A DNA stretch of 64,000 bases from Chiloscyllium plagiosum (taxonomy: Eukaryota): positions 78,542,935 through 78,606,934 of the forward strand of contig NC_057718.1 of the NCBI RefSeq assembly GCF_004010195.1, given 5' to 3'. Shown here in pieces: positions 1 to 64,000 of the stretch; within the stretch, counting starts at the first letter, position 1; every line of letters begins with the position of its first letter. The notes below the pieces were generated by a model. The model was not told where the DNA came from and searched no databases. It saw nothing but the letters and a program-made list of their open reading frames with translations. Made by a program: the position numbers and the translations under genes.

Positions 1-480
1 TGTTTCATTTTGAATTTCTTTCTTTCTGTGGCATGATTACATTAAATGAGAAAGAATGAATCAGTCACAAGACTTCCTTCTGATTTAAGGCTTAAGTTTT
101 ATCACCATTCGTGAGTAATTGCAAAGGAACATTTGAAACCTGTGGAGTGGAGGAGGTGCAGGTTGGTGCTTGTCTGGGGACAGCCTGCTGGAGGCCACCA
201 GGGATCTAAAATAGTAAATGGTTAAACAGTTAATTGATTAATGTTGTTCTTGCCATTAACATATTGCAATTCCTGTTTAAAACATTTGATGAGTGATTGT
301 TTATTTGGAAGCCATTAGTAATTCTTGAGGGTATTAAGTAAAAAGTTTCTAGTTGTTCCTGTAGATTTATTTTTTATTCCTTTTCATCTTTGGTAAATAC
401 ATAAATCCTCTGTATCCACGAAATCAGGTCTTGCAAATTGACCTATCCACACCAAGAAATAAGTAACAACAAAAGTCAAG

Positions 481-660
481 ATTTGGACTGAGGTGTACAA
501 ATTTAAAAATCACACAACACCAGATTACAGTGCAGCAGGTTTAATTGGAAACACTAGCTTTCAGAGTGCTGCTCCTTCATCAGGTGGTTATAGCGCTCTG
601 AAAGCTAGTGCTTCCAATTAAACCTATTGGACTATGACCTGGTGTTGTATGATTTTTAAC
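481..660 (-). mobile_element. Penelope-like fold-back insert, family A
   Basis: Inverted arms TTAAAAATCACACAACACCAG / CTGGTGTTGTATGATTTTTAA (503-659); same family as 38025 and 56119. Confidence 0.75.
552..586 (-). ncRNA. Minimal hammerhead ribozyme motif (family A)
   Basis: CAC-CUGAUGA-A-GGAG-CAGCA-CUCU-GAAA-GCUA-GUG. Confidence 0.75.
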
Positions 661-1799
661 AAAATTCAACGTCCTCAGGAAAAAAAATCACATTCGTGAT
701 TTTGAATATTCCTTATTCGCAAAGCTTCTTAGTAATGGAACCCTCATAGATAATACGAAGGAATGACTTTGTAATTTAAAGAGTGAATTAAATGCTTCAG
801 TATTTTGTTTTTAGCAAATGCATCTGCTAATGTTTAAATGGTTACCTGATATAATTAAAATTGTTTAAATGGTTACTTTTTAAAATATCCACATTCCTAG
901 TTGCCACAATCGTGGGGTCTACCTACCAAACCCTGGGCCATTAAAATCATTCCATCACCAACTTTCACATGCTTCCTTCCTTCATGCAGTTCTGCTCCCA
1001 TTCATACCTCCTCTGCAGCCATTTTTATTACCACACCACCACCTAATATTGCTTTGCATCAGCATTTTTGTCATCTAGCACCTTGCTCTCTAGCACCATT
1101 TTACTTTATCAAATTTCACTTCCTTTGCTACCCTTCTCATTTTCCCTGTATCAGCTTAAAAGTTGTTTATATCTAAACATCTCTCCAAAATGCTGCCAGA
1201 CCTCCTGCATATTTGTACTTTTTCTGTTTTAACTTCCAGTATCTGCGTTTAGTTTGCTTTGGTTTGAAACTCATTCATTGATGTTAAAATAAATAACACA
1301 AAGGACTGTGACTTCAGTGTAAGCTCTTTGCAAATTAGACCCCTTATAAGGACATTCTGAACCAAAGTTCAGCTGGAAAATTGACCTTTGATTTTATCAT
1401 TTAATCATCCATCTAATCTCAGTGTTGCAATATACCTGTCCAGTGAACTGAATCCTACTGTCTCCATCGTCTTTGTTTAAAAGTGCACATTGTTAATCAG
1501 AGACGTATTTAAGATAAACGAAGAAGAGACAGGCATAACAATCTGGCCACAATGTATCTGGATTTGTTCCCTTATCACACTCTTCTCCAGTCACCCAATT
1601 AACAAATTTTAATTTCTAACATTATTTTCAAGATAGTTTCAGCTTAGCTTTATATTAGCTGAACTCATACAGATATACTGACAATGCCATGTCAAATCAT
1701 TGTACAGAGTTGTTCCCTTCTGTCAAATTTTGAATGGGATATGATGGTAGACAGGATTGATACTCCACATTAGGACATCAGTTGTTAAGTAGTTAATTT

Positions 1800-2100
1800 A
1801 ATAAAGAAAGGCTTACATTTATATAACATCTTTCATGGAGCCATTTATGTGTTACAATGTAGGAAGAATTGACAGCTTTATGAACAACAATGTCCCACAA
1901 ATAGCAATGAGAATTTTCAAAAACGTTGTTTTAAGCACGGTTGAAGAATTAATAATATCTCGGACACTGGGGAGATCACTTCTCTATTTCTTTGAATGGG
2001 GCTGCAGAATTTTTCACATTCAGTTAACAGGTCAAGTGGGGTTATGTATAAATGTGTAATTGGAAAGATGACAAGTTTGACAGTGAAGTTCTAACTAAGG
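1800..2100 (-). mobile_element. Old DeuSINE (SacSINE1/AmnSINE1-like)
   Basis: Degenerate Deu-domain sequence (GGACACTGGGGAGA...GAAAGATGACA...GACAGTG). Confidence 0.6.
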
Positions 2101-2443
2101 ATTGCAATAACGACTGAGAAATTAGGACACAAGAACTAAAATCAAGTAATTTATATACCGAAGCAAGTTGATTTATTTTTCACTTTTACAATATTGGAGT
2201 CACATTTGTTTGTTTACTTCAAGTTTGAAGTAAATTATCTCCATCTTAAATGTGACAGTAGCTTGTCTATTCACTTATTAACAGAATAAACCATTGATTT
2301 GATTTGTTAATTTGTAGACCTTTGCTCTTCAGGCATTTGCTAGAATACAAAACTGCTGATAGTCTGCAGATAAACAGATCTGTGGATACATCCATCCCAT
2401 CAGAAGCTCTTCTATTGAGCTCTGGGGGAAACTCTCCTTTGCA

Positions 2444-2854
2444 ATGGCGGCTTTTGATGATGTTTTAATACAAATTGGAGGTTTTGGACAATATCAAAAG
2501 GTGATTTTCTTTCTGATATATCTGTCATCGATGATGTTCTCCCATTTGTACTTTGGATTTGTTTTTTTAGCAGTTACTCCTGACCATTGGTGCAGGAGTC
2601 CTGGGGTGACTGAGCTGAGAGATAAATGCAACTGGTCTCTGGAACAGGAGAAGAATTATACGTTACCTGTGGGGCAATCTGGCAGCTCCTCATACAGTCA
2701 GTGTGAGACATACGATATTGACTGGAACTCTTCTTCAGGCAGCTGTGAAAATCCACTGCTTTTTGTCCAGAATGGATCCCAAGATCTACCACGTACAACT
2801 TGCCAGGACGGGTGGGTTTTTGAAAATGGCTCATTCCCCAGTATTGTGACCGAG
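2444..2854 (+). CDS. SLC22A2: SLC22A2/OCT2-like organic cation transporter, coding exon 1 (TM1 and large extracellular loop)
   Basis: MAAFDDVL..GGFGQYQK...FLAVTPDHWCRSPGVTEL...CQDGWVF...SIVTE resembles the OCT1/2 N-terminus. GT donor at 2855; 411 nt, phase 0. Confidence 0.93.
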
Positions 2855-2964
2855 GTATGTTTGAATTTTAGTCAGTTATTAAACTTGTCTTAGAGCAGAA
2901 TTCCAAAGCATTATAGTGAAAGAAAGACTATAATTGTAAAATAGTTTTCACAAACGAGAAGTGT

Positions 2965-3200
2965 TTTGCAGCGAGTTAAGGATATTTTAAAGTACAAGTC
3001 ACTTGTAATCTAGGAAACACTGAAGCCAATCTATGCCTAGCTTTTGTCAACAAGGCAACAGCAGTTGATAAGGAACAGTAAAACTGCTTTTGTTAGTGTC
3101 TTCAATTAAGGGATAAATATTTGTCAAAATATTGGGAAACTGCCCTGTTGTTCTTTGAAATACTGAAATAGGCCATTTTTACATCGACCTGAGAAGACAG
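2965..3200 (-). mobile_element. Old DeuSINE (SacSINE1/AmnSINE1-like)
   Basis: GGGATAAATATT...CTTTGAAATA...TTTTACATCGACCTGAGA Deu-domain remnant. Confidence 0.6.
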
Positions 3201-3894
3201 ATTTCCAATACTACAGCTCTTTATCAATACTTACTGTGTGCATCAGCATGGTTTCCTTGTTTGTCTCTGATATGTGATTTCAACGTGCAGACTACTACTT
3301 CAGGGATGAGACCATCAGTGCTTCCCACGGAGTCAGGTGGGATCACTTGAATATTAGGGGACTGGTTTTGGTGATGGGCAGGTGTTTTGCATGGAAAGTT
3401 AATAGACAAGTCCCATAGAGCACACAATTGGATAGATTCTGCATGTGCTGTAACGGTAAAGGTTCAATGGCCTTTTCTTATTTTATGCTTTCTCAGTTCT
3501 CATAAGTACCTTATCAAAACAGAACAATTGTACTTGGAACTAAGGGTTGTCTTTGGGTTGTAGAATATTTAGCATTTAAAACCAAACAATACTGGTATTT
3601 TGATGTTACATCTGAGAGATTTTGTAATATTGTCAAAAAGATGTATAATTTGAACCATTGTATAATGTTGGCCATTGTGGAAAACAACATTAACAATCCT
3701 AAGCTTATGGAAAACTCTGCTGCTTGTATCACAACTTGTGCTAACATTCACTTACTTTTACATTTGAGGATCTACATCGGATCCTGGTCTGGAAATTTAA
3801 AAATTATCAACCTTGTTTTCATATTCCTCTATGGCCTTTCTGTTCCTGATCTTTCTTCCAACCCTGCACTCTTCCATTATCGTTACCTTTAATA

Positions 3895-5795
3895 CTCCCT
3901 AGGATCTATCTTTGGCCTCCTATTTCTCATTTACAAGCTGGCCCTCAGAGATGTTATCCAAAAGCATCCAACATCAATTTCCACATGTACACACACATTA
4001 CCCTGCTCTACCTTACCACTGTGTTATCTGAACCCTCTCCATTGTCAGTAAACTGTCAGACCGCTTGTCTGACATCAAATACTGGGAGAGCAGAAATGCT
4101 CCAAATAAATATTAGGAAGACTGAAGCTAACAAACACAATGTCACTGATTCCATCCCTCTCCCTGATAACTATCTAATACTGAACAAGATTGTTTGTGAC
4201 CTCAGTGTCATAGTTAGCCCCCAAGACAGTCTTTTGATCACATGTCCTCATCATCACCATTTCTAATTCTGAAAAATTGCTTGTCTCGGTCATCTGTTCT
4301 ACTGCTGAAACTCCCATCCATGCCTGTGTTATCTCAAAACTTGACTATTTCATGAACTCTTGGCTGACCTACATTCTGCCATTTGCGAAACTGAGATCTT
4401 CTAAAACTCTGCTCATATCCTAACTCACATCAAATAACTTTCACTCATCAATTCTGTTTATATTTGCTCTCAATTGGTTAAGACCTGTTTTAAAATTCTC
4501 ATCCTTGTTTTACCCTTTAGCATCACTTCTGTATCTTGGATTTCCTCCAGCCCTTCAATGCTCTGAGATATCCGCACTCCTTTTCATTTTCTTCTCTTTT
4601 TGGTTTCTTTTAAGCCTGGAGGGTGGAGGCCTCTGGCAGCAGTGGCAGCAACGCTAGGTACACAGTTTCACCCCCCACCTGGGGTCTCCCAGCGAGTGAG
4701 GAACAGCTCCTAGGCTGAGCCCCCTGGCCTGGACTTACAGGTTAGGCTGTGTCTCCAGGTCCGCAGCTAGACCTGTTTGACTAAAGAAGAAGAAAGACCC
4801 TAAGAGGAGGTCTTCTTTGTCTTCAGTGTCCTGGTATTCCAGTGGCTCAGTGAGCGATCTCATCGCTGAATGGCAGTCTTGTCCTGGCTCTTCTTCAGGA
4901 TATTCTATCATTCCTTAATTGGTTTCCCTGAGCCTCGGAGATGTTAACTGAACTGTGATGAACTTTGTCTTAACTTTACTGTTTTTATCATTGGGTTTGA
5001 CTTCCGTCATTGATTTTGGCACTGTGGTGGGGCAAATTTCACTATATTTTTTGTTTAAAAGTACACATGACAATAAATTTCTATTCTATTGTATTCCTCT
5101 AGACCCAGAGGCATACAGCATGGAAACAGACCCTCAGTCCAACCCATCCATACCGACCAGCTTTCCCAAACTAAACTAGTTTGCCTGCATTTGCCTGTGT
5201 TTGGTCTATATCCCTTTAAACCTTTCCATGTGTTTACCTGTCCAAATGTCTTTCAAATGTAACTGTACCTGCATCTGCCACTTCCTCTGGCAGTTCATTC
5301 CATATATGAACCACTTTGCATGAAAAAGTTGCCCCTCAGGTCCTTTCTAAATCTTTCCCCTCTCATCTTAAACCAATGCCCTCTAGTTTTGAACTCTCCA
5401 TCCTGGGAAAAAGACCTTTGCTATTCCCCTCATGATGTTATAAACCTCTATAAGATCACTCTTCAACCTCCAGGGAATAAAGTCCCAGCCTTTCCAGCCT
5501 CTCCTTTTTACTCACAACACTCCTGTCCTGGTAACATCCTTGCACATCTTTTCTAATTCTGGCCTCTCGAGCAGGCCTGGTTTTAATTGCTCCACATCTG
5601 GTGGTCATGCCTTCAACTGCCAAGGCCATAAGCTCTATTCCCTCTCTTCAACTCTGCCTTTCCACCTTGATTTTAGTTTTTAAGATACTCCCTGAGACCT
5701 ATCAATGTGTCTTAGGGGGTTATACCTTGTTTCCTCTTACCTCTATGACGTGATTTGAGACATTCTATTATTATGGTAAAGGGACCAAATAAATG
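3895..5795 (+). mobile_element. Old L2-like LINE 3' fragment, split by later inserts (about 4600-5555)
   Basis: Degenerate GSIxGxLLF...FHMY RT remnant at about 3900-4010; L2-like tail near 5775-5795. Confidence 0.6.
5097..5555 (-). mobile_element. CR1 LINE 3' fragment
   Basis: Reverse complement of the 3' end seen at 30900-31400. Confidence 0.8.
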
Positions 5796-6068
5796 AAAAT
5801 TGAAACACAGAAAACAAAGAAAGCTAGAAACCTAAAATGGAAACAGAAAATGTTAGATGCTCAGCTCTACCAATATCTGCCAATTAGCATTTCAGGTTGA
5901 TGACCATTCACCAGAAAATTGAACTATCAACCTGAAACATTATTTCTGTTCTTGCCTGACAGATCCTGACTGACATGAATTTTCATTTTTGGTTATGAAT
6001 ACTGTTGTTTTTGTAATATTATCTGTTGGGCTGAATGGCCACTACAGAGTTTTTTTTTCATATATTAT

Positions 6069-6767
6069 AGTTATGACACAGGGTAAACCCATCTGCTAAT
6101 TTAAACCCGACACACAGAAGAGCTCACCTCGCGCCATAATCTGTTAAATTTCAAGAGGCAAAGAACTATCTCAGATCTCACTATTCAAAGTAAAAATTAA
6201 TAATTTTATTCTTTAAGTCCAAAAGAGAACATTAAAACAACAACTATTTACTTTCTCTTAAACCTATTCTTTACCTCCCTAATACTCATCCAATAAAAAG
6301 AAACCTGATAAAGATTTACAAAAACAAATCACGTTTCAAACACCAGCCAGATTTTCCTCTGTAGGTTTTCCTCTGTATTTTCCTTGGTCGTCTTTTCTTC
6401 TGCTGCACAACTTTTCTTATGGACAGGTACCTTTCAGAGAGCTATTCAGCTAGCAGTCTGTACTTGTTGATGCCCTTTGCTGTTCTCCCCCTAACCGTTC
6501 AAAATGTCTGGTTTTATACCCCAAAATATTGGATCATTTCATTGGTTTGGTGCCATCCCAAACAGTAAAATTCAAATTCTTTTGGGTTTTGGTCTCTGGG
6601 GCATAATTTAAACTGATTTGATTTTTTTTGTTCCATGACAATACAGCTATTTGTTTCACCCAAATATTACATTTTTAAATTTTTCAGCACACTCTGTGCT
6701 TTCAGTCAGAACTTGCTAGCTTCCTCTCTCTCTTAAAGGTACAGCGCATACCAACAACTTCATAACA
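6069..6767 (-). repeat. 3' LTR of the Gmr1-type element
   Basis: Direct repeat of 12106-12849; ends CATAACA on +; adjacent PPT (CTTAAGTGGGGAGG on -) at 6768-6781. Confidence 0.9.
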
Positions 6768-7491
6768 CCTCCCCACTTAAGAAAAAAAATGAACCATCAT
6801 GATGAAAAGATGGCTTCATTTTTTTCTCTCTATTCCTTAACCACAGTACCATGACATATATATGACTTTAATCTAAGTTCATATTAATTTCTTCCCACAT
6901 ATATATATATATATATAAAAAACATTGAATAGGTACCAAGCTCATCTCTACTTTATCAGTTAAATCCATGACAATGCATCTGTGATTATATTCTTACAAC
7001 CCGCAACATGTTCGATTTGTTAATTAAAAGTCTGTAACATAAGACTCCAATGAAATAGTCTCATATTCTTGTTTTTAAAGCATTCCAATAATGTAAGAGG
7101 ATTGTGATCCGTGCACACAACTGTCTCCAATACATTGTTTGTGACATACACATTAAAATGTTGTAAGCCAGTACCAAACCCAATAGTTCTTTTTCGATCG
7201 TGGAGTATTCCCTCTGGTGGATGTTGAGTTTTTTCCAAAAGTAACCAACTGGCATTTCAATCCCACCATCATCTTCATGTAGCAGCACAGCTCCAACTCC
7301 TACATCACTAGCATCAATGGCAACTTTGAAGAGAATCGAAACGTTTGGTGTAGCTAAAACTGGTGTAGTGGTTAATATTGCTTTTAAATGGTCGAATGCC
7401 TCCTGGCATTGGTCTATCCAGTGAAACTTTGTTCTTCTTCTGCAAATCAGTTAACAGTGCCACTTCACTGCTGGCACTTGGAACAAACTTC

Positions 7492-7780
7492 CACAGTGGC
7501 TCAGTGGTTAGCACTGCTGCCTCATAGCACCAGGGTCCTAGGTTCAATTCTAGCCTTGGGCGACTGTCTGTGTGGAATTTGCACATTCTCCCCGTGTTTG
7601 CATGGGTTTCCTCCTACAGTCCAAATACGTGCAGGGTAGGTGAATTGGCCATGCTAAATTGCCCATAGTGTTAGGTGTATTAGTCAGAGGGAAATGAGTC
7701 TGGGTGGTTACTCTTCAGATGGTTAGTGTAGCCTGGTTAGGCCAAATGGCCTGTTTCCACACTGTAGGTAATCTAATCTA
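7492..7780 (+). mobile_element. HE1-type tRNA-derived SINE nested in the Gmr1 pol gene
   Basis: A box TGGCTCAGTGG, B box GGTTCAATTC, conserved core, (TAATC)n tail. Confidence 0.9.
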
Positions 7781-10700
7781 GAATCTGTTTAGTCCCAAGA
7801 ATCAAAGCACCTTTTTCTTCGAGGTTGGTCATGGAAATTCCTTGATGGTCTTCCATGACCAATGTTATGTCCCAAGAAGATCACCTTTGCTTTCGCAAAT
7901 TCAGTTTTGTTTAAGTTTACTACCAGTTTTGCTGTTCGGAGTCGTTCAAAGAGCTCTGCCAACTGTACCATATGATCTTTTCAGGGCTTACTAATGAGCA
8001 CTATACCATCCAAATAGACTGCACAGTTTGTAAACCCAGCCACAACTCTGTTCATGAGTCTTTGGAACGTGGCAGGTTCGTTCTTCATTCCAAACACTGT
8101 CACTTTGAATTGATATAGCCCATTTGGGGTTACAAATGCAGAAATTTCTTTCACCATTTCTGATAAAGTACCAGCCAGTAACCACGCAGTAAGTCCAACT
8201 TGGTGATGTAACTGGCTTGTCCAACTTTCTCGATACAGTCCTCCAATCTCGGTACTGGATATGCATCCAATTTTGTAACGGCATTGACCTTCCAATAATC
8301 CATGCAAAATCATTGAGTTCCATCTGATTTGGGAACTAAGATGATTGGAAAACTCCACTCGCTCTGGCTTGGTTTGATGATGTCCTCGTTGAGCATGGCC
8401 TCCACCTCCTTCTGGACCTGTCTGGCCTTGAAAGGATTTAGTCAATAGGAGTGTTGTTTTATCGGAACGGTATTCCCTATGTCTACTTCATTTACAATAG
8501 CATTAGTCCTCCCCATCTGATTCCTAAAAATGTCCTCATACTGCTGGAACAAACCTTTCAACTGCATTATTTGCTGCTGAGACAGATAGTTTACTAACCT
8601 ATCCCACTCCTCAAGGACTTCTTCATCTTTTAACATATTTTAAAGCACATCAAATCTTCAAATCTGGATTTGATTCCTCACTCTGCAGGGCAGTAACTTA
8701 TACCTGTTTCTCCAGTTCTTTCTCACTCGTATTATAAGGTTTCAACATGTTCACATGACATACCCAATACAGTTTTTTTCTATCTGGCATCTTTAGCAGG
8801 TAGTTCACCTGACTCAACTTTTTCTCAATTTGATAAGGACCACTAAACCTGGCTTTTGAAGGGATCTCCTGTCACTAGTAACAGTACTAGCACTGTATCC
8901 CCTCGGGAAAACGTCTGAGTCTCAGAGCTTCTTTCTGCTATCTGCTTCATTCTATGCTGTGCCCTCTTTAGGTGCTGTTTAGCTAACTTGCCTACTCGAT
9001 TTAATCTCTCCGATATATAACCTAAGTGTGAGATCTGTGACTTTGGTCATGTCAATTTCTCTTTAATTCATTTCAAAAGGCCTCTCACTTCATGTCCGAA
9101 TATTAACTCAGAGGAAGTAAACTAAGTAGATTCATTTGGGTCATCTCTAATGGCAAACAATACAAACGGGACACCTTTATCCCAATCATTCGGGTAATCT
9201 TGACAGTATGCTCTCAACATGGTCTTCGAGGTCTGATGTCACCTTTCTAAAGCTCACTAGGATTCAGAATAATATGCACTGGATTTAAAGTGCTATATAC
9301 CTAAACTATCCATGACCTCCTTAAACAGCCTAACAGTAAAATTAGGCCCCTGGTCCTACTGAATCTCTCTGGGTAGCCCATGCCACATGCAGAAAGCTAC
9401 TAACTCCTCTATCACCCTTTTTGTTTTAATACTCCGTAATGAAATTGCCTCTGGAGATCTGGTAAACACATCCATTAAGGTTAACAAGTACTGGTTCCCA
9501 CTTTCAGTTCTCAGGAGGGAACCTACACAATCAATTATAACCTGCGTGAAAGGTTCTTTGAATGCCGGAATTGGCAACAAAGATGCTGGTTTACCTACCA
9601 TTTGGCATGTATAACACGTACAGCAAAAGTTAATGCGTTGTGCATTCCAGGCCAATAAAAATGTTATAGTACCATTGCCTGAGTCTTTCGTGCCCCTAGA
9701 TGACCACCTACAGGTAGTTCATGTGCTACCCATAACACTTCCTGTCTGTATGCTACCGGCAATGCAATCTGGTGCATTTTGGCCCATTTCTCCTCTGCAC
9801 TAACCTGCCGTGGTCTCCATTTTTGTCTTAGGATTCTATCTTTCAGATAATAACCTTGAGGAATATTCTCTGCCTCCTTTTTGGAGTACGCATCCTCATA
9901 TATATCTTTTATCATCTTGTTTTGCTGTCGCAAGTCCCTCAGCCTTTCCGGACTAAACACTTCTACCTGACCCACTGCCTGTTCAGGTTTTTCCTGCACC
10001 ATTACGTCAAACTAACTGAGCCTCAACTCCTTCATCTTTCTCTGTAGTTTTTGCTTCATGCTGTGACATATGATAGTGGGATCTTGTTACTACACAGTCT
10101 GGAAAAATATCAGGATATTTTTCTTTTAACTCCTCAGTTTCCTGGTCTTCCTTGGGCTTCTCCACAACTAGGGGTGTCGCTCCCACCTTGGACCCTGCTT
10201 AATCATTCCCAAGAACAAACTGGATTCCTGGAACTGACACTCTGTCAATCATTCCCACTGTTACTTCCCCAATCTTGAGGTGGCACTCTAACCTGATCTT
10301 ACATAGGTGAACGCTAAATTTCTGTTCATCTGTCCCACAAATTACCACACACTCAAGTAACAGATCAGAAAGAGTGCAAATTTGCTCATCTCTTACTATT
10401 AGACATTGCTTAGATCCTGTATCTCTCAAAATGATAACTTCTTGCCCTTCTCTCCCTGTTCTTTCTGAGTAAATTTTACCCACAGAGGCAAATTCTTTAC
10501 AGTGATGAGGAACTAACTCCATTCTCGGCCCCTGCCTAAGCTGTGCACTCTCGTGCAGCTCCTTGGCTCTTCTTGGGGGTTTCCTTTACTACTTTCACTA
10601 ATGCCACTGGCTTAGCTTCTTTTACCACGTCTTTTCCCACAGTGCCTTTCTTTAACCACCCGCACTGTGACTTTACGTGTCCCACTTTACCATAGTGGAA

Positions 10701-12082
10701 ACACCTGAGGCCTTTCACCTCCTTTCCACCCTCTTGGGCTTCTTTTTTAACCTGTGATAGATACTTACCAGTGTTCTCTACTCTTTGTTTCATAGTACAG
10801 GATCTCCCCTTCTCCCAACTTCTATTCCTCACAGACAAAATTCTAGCTGGAAGCTTCTCTTATGCACCAACATCGATTCACCTGCTAATTCTGCTGCTCT
10901 CCTCCCTTCCTGAACTTTTTGTTCATCCACGTGAATTCTTACCAATTCTGGAAGTGAGTTTTTTTAACTCTTCTAGCAGAATCATCTCTCTTAGAGCCTC
11001 ATAGGTCTTATCTACCTTTAAGGCCCGCACCTATCTATCAAAATGACTCTGGTTAATTCTCTCAAACTCAACATAGGTCTGACCTGGTTGCTTCTTTATG
11101 TTTATGAACCGCTGTCTATATACTTCTGGTACCAATTCATAAACACTTAAAATAGCCTGTTTGACCTCTTCGTAATCTCTTGACCCCTTATCTGACAGCA
11201 TGGAAAATACCTCACTAGATCTGCCTACCAGTTCAGTCTGAACTAGCATTACCCATAAATCCTCAGACCACCCCATCTGCCTAGCCAATTTTTCAAATGA
11301 AACAACGAAGCCTTTGACATCTTTCTCATCAAAACGTGGCAGAGTTTTGACATGTTTGTATATATCATTATCTTTTCTTTTAATCTCCATCTTGTTAACT
11401 TGACTTTGCTGACTAAGTCACAACTTCTTAATTTCAAATTCTCTCTTTTTCTCTTTCCCTTTCTTCTCTCTCTTTCTCTTACTCTTTGCTCAGCTAAGTG
11501 CCCTCTCTCTTTTTTTCCCCTCTCTCTTCTCTCGCTCCTTCTTTCTCTCTTTGCTTAGCTAAGAACTTCCTCTGTCTTTCTTTCTCCTCTCTTCTGTCTC
11601 TTTCTCTCTCATCGCTCTTTCTCTTTCTCTTTCCCTCTGTCTTTCCTCTCTCTCTTTGTTTATTTTCTAACTCCATTTTCCTCAATTATAATTTAAGTTT
11701 TTCTAACTCTACTGGACTTGTCTGTTTCTCTGACACACCTAAATGTTTGAATAATTCCCTTACAATTTCAGCTTTACTTTGGTCCTTGGTTAAACCCAAT
11801 TCTAACCTCTTTGCTAATTCTAAGAGTATGGTCTTTTCTTTCTAAACTTCCTTGGCAAATTTGGGAATCACCAGAGTCTCTTTAGCAATTTTAAGAGCCA
11901 TTTCTCACTTTTAATTTAACCAACCACAAGTAACCAAAATTAAACAAATTGTCTCATCTACGTTTTATTTAAAGATCTAGGACGCTAATCTGCAAGTGTT
12001 CAAATCTACTGAGCTTTCTTCGTATACCAAATCTAACCAAATCTGTCCAAGTCTCATGCTGGATCAGTCTAAACCTGTACAA

Positions 12083-12102
12083 ATCATGGACGAGAGCCCC
12101 CA
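12083..12102 (-). promoter_or_regulatory. Primer binding site, tRNA-Pro type (decayed)
   Basis: Minus strand reads TGGGGGCTCTCGTCCATGAT versus the tRNA-Pro complement TGGGGGCTCGTCCGGGAT, 3 nt inside the 5' LTR. Confidence 0.8.
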
Positions 12103-12105
12103 AAC

Positions 12106-12849
12106 TGTTACAACATGGGGTAAATCCCTCTGCTAATTTAAACCCGACACACAGAGAAACACATCTCGCCTCGTAACCTGTTAAATTTCAAGAGGCAAAG
12201 AAGTATCTCAGATCTCACTTTTTAAAGTAAAAATTAACAATTTATATTCTTTAAGTCAAAAAAGAGAATGTTAAAACAACAACTATTTACAACTCCTTTC
12301 TCTTAAACCCTATCCTTTACCTCCCACTCTACAATACTGGTCCGATTAAAAAAAAGTTTGATTAAGATTGACAAAAAAATCACATTTCAAAAGCCAGCCA
12401 GCTGTCAATTCTCCTTTGTAGATTTTTCTCTGTATTTTCCTGGGTCGTCTTTTCTTTGGTCTTCTGCTGCACAAGTTTTCTTTTGGACAGGTACCTTTCA
12501 GAGAGCCATTCAGCCAGCAGTCTGTACTTGTTGGTGATCTTTGCTGTTCTCCCCCTAACTGTTAAAAATGTCTGGGTTAATATCCCAAAACATTGGATCA
12601 TTTCATTGGTTTGATGTCATCACAAACAGTAAAATTAACTTGCTTTTGGATTTTGGTCTCTGGAGCATAATTTAAACTGATTGGCCAAATATGGATTTGT
12701 TCTTGTACCATGGCAACACAGCACCAGCTATTTGTGTCAAATAAATGTTACATTTTTAAATGATTCAGCACACTCTTGTGCTTTCAGTCAGTCCTTGCCA
12801 GGTTCCTCTCTCTCTTAAAGGTACTGCACATACCTACACCTTCATAACA
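12106..12849 (-). repeat. 5' LTR of the Gmr1-type element
   Basis: TGTTA...TAACA termini; direct repeat of 6069-6767. Confidence 0.9.
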
Positions 12850-12972
12850 ATAATATGAATTAACTTTAATTTAATAGTTCTGTGCATAATGTAGAAGTTA
12901 AATTCAAAAGGCAGAGTAAAATACTTGTCTGTTTTCAATAACTTCATTTGCGTGACTCCACAATTTGTACAG

Positions 12973-13076
12973 TTTGAACTGGTGTGTGCTGATGCCTGGA
13001 AAGTGGATCTGACTCAAGCTTGTCTAAACGTGGGATTTATGTTTGGAACGATGATCATGGGCTATGCAGCAGACAT
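12973..13076 (+). CDS. SLC22A2: SLC22A2-like exon 2
   Basis: AG at 12971-72; FELVCADAWKVDLTQACLNVGFMFGTMIMGYAAD; GT at 13077; 104 nt, frame continuous with neighbouring exons. Confidence 0.93.
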
Positions 13077-13164
13077 GTATGTATCATCCTAAATTTAATT
13101 CTGATTTAAAAATCTGGATACTAATATAATTTTATTTTTATTTCTTAAAATTATTTTGTTGCAG

Positions 13165-13319
13165 ATTTGGCAGGAAGCTTTGCTTCTTATTTGCAACTTT
13201 TGTGACCACAGTGTCAGGTCTTCTACTGGCTTTTTCCCCAAACTATACTTGGTTTGTGATCTTCCGCACTCTTCAAGGCCTATTCAGCAGGGGAGGTTGG
13301 CTGTGTGGCTACGTCTTAA
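13165..13319 (+). CDS. SLC22A2: SLC22A2-like exon 3
   Basis: GCAG acceptor; FGRKLCFLFATF...FRTLQGLFSRGGWLCGYVL; GT at 13320; 155 nt. Confidence 0.93.
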
Positions 13320-13778
13320 GTAAGGTCTTTCTTTTACTTTTGTTTGAATAGACAATCACTGGTAAATGGGCATTGTATTCAATGAATAATCTAAACAATA
13401 GTGTTGTTAAAAACTACTGCAGTGATTATGCCAGGATTTCCCAAACTAGAGATTGAGACACCAATTAATAGCTGAGATTTTGGGGCTGTGAGCTAGGAGA
13501 CAGCAACGACTGACCCCTCTGATGTCTGCTGTTATAGGTCTTCACCTATCCCCACCCCCATCGAGGAATCACAACAAATTTCAAGCTGGGTTTTATCTAG
13601 TTACGATGTTCCAATCTGCTTATTGGAGCCAACTTGCTTGTCTTTTCCTGCCTGTTATTGTTTATTCACGTGAATTAGCTGATTACTTGTTAGAAATAGC
13701 TCAATTATCACGCATTGGTTTTTAGTGTCAACTCTTGGTATTCTCATTCCTTCACTGAACTGTGTGTTTCTCTTCCAG

Positions 13779-13947
13779 TCACTGAACTTGTTGTGTCAGA
13801 TTACAGAAGAACAGCAGGGATTTTAAACCAAGTGTCATTCAGTTTTGGGATCATGCTTCTTCCTGCCATTGCTTATTTTCTACCAGCCTGGAGAAACTTG
13901 CAACTGGCAATAACCATTCCAAACTTCCTCTTCTTGACTTACTACTG
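13779..13947 (+). CDS. SLC22A2: SLC22A2-like exon 4
   Basis: Pyrimidine tract plus CAG; ITELVVSDYRRTAG...WRNLQLAITIPNFLFLTYYW; GT at 13948; 169 nt. Confidence 0.93.
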
Positions 13948-14046
13948 GTAATGTCTGATCAGCATCAGTAGTTACTGAGGAACACCAGTTACTTAGTGCA
14001 TTAAATTGTGGTCATGAAAGATAACCCCACATATGGTCATTTGCAG

Positions 14047-14161
14047 GTTGGTTCCAGAGTCTCCCAGGTGGATGTTTTCTCAGAAGAAGGATGAAGAAGC
14101 TATGAAAATTTTGCAGCAGGTGGCAAAAAGGAATGGCCACACCTTTTCAATGAAAGCCGAG
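14047..14161 (+). CDS. SLC22A2: SLC22A2-like exon 5
   Basis: LVPESPRW signature; GT at 14162; 115 nt. Confidence 0.93.
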
Positions 14162-14295
14162 GTGACTAGTTTATATGGGAATGAAACTGAGACTGTGATT
14201 CTATATACACGTTCAGCCTGCAGGCTAAAGTTGCCATCAACTTAAATGGGTCTAATGCAATGCAGAGATAATTCCGGGCATTCCTGTACATAAAG

Positions 14296-17100
14296 CCATA
14301 AAATATAGGATCAGAATTAGGCCATTTGGTATATCAAGTCTGCTCCACCGTTTGATCATGTCTGGTATGTTTCTCAAGCCCATTCTCCTGCCTTCAGCTC
14401 ATTACCCTTGATCCCTTTCCCATTCAGCTCTGTCTTAAATATACTCAATGACTTGGCCTCCTCAGATTCATCATCCACTGGCTGAAGAAATTCCTCCTCA
14501 TCTCAGTTCTAAAGGGTCATTCCTTTACTCTGAGGCTGTGCCATTGAATCCTAATCTTTCCTACTAGTGAAAACAGCTTCTCCACATCCACTCTATCCAG
14601 GTCTCTCAGTATTCTGTCAGTTTCAATGAGATACCCCTCATCTTTTTAAACTCCATCAGGTACAGAGTCCTCAACTGTTTCTCATATGACAAACACTTTA
14701 TCACTAGATCACTCTTGTGAACCTCCTCTGGACCTGCACTAAGGCAGCACATCTTTCCTTAGATCTAGTCTCAAAACTGTATGAATGGTCAGGCACAGTT
14801 CATACCTCTAACAAATTAAATAAAGGTTTATTATTTGTCTTAACAATCAGTCAGCATTTTCAAAATTTTACAATAGTGAAAAGCTTTACTGTGGCAGTAA
14901 GTCAACTCACACACTGGCATGTATACTGACCTTTCAACTCTTGCACTTAACCTCAAGTGTACCCATCATTCAAAGGGAGAGAGGGAAAAACTATGTAACT
15001 ATAGGCCAATTAACTTAATATCAATTGTTGAAAAAATATTGGAATCAATTATTAACAAAGTAAGAGCAGAAAAGTTGAAAAATCATTACATAGATAAGCA
15101 GAGCCAGCATGATTTCATGATAGGGAAATCATGTCTGACTAATTTATTCGAGTTTTTCGAGGAAGTCTCAACCAGAGTGGATAGAGGCGAACCAGTTGAT
15201 ATGCTGTATTTGGACTTCCAGAAGACATTCACAAGGTATCTCACAAAAGGTGACAAGTCATAAGATGGGCTATATTGTAATATATTGGCATGGATAGAGA
15301 TAGGAAACAACAACTGGGGGATACCGTGTTCTTTTTCAGCTTGGTGACCTGACATTAGTGGGGTTCCACAGGAATCAGTTTATAGTTTATATTAATGACT
15401 TAAAAGAAGAAAGCAAATGTACCATAGCCAAATATGCAGAAATAGGTCAAAGTGAAAGATACATGTATGAGAGGGATATAAGCAGTTTACAGAATGATAG
15501 ATCGGTTATATAAATGGGCAACAAAATGTTGACAAATAGTGGGAAAATATGAAGTTGTTCATTTTAGAAGGAAGAACAAAAGACCAGAGTATTATTTAAA
15601 TGCAGACAAACTGCAGAAAGCTACTATGTAAAGTGACTTGGGAATACATGTGCATGAAATGTAGAAATCTAGATCAAAGTGCAGCAAGTAATCAGGAAGG
15701 CTAATGAAATGTTGGAAATGTGTTGCTGGAAAAGCGCAGCAGGTCAGGCAGCATCGAAATGTTGGCCCTTATTTCAAAAGAGTATAAGAGTATGGAAGTC
15801 TTATTGCAATTGTACAAGGTGTTGGTGAGACTACATCTGGAGTACTGTGAGCAGTTTTGGTCCCTGTATTCAAGAAATGATTTCAATGGAGGTAGTTCAG
15901 AGAAGCTTCTCAAGGATGATCTCTGGTATGGAAGGATTGTTTTATGAGTAAAGGTTCAGCAGGTTGTGATTCTACTCACTGGCGTTTAGAAAATAAGACG
16001 TGGTCTTATTTAAACATTTTGGATTCTTATTAGACTTGACAGAGTAAATGCTGGGAGGATGCTTCCCCACATAGAGTTTAGAACCAGAGGACATAATCTC
16101 AGAATTAAGGGGCACCAATTTAAGACTGAGAAGAGGAGGAATTTCTTCTCTCAGAGGGTTGTGAGTCTTTGGAAAACCTTGTCACAGAGATCTGTGGGGC
16201 CAGAGTCTCTGAGTAGATTTAAGGCTGAGATAAATTGATTCTTGATCAGTAAGGGAAGAAGAGCAATTATGAAGAAAGGGCAGGAAGGTGGACATGGGGA
16301 GTGTTGGATTAACCATGCTCCTAGTGAAGATGAAGCAGGCTCAAGGGGCCAAATGCCCTACGTCTGTGCCTATTTCTTACATCTTATGATCTTTTATAAA
16401 TTATTATTTGTTCCTGAGAAATGGTAAATCCTGATCATTCACACTGAGGACGTTAAGAGCAGTCTGCAATCCATACCTTGTATGTCTGGAGGCATATCTA
16501 AGCTAGATCACATAGGACTGTTAGGACTAGACCAGTGAATTAATTGGTCTTTTTTTAGCAATTTGAACATATGAACATAAAATGTAAGAACTGGAGATGG
16601 CTATTTGGTCCTTCAAGCTCATTCTGCTATTCAGTAAGGCCATAGTTGATCTTCTATCTCAACTCCACCTTCCTGCACTGCCACCACATCCTCTAATTCC
16701 ATGTTTACCAAATTTCTATCAAACTTTGTTTTAAATACACTCAGTGACTGAATATTCATGGCTATCTGGGTAAACAGTTTCAAAAATTCACAATCTTGCA
16801 AGTGAAGAAAATTCTTCACATAGAATTATATGGTACAGAAGAGGCCCTTCAGCCCTTCGAGTCTACACCACCAAATCTACTCCAGATCTACATAAGTCCC
16901 ATTTTGCTGAACTTGGTCCATGGCTTTGGATATAATGACACTTGAAATCACTCATCCAAGTACTTTTTAAAGTTTGTGAGGTCACACACTCCTACTACCC
17001 TTCTAGACATTCCAGACAATCACCACCAACTTAAGTGAAAAACCCTTTCCTCAACTTCCTTTTAAACGTCCTGCCTTTCACCTTAAAAGTATACCATCTC
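14296..17100. mobile_element. Cluster of CR1 fragments (14296-14770 minus, 14950-16395 plus, 16570-17100 minus)
   Basis: NYRPINL, KSCLTNLFEFFEEV, YLDFQK and LEYCEQFW motifs; CR1 3' UTR motifs. Confidence 0.8.
15716..15755 (-). mobile_element. 40-bp Penelope-like fragment, family B
   Basis: Matches part of the 50411 element; perfect 10-bp TSD GAAATGTTGG. Confidence 0.85.
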
Positions 17101-17382
17101 ACACAATTGGCAACTTACTTTAAGCTTTTAATTCAACTTTGGCTCAGGATATGGTTTTGATATAACTGGGTGATTTGCCAGATATACTAGGACAATCACT
17201 TAATCCTGAACTGATTTTTTTTATATGTAACACCAAATTTTATAACAGTCTCATTCAATCCCCTGGACTTTTGGATAATAGTTCTTGGTTTTTCAAATTA
17301 TAGTCTTCAATTTGTTGGTGTCTAATTCGTGTTTTCTACTTTTTGCTACCCACAATATTTTCAGTCCCTTTTCTTTTCCCAG

Positions 17383-17489
17383 GCAATTACTATCGAGAAG
17401 AATGATGAAAAGATGAACCGTCCTTCCATAATTGAGCTGGTCAGGACACCTCAGATGAGGAAACATACTCTCATTTTGATGGTGAACTG
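17383..17489 (+). CDS. SLC22A2: SLC22A2-like exon 6
   Basis: Pyrimidine tract plus [45 protein letters not shown] donor at 17490; 107 nt. Confidence 0.92.
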
Positions 17490-18205
17490 GTGAGTCTTAT
17501 TCATTTTTAAAAAATTTATATTAGCTTAATATTTAATCTTTAAAGAGGTATCACCTGAACTACTGTGTGTCACTCACTAACTACTGTTTGCAGCACCATA
17601 ACCACTCTGTGTACCATTCAAACACTCATCCATAACACTCAACTACCATCTGCAAATCCCTAATTACAAACTACAAGAATAAAGAGTATAGTTACCGTGT
17701 GGCAAATGGTAACTGGGGCGTAATGTTAGTTGTGCTGAAAGTTGTAATTTAAATGACTGCTGAAATGGTTTAGTCATTGGATATTACAGATGTTAGTTTG
17801 GTGGCACATTTAGTAGTTGTGGTGATGCAGTTGATAGTTATGATGATAGAGATGGTAGTTAGAGTTGTTCAGGTACTCAGTGAATTTCAACCGCCAGCAG
17901 ACGGAATACCATAGGCAATAATTTTGTTTGGAAATATACCCCAGAAAAGGTATTCAGGCAATTCTCTGTGTCAAAGGTATTCATGGGAGGTGGTCTGTCA
18001 TGGCCCACATTTATTTTCAGCACACAATCTTCAGCTCTTCCTCTCCATAATTATAGAATCATAGCATGGGAGAGGTGAAAGTGTTTGTTTACGGTTGCTG
18101 GGACTTTGCAATGTTTACAGCAAGGATGCCATATTTAAACTCCAACTGCAACCACCTTCAGGCATCGTAATCCAGGAGTTGCCCTTCACTGTTATCTCAA
18201 AGAAA

Positions 18206-18436
18206 ATGTCCCAGAAAGGATTTTTCGCTCATTGGTTCAGCAACAGGGACCTGAAGGTTTTAATGGAAAGAGTGAAGGAAAGCAGGGCAGGGCTTTATCC
18301 TGCTGACAAACAAAGGAGTCATGCCATAGACTTAGCCCACCTGACCGAGATAGTGGCCTGAGTCAGTGTAGTGTCCCTGGTGAAACATTACACACAACAG
18401 TGCAGTACATGACCTTCTGCGCTCTGTAAAGCTAAG
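18206..18436 (+). mobile_element. Remnant of a PIF/Harbinger Myb/SANT-like gene exon
   Basis: WFSNRDLKVLMERV...EIVA*VS..S......QQC....DLLRS pattern with an in-frame stop. Confidence 0.5.
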
Positions 18437-18519
18437 TGCCACCATCTTCTTTCTGCAAACTTACACCCATCACTCATTAAACTCTGTCACTTCATAAGGC
18501 TGTTACCAAGACTCATAAG

Positions 18520-19400
18520 AATTTCAGTAATGACGAGAGATCGGACAGTCTGTGGTTGATTTCCTTACAGCAGAGGAGACCGAGAGGGAACATGACTGAG
18601 ATGCATAAAATAATAAGCAACACAGAAAGGATAGACAGGAGGAAGCTTTTCCTCTTGATGAGCAGAAGCATAGATCTAAGGTAAGGAGCAGAAGGTTTAC
18701 AGGGGATGTGAGTAATAAACCTTTCACCCAGAGGGTGGTAGGAATCTGCAATTCACTGTCTGTATTGGTGGTAAAGGCAGAAACCCTCATACCATTGATG
18801 AGGTATTTCAATGTGCACTTGTGATGTCAAAGTGTACAGAGCTATGGATCAAAGACTGGAAAATAGGATTAGAATAGTAACAGAGTCAATCCATCCAGTC
18901 CATTCTTACGATAATCCCAAACTAAACTAGTCCCATCTGCCTGTGCTTGGTCCACATCCCTCCAAACATTTCTTATTCATGTACTTATCCAAATGTCTTT
19001 TAAACATTGTAACTATACTCGCCACTTCCTCTGGAATTTTATTTCACACATGAACCACTGTCTGTGTAAAAGAGTTAGCCTTCATGTCTTTTTTAAATCT
19101 TTCTCATCCAACCTTAAAAATATGCCCTCTAATCTTGAAATCCTCACCACAGTGTAAAGGCACCTTCCATTCACCTTATCTATACCCATTTATGATTTTA
19201 AAAAACCTCTGTAAGGTCTCCCCTCAACCTCCTGCGCCCCCGTGAAAAAAGTCCCAGCCTATCCAGCCTCACCCTATTACTCAAATCTTCCATTCCTGGG
19301 GTACCATCCCAGTAAATCTTTTCTGATCCCTGTCCAGCTTATAATATCCTTCATATAACAGGGTGACCAGAGCTAGACATAGTACTCCGGAAGAGGCCTC
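18520..19400. mobile_element. Two CR1 3' fragments, tail to tail (+ then -)
   Basis: Similarity to 30950-31350. Confidence 0.75.
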
Positions 19401-19469
19401 ACAAACACTTAGGAGAGAAAGGAAGACCCAACATTCTAAAGTATGTTGCACTTTTATAAACATAGCCAA

Positions 19470-19781
19470 GGCACGGTGGCACAGTGGTTAGCACTGCTGC
19501 CTCGCAGCGCCAGAGACCCGGGTTCAATTCCTGACTCAGGCGACTGACTGTGTGGAGTTTGCATGTTCTCCCCGTGTCTGCGTGGGTTTCCTCCGGGTGC
19601 TCCGGTTTCCTCCCACAGTCCAAAGATGTGCAGGTTAGGTTAATTGGCCATACTAAATTGCCCGTAGTGTTAGGTAAGGGGTAAATGTAGGGGTATGGGT
19701 GGGTTTCGCTTCGGCGGGTCGGTGTGGACTTGTTGGGCCGAAGGGCCTGTTTCCACACTGTAATCTAATCTAAAATCTAAT
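19470..19781 (+). mobile_element. HE1-type SINE, young
   Basis: A/B boxes, CpG-rich, CR1-like 3' end, TAATC tail. Confidence 0.92.
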
Positions 19782-20400
19782 ATACACTCTTGTACTCTAT
19801 GTCTTTGTCACTATCTGGTGATGTCATACCCCTTTGGGAGATGGGCAGACTCTTCAGACATCACAAAAATGATGTAATGATCAATCATTGCTCATCTTTC
19901 ACAAGCAACCAACTCCTTGACTGTAAATAGTGTCGACATCATGGATCCTTGAAGCAATATTGATGACAGCGACATATGTAGATAGTGTAGAAGCAAAAAA
20001 TGGTGTGCAAGGGTTGTGCTTGGGTCTGGTCTGCACACATCTTCCCCACTTATACCCATCTTATGAGTGAGATTAAGGAAGCCATAATAGAGCAATAGAG
20101 TCATAAAGATGTACAGTATGGAAACAGACCCTTCGGTCCAACTTGTCCATGCCAACCAGATATATCAACCCAGTCTAGTCCCACCTGAGGTTTCTTTGAC
20201 ACCAGGTATATAGTCAGGTCAGGTATATAGAACATGATTTGCTCCTGCCCCGTTTGTGAGGTAACAGCTTTCAGGTGATCCATATGTTTGTTCTGGATAA
20301 TTATTACCTACTTGAACTGTGTATCATGGAACCTGATCGCAAGTTGACCTCACCTTGTGCCCAATCAGGGTCATTTTCAGGATTCCGGCACCAAACTTCA

Positions 20401-23400
20401 TCCCCTTAAGTAAACTGCCTCCCTCACGTATGGGAAGCATGCGGTGGCACTGGCTTTCCTGTTGCCATTTCACCATCCTGGGAGTCCAGGAATAACAGGT
20501 TTAGGCTGATGCAGAGTTTTCTCCCCAGCAGTGACTCTGCTGGAGCTTTGAATGGGCATCCACAATGACTAGGAACATTGAGCCCATAAAAGGACTGGCA
20601 TGGTCAACATGTAACCGAATCCAGGTATTACCCAGCCATTCTCACAAATGTGGGGGTGCTGCTGCCACCAACGTTTATCTTTGTTGGCACACTGGGCATT
20701 GCCCCACCAACGCAGCTATGCTGGCATCTAATCCTGGCTACCAGACATAAAGTCTTGACAACATCTTCATTTTGGAAACACTGGGTTACACTGATGGAGC
20801 TCAGCCAATATCTGGTGACAACTTTTACTCAAGACAATCACTCCTGCTCCCCATACTAATATGCCGTCCCCTACAGTGACCTGGTCTCACTGGGTCCAGA
20901 AAAATTTCTGATGGCCCTTCTGTTTCCACCATCACCACCATCTGTTTTAGTTTTGCCAGGACAGGCATTCACAGTCAGATATTGTCAGTGATGACCAGAA
21001 GGGTATCCATAAAGTTTAAAACCAGAATGGACTCATCCAGAGGAGGCACCATTGGTCCTGGTTCGACCAGAATCTATGGGCAGCACCGCCTTGACTTCTT
21101 TATGCAGCCCTTACAGGGGTTTGTGGTCCATTACTACGACAAACACACGTCCATAAAGATATTGGCGGAACTTTCCCACACCAAAGATGACTGCCAATCC
21201 TTCCTTCTCTATCCGGGCCTTTTTGCGTTCAGAATCAGCCAAAATCTGGGAAGCATATGCTATTGGATATTCCTCTCCTTTGTACCACCAGTGAGCCGAT
21301 ACTACTTGCCCCAATCGCATGTCAGCACCACCTCTCACATCGGATCATGGTGGGCTGATTTTTCACTTCCTTAAAGGCTACTTCTTGGCTACGTTACCAT
21401 TTCCATGGCTGATCCTTTATTGATAGCAGGTATAAGAATGTCAAGATGGAGGCCAGGTTATGTAAGAATTTCTTGTAATAATTCACCAATTCAAGGAAAG
21501 ACCTAAGCTCCATTACAGACATGGGAGCTGGGACTCCTTTGATGGCCCTCACTTTCCCTTCCAATGAATCTAACCTGGTTTTCTTGACTCTGTAACTCAA
21601 GTAGGTCACTTGGGGTGCTTGGAACACACGTTTCCCTTCTGAGGCATACACCTACCCAGGAGAAACGTTTAAGAACTGTGTTCAAGTTCTCCAAGTGCTC
21701 TTCATTGGTCTTCCCGGTTATTGACATGTCATCTAGATAAACGGTAACCTGGGGTAGCCCTTGTAAAATATTTTCCATTATCTACTAGAGAAGGGCACAG
21801 GCTGATACCCCAAATGGCAGTCCTGAAAATTGGTACAAATCTTACTATTAATTGTGGCGTACTTTTGGGATTCCTCAGTTGCAGGTAGGCGTGCTCATTT
21901 CCAGCTTCGCAAATGACAGTGTTTCCCCCCACCCACAACCCTTGCACACAAGTCCTCTATGCAAGGGATTGAGTATTTATCCAGCTGCAGGATGCAACTT
22001 ACCCTTTGCTTAAAATTCCCACAAAAGCGAACTGAGCTGTCAGGCTTCACAGTTGGTATGACCGATGCTGTCCATTTCGCAAACTGCACTGGTTTGATGA
22101 TTTCTTCACTTTCCAACCTCCTGATTTCTGCCTCTACTTTTACCCACAAGAAAATGACCCCAGGCAGACCTTGCAAAACTATGGAATTTCTTCCTGGTGA
22201 TCATGTAAAGTGGCTTTGGCCCCTTTGATAGTCCCTAGCCCTTCCTGAAAAACTTCTGGGAATTTCATTAGGACTTCACCAAGGCAGCCATTTTCTCATG
22301 AAAAAATGTTGAGCCAATCAAGGTGAATCTTTCTCAACCAATTCTGTCGCAACTGGCTTGGGCCTGAGCCTCTGACTACAATCAGTGGTAACTGCACCAT
22401 CTGCTTCTCATAGGAGACCAGAACCAAAATCAAACTGTTAATTTCTATCTGTTCCCCAGCATACACTCTCAGTCTGGCTGAGGTCTTGCGTAAACTTAAG
22501 GGTTGGAGACCAGAGTGAATCTTATTAAAGAGAGGTACTGCAACCATAGATACAGCTGCACCAGTACTGACCTTCAGGAAAACCAGGTGACCATTTAACC
22601 AAACATTAATTTTAAATGGTACTAATTTGGATGTTGCTAAGCAATTTAACAGTTCCAAGCCACATGTAGGGGGACTTTCCAGGGTGCGCACTCTTCTGGA
22701 TACCGACCTACGAGTTTTCTTACTCAAGGCAGGCTTTGTAGGACTCCTTTGCTCTCTCCAGTCTGCATACCAGCAGCAACTACAATGCCTTGTGATTGTG
22801 AAGAGCTTTCCAGCCACTTGGCCAAGACTCGGCTTTGTTGTGGGGTTCTGCTGTGGGCTGGCCTAGGATCCCTCTGCTCAGGATATGCCCTGTGTGAGGC
22901 TCTGCGATTGCCTACACTCAAATGATGTTCCCCAAGCTCAATCGGACAAGTCAGGGTGGTCACTTTCATTGGGATGCCCTGTAGCTCCCATGCTCCACTT
23001 GCCACATTTTCTAATAACAAAGTCAGTTGTGGTGCCTGTTTGAACTCCAGGTGGGCTTCAGCTTTTGCATAGTTATATTATTAATCCCATATACTAGATA
23101 GTCTCTCAGCATCTCATTCAGGGTTAACTCAAAATCACATGCCTCTGCTGGTCATCTTAACTGAATTAAAAATCCCAATACTGATTCATCTGGTTCTCAA
23201 ACAGCCAAATAGAATCAATAACGTCTCAGAATTAGAGGTGGTTTGGTGTCATAATATACCTTAAATAAATATGGCAACCCTTGCAAGATTTTAGAGTCTG
23301 GTGCCTCTAGAAAAATTAAGCCCCTAATATCCAAAAATGCTGAAGGCCTGCAAGCAGTCAGAAGGATTATTTGTTACTTTTCATCTGCCCCAGTGTAATT

Positions 23401-23560
23401 TGCCTGGAAAAAAAATCACGTTCTTTCTGCATCCTGGCCTCGTCTCTGATGACCGGTTCAAAAACGTCAAGCTTCCAAAATAAAGGCATGATGCCAAAAA
23501 TGCTTACCTCAACTCAAAGATGACCGTTGAGAGTGAATTTTCTTCAAGAATGTATTGTTT
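20401..23560 (-). mobile_element. Decayed Ty3/gypsy retrotransposon internal region, canonical order gag-PR-RT-RH-IN
   Basis: Gag start near 23490; protease-like LKVSTGAAVS; RT VTVYLDD; RNase H IAYAS...EKEGLAVIFGV...DHKPL; truncated integrase; PPT-like CTTAAGGGGA at 20401-20410. LTR pair not resolved. Confidence 0.85.
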
Positions 23561-23699
23561 TTTTATTGAAACAATTGCACAAAGGCCAGTATCCTGTCAC
23601 CAAATCATCCTTTATTTACATGTGCACAACAGCCAGCTTAGAGTCAGTCTCTCAAGTGAGGAGATTCTGAATCACCTTTTCTAAAGTATTTTCTTTAAA

Positions 23700-23900
23700 T
23701 GCATGCTATTGGAAAAGCTCAGCAGGTCTGGCAGCATCTGTGGAGAGAAATCAGAGTTAATATTTTGTCTCTAGTGACCCTTCTTCAGAACTTTCCTTCA
23801 GTTCTGAGGAAGGGTCACTGGACCCGAAATGTTAACTCTGATTTCTCTCCACAGATGCTGCCAGACCTGCTGAGCTTTTCCAACAATTTCTGCTTTTGCT
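23700..23900. mobile_element. Penelope-like fold-back insert, family C (older relatives at about 1180-1260, 5835-5990, 45825-45900, 52555-52730)
   Basis: Inverted arms of about 80 bp, GGAAAAGCTCAGCAGG.../...CCTGCTGAGCTTTTCC. Confidence 0.75.
23800..23837 (+). ncRNA. Minimal hammerhead ribozyme motif (family C)
   Basis: AGUU-CUGAGGA-A-GGGUC-ACUG-GACCC-GAAA-UGUU-AACU. Confidence 0.75.
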
Positions 23901-24015
23901 TTATTCCTTTTTACCTGCACACACAAGGGTGTCGCTTTCAGTAACTTGCACCCTCAACTAGCACTTAAACATGCCAGCGCTCTAGCACACAAAGGTTAGG
24001 AGATGCAGTTTTTAT

Positions 24016-24336
24016 GGGCGGCACGGTGGCACAGTGGTTAGCACTGCTGCCTCACAGCGCCAGAGACCCGGGTTCAATTCCCGCCTCAGGCGACTGACTG
24101 TGTGGAGTTTGCACATTCTCCCCGTGTCTGCGTGGGTTTCCTCCGGGTGCTCCAGTTTCCTCCCACAACCCAAAGATGTGCAGGTTAGGTGGATTGGCCA
24201 TGCTAAATTGCCCACATTGGGGTAAGGGGTAAAGGGGTAAGGGGTAAATGTAGGGGTATGGGTGGGTTGCGCTTCGGCGGGTCGGTGTGGATTTGTTGGG
24301 CCGAAGGGCCTGTTTCCACACTGTAAGTAATCTAAT
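24016..24336 (+). mobile_element. HE1-type SINE, young, full length
   Basis: GGGCGGCACGGTGG start; near-identical to the 19470 and 51587 copies. Confidence 0.92.
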
Positions 24337-24743
24337 CCTCTTCTAGTGTATTTATTGAAGCTTAAAACACAAGTATGTCTTTTATCGTTTCTTTCAACTC
24401 ATATCATATCTATAGTCTGAGACATAACCCACAGGAGATTGTTTTCTGCTGAGAGTGGGTGATCAGCCCCTCATTATCTCTGTAGCCACAGGAAATCACA
24501 GTTCAGCTTTCTAGAACCACATCTCTCCTTTTGAAGTATTTCTTAGAACTTCTCTGAACATTCTTCAAATACAATATTCCATGGTTCCCCTGAGGACTCA
24601 GTATAATCCACACAGCCACTAAATTTATATTCTTTATGTTATCTTTTATAATTTATTTTATCTTTTGACTTGTATGTATTTCTGTAAAAAGAAGCGCATA
24701 TTGTACTTGAAAGTTCAACATCAATAGTTCAGTATATACCACA

Positions 24744-25428
24744 GGGCAGAATAGTGGCTCAGCGGTCAGCACTGCTGCCTCACAGCGCCAGGGACGCGGG
24801 TTCAAATCCAGACTCAGGCAACTGTCTGTGTGGGGTTGGCACTTTCTCGACATGACTGCATGGATTTCCTCCGGGTGCTCTGGTTTCCTCCCACAGTCCA
24901 AAGATGTGCAGGCTAGGTGGATTGACCATACTAAATTGCCTGTAGCGTTCAGGGATGTGTACGTTAGGTGCATTAATCAAGGGTAAATATAGGATAATAT
25001 GGTAGGGGAATGGGTCTGGGTGGTTACTCTTCAGACGGTCGGGTGTGGACTTGTTGGGCCGAAGGGCCTGCTCCCTCACTATAGGGATTCTATGATTCAC
25101 TCTTGCCTCACAGCACCAGAGATCCAGGTTCGATTCCACCCTCAGGTGACAGTCTATGTGGAGTGTGCACATTCTCCCCGTATCTGTGTGGGTTTTCTCT
25201 GGGTGCTCCGGTTTCCTCCCACAGTTCAAAGATATGTACAGTAGGTGGAATGGCCATGGTAGATTGTCCATTGTGTCCAGGAGTGAGTAGGCTGGGTGGA
25301 TTAGCCATGGGAGTTGGAGAGTTGCAGAGACAGGGTAGGGGGATAGATATAGGTGGGATGCTCTTCGGAGGGGTGGTGTGGACTTAATGAGCTGAATGGC
25401 CTGGTTCCACACTATAGGAATTCTATTA
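24744..25428 (+). mobile_element. Two older HE1-type SINEs in tandem (24744-25098, 25099-25428)
   Basis: Repeated core sequence; ATTCTAT tails. Confidence 0.88.
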
Positions 25429-26035
25429 CTATCCTTGAGTAACTTGGGAGAATGGTTGAAGGTCATGACATTGCATCATAATTCCACACAACAATTTGTA
25501 CCTATAACTCAAGGAATCTTACCGGCTAAAAGCGCATGGGGTACTTCAGTTTTGTGAAGAGACAGGAGAAACTGTGGTTCTCTTTCCTAGAGCAAATGAG
25601 GTTAATAGGAGATTTGACAACTTTTCAAAATTATTAACTGTTTCAATAGAGCTGATAGGAAGAAGTATTTTCCATTGAGAGTGACTAATGTCAATTCATA
25701 CAAAGACAGAGATAAAGTTGCAGAATTTGTTAGCAAACTATCAAATCAACTCAGTTGGCTGGACTGTCAATGTGTCAACCAATTATTGCTAACATCACAT
25801 GGTTCAATTCCCAGTTTCAGGTAATGTAAAGTCAGGTCCTGCCTCCTCATCCTACTTATAGCAAAAGAAAAGGAACATAACTGTGGTTTGTGAATATTCA
25901 CAAGGATTTACCTTGAGGCAAGGAGTTAAGATGAATTTAACAACATATCAATTAGTTTGAACCGTAAGAGCATTGGCTCATCAATTAGTGCAATGGTATG
26001 AGATTTGTTTATTAAACTTAACCTCTTTATTTCAG

Positions 26036-26250
26036 GTTTACGAGTGCCTTGGTGTATCAAGGACTTGTCATGCGTTTGGGAACTCTAGGAGGAAACATTT
26101 ACCTTGATTTCTTTATCTCAGGAGCTGTGGAAATCCCAGCATCAATCATTATCATTTTAGTGATTGAACGGATTGGACGACGCCTTCCCTTTGCAGCAGG
26201 TGGTCTGGTGGCAGGGGGCTCCTGTTTAATAGTGGTGTTCATACCTGAAA
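26036..26250 (+). CDS. SLC22A2: SLC22A2-like exon 7
   Basis: [10 protein letters not shown]...[14 protein letters not shown]...[13 protein letters not shown] donor at 26251; 215 nt. Confidence 0.93.
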
Positions 26251-27049
26251 GTAAGCATGATTCTCTGGGGATTCTTACCCAGTTGCACTGTAATGTTGAT
26301 CTGAACCCACACTGCAACAGTGGAAATAACACATTCATTAAATTGTAACGTTGATATGTCTTAAATATAATTCACTAACTATTATGAACATATTTATTCC
26401 ACAACATTACACATCTCAGAAGTTCAGGATATAAATTCACATTGGTCTATAAAAAAATGGGCTACAAATTAACACTAAGCTGTACTGGTGAGGATATAGA
26501 TTTGTAGTGATGGACATTCCAGCTCATAATAGTCTGCAGCAGTGAGACTTTAGTAAGATGCAGGACCAACAGGTCTCTGGAGGGAAGGATCCATGGTCTA
26601 AGTGATAAGAATACAGGTTCACACTGATCTACAGTTATGAATATATATTCAAATAGGTTTACAGCAACAAAGATGCAAGTCCAATCTAGCCTATATAAAC
26701 TTAGACAAAAGATTAAAATGATCTGTATTGGTGAGAATACAGTTCACACTGGGTTGTGCAAGCTCAGGGTACAGATTAACATAGATGTGTAATGGTGAGT
26801 GTACAAGTTATCACTAGTCAATGGAGTTGAGGATACAGATCAATGCTTGCCTATACAAGTTCATGATACAAGGTCACATGCGTTGTAGTGGTGTAGTTAC
26901 AGGTTCATTTTGATCTGTGTAAGCTCAGGATACAGGTGAACAGTCGATTTGCACAAGCTCAGGATATAAGAATTCCTAGAGATAGTGCAGGTACATTTTT
27001 TACAGCAGTATGTTACTGATGAACAAAAAAAGGTGGTATAACTAGATCT

Positions 27050-30000
27050 GGTTCTTGGGTAGTTTTTTTAATTTTAAAAGGGAGGAGAACAGACAAAGGA
27101 AGCACATGGTGAGGTCAGTGCAGGATAGAGAGAGAGAGAGAGAGAAAAAGAAACAGACACCACAACCAACCTGCACAGTTACTGCCTTTGCCGTTTGAAT
27201 TTATGTATCACTGGACATCGGAGTGTGCCTGGGAAAATTAACAAACAGTGAAATTCACAACTGATCTTGGAGGAGTTTGGGCGAAGTTCACAGCACAGAA
27301 ACGGATAAGTGAATTTGTTGAAGAGTGTGGGTTCTTTCTTGATTATATGTTTTTTGAGATATGTCTCTTGATTAAACTTAAAATATAAGCCATAACTATT
27401 AATTTAACCTGGGGCAGTGTTTTGTAGAGAAATAAGATGGTGTTATTTTCTGGGTCTGTAGATTATAAAGGAGCAAAAATGGTCTTTAGTAGAGTGATAT
27501 GCGCTTCTTGTCAGATGTGGGAATTTAAAGAGAGTTCAAGGGTTACTGCGGATTATATCTGCAATAAATGCTGTTGGTTGCAATTCCTATTAGATCGAAT
27601 GGATCAGTTAGAGAGACAGTGAGAGGCAATGAGAAATTTGCAACAGCAACAGTATGTGATGGATAGCAGTGAAGGGGGAGGGGGAAGATGTGAAGGGGGA
27701 AAAGTCGCAGATGCAGTCACATTGATGGGTTAACTCCAGGAAATGTAAGAGAGGTAGGCAGTTTCTGTGGCTACCCCCAGCTTCTGCAGGAGTCTTCTGT
27801 GGCTATCCCCATTTCAAGCAGGTATGCTGTTTTGGAAAATGTACGGGGTGATGGATTCTCAGGGGAACGTAGCATGAACAGCCAAGTTTCTGGTTTTGAG
27901 ACTGGCTGTAATGCAACGAGGGGTTTGTCAGGTTCCAAGAGATCAATTGTGTAAGGGGAGTCTCTAGTCTGAGGTACAGACAGATGTTTCTCTGGCCAGC
28001 AGCGAAAAATCAGAATGGTGTGTTGCTTCCCCAGTGCCAGGATCAAGGATGTCTCAGAGAGGGTGCAGAATGTTTTCAAGGGGGAAAGGGGCCAGCAAGA
28101 GGTCATCGTCCACATTACAACCAACAACACAGGAAGGGAAAAGGTTGAGATTCTGAAGGGAGTTAGGCAGGAATTTAAAAAGGAGGACCTCGAGAGTAGT
28201 AATATCTAGATTACTCTCGGTGCTACAAACTAGTGAGGGAAGGAATAGGAGGATAGAGCAGATGAATGCATGGCTGAGGAGCTGGTGTATGGGAGAAGGA
28301 GTCACATTTTTGGATCATTGGAGTAGAAGTGACCTGTACAAAAAGGACGGATTGCACCTAAATTGGAAGGGGATTAATATACTGGCAGGGAGATTTCCTC
28401 AAGCTGCTCGGGAGCATTTAAATTAGTAAGGCTGGGGGGGGTGGGATCCAGGGAGATAGTGAGGAAAGAGATCGATCTAATACGGGTCCAGCTGAGAACA
28501 GAAGTGAGTCAAACAGTCAGGGCAGGCAGGGACAAGGTAGGACTAATAAATTAAACTGCATTTATTTCAATGCAAGAGGCCTAACAGGGAAGGCAGATGA
28601 ACTCAGGGCATTGTTAGGAACATGGGATTTGGATATCATAGCAATTACAGAAACATGGCTCAGGGATGGGCAAGACTGGCAGCTTAATGTTCCAGGATAC
28701 AAATGCTACAGGAAGGATAGAAAGGAAGGCAAAAGATGAGGGGGAATGGTGTTTTTGATAAGGGATAGCATTACAGCAGTACTGAGGGAGGATATTCCTG
28801 GAAATACATCCAGGGAAGCTATTTGGGTGGAACTGAGAAATAAGAAAGGGATGATCACTTTATTGGGATTGTATTGCAGAAGGGCTTTTGCCCGAAACGT
28901 CGATTTTACTTCTCCTCAGATGCTGCCTGAACTGCTGTGCTTTTCTAGCACCACTAATCCAGAATCTGGTTTCCAGCATCTGCAGTCATTGTTTTTACCT
29001 TGTATTATAGACCCCCCTAATAGTCAGAGGGAAATTGAGAAACAAACTTGTAAAGAGATCTCAGCTATCTGTAAGAATAATAGGGCAGTTATGGTCGGGG
29101 ATTTTAACTTTCCAAACATCGACTGGGACTGCCATAGTGTTAAAGGTTTAGATGGAGAGAAATTTCTTAAGTACATACAAGATAATTTTCTGATTCAGTA
29201 TATGGATGTACCTATAGAGAAGGTGCAAAACTTGACCTACTCTTGGGAAATAAGGCAGGGCATTGGTCAAGAACTTTCAAAAACTAGTTGGGGGCAGATG
29301 TTTGCAGGTAAAGGGACAGCTGGAAAATGGGAAGGCTTCAGAAATGAGATAACGAGAATCCAAAGAAAGTATATTCCTGTCAGGGTGAAAGGAAAGGCTG
29401 GATGACTAAAGAAATTGAGGGTTTGGTTAAGAAAAAGAAGGAAACATATATCAGGTATAGACAGGATAGATCAAGTGAATCCTTGGAAGAGTATAAAGGC
29501 AGTAGGAGTACACTGAAAAGGGAAATCAGGAGGGCAAAAAGGGGACATGAGATAGTTTTGACAAATAGAATTAAGGCGAATCCAAAAGGTTTTTACAAAT
29601 ACATTAAGGACAAAAGGGTAACTAGGGAGAGAATAGGGCCCCTCAAAGATCAGCAAGGCGGCCTTTGTGTGGCGCGCAGAAAATGGGGGAGATACTAAAT
29701 GAGTATTTTGCATCAGTATTTACTGTGGAAAAGGATATGGAAGATATAGAATGTAGGTGCTATGGTGCTATCTTGAAAAATGTCCATATTACAGAGGAGG
29801 AAGTGCTGGATGTTTTGAAATGCATAGAGGTGGATAAATCCCCAGGACCTGATCAGGTGTACCCTCGAACTCTGTGGGAAGCTAGAGAAGTGATTGCTGG
29901 GTCTCTTGCTGAGATATTTGTATCATCGATAGTCACAGGTGAGGTGCCGGAAGACTGGAGGCTGGCCAACGTGGTGCCACTGTTTAAGAAGGGTGGTAAG

Positions 30001-31413
30001 GACAAGCCAGGGAATTATAGACCAGTGAGTCTGACGTCAGTGGTTGGCAAGTTGTTGGAGGGAATCCTGAGGGACAGGATGTACGTGTATTTGGAAAGGC
30101 AAGGACTGATTAGGGATAGTCAACATGGCTTTGTGCGTGGGAAATCATGTCTCACAAACTTGGTTAAGTTTTTTGAGGAAGTAACAAAGAGGATTGATGC
30201 GGGGAAAGCAGTAGATGTGATCTATATGGACTTCAGTAAAATGTTCGACAAGGTTCCCCATGGTAGACTGGTGAGCAAGGTTAGATCTCACGGAATACAG
30301 GGAGAACTAGCCATGTGGATGCAGAACTGGCTCAAAGGTAGAAGACAGAGGGTGGTGGTGGAGGGTTGTTTTTCAGACTGGAGGCCTGTGACCAGTGGAT
30401 TACCACAAGGATCGGTGCTGGGTCTTCTACTTTTTGTCATTTATATAAATGATTTGGATGCAAGCATAAGAGGTATGGTTAGTAAGTTTGCAGATGACAC
30501 CAAAATTGGAGGTGTGGTGGACAGTGAAGAAGGTTACCTCAGATTACAACAGGATCTTGATCAGATGGGCCAATGGGCTGAGAAGTGGCAGATGGAGTTT
30601 AATTCAGATAAATGCAAGGTGCTGCATTTTGGGAAAGCAATTCTTAGCAGGACTTATACACTTATAATGGTAAGATCCTAGAGAGTGTTGCTGAACAAAG
30701 ATACCTTGGAGTGCAGGTTCATAGCACCCTGAAAGTGGAGTCGCAGGTAGATAGGATAGTGAGGAAGGCATTTGGTATGCTTTCCTTTATTGGTCAGAGT
30801 ATTGAGTACAGGAGTTGGGAGGTCATGTTGCGGCTGTACAGGTCATTGGGTTAGGGCACCATTGGAATATTGCGTGCAATTCTGGTCTCCTTCCTATTGG
30901 AAAAATGTTGTGATACTTGAAAAGGTTCAGAAAAGATTTGCAAGGATGTTGCCAGGGTTGGAGGATTTGAGCAATAAGGAGAGACTGAACAGGCTGAGGC
31001 TGTTTTCCCTGGAGCGTCATAGGCTGAGGGGTGACCTTATAGAGGTTTACAAAATTATGAGGGGCATGGATAGGATAAATAGACAAAGTCTTTTCCCTGG
31101 GGGTTGGAGAGTCCAGAACTAGAGGGCACAGGTTTAGGGTGAGAGAGGAAAGATTTAAAAGAGACCTAAGGGGCAACCTTTTCACACAGAGGGTGGTATG
31201 TATATTGAATGAGCTGCCAGAGGAAGTGGTGGAGGCTGGTACAATTGCAACATTTAAAAGGCATCTGGATGGGTATATGAATAGGAAGGGTTTGGAGGGA
31301 TATGGGCCGGGTGCTGTTAGGTGGGACTAGAATGGGTTGGGATATCTGGTCGGCATGGATCAATTGGACCGAAGGGTCTGTTTCCAAGCTGTACATCTCT
31401 ATGACTCTATGAC
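27050..31413 (+). mobile_element. Near-full-length CR1 (HER1-like) LINE, inactivated
   Basis: ORF1 remnant with CxxC..CxxC finger and SGNH esterase motifs (GESL, DGLHLN); endonuclease (CIYFNARGL, GDFNFPNIDW); RT 29665-30681 (QGSVLG, FADD); tail CTATGACTCTATGACT. Stops and internal deletions present. Confidence 0.92.
28876..28999 (+). mobile_element. Penelope-like insert, family B, in CR1 ORF2
   Basis: 7-bp TSD TTGTATT; begins inside the hammerhead core. Confidence 0.8.
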
Positions 31414-31549
31414 TTTATAATTCATTCACGGGACAAATGTGTTGCCAGCTAGGCCAACATTTATTGTCCATCCCTAATTGCCCAAAAGGCAGTTAATAGT
31501 CAACCACATGGCTGTGTTTATGACATATATCAGGTGGATGAAACAATGG

Positions 31550-34500
31550 AAAACTCAACTGAAAACAGAAGGTTCAGAGGGGAAGTGAAACAAGAAATAA
31601 GAAAAGCAAAGAGATATGATGAAAAGAGAATGGCAGCTAACATAAAAAGAGAAGCCAAAAGTCTTTCATAGTTACATAAATTGTAGAAGTTTCATATGTA
31701 AATGAGTTGATGATTAGGTACCAAAAATGAGATTTATGCATGGGGACATGGCTGGGGTGTTAAATGAATGCTTGGCTTTCAGCTTTACCAAGGAAGAAGA
31801 TGCTGTCCATGTCATGGTAAAAGAGGAAGTAATTCAGGCACTTGAAGGGTTGAAAATCTGGAAAGGTAGAGGTATTAGGGCTGTCAGTATTTAAAAGTTG
31901 ATAAAGCAAAAGAGATATTTCCAAGAATATGGGGGGAATGAAAATTGAAATTGTGGACGCACTGGCATGGTGCCAAAGAACTGGGTAATTGCAAATGTTA
32001 CACCCTTGAACATAAAGGATCTAAAGATAAGTTCGGCAACTACAGGCCAGTTAGTTTAACCTCAGTAATGACGAAACTTCTAGAAAGGGCAATAAAGCTA
32101 CATAGAATAAAAGGATATGAAATTGGTAGTGTGACAGGAAACAGAAAGTAACGACTTAGTAATGTTTATCAGGACTGGAGTAAGGTTTATAGTGGAGTTA
32201 GGACACTTATTCTTCCTGAATTTTTTAATAATCTAGACACTAGCTTTCGGGGCACAATTTTAAAAATTGTGCAAGGTATGAAACTGGAAAGCATTATAAA
32301 ATGTGAGGACAGAACAGAATTTCAAAGGACATAAACAGGTTGATGGAATGGGAAGACAAATGGCAGATGAAATTTAATACAGCGGTTTATTAGGAAGAAC
32401 TAGAGAGATAATATAAATGGTGCAATTCTAAAGTCTACAGGAGCAGAGTATGCATACATCCATAACTAATTGGAGGTCGCACAACATTAGTCTGTAACAA
32501 TGATGATACAGATTCAATCTAATTTACCCAAACTAGGGTGTAGTTTAGCATAGGACTACAGTGTTGAGAATACAGGAAAATAATTATTTGTACTTGTGAG
32601 CACACTGGTTCATCCTGGTCTGCAGAAGCTCAGAATGTCAGTTAACACTGTTTGTAAAATTAAGGTTTCAGGTTAATATTGATCTATAGAATTCAGAGTA
32701 TAGGTTAACATTGATTTATACAAGTTCAGAGTGCAAGTTCATGCTGATTGAAATTGTGAGGATAAACACCAATCTATACAATGCAGGATACAAATTTACA
32801 GTGATTTGATAAATTCAGGATATACATTCACACTGCAGGTAAACATGCAGGTTCATACTAGTTTGAACAAGATCAGGATAGGTTCACACAGGCCTACGGT
32901 GGCATATTGTTGGATACCAGCTCTGCTGGCATCTTATCTGTTGGGGTCATGTCCAATGGAACTATCTGAAATGCAATGGGTGAGTTCACTACCACCAATC
33001 TATGTTACTAGTATTCTTCTAAGTTGCTGAAAACTTGAGGGAAGGATATCCAGAGTCGTCAAAGAGGAGCTCAGCCTTGACAAATGGAATAAATCTATTA
33101 CATAGAACTTAATAGCTAACTGCATTAACCTAAGAGTCTTTTGCAAGACCTTAGGCTAGAGTACTTACAATTAAGTACATATTATTATTTGTTCTTATTA
33201 TTTTATCATTAAGTACATATTATTCTCTATCCTTTGAGAACAGCTTATCTTCCGAGGTCACCTAAACCTTTCATGCAAGAAATGCTTTGTATAACATGTA
33301 GAGCTGAGGAAACAGATTCACACTGGTCTTTGGTGGTGAAGGTAAAGGTTATACTGGTCTGTTCACTGGCCTGTAGTAGTGAGCATGCATTTAAATTGTT
33401 GGTGGAGACCCTACAGTGTTTTCTATTGCATTTACCTGACTTGGCACTTATTTTCAACAGTGATAGTGACGATGCATCTGAAGCAGTGTTAGTCAGAAGA
33501 GGATGCTAAGTGAAAATTCTGCAAACTGACATAAAATTTACAGATCTTGTTACAAAAGGGATAGTAGCAACACAGTTACAACATCAGCTGCATGAAAGGA
33601 AGCAGAGAGTAATAGTCAATGGATATTTTTCATCCCAGAGAAAGGTTTGCACTGTAGCTCATTACTCAGACCCTTGCTTTTCCACATATATATATACTGT
33701 ATGCATGATCTGAACCTTGGTGTGTGGGGCAAATTTCAAAGTGTGGAGATGGTACTAAACTTGAACAACTATAAACTATAAGGAGAACTATATGGTCATC
33801 CAGAAGGACATTGGTGGAGTAGACAGACCAGTGGGAGATGGAGTTCAATGCAAAGAAGTATGAAGTGATGCATTTTGGTTTGGAGAACATCGAAAGATAA
33901 TACAAAATAGGAGGTACAATTCGAAAGGGGGTGCAGAAGTGCAGGGATCTGGGTGCACATGTGCGTAGACCACTGAAGGTGGTGGGACAGGTGGAAAGTG
34001 CGGTTAATAAAGCAATATGGTTTTATTTGCTATATTAGTAGGGGCATCAAGTACAAGAGTAGCGAGTTGATGTTGAATTTGCACAAGATACTTGTTAGAC
34101 CTCTGCTGGTGCGCCATATACAGTTGTGGGTCCACATTATAAAAAAGATGTGAATGCACTGGAGAGATTGCAGAAGCAATTTACAAGAATAGTTTCAGGA
34201 ATTACAAACTTCAGTTATAAGGAAGTTGGGACTATTCTTGAAGTGGAGAAGGCTGAAAGGTGATTTGATAAAGATATTCAAAATCATGAGTAAGTTCAAC
34301 AGCGTAGATAGAGAAAAACTGTTTGTGCTCATATAAAAAGAGAATGGGAGTGCATAGAATTTAAATTGACATTGAAAAGCAACAAATATGATGTTAGGTT
34401 ATGGAATACACTACCTAGAAATGTGGTGAAGGCTGGTTCAATTGGATTATTTGAGAGGACATAGGATGATTATTTGGATAGAAATGGTGTGCAGAGATAT

Positions 34501-34570
34501 GGAGAAAAATTAGGATATTGGCACAAGGTTATATGGGCCAAATAGCCTCCTTCTGCACCATAACAATTCC
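31550..34570 (+). mobile_element. Old CR1 ORF2 fragments (31550-32470 and 33520-34570)
   Basis: GNYRPVSLTSV motif, RT and 3' region remnants. Confidence 0.75.
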
Positions 34571-35930
34571 GTAATGATAATACAATATCTGCAGTCATAA
34601 TCAATAATGGATCTCTTACATTGTGGCAGGTAATTCTGTGATTAAGAACAATGCAATGTAGTAGGGGATGTAATGGCGACACAATTAATAAGAGCTTCGT
34701 AACTCATTGTAGGTTTGACATGTTGATAATATTTTAAAAATGTTTAAAATCACCAACCAAATCCTGTTCGAAAATAGCATCTTAAGTAATCAACATACAG
34801 AAATAGCTGCCCAAAGGGCACAAAATTGAACTAGTTATGTAATGAGTGCAAAAATGTAAAAAGGTTTAATTTTGTTGACATCTCATTATCCCCACATCAA
34901 CGACCTGTGAAGAAGTCATGAGTGACCAGAAACTTAACTGGATCAGCTAATAAATGCTGTGGCCACAAGAGCAGGTCGGAGACTGGGAGTGTGACCCACC
35001 TACTGTCTCCAAAGCCTCTCCATCATCTACAAGGCACGAGCCAGGAATGCAAAGAATATTCTCTACCTCCATGATTGAGGCCAGCTCCAATAATACTCAA
35101 GAATCTTGATACTATCCAGAAAAAAGCATCCTATATCCCACCCTTAATTTAGTTCCTTCAATTACTGATGCATTTTGTTGCAATTTGTTTGAACCAATGA
35201 TTTTCTGACGCTAATTTAATCTGTCCTCCACTTTTTTCTAAATTCTGCTCTCCAAACTTCTATGTGTTTCTGATTTTCTTCTCTTGAAACGTTACCGTTT
35301 AATGTAGATATTCACTGTGTCTTTCTTCTGGAAGGCATCACCTCCCATTTCCCCAAATTAAGTTTCATCAGCCATCTGAAAACCTAATTTATTAACTTCT
35401 GTACATCTCCTTGAAGTCATGCATTAGTTAATCATGCACCCTGCTTTAAAGCCTTCTTCATTTTTTTCTTTAAGCACTACAATCCAGATCAATGATACTT
35501 TGAAAAGAACAATGGTCCAACATTTATTAGAGGAAAGCACCAATGTCCCTATTCCTCCTGTTTCAAGAATATTAATTAATCACTGCATTATTATTATTCC
35601 TTTAACTTTCTATCTCAGCTGTCACATTATCTTCAAAGCTGTGCATCTTAATCTTATTAATGTCCTATGTGGAATTTTACAACTGTTGAAAACCCATTTA
35701 TTTTTATTCACATGTACACAGTATCCACACATTTTCTTTATCAATGTACTGAAATTCCCTCAAATTTATTTGACACAACTTGCTTCTTACAAATTTATGT
35801 TTAATTAACTGACATTATTGTAACTGCGTGATTTTGTATAACTTGTTAACAAAAATAGTAAACTAGTGAAATATTTTAATGGTTTCTAAGAAATATATTT
35901 TGCAAATTGTAAATGTATTTTTAAATTCAG

Positions 35931-36039
35931 ATTTAACCTGGTTAAAGACAGCAGTTGCATGCTTGGGCAGACTGGGGATAACTGTAGCTTTGGAGATGGT
36001 CTGTTTTGTGAATATGGAGCTGTATCCTACATTTTTACG
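35931..36039 (+). CDS. SLC22A2: SLC22A2-like exon 8
   Basis: [36 protein letters not shown] (ELYPT motif); GTAAGT donor at 36040; 109 nt. Not in the ORF track. Confidence 0.93.
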
Positions 36040-37297
36040 GTAAGTACAAAATAATTTAAAGCAACAGCAGTAACCAGCATGAATCAATTACTTTGTCAGG
36101 AATTAAATTCAATTTTAACAGTTAGGTTTATTGACAAGTACTGAAAATATCAAAGCAAATTTGCAAGCATTCGCATGTGGAAAATACTGTTTTAGAATTG
36201 ATTAATTATACATCCCTTTATGAAGATTTAATATGAAAGTAGCATCATCTCATTCCAGGTATGCTACTTAACATAGAACTTAGAAAAGTACAGCACAGGG
36301 ACAGGCCCTTCAGCAGACAATATTGCCATTCTAAACTAATTCCATCTATCTGTAAGTGATCCATATCTCTCTATTCCCTATCTGTTCATGTGTCTGTCCA
36401 AATGTCTTTTAAATGTTACTACCATTTCTGCTTCTGATCATCTTCCCTGACATTCCAGGCACCTACCATCCTTTGTGTGAAAAACTTGCCTCACACATCT
36501 CCTTTAAATTTTCCCCCCTCACTTTAAATCTATTTGACATTTCCACCCTAGGAAGAAGGCTGAGACTCTACACCTTTTCCATGCCTCTAATAATTTTATA
36601 CACTTCTATCCACATTCTCTGACACACAGCAAAAACAATCCAAATGTGTCCAACCGCTCCTTATAACCAATGCATTCCAATCCAGGCAACATCCTGATAA
36701 ACCTCTTTTGCACTCTCACCAAAGCCTCTACTTCCTTGCTAAAATGTGGGGACCTGAATTATGCGCACCTCTCCAAATGTGCCCTAATTAAAGTTTTATA
36801 CAGCAACATGATTTGCCAACTTTTATACTCAATGCCCTGACCAATGAAGGCAAGCATACCAGAAGCCTTCTTTGCCACCTTTGCCAAGTGTGCTGCTAAT
36901 TTCAGTGAGCTATGAACTTGCACTCCAAGATTTCTCTGTGTATCAATGCTCATTGGTGTCCTGCCATTTACCATATACTGACCTCTCAAAATGCATCATC
37001 CCTCACATGCCTAGATTAAACTCCATATGCCATTTCTCTGCCAATCTTTCCAACTGATCTGTATCCCACTGTATACTTTGACAACCCTCTTCATTATCCA
37101 CAACCACACAATTTTTGTGTTGTCTGCAAAGTTACTAATCAGACCACTTATATTTTCATCCAAATCACTTATATAAATTATAAACAACAGAAGTCCCAGT
37201 ACTGATCCATGTGGAACACCACTAGTCATAAACCTCCAGTCAGAAAAACACCCAACAACTACCCGCTGTGTTCTAAGACCACGCCAATAACCATTAC

Positions 37298-37426
37298 ATT
37301 CCTGATGAAGGGCTGATGTCCGAAATGGTGATTCTCCTGCTCCTCGGATGCTGTTTGACCTGCTATGCTTTTCTAGCGCTATACTTTTTGACTCTGATCT
37401 CCAGCATCTGCAGTCCTCACTTTCTC
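37298..37426 (+). mobile_element. Penelope-like insert, family B, decayed hammerhead
   Basis: ATTCCTGATGAAGGGC...CTCACTTTCTC. Confidence 0.75.
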
Positions 37427-38024
37427 AGTGCTAATACTGCATCCTACTTACTAACTTACCATGGATTCAATGCCCCCTTACTCCCATCCTGATTCCTTGT
37501 TTAAGTTCTTGCCTGCCATGCTTTTCATCATTTATATAAATGATTTGGATGTGAACATAGGAGGTATAGTTTTCAATTTTGCAGATGACACCAAAATTGG
37601 AGGTGTAGTGGACAGCGAAGAAGGTTACCTCAGAGTACAATGCAATCTTGATCAGCTAGGCCAATGGGTCAAGGAGTGGCAGATGGAGTTTAATTTAGGT
37701 AAATGTGAGGTGCTACAGTTTGGAAAGGCAAATCAGGGCAAGACTTAATGGTAAGGTCCCGAGGAATGTTGCTGAACAAAGAGACATTGGAGAGCAGGTT
37801 CACAGATCTTTGAAAGTAAAGTTGCAGGTAGGTAAGATAGTTTAGAAGGTGTTTGGTATGCTTTTCTTTATTGGTCAGTCAGTGCATTGAGTATTGGAGT
37901 TGGGAGGTCATTTTGCAAATGAACAGGACATTGCTTAGGACACTTTTGGAATACTGCATTCAATTCTTGTCTCCCTGCTATAAGAAGGATGTTGTGAAAC
38001 TTGAAAGCATTCAGAAAAGATTTA

Positions 38025-38151
38025 GTTAAAAATCACACAAAGCCAGGTTATAGCACTAGCTTTCCTTCTGAATAAACCTGTTGGACCATAACCTGGTATT
38101 GTGTGATTTTTAACTTTTTGTCCACCCCAGTCCAATACCGGCACCTCCAAA
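38025..38151 (+). mobile_element. Penelope-like fold-back insert, family A, in CR1
   Basis: 14-bp TSD TCAGAAAA(G/T)ATTTA; inverted arms. Confidence 0.8.
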
Positions 38152-38583
38152 TCAGAAAATATTTATAAAGACATTGCCAAGCCTGGAGGGTTTGAGTTCT
38201 AGGAAGAAGTTGAATAGGCTGGGGCTATTTTCCCTGGAGTATTGGAGGCTGAGAGGTGCCCTTATTCAAGTTAATAAAATCATAAGGGGCATGGATAGGG
38301 TAAATAGACAAGGTCTTTTCCCTGGGGTAATGGAGTCCAAATCTAGAGGGCATAGGTTTAGGGTGAGAGGGGCAAGGTTTATAAAGGGGCAACTTTTTCA
38401 CGCAGAGGTTAGTACATGTATGGGATGAGCTGCTAGAGGAAATGGTGGAGGCTGATACAATTACATTTAAAAACATTTGGATGGGTATATGAATAGGAAG
38501 AGTTGAGAGGGGAATGGACCAAATGCTGGCAAAGGGGACTAGATTTTTTTAGGATATCTGGTCGGTATGGACAAGTTGGACCA

Positions 38584-38713
38584 TTCCTGATGAAGGGCGT
38601 TTGCCCGAAACGTCAATTTTCCTACTCCTTGGATGCTGCCTGACCTGCTGTGCTTTTCCAGCACTACTTTAATCTTGACTGTAATCTCCAGTATCTGCAG
38701 TACCCACTTCCGT
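38584..38713 (+). mobile_element. Penelope-like insert, family B, with intact hammerhead core (38587-38614)
   Basis: CUGAUGA-A-GGGC-GUUU-GCCC-GAAA-CGUC; 12-bp TSD CAAGTT(G/A)GACCA. Confidence 0.82.
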
Positions 38714-41324
38714 CAAGTTAGACCAAAAGGCTTATGTCCCTGCTGTACATCTCAATGACTTGATGCTTGTTTTATATTCCTCAGGGGCCTTGTCTGATTT
38801 CAATTTCCCAAACCTTACATATGTTTCCTTTCCTTTCTTGACTAAATTTTCAATATGTCTTGTCATCAATGGCTTCCAAGTCTTGCCATCCTTATTTTTC
38901 ATCCTTACAGGACAATGTTGGTCCTGAACTCTGATCAATTGGCCTTTAAAAAAACTTCCATATATCAGAAGTAGATTTACCATCAAACATCTGCCCTAAA
39001 TCTAATTTCTCCAGTTCCTTTCTAATATTGTTGTGATTAGCCTGTCCCCAGTTTAACCATTTCAATCAAGGACCAGTCTTATCCTTGTCCATAACTAGCT
39101 TAAAATGTATGTAATTATGATCACTGTTCCCAAAATGCTCTTCCACTGAAATATCAATCACCTAGTCATGCTCTTTCCCCAGTACAAGGTTTTAGTATGA
39201 TTGCTTCCCGAGTTGGACTATCTATATATTATTTCAAGAAACTCTCCTGAATGTACCTAACAAATTATGCCCCATCTCAGGAACTAAGGGAGTCCCAACC
39301 AATATTGGAGAATTTAAAACCACCCACAACAAAAACCCTGTTGTTTTAAATATCTTTCCATGATCTGTTTTTATACCTTCTGCTGGCTGTCAGGAAGCCT
39401 ACAGTATAATCCCATCATAGCAATTGTACCTTATTTATTCCTGAATTCTACCCATATGGCCTTTTTGGATGAGCTCTCCAAAATATCTTCTCTTAGTGCA
39501 GATGTGACATTCTCCTTAATCAATAATGCAACACCCTTACCCTTTTGTACATCCCTTTTCATCATGTCTGAAACATCTGAACCCTGGAATGTTGATCTTG
39601 CCCTTCTCTCAACTAAGCTTCTGTGATGGTGACAAAATCATTGATTTTATTGATGGCTTTTAGTGATATCACTCTTCCCTCAATCAGGAAGTTGGGCATG
39701 CACTTTCTTCTCCCTGCGTACACGTGTCTTCGCCCCCGCACATAATCTTTTCCCTCAATCCAATCTCTTATTGCTCTCTCAATTCTGCTCCCAATGGTAC
39801 TGTACAGTTTGTCATTACTGACACCTCTCATCTACAATTGTAAATTGCAGGCTCTAAGCTTATCTGCCTTACTTGTTGTACAGACTGCACTGAAGTACAG
39901 TTCAGACCGCCAATCCCATGTTCATTAGCCTGGTCCTGTCTGTTCATCCTGTTAGACTTATTTGACAACCTCTACCTTCTCCTCAATCACTGTACATACT
40001 GACCTACTGCTCTGGTTCCCAGCTCTCTTTTACACCAGTTTAAGTCCTCCCGAGTGGCACTACTACACTAATATACAATCAGTTATGTGTAACATATTAA
40101 ACGCTTTGGGATTTTGAATGTAAGATGTGGCTTATTGATAACATGCTTCCCTGAGTCAGAAGTTTGGACATGCACTTTCTTCTCCCTTATGTACCCGTGT
40201 CTTCCCCGCTGCACACAATCTCTTCCCTCAATGCAATCTCTTCTTGCTTTCTCAACTCTGCTCCCAATGGTACTATACAGGTTGACATTATTGACATCTC
40301 ATGGCGTCTGCCACCTCTGCCAGTACCTGACACGAGGTAAGGATTATTTGAGGTAGTTCAGTGACACTTTGTCTATTATGTAGTTAGGACCTATCTAATG
40401 ATTAATAGTGGATGATATTCCACTGTAGAGCCTTTTCAGAAGAGGAATTTGTTTTAGTTGGCAAAGTGGTTTATTGCATCATAGCAATAAGTGTAACTAC
40501 ATTACTAGTCAGGCAATATTTACTAGGATTCTCAAGAGCTGGATGGTATTCACCTGGTCTCTGCAAATGCTCATGTGGTACTGCCTTAATCCAAAAACTG
40601 GATTACATTATCAGAATAAATGCAGATTATACAACTTCAACATTCACTCTTCCAAAATTATTATCTTATACAACATTCCTTGTGATTGCTTCAACACTTT
40701 GCCTGATCTGTTCCCCCATTGATTTAATCTTTCCCAGTGTCCAATTGCCCCATGGACCATCTCTTCCATTTCCCATTGCAGAATTCATTCTATGCTCCAC
40801 TTGCAAACTTCTATCTCCAAGCGTATATGATCTCCAGGTTGAATTATTGTCTCTCCCTGACCACTTGGTGATCTATCCTTATCTCTGCAAACATAGACGG
40901 GAGTTGACCCTGTCAGCAATCAGAAAAAGGGCAAATAAAAAGGGCACAGTAGCAGCATCAGACAGGGATATGGGATGCAATTGCCCTCATTGTCCAGAAG
41001 CTATATCAGTTCAGTGAATCATGAAACCATCTAGATGCATCCTCATGGAGAGCCAGGCCCAGCACCTTGACCAGTTACTGAAAAATGCACACTTCCACTT
41101 CATTTCCACCCATTGGTTCCCAGTACTGGAGCAGGTGACAAGGGGGAGCCATGAAGCACACTCTGTCGGAGGTGGAACTACACACCGACCGCTTTGCCCA
41201 TTCCACAGACATTGTTTGGTGTTCATCCTGCCTGCCCTCCTCCAACCCTTGGACACTTACATAAAGGACAGTCATCATGTCTTTGGCAAGAAGAACCTTG
41301 CATGTTTGGCCTGATAAACACAAA

Positions 41325-41538
41325 GGAGAAAGTGAGGTCTGCAGATGCTGGAGATCAGAGCCGGAGATGTGTTGCTGGAAAAGCGCAGCAGGTCAGGCAG
41401 CATCCAGGGAACAGGAGAATCGACATTTCGGGCATAAGCCCTTCTTCAGGAAGAAGGGCTTATGCCCGAAACGTCGATTCTCCTGTTCCCTGGATGCTGC
41501 CTGACCTGCTGCGCTTTTCCAGCAACACATCTCCGGCT
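41325..41538 (-). mobile_element. Young Penelope-like fold-back insert, family B, hammerhead at the apex
   Basis: Perfect 14-bp TSD CTGATAAACACAAA; 93-bp arms with one mismatch. Confidence 0.88.
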
Positions 41539-43679
41539 CTGATAAACACAAATGTCACTGTGATAAGACAACCAAACTTCTCGGGTCAACATGTTGAACA
41601 ATTGAATGGTTGTTCTCTCCCCCATAGCTGCTGAACCAGGTAGTATACTAAAACATAGTGGGAGTGAAATAAGAAAACATATTGAGGGCACAATGGTGGC
41701 ACAAATGTTAAAAAAAGTCTGTCATACTGAGTTCTTGCATAAATGTTCCTGATGTTAGCATTCATATGGCTATGAGTCTCTCTGTGTAAGCACTAAGAGC
41801 ATGTTCACACCATCCAGCAGCATTACATAGAGAAAGCTCCAGGAATGGAGGTCTATGATGCAACCCAACTCCACCTTTTGGAAACAGGAGGCACAAAGCA
41901 TACCCATAGCATTGGTTCATGGTAACACTTTGTCCCTCCTCATTCAACATTATTAATATTTGGCTTTCTCTGTGCAGAAAGATGTAGCTGTCAAAGAATT
42001 GTCCAGCAGTGGCTAGACGATAAAGGTGTAACATACAGAGAGCATGTAGATGGCCAGGGCAATAGGCACCAGCTTGTGGCCAATGTCCTTCCCCTTTAAA
42101 AGCCCTATGCTCGGTTTTTGCAGCATCCCTCTCCCATATAGTTTGAGTCACTTACCCTGACCACTTAAGAGTGTTCTTGAAGCCATTTTCTTCCCCATTG
42201 CATGTGACTAACTCACAACATGATGAAGGGCAATAACAAGTGCTCCTCTGCTAGTGACCTCCATCCTTAGTCTTAAATGGTGAGTCCCCAAACATCCGCA
42301 TACCTCCGAGTAACCCATCCCATTAACCCCACAGGCTTCACACTTCCCTAAGTCCCTCAGCTCCTGTCTACATGAGCCTGCACCTGTCAACTATCCCAGC
42401 CACCCCTAAGCAAATGAAGTGACAATGCTTAGTGTGGTAATTTACCATGCCTCAACACCACTCCGCCTCCCCCCCCGCCCCGCCACTGAGGCTAGGGAGA
42501 TCCTAACCATGGATAACACTCCTCTCTCATGTTACTCCCTTCTCTGCCATGCTTTACTGTATCACGCCCTTGCAAACCCTGCTGCCCCTCTTCACAATTG
42601 TACTGCACCCTTGACCAAAGCTAGGAGTCCTGGGACACAAACAGTGACTTGCTGAGGCTCAGTTCTACAGGAACAGCCACACTCGCCCTCACACCATTCC
42701 GCTTCTCCCTTATTTTCTGTGGGTAGACTCAATCTTGTCCTACTCCCCTCAACAAATATGACCGGATAACCCTGGGTAAGGCAAGCCAAAACCTCTGACT
42801 GGCGTCTGTACATCTCCCTGACCTGCATGGTAGACTTGTCGCTTTGAGCCAATGGACAGATTGTAACCCACTCCCTGGACTTCAGAGGCACGGACCTCCA
42901 ACCTGGAACACCCCAACCTGATGCCTGACTTTGGCAATTCCATTGAATGATTTGGGAGACTGCTATGGAAGACCACTCTATACTTAGAGAGCCTGAACCC
43001 CCTGACCTACCCCCTCCCCCCTCCCGCTTCCCCCCTCCAGACTGAGGATGCTCAGTAGCAAGGTAAGCTGTTTGTTTTGTGATTGTGCTAATTGGTACAG
43101 CAAGGAAGGCAAGGAAGTTGCTTAGCAACCAGGTGTGAAAAAAGCAAGCATCCAAGATGCAGCCTAGTTCAGTCTGCAATCTGTCCCTCACACAAAATGC
43201 TTCTGCTGCATTTCAATGCTAGTTTCTAGTGCATGCTGCAATGCACTGCCAATGCCAAGTAGAAGTGCCAGGATAGTTTTGATCAATTTTGCCTTTCCAA
43301 GGATTTGCACACATTGGTTGGCATGCGATCACTGCTTGCAGCATGGACTTCCGATTTCAGAAGATGCTGCCATGCATGGACCTTGGAGATCTGTGCAGGA
43401 GAAAACAAATAGTGGGGACACTTGGTTTAATGGGTTGGCAGATGCCAGAAGCCTATTGTCCACGAGTGGGATGGGTACATTTGGTGCCAATCAAATGTGC
43501 CCTAGGCTATGGTTTGGTTGCAAGCAACATGGTCATTCAGAGCAAGTGGTGAGCTGAAATCATTCTGGCCTCCTTGTTGAGTTTTCCTGACATCTAGCCT
43601 GTTTGGCAAGTTTAATAAAGTGCAAAGGTAAGTATTAATGAATCGAGCTGTGGTCTTAAATATGTGGTGATACCTATCA

Positions 43680-44795
43680 TAGAGTCATAGAGATGTACAG
43701 CACAGAAACAGACCCTTCAGTTCAACTAGTCCATGCCACCAGATATCCCAACATAATCTAACCCACTTGCCAACACCTGGCCCATATTCCTCCAAACCCT
43801 GACTATTCATATTCCCATCCAGATGCCTTTTAAATGTTGCAATTATACTAGCCTCCACCACTTCCTGGCACATAGCTACTTAGCAAAAGTCTCATCACAT
43901 CACCAGTGCAAAGTATAAAAGATGATGCGCGATGATCTTGATATCAAGATGGGTGTCATTAGACTTCTTATCTGATTCTACCACAAATCTAATTCTTTAC
44001 TCTTTCTATAGATGTTGGTGGACCTGAGGAACCAATATTTTTTGTTACAATTTTTGATTTCTAGCATTCCTTGTTTTCTGTGTTTCAATTTATTTAATTT
44101 AGTCCCTTTACCATAATAAAACATCTCATCACTTCATAAAGGTATGAGGAAACAAAATATAACACCCTCGGCCACATCGAAATGTTTTAAGGAGTATCTT
44201 AAAAGAGAAAATCAAGATCGAGAGAGGCAGAGAGTTGAAGAGAGGGAATACAGCATATGGCTTAGGCAGTTGAAGGCATGACCACCAGATGTGGAGCAAT
44301 TAAAACCAGGCATGCTCTAGAGGCCAGAATTAGAAATGATTTACAAGGATGTTACCAGGGCTGGAGTGCTTGAGTTATAAGGACAGGCTGGATTGGCTGA
44401 GGTTTTTTTTCCCTGGAGGTTGAAGGGTGACCTTATAAAGATTTATCAAATCAAGAGGGGTGTAGATAAGGTGAATAGCAAATGTCTTTTCCCCAGTGTA
44501 GGGAGTACAAAACAAGAGAGCATATTTTTAGGTTGAGAAGGGAAAAAGTTAAACAGGAGCTGAGGGGCAACTTATCACACAGAGAGAATGAACTGCCTCG
44601 GAAGTGGCAGACGTAGGCACAGTTACACATTTAAAAAACATTTGGACAGGCAAATGGGTAGCAAAAGTTTGGAGGGATGTGGGTCAAATGTTGCCAAATG
44701 TAGGCAAATGGGATTAGTTTTAGTTTGGGAAACTTGGTCAGCATAGACGAGTTGGATCGAAGGGTCTGTCTCCATGCTATGGGACTCTATGACTC
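43680..44795. mobile_element. CR1 3' fragments (43680-43870 minus, 44336-44795 plus) with an L2-like piece between
   Basis: CTATGACTC tails; similarity to 31200-31413. Confidence 0.75.
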
Positions 44796-45295
44796 GATCT
44801 CGTCACAGCCCACGTTGATCAGATCCCTATAAAATTCCATCAGTTATGTGCCACTACAAGGGGAAACATCCTGTTGGCATCTACCAAGATGAGTCCCTTC
44901 AAGAAATTGTAAGCCTAATAAGATTATGTCTCATTCTTCTAAACTACAAAGGATTCTAGCCCAAGCCTTCCTTGGACAACTTCCCCACCACATCCAGGTA
45001 TCAGTGAAGTGAATTTCCTTTTAACTGCTTCAAATATTTGCACCTTTGCTGTCCCCGTATTTTTAGGCAACCCATCTACTAGTGACCCTAAATCCTGCTA
45101 TCACACTGCCTCCTCAGAAATATTGAGGCATTTGGTTCTATGATTTGGAAGTGATCCCATCATTATTTGTTGAGTCATCCATAAACTTCCTTCAAATTTT
45201 CTTTTCAAAAATAACATTTCTCATGTGAGAGTTATAATTGTATTAACTGATAAAATTCTGTGTCTGAGTTCTCAAATTAACATTTTTACCTCCAG

Positions 45296-45550
45296 GCCTA
45301 GGGTCCAAGTTGATGACAGTTCACAGTCCAGGCTGACGATCAATGTTGGGTTTGAGTTGGTATCACTCTGGGGATCAGGTTGATTTCAATCCAGATTATT
45401 GTCAGTCTGGGGTCTGAATCAACACTTAGTCTGGGGCCCACGTCAATTCTTAATCTGGGATCTGAATTGATGCTTCCTCTGGGGTCTGTGTTGATGCTCA
45501 GCCTCGGGTCTGAGTTATTGCTCAGTTTGGCATCTGAGTCAATGTTTTAG
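45296..45550 (+). repeat. Degenerate 24-bp minisatellite, about 10 units
   Basis: Units such as CTGGGGTCTGAATCAACACTTAGT and CTGGGGTCTGTGTTGATGCTCAGC. Confidence 0.75.
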
Positions 45551-46074
45551 CTCGAGTCACCATTTTGTCAACTGAAGAGATTTAACAAATAGACGCCTAC
45601 CTCAGTTTCATAAATACAGGGGTGTAACCACATGCATTGCAAAAAATCTTAGCGTCATTCTCTTAGGTATTTGTTCAATTGCTAGAATTGTAGTCTCAAC
45701 TTCCTGGGAGCTCCTGTCATTTAAACAGAGTTTAATGAATTTCCAACCAGCTTCCTAGATTATCGCTGGAGCAGCAAAGAAGATTCAGGCCAAGATATAT
45801 TTGGGAAAGGAAACCTCCCAATATAAACAAAACCAGAAATTGCTGAGCCTCTCCAGCAATTTCTGTTTTTAATTCGATACAAATTTCCAGTATCTGCAAC
45901 TGTTTAAATTCACTCCTCTCAGCATGGACTTGTATCATGGTTATAGCAACGTAAGTCCAAAATTTACACAGATAATCAGGTGATATAACAAATTACCTCT
46001 GCAACATGATTTTGGAAATGTGAACATGTGAGCTTCAAAAGGTTGGGGATATAAACTGTTCTATTGTCTACCAG

Positions 46075-46187
46075 GAACTTTGCTGTTGCTGCGTGTGGAG
46101 TGCTGTGTGACATCGGAGGAGTTGTTTCCCCTTTTATCGTATATAGGTTGGCTGCTATCTGGATTGAAATGCCTCTTGTAGTATTTG
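46075..46187 (+). CDS. SLC22A2: SLC22A2-like exon 9
   Basis: NFAVAACGVLCDIGGVVSPFIVYRLAAIW (OCT-specific Asp in CDIGG); GTGAGT donor at 46188; 113 nt. Confidence 0.93.
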
Positions 46188-46342
46188 GTGAGTATACTGA
46201 GCTCAGATTAAGTCTTTGTTATATGGGTGTAAATCATTACATGACGTGAAAGATGCTCCCTTATAAATGTGACAAATCTCAAATTTATTCTTTTTAGTGG
46301 TTTTCTCAATGCTTCTTTTCTTTCCCTCTATTTTTCTCATTT

Positions 46343-46695
46343 AGAGTAGAATCCCTACAGTGTGGAAACAGGCCATTTGGCCCAACAAGTTCACACTGAC
46401 CCTCCGGAGAGTAACCTTCCCAGACCCATTCCCCTACCCTATTACTCTACATTTACCCCTGACTAATGTACCTAACCTGCACATCTCTGAACACTCTGGG
46501 CAATTTAGCATGGCCAATTCATCCAACCTGCACATCTTTGGACTGTGGGAGGAAACTGGAACACTCGAACGGAACAAAAGCAGACACAGGCAGAACGTTC
46601 AAACTACACATAGACAATCACCCAAGGCTGGAATTGAACCTGGGTCCCTAGCACTGTGAGGCAGCAGTGCTATCCACTGAGCCAGTATGCTGGCC
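46343..46695 (-). mobile_element. HE1-type SINE
   Basis: Reverse complement of the 24744-type copy. Confidence 0.88.
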
Positions 46696-47614
46696 TGTGA
46701 ACTGAGCACAAACAGGGTTATTTTGATTCTTATGCTGACCACATGTCTGCCACTGTCAAAGACTGGATGTAAAATTCAACCTGTGCGTTGACCTCTTTGG
46801 AAATTGCTGGAATGCTTGAGCTTCCGAATAGTAATTCACCTAATCCCCAGTACCCTCTACAAAAATCCCTATGTTAGATTTGGCGACTTCCATGGTTCTT
46901 ATCTGGATAATTGCTCAGAAGTGTTAGGCACAATAAAACCTAGTCTTCTTTCCACCCACTCAGGTAATCACTCACACTGACCCCTTTCAGACCTCTTTTG
47001 ACCCCTGACCCAACCAAATAACCCCTGAACTCCCAACTTTCCTTCTCACACCATCCCATCACTGATTACCCGACAAACCCTGCATAACCCTGGACTAACC
47101 AACCTGAGACCCCCATCACCCAAATACCTGCAGTCCATGTACCCACACCATCCTAACCAGATATCATCTCACCCACCTATCTATTCACTAACATTCACAC
47201 AGGAGACTTGAACTTACCATGCAACAGCTAGTGTTGTAAGAGGGTGTGTCCTGTCTGGCACTGGCATCACAAAGGAGTTCTTCATGAATGCTGTGCTCTG
47301 TATTTCTGAAAGATGCCAGGCTCCAAAGACCTGGGGTGGAATGCAAAGCATAATAAGCTATTGAAATGTTCGAGTGGAGCGGTAACCTAACAATGATTGC
47401 TGGTTCGTGGAAGATCTGGGCTAATATTTCATTTGGGATGAGGACTGTGTGTCTTGTAATACACAAAACTCTGTACTTGTGTTGATATTTTGAAATTTTG
47501 AAAAAAAACTTGCTCTAAACCAATTTTTCGACATTATTTAAATTCCTCTATGTCTGATATCTGTTTCTTTACATATTTTTTCCCTCTATTGAATCTCTGT
47601 AAATTTATTCACAG

Positions 47615-47714
47615 GGGTGACTGGTTTGATTGCTGGTGTCCTAGTGTTACTCTTACCTGAAACAAAGGGAGTTCCTTTACCAGATACCATTGAGGATGCA
47701 GAGAACATTAGAAG
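47615..47714 (+). CDS. SLC22A2: SLC22A2-like exon 10 (probable GC donor)
   Basis: [32 protein letters not shown] (LPETK motif); 100 nt followed by AAG|GCAAGT. Confidence 0.88.
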
Positions 47715-48879
47715 GCAAGTAAAATTACACTTACAGGAGCACTGTAATTACTCAGTCCTGTGTTATTCCAATGCCAATGATCAATTCTGAGAGTAGTGGT
47801 GCTTGTTAATAACCGATGCCTCAATAGCAGATTCTGCTGAAATGGAGATAGATAGAATGCTTCCAGAACTTTCTCCGAACTGCTGTTTCTTCTTCTTTCC
47901 TTGGGATCAAAGATGTTTCTGCTGTGGTTCAATGGGTTTGCAGATGACTGATTTCCATGAAGCAATTTGTTGAGTCTTTCACATTCAGGGCAGGTTGCTC
48001 TTCAGTTACCTTGTACTTGAAACCAATATTGCTACCTGCACATTCAAATACTTGTTTGGAGTTTGTTAGACTGTGGTTCTCTGCGCATCTACTGTCCCTG
48101 AGTTGGCTTGCTCCTTATATCACTAAGTAAAGCTCTTCAATTTACTGTAACACTTTTATTTACACCGATGCAAATCTCAAGTGGAATATCTAAGATGTCA
48201 CGCTACACATGCTTGTTCTTTGCCTTCACTCTCCATTTCAGAATAGATCAATCTGTTAAATTGGATAGGCAAAATATGTCCAGAACAGCTCACTCTACCA
48301 TAATTTTAATGGGCCAGATAGAAGAGGTTTTTGGAGATTTGTGTGCCGTCTGATACCTCAACTTCCTCTGTCTGTTCCCAACTTGTTTTGTTTGTGCCTT
48401 CATAAATTGTCTCTAATATAGCGATCACAAGCCAAGGACTCCCATGAGTTGGTGGGGATGTTTGACCTTTTCAGGGATCCTTTGACACATTTCAAACTGT
48501 TTCCTTTGTCCTGGGAGTTTTCTGCCATGCCAGAGCATACAAACAACATGTCCTGCCCAGCAGAGTCGATTTTGAATGATTAGCATCTTAATACCAGGCA
48601 TGTTGACATGGGAGACGATACTGCAGATGGGCCATCTTTCTTGTCATGGATTTGACTATTAAAACATGAACTAAGATTATGGATTATTGGGGTCACAATT
48701 CCTATGCTCCAGTATGGTTCAGAGACTTGGAAAATCTACATCAATAGTCAAAGCACTAGAGAAATTACTTTTCAACTATTTACTTAATGCCTGATATTTG
48801 AATGTGTTCAGGACTGACATGCTTTCTGGTTATATTGTTTATTAATTGTTCAACTGGTTTGTCAGGAAAATTGAGCCCT

Positions 48880-48948
48880 ATTCCGGATGAAGGGCTTTTG
48901 CCTGAAACGTCAATTTTCCCGCTCCTCGCATGCTGCCTGACCTCCTGA
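48880..48948 (+). mobile_element. Penelope-like fragment, family B (core mutated to CGGATGA)
   Basis: Similarity to the 38584 copy. Confidence 0.7.
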
Positions 48949-50410
48949 AATTTAAGAGTGACAGTTTCAGAGCTTTTGAATGCAGGTATACAAATCATAG
49001 TTAATGCCAATCGTGCCCTCCACGATTGTTTCTCACCACAGTTCCAGAGATAAAGACAATCCTAAAGGTCCCGTTATTACTCTCATTCTTAAAAAAAGAA
49101 TTCCAAGAGTGCTGCTAGCATGGATCATATTTGTTGTCTATCCCGAGGTGACTGAGAAGTTGGTGGTGAACCTCCTTGAGCTGTTACAGTCTGTGTAGTT
49201 AAGCTACTTCCATGCAGCTTTTAGGTTGGCAATACCTGGATATGATCCAGCAAAGGTGAAGGAATGTCAAAATGTGTCTAATTCAGGATAGTGTCTCCTG
49301 AACACCACTGTTCTCATATGACTGCTTGCCCTTGACCTTCTAGAGGAAAGAATTTGAGAGATGTTTTTAAGACAATTTGCTGAGTTGGTGAACTACATCT
49401 TGCGTATGATATATCTTTCTGCCATGTGGCACTGTGAAAATGGTAGACAGTGTGCATGTTACAATAATAGAAGGAGTTTTAATCAACTTAGTTATTTTGT
49501 CCTGAATGATCTTGAGCTTCTGGAGTGATGTCATAACTGCACCACCCCTTCCAAGTGGAGAATACTTTATAATTTTAACTGTCCAAACAGGTTAATTCAG
49601 CTCTTAATTAAATTGAAATAAACCAATTTCTCTGGAAAAATTCTGGCAAATGACCTTAACACTTAAATTTTGAAATTGTTCTGAAATTCAAGTAACAAAC
49701 GACAGGCCATTCAGAAGCTTGAGAAGTCACCATTACCCAGTAGGGGTCAAATGTCCAAGATCATGTTTGTAACTGGCTTTGAACAATCAAATTTCTTGCG
49801 TTAATGTCCTGGGAGATTGCAAATAAAAACAATGAAATGGGTGATTGGGAAATAATTGTGCACTATAGTTAGTTAATGACTGAACTTTAATTCAGACCTC
49901 ACAGAGAAAACCAATGTAATTTCTTTTCAAATATGAAATGGCACTCCACTAATGGACTTAAATCTCAGTTAGACAAGAATTGATGTTTAACTTGCCTAAA
50001 TCTCAAAATTTCAGATATCATCTTTGACCCATCATTGATATAGGCGTCATTGCATTCCCCACCACTGTACTGGAACAGCAAGCCAATGCCACAGACATCA
50101 TTATTGTGCCTCCATTGAATGATTGCTACTGAGTTGCTCATCACACTTTTTACTTCACTCACTACTTCATTTGCCACCCGGTTCATTATCTGACTAGCTG
50201 CCCCACTGATGCCTCATTGCCATTATCATCCACATTCCTTATTCTTCCCTCCTCATCTCCACCCTTCCACTTCACCACTGGGGAGTCGATAATAACAAGG
50301 CAGTAGGTTGTTGAATTGGCGTACAGCAGTAAGGGGTCCAGAGTTTGACAGCCAGTGAGATCGTGCATGGAGAAGTGAGTGACGCGGCAAATAGGGTGTC
50401 CAAGTGTTAG

Positions 50411-50622
50411 ATATGGAAATGTGTTGCTGGAAAAGCGCAGCAGGTCAGGCAGCATCCAGGGAACAGGAGAATCGACGTTTCAGGCATTAGCCCTTCTTCA
50501 GGAAAGGGCTAATGCCCGAAACGTCGATTCTCCTGTTCCCTGGATGCTGCCTGACCTGCTGCGCTTTTCCAGCAACACATTTCCATCTCTGATCTCCAGC
50601 ATCTGCAGACCTCACTTTCTCC
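50411..50622 (+). mobile_element. Young Penelope-like fold-back insert, family B
   Basis: Perfect 14-bp TSD TGTCCAAGTGTTAG; 83-bp arms with one mismatch. Confidence 0.88.
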
Positions 50623-51586
50623 TGTCCAAGTGTTAGGTGTGGGGCAGCAAGCAAAATGTGATCTCAGGATTATAAACTGGTGTTTTGGGATTCAATATTC
50701 TACAATAACTGCAATTCCTAACCGTGGTATTAGCTGGCAGAGTTAGAACACATAACATTCAAGACTGCGCTTTGCAGAACCATTTTTAAAACTTGGTCTA
50801 AAGACGTCTATCATGCAGGTGGACACTGCATTCTCCAACTCAATGAACACCCAAGTGTAGACCTGAGTGTGGAACATGGGCAGACAGTGAGGTACTATGA
50901 TCCCCTGCAAGGCCTGCTGCGTGCACCTATTAATGGATACATTGGCCCAGCCCTGGAGTAAGCCCCAATCTTCTACTTAAGCTTGCAATGAGAAGAATGC
51001 GACTGAAGTGATGTATTGGAAGTTAGCTGGCAGAGGAACTATACCCTCCAAGTCTGTTGTATTGCAAATTTGTATGTAGCAGGGCCTTGGTACTGGATAC
51101 ATCCTGGAGTAAGTGCCAGGAACAAACCTACCTTTAACTTCCACTACAGATCCAAGCAAAACTGCAGAGGTCTGATGGCAATGTCTTGTGATTTATCTGC
51201 GATTGGTAGGTACATAGACAGTAGATAGGGAGACCGAGCTGCGTAAATGGCCACAAACTACAGCATAACATTGTCCACCCATAGAATTATGAAATGTAGA
51301 AAAAATTACAGATACCCCATTCCCACCAAATTTGCTGCCCTATGTAAGGAGGCTGCACTTGATTAAAGAAGGTAATTTCTTGTTCTTCCATGGTTGAAGG
51401 CAGGATCCTAGCTTGGGTAGTATCTCACAAAACAGACCAACTTCCACCATTAAGTCTATTATCACCTTCTCCCCCACACACATGCGCACACAACACACAC
51501 CACCACACACACGTGACTAGGTGTTTCTGGACCCCAGGCTAATGTTTATCCTTGAGATGGCTCAGGAGTTTTCACTTTCAGCAGCC

Positions 51587-51904
51587 TTAGATTAGATTAC
51601 TTACAGTGTGGAAACAGGCCCTTCGGCCGAACAAGTCCACACCGACCCGCCGAAGCGCACCCACCCAGACTCATTCCCCTACATTTACCCCTGCACCTAA
51701 CACTACAGGCAATTTAGCGTGGCCAATTCACCTAACCTGCACATTTTTGGACTGTGGGAGGAAACCGGAGCACCCGGAGGAAACCCACGCAGACACGGGG
51801 AGAATGTGCAAACTCCACACAGTCAGTCGCCTGAGGCGGGAATTGAACCCGGGTCTCTGGCGCTGTGAGGCAGTAGTGCTAACCACTGTGCCGCCGTGCC
51901 GCCC
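51587..51904 (-). mobile_element. HE1-type SINE, young, full length
   Basis: Reverse complement of the 24016 copy; possible short TSD CTTAG. Confidence 0.92.
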
Positions 51905-52029
51905 CTTAGTATTGAAGGAAACGTGTATTGAAAGGGAGAAAAGAAAATGTGATCTCTTAGCGCTGAATTTCATACTGAGAACATTGAGGTTCAAACTGGT
52001 GTGAAGTAAATATTTGGTTGTTACTTTAG

Positions 52030-52138
52030 GTGGAAGACAAGTGCTTTAAAGGCACATTATCAGCAGATTGTTCAACATTCAACGGAAACTCATAATACGA
52101 AGGACACTGATGCAGTGAAGATTGCCCTCAACTCATGA
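52030..52138 (+). CDS. SLC22A2: Probable terminal coding exon 11 of the SLC22A2-like gene
   Basis: TTACTTTAG acceptor; phase-2 frame WKTSALKAHYQQIVQHSTETHNTKDTDAVKIALNS-stop; followed by AT-rich non-repeat sequence with ATTAAA. The tail has no recognisable homology, so it is inferred from position and phase. Confidence 0.6.
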
Positions 52139-52276
52139 ATTGGATTGCAGCATTAACCACAATATTGGCCAGTTAGATTTATATGTCATACTATCTACTG
52201 TGTACTAAGATATATTGTTATTGTTTGTTGTACATAATTATATAAAGTGTTATAACTATTATGATTCTATGCTGAA

Positions 52277-52352
52277 ATTAAAAACATAATTTCACTGTCA
52301 GTTCACTCTTAAAAAAGCATTTTGACAACTGGTGTTGAAGTTGAATATTAAA
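52277..52352 (+). terminator. Candidate polyadenylation signals (ATTAAA at 52277 and 52347)
   Basis: Variant hexamers in the AT-rich region after the putative stop. Confidence 0.35.
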
Positions 52353-52754
52353 CTATAAAAAATTATGTTTGGATTAATTATCTGTAATGAAAATTACTGA
52401 AAATTTCATGCCCATAATTATAGCTTAGATCTTGGAAAATAATTTCATTTTTATCTTTTTCAAGAATTCTTCAGTAATAGAACAAACCCTGTCCCTTTCT
52501 CATCAACCATGTGGAACAATCCAATCTCGTTACCTCAGCAGCTTAGTGTAATCAAAGAACTGTGAATGCTGGAGATCTGAAACAAACAAAAATAGAAGCT
52601 GTTGAGGAAATTCAGCAGGTCTGGCAGCAATTAATGTTTTGGTCACTGAACTCAAAATGTCAACTCTGTTTCACTCCATAGGTGCTGCCTGGCCTGCTGA
52701 GTGTATCCATCAATTTGTGTTTGTGTTTGTTTTATTTCATCAGATTTGTTTTCT

Positions 52755-55410
52755 TCACTTGTGGAATATAGGTGTCAGTGGTTGGCCAGCATTTATTGCC
52801 CATCCCTAAATTGCCCTTGTAAAGATGGTGGTGAGCTGCCTTCCTGAATCGCTTTAGTTCCTGTTCTGTAGGTGGATCTACAACGCCAATGATGAGGGAG
52901 TTCTAGGATTTTGACCTTATGACAGTGAAGGAACGCCAATATATTTCCAAGTCAGTATGGTGGCTTCAAGGATGACTTGCAGGTGGTGATGTTCCCATGC
53001 ATTTGCTGCCCTTGTCTTTCCAGAGCAGTTCTGAGTTTAGAAGATGCTTTCTAAGGATCCTTGGCCAATCTTTGCAGTGCATCTTGTAGTTAGCACACAC
53101 CGCTATTATTGAGTGTCAATGACACAGGAAGTGTTTGTGAATGTGTTTCCAATCAAGCAAACTGCTTTGTCCTAGATGGCATTAAGTTCCTTGAGTGGTG
53201 TTGGCGCTGCACTCATCCAGGCAAGTGGATATATTCCATCACATTCTTGACTTGTTCCTTTTAGATTGTGGACAAGCTTTGAGGAGTCAAGAGGTGAGCT
53301 ACCTCTGATCTGCTACCATAGCCACTGTATTTAAATTGCAAGTCCAGGTGAGCTTCTGGTGGATGGTAACCCCAGGATGCTAGCAGTTGGGGTTTCAGTG
53401 ATGGTCATGTCTTTGAATGTCAAAAGATGGTGAGTTTGTTTGCTTATTGTTGGAGATGGTCACTGCCTCGCATTTATGTGATTAAAATGTTACCTGAACA
53501 CTTGTCAGTCTAAGCTTTGATATTTTCCCAGATGTTGTGATGTTTGAATATGGAATGCTTCAGCATCTGAGGCGTTGCGAATAGTGCTGAACGTTGAGCA
53601 AAATTCTGCAAACATTCCACTTCAGACCTTATGAAGTAGGAAATATCATTGATGAAGCAGCTGAAGGTAGCTGGGCTTAGCACACTCTCGTGAGGAACTC
53701 CTGCAGAGCTGTCCTGGAGCTGAGATGATTGGCCTCCAATAACCACAATCATCTTCCTATGTGTCAGGTATGACTCCAACGAGCAGAAAGTTTGCCCCAG
53801 TTTCCATTCATAGAAGTCATAGAATCTGGACTGTGTGGAAGCAGGCCATTTGACCTGAGTCGACACCGACCCTCTGAATAGCATCCCATCCAGTCAGATC
53901 CCCTACCCTATATCAGGAATCCTCTATTTACCATGGCTAATCCACCTAGACCTGGATACTATGGGGAACTGAACATGGCCAATCCACCTAACCTGTATAT
54001 TTTTTGGAGGAAACTGAGCACCCTGATGAAACCCATTGATTCCAGTTTTGCTACAGCTCCTTGATAACACAATTAGTCAAATGCAGCCTTGATGTCATGG
54101 GTTGTCACTCTCTTCTCATCTCTGCAATTCAGCTCTTTTGCCCATATTTGAACCAAGGATGGAATGAGATCAATGGCTGAGTGCCCTTGCCGGAACCCAA
54201 ACTGGGTATCAGTGCACAGGTTGTTACTAAGTAGGTGCTGCTTTATAGCACTCTTAACATCTTCCATCACTCTACTGGTGATCAAAAGTACACTGATGGG
54301 TGCTAATTAGCTGTGGTGGATTTGTCTGCTTTTTTGTACAGAACATACCTGGGCAATTATCCATATAATCAGATAGATGTCAGTGTTGTAGCTGGACTGG
54401 AGCAGCTTGTCTAGGGGAACAGTAAGTTCTGGAGCACAAGTCTTCTGTACCATTGCCAGAATGTTGTCAGGACCCATTGCCTTTGCAGTATCCACTGCCT
54501 CCAACTGCTTCTTCATATTGCATTAAGACTCATATTGGCTGAAGACTAACATCCATGATATTGAAGACCACTGCAGGAGGTCAAGATGAATCATCTGCTC
54601 AGCACTTCTGGCTGAAGATTGCTGAGAATGCCTTAGCCTTACTATTTGTACTGATGTGCTCAACTCTTCCATCATTGAGGATGGGGATATTTGTGGAGCC
54701 TTCTCCTCCAGTGAGTTGTTTAATTGTCCACTACTATTCATGACTGCACGTGGGAGGACTGCAGAGCTTAGATCTGTCTGTTACTTGCTTCTTATGCTGT
54801 TTGGCACGCAAGTAGTCCTGTTTGGTAGGTTCAGCATGTTGACATCTCATTTTGAGGTATGCCTGCACTCTCCATTGAACCAAGTTCATATCCTGGCTTG
54901 AAGTTAATGGTTGAGTGGGGCAATATACCATGAGATTGCAGATTATGTTGAAGCATCATCCTGCTGCTGCTGATGGCCCATAATGTTTCATGGATGTCCA
55001 ACCTTCAGTTACTCAATTGTGTTTGAATTCTTTCTCATTTAGCATGGTGATAGAGCCACACAACATAATAGAGGATATTCCCAATGTGAAGGAGGGATTT
55101 TGTCGCTACAAGAACTGTGCTGTGATCACTTTTACTGACACTGTCACAGACAAGGTGCATCTGCAACAACCAGATTGGTAAGGTGAGGTCGAGTATGTTT
55201 TTTTCCTTTTGTTGGTTTCCTCACCACCTGCCATGGACCCAGTCGAGCAGATGTGTCTTTTAGGACCCAACCAGCTCGCTCAGCGGTGCTTCCACTGAGC
55301 TACTTTCGGGACTTTGAAATCTCCCTCCGAGAGTACATTTTGCACAATTGCCACACTCAATGCTTCCTCCAAGTATTGTTCAAAATGGAGGAGTACTGAT
55401 TCATCAGGGA
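52755..55410 (-). mobile_element. LINE of a second CR1/L2-group family (ORF2 to 3' end); related pieces at 34880-35170, 49130-49570, 63070-64000
   Basis: KAMGPDNI, QFGFRQGHS, DIKAAFD and GVPHESVLSPATFSCFIND RT motifs. Confidence 0.8.
53809..54033 (-). mobile_element. 5'-truncated HE1-type SINE nested in a LINE
   Basis: 3' half of the HE1 sequence. Confidence 0.75.
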
Positions 55411-55414
55411 GGTT

Positions 55415-56690
55415 TTATGAAGTTTAAATTATATTTGACTAATTTGCTATAATTCTTTGAAATGTACCAAACAATGTGGATAATGAGGATCCTGTAGATG
55501 TAGTACATCTAGGCATGAAGGTGATAAGGTGAAGCACAAAAGTTTAATATACAAGGTAAGGTTGCATGGGGTAAGGGATAATTTAGTAACTTGAATAGAG
55601 GATTGGCAAACCAGCAGAAAGCAAAGAAATGGAATAACATGCCAAAACTAGTTGACCCTAACTATTTACAATCTATATTAGTAACTTGGACACAGGAATA
55701 GAAAGTACTGTAGTGAAATTTGCAAATGACACTAAAATAAGTGGGAAGGTAAGTTGTCATGAAGAAATAAGAAATTTACAAATGGATATTGGATAGATTA
55801 CTTGAATGGACCAAAATTTGACAGATAAAGTTTAACATGGATATCCATTTTGATCAGAGGAATAGGAAGGCAACTTACTATCTAAATGCCAGAGTGCTTT
55901 GGTGCAAAGGAATCTGTGTGTTCTCATGCATGACACACTGAAAACTAGTTAGCAGGTACAGCAGGTAATAGGAAGGAAAAAGTAGTGTTTTGGCATTTAT
56001 TGTGAAATGAATAGCATATAACAATAGGGAAGAATTGTTGTAACTATACAAGACATTAGTGAGACTGCACCTGGAGTATTGTCAACATTTTTGACCCCTT
56101 TACTTGAGGAGGGATAAAGTTAAAATTTACGCAACACTAGGTCATAGTCCAATAGGTTTATTTGGAAGCATTAGCTTTCAGAGGCTGTTCCTTCATCAGA
56201 TAGCTGTGGAGCAGGATCATAAGGCACAATTTATAGCAAAAGATTACAGAATCATGCAACTCAAACAATATATTGAACAAACCTAAATTGCTGTTAAGTC
56301 TTTCATCTTTTAGAATGGGTGCAGGTTTTGGTTCATTAATATGTAACTACCAGAACTTCATTCAAGTCACAGTCTCTTGATAACTTAAGGTTTTATTAAA
56401 AAAAAGTGTCATCTCAGCTCAGACAATGCACTAAAGGTGTGAAGTTAGAGTCTGTCTGTGACCCAATTTTGAGTAACTGTATAGGAGGCAGTTCAGAGAA
56501 GGTTCATTAGATTGATTCTAGAGATTAGGATATTGTCTCATGAAGAGAAATTGAGCAGTTTAGACGTATACTCTCTGGAGTTTAGAAGAATGAGAGGAGA
56601 TCTAATTTAGATATATATATGGTGTTAAGGGAGTGACAAAGTAGATGTAGAAAGGGTGTATTCTTATGTAGGGCAATCTAGAACAGTGCA
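55415..56690 (+). mobile_element. Old CR1 RT fragment interrupted by a Penelope-like insert
   Basis: KFANDTK and HLEYCQ remnants. Confidence 0.7.
56119..56475 (-). mobile_element. Longer Penelope-like 3' fragment, family A, decayed hammerhead at 56169-56202
   Basis: First about 85 bp match the 503-590 arm, then about 270 bp of further sequence; interrupts a CR1. Confidence 0.7.
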
Positions 56691-59600
56691 ATCAGTATAA
56701 AAATCTCTACAGCCAAAGATTTGGGCCCATTTACCTGGGAGTTGGAGCTGGGGGAGAAGTGCATGGAGTGGTGAGTATAAGAACTTGATATAAATTTACT
56801 TATTCTGAAGTACGGAAAGAAAACTGAAGTTATGTGACAGGAAAAGAATGACCTGTTGGCTTTGTATTCTATTCATTGAAGGTTGAGGGTATCACTGGTT
56901 AGGACAGCATTTATTGCCCATCCCTAATTATCCAATGGGCAATGGTTTCATGATCATATTAGACTATTATTTCCAGATTATGATTGAATTCAAATTCCAT
57001 CATCTGACATGGCAGGTTTCAAACCCAGGTCCTCAGGAAATTATCTGGATTAATAGATTAACAGTTCAGCGGTAACACCACGAGGCTGTTGCCTTCTCAA
57101 TGGGCTGGTAAGGGAACTAATTTTAGGAACACTGCTTAAATTGCAGTTATTTTTAAAAGTGTCAAATTATTTAGTAATAAAGTTAACTAGTAAGACTAGT
57201 TATGAAGTTTAAATTATGGCAGGCAATGGCAGCTGAGTGGAATATGTGTTCTGTCATGTAGGGAGTCACAGGTTCTACCACCATGTAGGATGACCATGTG
57301 TGCAGGAAATGCTTCCAACGCCACAGATTAGAGCTCAGGGTTTCACAGTTTGAGCAGCGGCATATCCATGAGGCTGAGAAGTAAATGGATAGCACAATTA
57401 GAGAGGTGGTTACACCACAACTGAATGAACTGGAGGAAAGAGAAGAATGGGTAACCACCAGCCAATCAAACAGGAACAGACAGGTAACTCAGAAGTCCCT
57501 TGTGATCCTGCTTACAAATCCGTCTTCCATTTTGAAAACTGAGGAGGTTGGTAATGCAAGGGTGTGCAGTCAGAGTCAGGCGTCTGGCACCAGAGCAGCC
57601 TGACTGCATAGGAGGAGAGGAAGAAGAAAGCAGGAGCATCAGACATCACTTTAGGATGATGGCTTGCCTCCCTGGTGGCAGGGCCAGGGATGTCACTGAA
57701 TGGCTGCAGGGCATCCTGAAGGGGGAGGTGATAAAACAGAGGTCATTGTGCATATTGGTACCAATGATATAGATAGAACAAGGGTTGAGGTCTTAAATGA
57801 AGTCTTCAGAAAGCTAGGCAATAAGTTGAGAAGCAGGACCTTAAAGGCTGTATGTGCTACGAGTACAGAAATAAGAGAACAGACCAGACGAATGCATGGC
57901 TCAACATGGAAAATTTTAGATTCCTAAATCACTGGGACCATTTCAGGGGAAGTGGGACCTCAAAAAGCATCTGAACCAGAACAGGACTAACTTCCTTGCA
58001 GGAGGGTTTGCTAGTATTGTTGGGAGAAATTTAAATAAATTCAGCAGGGGCAAGAAACACTGTACATTAGTTCAATAGTGACACTGAATAACTTAGAAGA
58101 AAAACCTAAGCAGCGCACTTTCAGTCACGTGATGTCTCAAGATGCAAGGTGAAGCTGGATGGCCTCTACTTATAATGACAGGAATATTAGAGGTAAGACA
58201 GATGAGTTAAGGGTATAGATTGACACATGGAATTGTGATGTTGTCATTACAGAGACATAGTTGAGGGAGGGTCAAGAATGGCAACAGAACATTCTGGAGT
58301 ATAGGATCTTCAGGCAAGACAGTGAAGGGTATTGCATTACTAGTTAGGGAGTCAATTACTGAAGTAAGGAGGTATGATATCTTGGAAGGGTCATCAAATG
58401 AAGCTTTGTGAGTAGAATCTAGGAATAAAAAGGTAGCAGTCATGTTATTGGGAATGAATTACATGTCCCTAAACAGGCAGCAGGTAATTGAGGAGCAGAT
58501 ATATAGTTAATTCACTAAGGCATGTAAAAAGAATAATATGGTAATTATTTTAGAATATTTCTACTACCCCAAACTTAATTGGAATAATCATAGTGTAAAA
58601 GGGCTTAGAGGAGGCAGATTTCTTGAAGTGTATACAGGAGAGTCTTTTAAGTCAACACTTAGATGGTGCAGGGGATGATGCAGTGCTGGACCTATTTCTG
58701 AGGAGTAGATCTGTTCGAGGCAACAGTGGAGGAACAGTTTCGTGATAGTGACCATGGCACTGTATATTTTAGGTTTGTTACGGAAAAGAGATGGGTGTTT
58801 GTAAAAAGAAAATAATTTTGGATTGGGTAAGGCAGAGTTTTGTTAGAATAAAGCAGAATCTGCCCAAAATAAACCAAGAACAGCCTCTTGAGGGTAAATC
58901 GACACAACAGTGAGAGGCATTCAGAAAGGTGCTTCAGGATGAAATGTAGGTGAAAAAGGTCCAGAGAACATTAGATGTCTAGGAAGACACAAGACTAAAA
59001 AAAAAGGAACAGAGATATATATATAACAGAAAGAAAGGAAGCAAAACAATAGAGGCTGTAAAGGAATATAGAATATAAAGGGGGGAATGCAAAAAAGCAA
59101 CTAAGAGAGCAAAGAGAGTGCCCAAAAAGATGCTGGAAGACAAGATTAGAGACAATACCACGATATTCTATAAGTATATCAAAGGAAGAAGACTATCCTG
59201 AGAAAGAGTAGGGCTTATTAGAGACCAAGGAGACAATGTGTGTGTGAAGTCAGATGTGATTGGTAGAATGTTAAATGAATATTGACATCTGTCTTTATTC
59301 AGGTGAAGGAAGATGTGTCTGCAGAATTCATGAAAATGGACTGTGAAATTCTTGAGCAGATTAACATAAGAAGCGAGGAGGTATTGGAAGTTTTGGCAGA
59401 TTTAAAAGTGGACAAATCCCCAGGTCCAGATGAGTTATATCTCAGGCTGCTCTGGGAGACCAGGAAAGACATTGCAGGGGTGCTGACCCCAATTTTTAAA
59501 TTGTCTCTGGCCACAGGGTAGATGTCAGAGGACAGGAGGACAGCTAATGTGGCTAATGTGGTCCTACCTCAGAAGAAGGGTGGTAGAGATAGACAAGGGA

Positions 59601-60219
59601 ACTATAGTCTCTCATTACTGTTAGGGAAACTAATGGAGGAACTAGTGAGGGAAAAATTAATCACTATTTAGAGAGGCAAGGTATGATTAGGGACAATCAG
59701 TATGGCTTTGTCAGCAGCAAGTCACGCCTGACAAACAGTTTGGATTTTTCAAGGAAGTGACCAATTATTTAGTAGTTAAGGGTAAGGTAGTTGGTATAAT
59801 TTAAATGGATTTCAGCATAGCCTTTGACAGGGTCCCATATGGGAGATGGATAAAGAAAGTAAATGCTCAAGGGATCCAATTTAACTTAGCAAGTTGGATC
59901 CAAAATTGGCTTAGTGACAGGGGACAAAGGGTGACAGTAGAAGGTTGTTTGCATGACTGGAGCCAGTGACGTACCACAGGGATCAGTGCTGGGTCCCTCT
60001 CTATTTGTGCTATTCATAAATGATATTGATAAGAATGTGGTGGGGGGAGATGATAAGTAAGTTGGCGGATGAAACAATGATTGGTTCGGTGGTTGACAAG
60101 TGAGGAGGAAAGTCTTAGCTCACCAGAGGATATAAATGAATTGGTCAGATGGTATTTAACCCTGATAAATCTGAGGAGATGTACTTTGGAGGAAAAAACA
60201 AGACAAGGGAGTATTCAAT

Positions 60220-60334
60220 TAGGAGAACGTGAGGACTGCAGATGCTAGAGAAGGGCTTATGCCCGAAACATCAATTCTCCTGCTCCTTGGATGCTGCCTG
60301 ACCTGCTGCGCTTTTCCAGCAACACATTTTTCAG
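60220..60334 (-). mobile_element. Penelope-like insert, family B, with internal inversion
   Basis: Perfect 16-bp TSD CAAGGGAGTATTCAAT. Confidence 0.85.
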
Positions 60335-60814
60335 CAAGGGAGTATTCAATGACTATCAAGACATGAGGAAGCTCAGGAAAGAGAGAGATCTTGGGGTGCT
60401 CATCCATAGATCTCTGAAAATGACAGGAGAGGTTAAAAGGATAGTTAAGGCATATGGGATGCTTGATTTTACTGGGCATAGTATAGGTCATAAGAGCAGG
60501 GAGGTAATGTTGGAGTTGTACAAAACTTTGGTTAGATCACAACTGGAGTACTGTGTGCAATACTATGGGAATGATGTGATTGTATAGGAGAGGATGTAAA
60601 GGAAATTCACCAGGAAGTTGGTGCAGAACAGAGCATTTCAGCAATGAAGAGAGGCTGGATAAGCTCAGATTGTTTTCTTTGGAGGAATGAATGTTGAAAG
60701 GGGACCCGTCAGAGCTGCATAAGATTATGAGGCACATAGACTGGGCGAATATAAAGTGATCGTGCTGATTCGTCTAAGGATCAATAACAAGAGTGCATAA
60801 TTTTATTATGCATG

Positions 60815-61128
60815 ATGGCATGGTGGCTCAGTGGTTAATACTGCTGCCTCACAGTACCAGGGACCTGGGATTGATTCCAGCCTCCGGCAACTGTGTGTAT
60901 GCAGTTTGCACGTTCTCCCTTTGTCTGCATGGGTTTCCTCCGGGTGTTCTGGTTTCCTCCCACCAATTGGCCATGCTAAATTGCCCATCATGCTCAGTGA
61001 TGTGTAGGTTGGTGCATTAGTCAGGGGTAAGTATAAGGTAGGGGGAATGGTCTGGGTGGGTGACTCTTGGAAGGTTGGTGTGGATTTGTTGGGCTGAAGG
61101 GCCCGTTTCCACGCTGTAGGGATTCTAT
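60815..61128 (+). mobile_element. HE1-type SINE nested in CR1
   Basis: A box, core and GGGATTCTAT tail. Confidence 0.88.
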
Positions 61129-61599
61129 AATTTTAAAGTGCAAATCAGGAGGTTTGGAGGGGATTTGAGGAAAAGCTTTTTCATCCAGAGGGTGTTGGAA
61201 GTCTGGAATGTACTGCCTGGGAGGACAGTTGAAGTGGGTAATCTCAACTTTTAAGAAGTACTCAAAGTGTTACAGCATTAAAAGCTATGGATTTAGTTTG
61301 GGAAAGTTGGACTAGTTTAAGTCATGGTATAACTTTGACAATGCAGACTCAATGAGCTGAAAGACCTCTTCTATACTCTTAAAATTCTAAAGTTTTAATG
61401 TAAGGGATAGATTTAAAACAGAGACGAGAAGAAATTACACTGCCCCAGAGTGTGGTTAATTAGTAACTCAATTGAAGGGTTATGGAGAATGGGCAGGAAA
61501 GTAGAGTTGAGGCCTAACTGAGATCAGCCATGATCATATTAAATGGCGAGTAGCCTCAAAGGGCTAAATTGCTTCCTCCTGCTCCCAGTTCTTATGTTC

Positions 61600-62650
61600 C
61601 CCTGAGTTTATCTTCTCCAGCAAGTGATTCCCACCTATCAGTGCAAATATTGCATTTTTTAAGGAGGCTTTCAAGGTTTCCTTTTGTGTTTCCTCTGTTC
61701 TCCCAGTGAATGCTTACCATTGTAGAGCACAGAGTAGAGCACTTGTTCAGGGAATCTTGTGTCAAACATGTGGACAATGTAGCCATCCCATCGCAGCTGA
61801 CTGTGTGTGACCAGTGCCTCAATACTAGGGGTACTGGCATAGGAGAGGATGCTCAGGTTGATAAGCATAGTCTGTCATTGGATTTGCAGGATTTTACAAA
61901 GGTAGTACTGGTGATAACTCTTCAGGGATTTGAGGTATCTGCTGTACATGATTCATGTTTCTGATACAAACAGAAGATTGGGGACCACAGCTGTTCTGTC
62001 AACCATGAGCTTGCTGGTGGGTTTGAGATCTTGGATATCAAATACTCTCTGTTCCCCAGGTGTCCAAAATATATTGGCACATTGGAGTCACTTTTGGATC
62101 TCATTGTCAATGTCTGCTCACACTAAGAGGTTTAGGGAAATGATTCATGTTGCCAGGGTCTTGCTGGAGACATTGATGGTTAAGGTGTAGTGTTGTGTGG
62201 CAGGAATGCACTATTAGAGAACCTTTGTTTTCTGAACAATTAGTATGAGACTCATCTTACCATCTTCCTCGGTGAACGTGGAGAAAAGCATTGGTGAGAT
62301 GATACAGTCCTGCTTGACCCCAGTTTGCACTGGTATTGGATCTGTGATGGATACATTGGTGAGAATCACAGCTTGCATGTCATCACGAAGCAGGTGGAGA
62401 ATAGCTACAAATTTCTGTGGGCAGACAAATTTAAGGAGGCTATTCCACAAACCCTCACAGTTGACAGATTCAAAGGCCTTTGTGTCTATCGAAGAAGGCC
62501 ATATATGGAGGTTGGTGCTATTCTGCGCTTTTTCTTAGATTTGTCACGCATTGAAAACCATGCCTCTTGATGAACAGAAGCTGTATTGAGAATCTGAGGT
62601 GACAGTTGAAGAGGATTCTTGCAGTGACCTTCACTTTGGTGGACAGTCCA
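61600..62650 (-). mobile_element. RTE-clade LINE fragment (a smaller piece lies at about 48340-48840)
   Basis: CPQKFVAILHLL..DMQAVI..TGVKQ and QLRW.G.IV.M.DTR.P.QVLY motifs typical of RTE ORFs. Confidence 0.75.
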
Positions 62651-62654
62651 GAAA

Positions 62655-62970
62655 TAGATTAGCTAGGTGACCCGATTGTGATGCAAAGTGATGCCAACAG
62701 CGTGGGTTCAATTCCTGCATCAGCTGTGGTTACCATGTAGACCTTGCCTTCTCAACCTTACACCTTTTGCCTGAGGAGAAAGTGAGGTCTGCAGATGCTG
62801 GAGATCAAAGTTGAAACTTTATTGCTGGAACAGCACAGCAGGTCAGGCAGCATCCAGGGAACAGGAGATTCGACGTTTCGGGCACAGGCCCTTCTTCAGG
62901 GCCTTTTGCCTGAGGCATGGTGAGCCTCAAGCTAAACTCCCCAGCAGTCATCTCTCTCCAAATAGAGAAC
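62655..62970 (+). mobile_element. Second tRNA-like SINE family, split by a Penelope-like insert (related copy at about 25745-25860)
   Basis: B box GGTTCAATTCC with shared flanks in both copies. Confidence 0.45.
62775..62901 (-). mobile_element. Penelope-like insert, family B, intact hammerhead core (62868-62901)
   Basis: Minus strand C-CUGAAGA-A-GGGC-CUGU-GCCC-GAAA-CGUC-GAAU; TSD CCTTTTGCCTGA(GG). Confidence 0.85.
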
Positions 62971-63069
62971 TACTTAGAAAAAGAGAGCGTCCCGAAGACA
63001 GTCAGCACCTCTTAATCAATAGTCTGCTCAAAGACACCCTGTCTGGGTTGCCAGGGCCCCCCAATTCCT

Positions 63070-64000
63070 GACTTCATTGCAGCCTTGGTCAAACATGGAT
63101 GAAAGAAATGAATTCCAGAGGCGCTGTGACAGTGATTGTCCTTGACATCAAGGCTGCATTTGACCTCGTGTGGCATCAAGGACCCCGAGAAAAGTTGGAG
63201 TTAATGAGAATCAGGAGAAAATCTCTCCACTGGTTGAAGTCATACCTGGCATAAAGAAAGATGGTTTTGGTTGTTGGAGGTCGGCATCTCAGCTGCAGGA
63301 TATCGCTGAAGAAATCCCTCAGGATTATGTCCTAGGGCACAACCACCTTCAGCCACTTCAAAATGACTTTCCCTCCACAATAACGTCAAAAGTGGGGATG
63401 TCTTCTGATGTAGAGCATGTTTCATGACTCAGATACTGAAGCAGTTTGGGCCCAAATGCAATAAGACCATTAATAATATCCAAGGTTGGGCTGAAAAGTG
63501 ATAAGTAACATTTGCACCACACAAATACCTGACAATAATCATCTAACAAACTAACCATTGTACCTAACATTCAATGGCATAACCATCACTTAATCTCCCA
63601 TTATCAAATTTGTGGCTACCTTTGCACAAAAATTGAGCTGAACAAGTTATATAAATACAATATCTGCATGTTAATGAGATGTTAGGAATCTTGCAACAAG
63701 TAACTCACCTGACTCACCAAAGCCTGTCCACATCAACAAGGCACAAGTCAAGAGCGTGATGGAATACTCTCCATTGCTTGGATGAGTGCAACTCCAAGAA
63801 CACTCATGAAACTTGACACCATCCAGGATAAAAATGTTTGCATGATTGGCGCTGCATCCACAAACATCCAATCCTCCCACCATTTGGCGCTCAATCGTAG
63901 CAGCAGTGTATACCAGAAATTCACCAAAGGTCATTAAGCCGAACATTTTAAACACATAACCACCTGCTTCTAGAGGAACAAGGGCAGCAGATACATGGGA
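63070..64000 (+). mobile_element. LINE RT fragment, same family as 52755-55410
   Basis: GACATCAAGGCTGCATTTGAC (DIKAAFD) and downstream RT remnants. Confidence 0.75.

Follow-up and report, generated by a model that had tools for sequence, protein, structure and literature searches.

The window analysed here, a 64,000-nucleotide stretch of the Chiloscyllium plagiosum genome, is interspersed with short inserts bearing all or part of a hammerhead ribozyme motif, and the question it raises is whether these form a mobile system of their own or are pieces of a larger coding element. The initial annotation favoured the former, proposing three families of a short, non-autonomous and retrozyme-like system. 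This proposal is not upheld, as each family is the end piece of an ORF-bearing Penelope-like element (PLE), with untranslated regions specific to the variant and inverted junctions specific to the copy. It is very probable that the inserts are pLTR stubs, i.e., copies of the ribozyme-bearing terminal unit, of three ORF-bearing Neptune-type PLEs, and we hold with good confidence the fuller explanation, in which these stubs would also be likely run-off copies of uncleaved RNA. The Penelope-type minimal hammerheads, retroelement origin and high abundance recognized in the annotation are all supported.

The hammerhead motif and its copies in the window

The motif has the layout of the minimal type I hammerhead of PLEs (CUGANGA, an extra base, stem II, GAAA, a palindrome and NUH). 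Within the window, CUGANGA followed by GAAA is found at 583-559 (-), 23804-23829 (+), 37302 (+), 38587 (+), 41449-41426 (-), 50501 (-), 56199 (-) and 62899-62876 (-), and every motif position reported earlier was confirmed. In the window, the full hammerhead descriptor had 3 matches, compared with none in 100 dinucleotide shuffles; a broader sample of 832.5 kb from five regions had 41, compared with 0-1 in 10 shuffles. These numbers exclude a chance origin of the motif. Exact core matches across the genome number 22,316 for family A, 88,166 for B and 1,962 for C, with 0 for the controls. An Rfam scan of the window gave no hammerhead family at E ≤ 1.

The earlier figure of about 12 inserts was a slight undercount: 16 are present, including 2 tiny fragments (3 of family A, 9 of B and 4 of C). 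Only 8 of the 16 retain both CUGANGA and GAAA and 3 pass the descriptor, and most window copies are decayed. The density, put previously at about one copy per 5 kb, is 1 per 4.5 kb (~184 inserts) in the 832.5-kb sample. Seven of the 16 are head-to-head inverted pairs, and several bear a tail and 10-16-bp target-site duplications, features absent from the earlier description.

Family A is represented by a head-to-head stub at 483..660 (-), of which the minus arm (589-483; hammerhead core 583-555) passes the descriptor and the plus arm (592-660) begins within stem II, with a 7-nt duplication candidate only; by an inverted pair of coreless downstream fragments with a tail at 38024..38153; and by a hammerhead-bearing copy at 56116..56316 (-) that passes the descriptor and reaches 122 nt upstream into the 3' UTR of the element. 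Numbering the C of CUGA as +1 and the preceding base as 0, the family B stub at 62772..62900 (-) has a perfect core, begins one base before CUGA and carries a full tail and a 14-bp duplication. Two further B stubs, at 37299..37426 (+) and 38584..38709 (+), span from ATTC to the tail end and from ATTC into the tail, the former having lost NUH and the latter having an intact core and a stem I pair gone by CpG decay. Head-to-head B stubs are located at 41324..41543 (minus arm tailed; target-site duplication of 14 bp at 41311 / 41539), 50414..50623 (plus arm tailed, minus arm with the core; 14-bp duplication) and 60221..60335 (a tail-only minus arm and an arm of +5..+90; 16-bp duplication). The other B copies are a stub at 28875..28997 (+) that begins within CUGA and sits in a CR1-like LINE ORF, a stub at 48874..48947 (+) with a mutated CUGA, and a coreless fragment (+46..+88) at 15713..15755 (-) with a 10-bp duplication. 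Family C comprises a head-to-head stub at 23696..23901 (+) (plus-arm core 23804-23833; minus arm decayed; 4-bp stem I, AGUU/AACU; helix III CpG-decayed), a decayed head-to-head stub at 52554..52728 with a tail and an incomplete core, a coreless fragment at 45833..45874 (+), and a weak C-like match (E 3e-4) to the downstream segment, also coreless, at 1180..1207 (+).

The stems described earlier do covary, since stems I, II and III show paired changes among the lineages, of which only three are independent, and between subfamilies only N7 and loop II vary. The expected excess of core over loop conservation was also found: in 93 copies, aligned such that each had to reach +1, a requirement favouring the first core columns, identity is 92-100% in the core, except for N7 at 48%, and 52-96% in loop II. 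Two forms in the window are decayed, the stem II GGAG/CUCU first reported being the CpG-decayed form of family A GGAGC/GCUCC, and the helix III AUGU of the family C copy that of ACGU. The family B loops UUAU, UAAU, UUUU, GUUU and CUGU all occur in the window, but they mark subfamilies rather than varying freely.

Linkage to coding elements and the form of the copies

Although the window holds no coding partner, as had been observed, ORF-bearing PLEs for each family exist elsewhere in the genome, and the suggested upstream extension led to a GIY-YIG and RT ORF (RT core for B and C; thumb to endonuclease for A). Longer copies continue upstream into a 3' UTR, GIY-YIG, Zn finger and RT, which identifies the short inserts as probable pLTR stubs. 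The unit is ordered as ATTC (-3..0), core (+1..+28), end site 1 (~+90), tail, end site 2 (~+125..+134) and ATG (~+163), followed by the ORF (RT, Zn finger, GIY-YIG), the 3' UTR and a second unit. In family B, 8 of 30 loci extend into the UTR and endonuclease; the ORF at L057 contains a thumb, CxxxxCxxC and GIY-YIG (E 4e-4, below the Pfam cut-off), and L160/L182 holds RT and unit together, with an RT piece of 41% identity to a 902-aa RVT_1+GIY-YIG protein (E 4e-92). The RT piece P0001 was recognized by none of Pfam, NCBIfam and PDB, and its identity comes from matching homologs instead of domain databases. The family C locus L138 runs from YIDD through the endonuclease, 307 nt ahead of the core, and family A loci L114, L095 and L116 hold thumb, Zn finger and endonuclease; family A gave no linked RT core among the loci examined. 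Read-through copies yield the ATG and an N-terminus matching homologs, and every copy fetched is interrupted, none having an uninterrupted full ORF. A long upstream sequence common to L189, L197 and L211, considered as the element 5' end, proved to be a segmental duplication.

Between RT and endonuclease lies a finger (B, CNRRRCKTC; A, CHGRRCKTC; C, CNHHGCNTC) that fits CX2-5CxxC, which ahead of GIY-YIG is given as the Neptune criterion and is common to Nematis (PMC8557442); the Neptune assignment is made on this shared criterion, the 23 homologs bearing no clade names. Each loop variant is associated with its own 3' UTR (U1 UUAU, 45/48; U3 CUGU, 4/4; U4 UUUU, 18/20), at loci partly chosen by sequence. 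Recent mobility, also claimed initially, is supported for family B, where 38 of 40 scored candidates are identical over 94 nt and thus point to recent activity.

One tailed and one untailed arm make up 55 of 58 inverted B pairs, and 17/17 in unbiased blocks, and a duplication of at least 8 nt (mode 14-15) accompanies 53 of the 58 and 16/17, respectively. Visual inspection gave the same combination of inverted arm, one-arm tail and target duplication for A and C loci. At paralogous sites, the filled and empty versions are distinguished by a 13-bp duplication. Partial tandems are also present (e.g., L007, L026, L028); 11 of 14 ORF-to-unit tandems share one duplication, and 16 of 18 ORF-to-unit junctions fall at -7..+4.

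Inverted-repeat shape and target duplications are what would be expected if the palindromes were DNA-transposon MITEs with an incidental hammerhead match, the outcome named beforehand as refuting a Penelope origin. The arms, however, are unequal, about half of the B arms are not inverted, duplications are 10-17 nt long, and arms run on into the RT-GIY-YIG ORF, a linkage that refutes this reading and leaves it a negligible probability. Highly improbable and largely refuted is the proposal that the short forms belong to a non-autonomous family of their own, akin to retrozymes or SINEs, whose RNA would cleave itself, circularise and make use of the PLE enzyme. Stubs do exceed UTR-bearing copies by ~3.5 to 1 (116 vs 33 unbiased B arms), and pLTR-related retrozymes, one chondrichthyan included, are reported in a preprint (bioRxiv 10.64898/2026.07.22.740005). 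Against this proposal, B arms form no head-to-tail arrays, tandem-class arms amounting to 0/149 and 3/156 in two samples (3/305), and repeats with a hammerhead per unit, a trait of non-LTR retrozymes, were not found among these 305. Ends are in no excess at the cleavage site (+27..+31), where 2 + 2 = 4 of 197 non-UTR B arms begin and 6.5 are expected; the position of the inverted junction varies from copy to copy; and each loop variant has its own UTR.

Starts of the stubs and the RNA copied

In family B, 101 of the 197 arms without UTR have their start at the core or immediately ahead of it, in most cases at an Inr-like ATTC. By sample, 61/116 and 40/81 begin at or before +2, counted once UTR-bearing arms (33/149 and 75/156) had been removed and arms adjoining N or ending before +70 left out beforehand; a few of the "non-UTR" arms may be diverged-UTR copies. 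This peak is weaker in A (19/56) and C (28/66). In public reads, depth steps tenfold and flanks become mixed at -4/-3; RNA reads from a polyA library derive from host transcripts on both strands and have no pile-up of ends. A splice acceptor at -3 is ruled out by the preceding bases, TC or CC and not AG, and a +46 peak in the first end histogram came from cross-matches involving C and older families and was taken out. Copies mosaic for UTR and unit, a possible sign of strand transfer, had little discordance. Since starts pile up at or before the core and few fall at the cleavage site, the stubs are likely run-off cDNAs from the 5' end of uncleaved RNA, and the further step of equating the stub boundary with the 5' end of the element RNA seems somewhat better than an even bet. 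Transcription of Drosophila Penelope starts 46 nt ahead of an intron that ends at the ribozyme, so the -3 geometry is not general.

By extension from in-vitro work on Anolis, the RT-endonuclease would nick both strands ~14 bp apart and cDNA would begin at two internal sites of the unit, one strand from each, to give a head-to-head pair with a single tail. The presumed first base of the element RNA is the A of ATTC, in an Inr-like context (TCATTC in B and TCAGTT in C). Priming on the 5' unit would then give run-off products of 95-135 nt, copies that reach the UTR and ORF would come from priming on the 3' unit, and partial tandems from a jump that follows run-off. The ribozyme, which probably needs both dimerization and help from a protein to cleave, would be kept by selection on master elements, with the stubs as dead copies. 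In the Anolis work, ribozyme mutants are reported to insert normally (PMC11167929).

A competing account, decidedly less likely, keeps the same elements and holds that the -3 boundary is enzyme-made, by an endonuclease cut at the ATT of ATTC or an RT stall on a longer RNA. The Anolis endonuclease is reported to favour 5'-ATT-3' near the ORF-pLTR junction (PMC11167929), no additional G that would betray a cap is seen at -4 (5/24 host-flanked arms with A at -3), and 33/149 unbiased B arms pass -3 into the UTR. Yet 0/30 read-through copies, necessarily from the 5' unit, cross -7 or reach the UTR, where a leaky stop would pass some; host-flanked stubs have their own duplications and so are not insertions into older pLTRs; and window duplications have no ATT preference evident by eye. 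It is doubtful, in turn, that the motif is a relic retained as a promoter or protein-binding sequence after loss of cleavage. Stem I of family B is only 2 bp with a U-U and one more pair, the computed dimer fold (family C left out of folding) lies ~11 kcal/mol above the cofold minimum, the block at +46..+56 is as strongly conserved as the core in the 93 copies, and 8/9 Xenopus dimers failed to cleave. Dimer cleavage is reportedly the subject of a study by Lunse et al. from 2017. The restriction of subfamily changes to N7 and loop II and the paired changes across three lineages stand against a relic, as does the Anolis motif, described as cleaving once its protein is added (PMC11167929).

To return to stubs as run-off copies, a retrovirus-like cycle is a speculative and rather unlikely extension, in which the RNA would start four bases before the core, the RT would prime internally near the 5' end and run off as a strong-stop product, the ribozyme would cut the downstream copy only, leaving a 32-nt terminal repeat (-3..+28), and the cDNA would jump onto this repeat and copy the rest. 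If so, the stubs, in their hundreds of thousands, would represent strand transfers that failed, and this family would allow a test of why PLE hammerheads remain conserved although insertion needs no cleavage, a question long open.

Comparison with known systems

The class is already known and its architecture described in print; the three families may be uncurated. Literature searches brought up no paper combining hammerheads, Penelope and cartilaginous fish, and none that describes these families or the 5' pile-up, with Frangieh Fig. S2 and the bioRxiv supplements possibly bearing on novelty; passages of whale-shark papers list Penelope only as present or expanded. Published coelacanth and Xenopus minimal hammerheads share the extra base between 9 and 10.1, G10.1-C11.1, palindromic 15.2-16.2 and short helix I, and are likewise mostly single dispersed motifs with opposite-strand pairs 100-700 bp apart. 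Exact matches are ~112,000 here versus ~4,000 (coelacanth) and 9,000 (Xenopus), by differing descriptors. In the parts consulted, that survey does not name sharks, and the cleave-and-circularise cycle proposed there predicts no boundary at -3.

Neptune-clade insertion units (PMC8557442, PMC3846280) resemble those here in 5' truncation, inverted upstream copy, one-arm 30-40-bp tail, target duplication and CX2-5CxxC before GIY-YIG, but most copies here are unit-only stubs, and duplications are mostly 13-16 bp versus 8-10 in rotifer PLEs. PAc, an Anolis Poseidon element (Frangieh 2024, PMC11167929), similarly has two internal RT starts ~100-140 nt past the ribozyme that bound the tail, extends both strands and uses unprocessed RNA; it belongs to a different clade, and its ATG lies in stem II versus ~30 nt past the tail here. 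The main text of that paper, figure S2 aside, does not describe a genomic 5' pile-up. Animal non-LTR retrozymes (PMC7229834; bioRxiv 10.64898/2026.07.22.740005) have in common the type I hammerhead, PLE kinship and very high copy number, up to 120,000 in axolotl according to a section heading in one of the two, but are head-to-tail 150-450-bp repeats giving circular RNA, whereas the copies here are stubs, dispersed or in inverted form, that join directly onto a coding element.

Exact core matches number ~112,000, and the five-region sample, if representative of the genome, implies ~0.8 million inserts; together they form a very large natural record relevant to an unsettled matter in PLE biology, the identity of the RNA that is copied and the function of the ribozyme. 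Ends of inserts are concentrated four bases ahead of the core and avoid the cleavage site. This pattern agrees with unprocessed RNA serving as template, as found in vitro, and speaks against a cycle of cleavage and circularisation in these families; it also yields exact predictions for the mapping of 5' and 3' ends. The palindromic inserts also mimic MITEs and miRNA hairpins, four of the five sub-threshold Rfam matches in the window being weak hits of miRNA models on palindromes.

Families of Penelope-like elements carrying a minimal hammerhead

On the features tested, the three groups of short inserts (families A, B and C) are endonuclease-bearing Penelope-like elements (PLEs) with a minimal hammerhead, and their sequences place them probably in the Neptune clade. 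A motif scan of the window located CUGANGA...GAAA at every position named in the initial annotation, and self-comparison resolved 16 inserts (3 A, 9 B and 4 C; two tiny), of which 8 retain both core boxes and 3 pass the full minimal-hammerhead descriptor, compared with none in 100 shuffles. Across 832.5 kb, comprising the window and four 200-kb blocks, the descriptor found 41 matches versus 0-1 in 10 shuffles, and inserts occur about once per 4.5 kb. Over the whole 3.56-Gb genome, exact-pattern searches recorded 88,166 matches for family B, 22,316 for A and 1,962 for C, counts not strictly comparable between families since CpG decay was permitted in the A and C patterns and not in B; reversed core patterns gave zero matches in the same search. 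An Rfam scan of the window returned no hammerhead-family match. The nearest named protein relatives are those of Chiloscyllium punctatum, consistent with an elasmobranch host. At least two further hammerhead types, one whose stem II is GGGU..ACCC-like and another whose stem II is longer, occur in sample blocks C3, C12 and C20 and hint at further PLE families.

The coding element was reached by walking upstream. A UTR and GIY-YIG frame precede the insert in 8/30 top B loci, a thumb and zinc finger follow further upstream in locus L057, the walk extends to the YIDD region, and an RT core is present in B loci that also carry the unit (the pLTR, or terminal hammerhead-bearing piece). The B coding pieces share about 40% identity with a 902-aa protein that combines RVT_1 and GIY-YIG, and read-through beyond the tail, the segment between the end sites near +90 and +125..+134 (+1 being the C of CUGA), meets an ATG 30 nt on and then an N-terminus matching those of homologs. 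Family C is linked to RT-thumb-finger-endonuclease at L138 and family A to thumb-finger-endonuclease at L114, L095 and L116, with no RT core linked to family A in the loci examined. All three possess the CX2-5CxxC finger, described as a Neptune and Nematis trait in PMC8557442. The ORFs in the copies examined, a non-exhaustive set, are all interrupted or gapped. Retrozyme identity was rejected because the head-to-tail arrays that define retrozymes are nearly absent among the B arms. The papers searched yielded no description of these families or their 5' pile-up.

A CA-rich microsatellite tract lies in the 3' UTR of family A, upstream of the core (L114, L119, L095). A different GIY-YIG frame at L008 (1-230), without resemblance to A, B or C and presumably Poseidon-like by motif, suggests one more PLE clade in this genome.

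Ribozyme signature and insert architecture

Among 93 copies aligned to the B reference, constancy is 92-100% in the core columns apart from N7 (48%), 80, 80, 52 and 96% at the loop II positions, and 73-85% in the CpG columns. Between families, stem II (GGAGC/GCUCC, GGGC/GCCC, GGGUC/GACCC), stem I (CAC/GUG, UC/GA, AGUU/AACU) and helix III (AGCU or ACGU) change in pairs, representing three lineages and few independent events. Subfamilies are recognisable by their loop variants, and each goes with its own upstream UTR. By nearest-neighbour energies, the dimer fold of A and B is less stable than the cofold minimum by about 11 kcal/mol, which makes weak unaided cleavage likely. This prediction agrees with the low hammerhead activity reported in PMC4209133 and with the protein-assisted cleavage of the Anolis element in PMC11167929. 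A downstream block (+46..+60) is common to B and C, with +46..+56 as constant as the core (94-100%), and is a candidate protein-binding or promoter element.

In 55/58 head-to-head B pairs, a set partly selected by tail or core, one arm ends at +120..+137 and the other at +78..+98; 53/58 have a target duplication of at least 8 nt, which measures 10-17 nt in 49 of the 53. All 17 pairs from unbiased blocks have two-end-site arms, and 16 have a target duplication. The inverted junction is unique to each B pair. Compared with its empty counterpart, a filled paralogous site has in addition a stub (a short unit-only copy) and a 13-bp duplication. This pair comes from unplaced, segmentally duplicated contigs (L246, L248, L249) with an old truncated B element, one of which carries the younger stub. 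The PLE insertion unit described in published work has the same inverted copy, one-sided tail and duplication, and PAc, the Anolis Poseidon PLE, has two internal start sites for RT to which the two B end sites correspond. The 4.7-kb insertion at L182 (2951-7642), with two RT-bearing arms inverted head-to-head, is the long form of the window palindromes; assembly gaps affect many loci of this type.

The 5' boundary and its possible origin

With arms running into any UTR excluded (33/149 in the unbiased sample, 75/156 in the flank sample), 61/116 and 40/81 B arms start at or before +2. The cleavage bin, +27..+31, holds only 2 and 2 of the starts, compared with 3.9 and 2.6 predicted from the neighbouring rate. 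The trend is the same and weaker in families A (19/56) and C (28/66), with 3 and 3 in the cleavage bin. Position -3 is A in 24/30 host-flanked arms that reach the reference start. None of 30 copies selected for ORF read-through extends to the UTR; 18 directly adjoin another unit, 16 of these beginning at -7..+4, and 11/14 ORF-to-unit tandems examined have one shared duplication. In public reads the depth steps tenfold at -4/-3, with mixed flanks; these reads come from inserts carried in host transcripts and bear only on the DNA boundary, which they confirm.

Published PLE work describes a double nick, two internal starts and insertion without need of cleavage. In the scheme proposed here, element RNA would begin at -3; stubs would be run-off products of priming on the 5' unit, inverted pairs would come from two primings, and partial tandems from a jump following run-off. 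The boundary carries TCATTC, which we take to be Inr-like from the Inr consensus. The Drosophila element promoter is of the Inr/DPE type. No cap-G trace was found at the 5' ends. The main rival, that an enzyme makes the -3 boundary at ATT, draws on the preference of the Anolis endonuclease for cutting there (PMC11167929), and appears less likely. More doubtful still is that cleavage of the downstream copy serves strand transfer by creating a short terminal repeat. Mosaic UTR/unit copies, an indirect look at such transfer, display little discordance and point neither way.

Other features of the window

An SLC22 organic cation transporter gene has its first coding exon at 2444-2890 on the forward strand (best PDB match OCT2, E 8e-43), and the inserts downstream of this exon are probably intronic. 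An RT-bearing LINE remnant, presumably CR1-like, occupies 28740-31400 of the same strand (RVT_1, E 9e-32), with a B stub breaking it at 28875. Repeat families D5, D8 and D11 are made up of other 3' LINE fragments. A dispersed 300-nt repeat family (D1, D2, D4, D7), which we assume to resemble the shark HE1 SINE, is found at 7492-7775, 19470-19771, 24020-25425, 46419-46699, 51695-51912 and 60817-61136.
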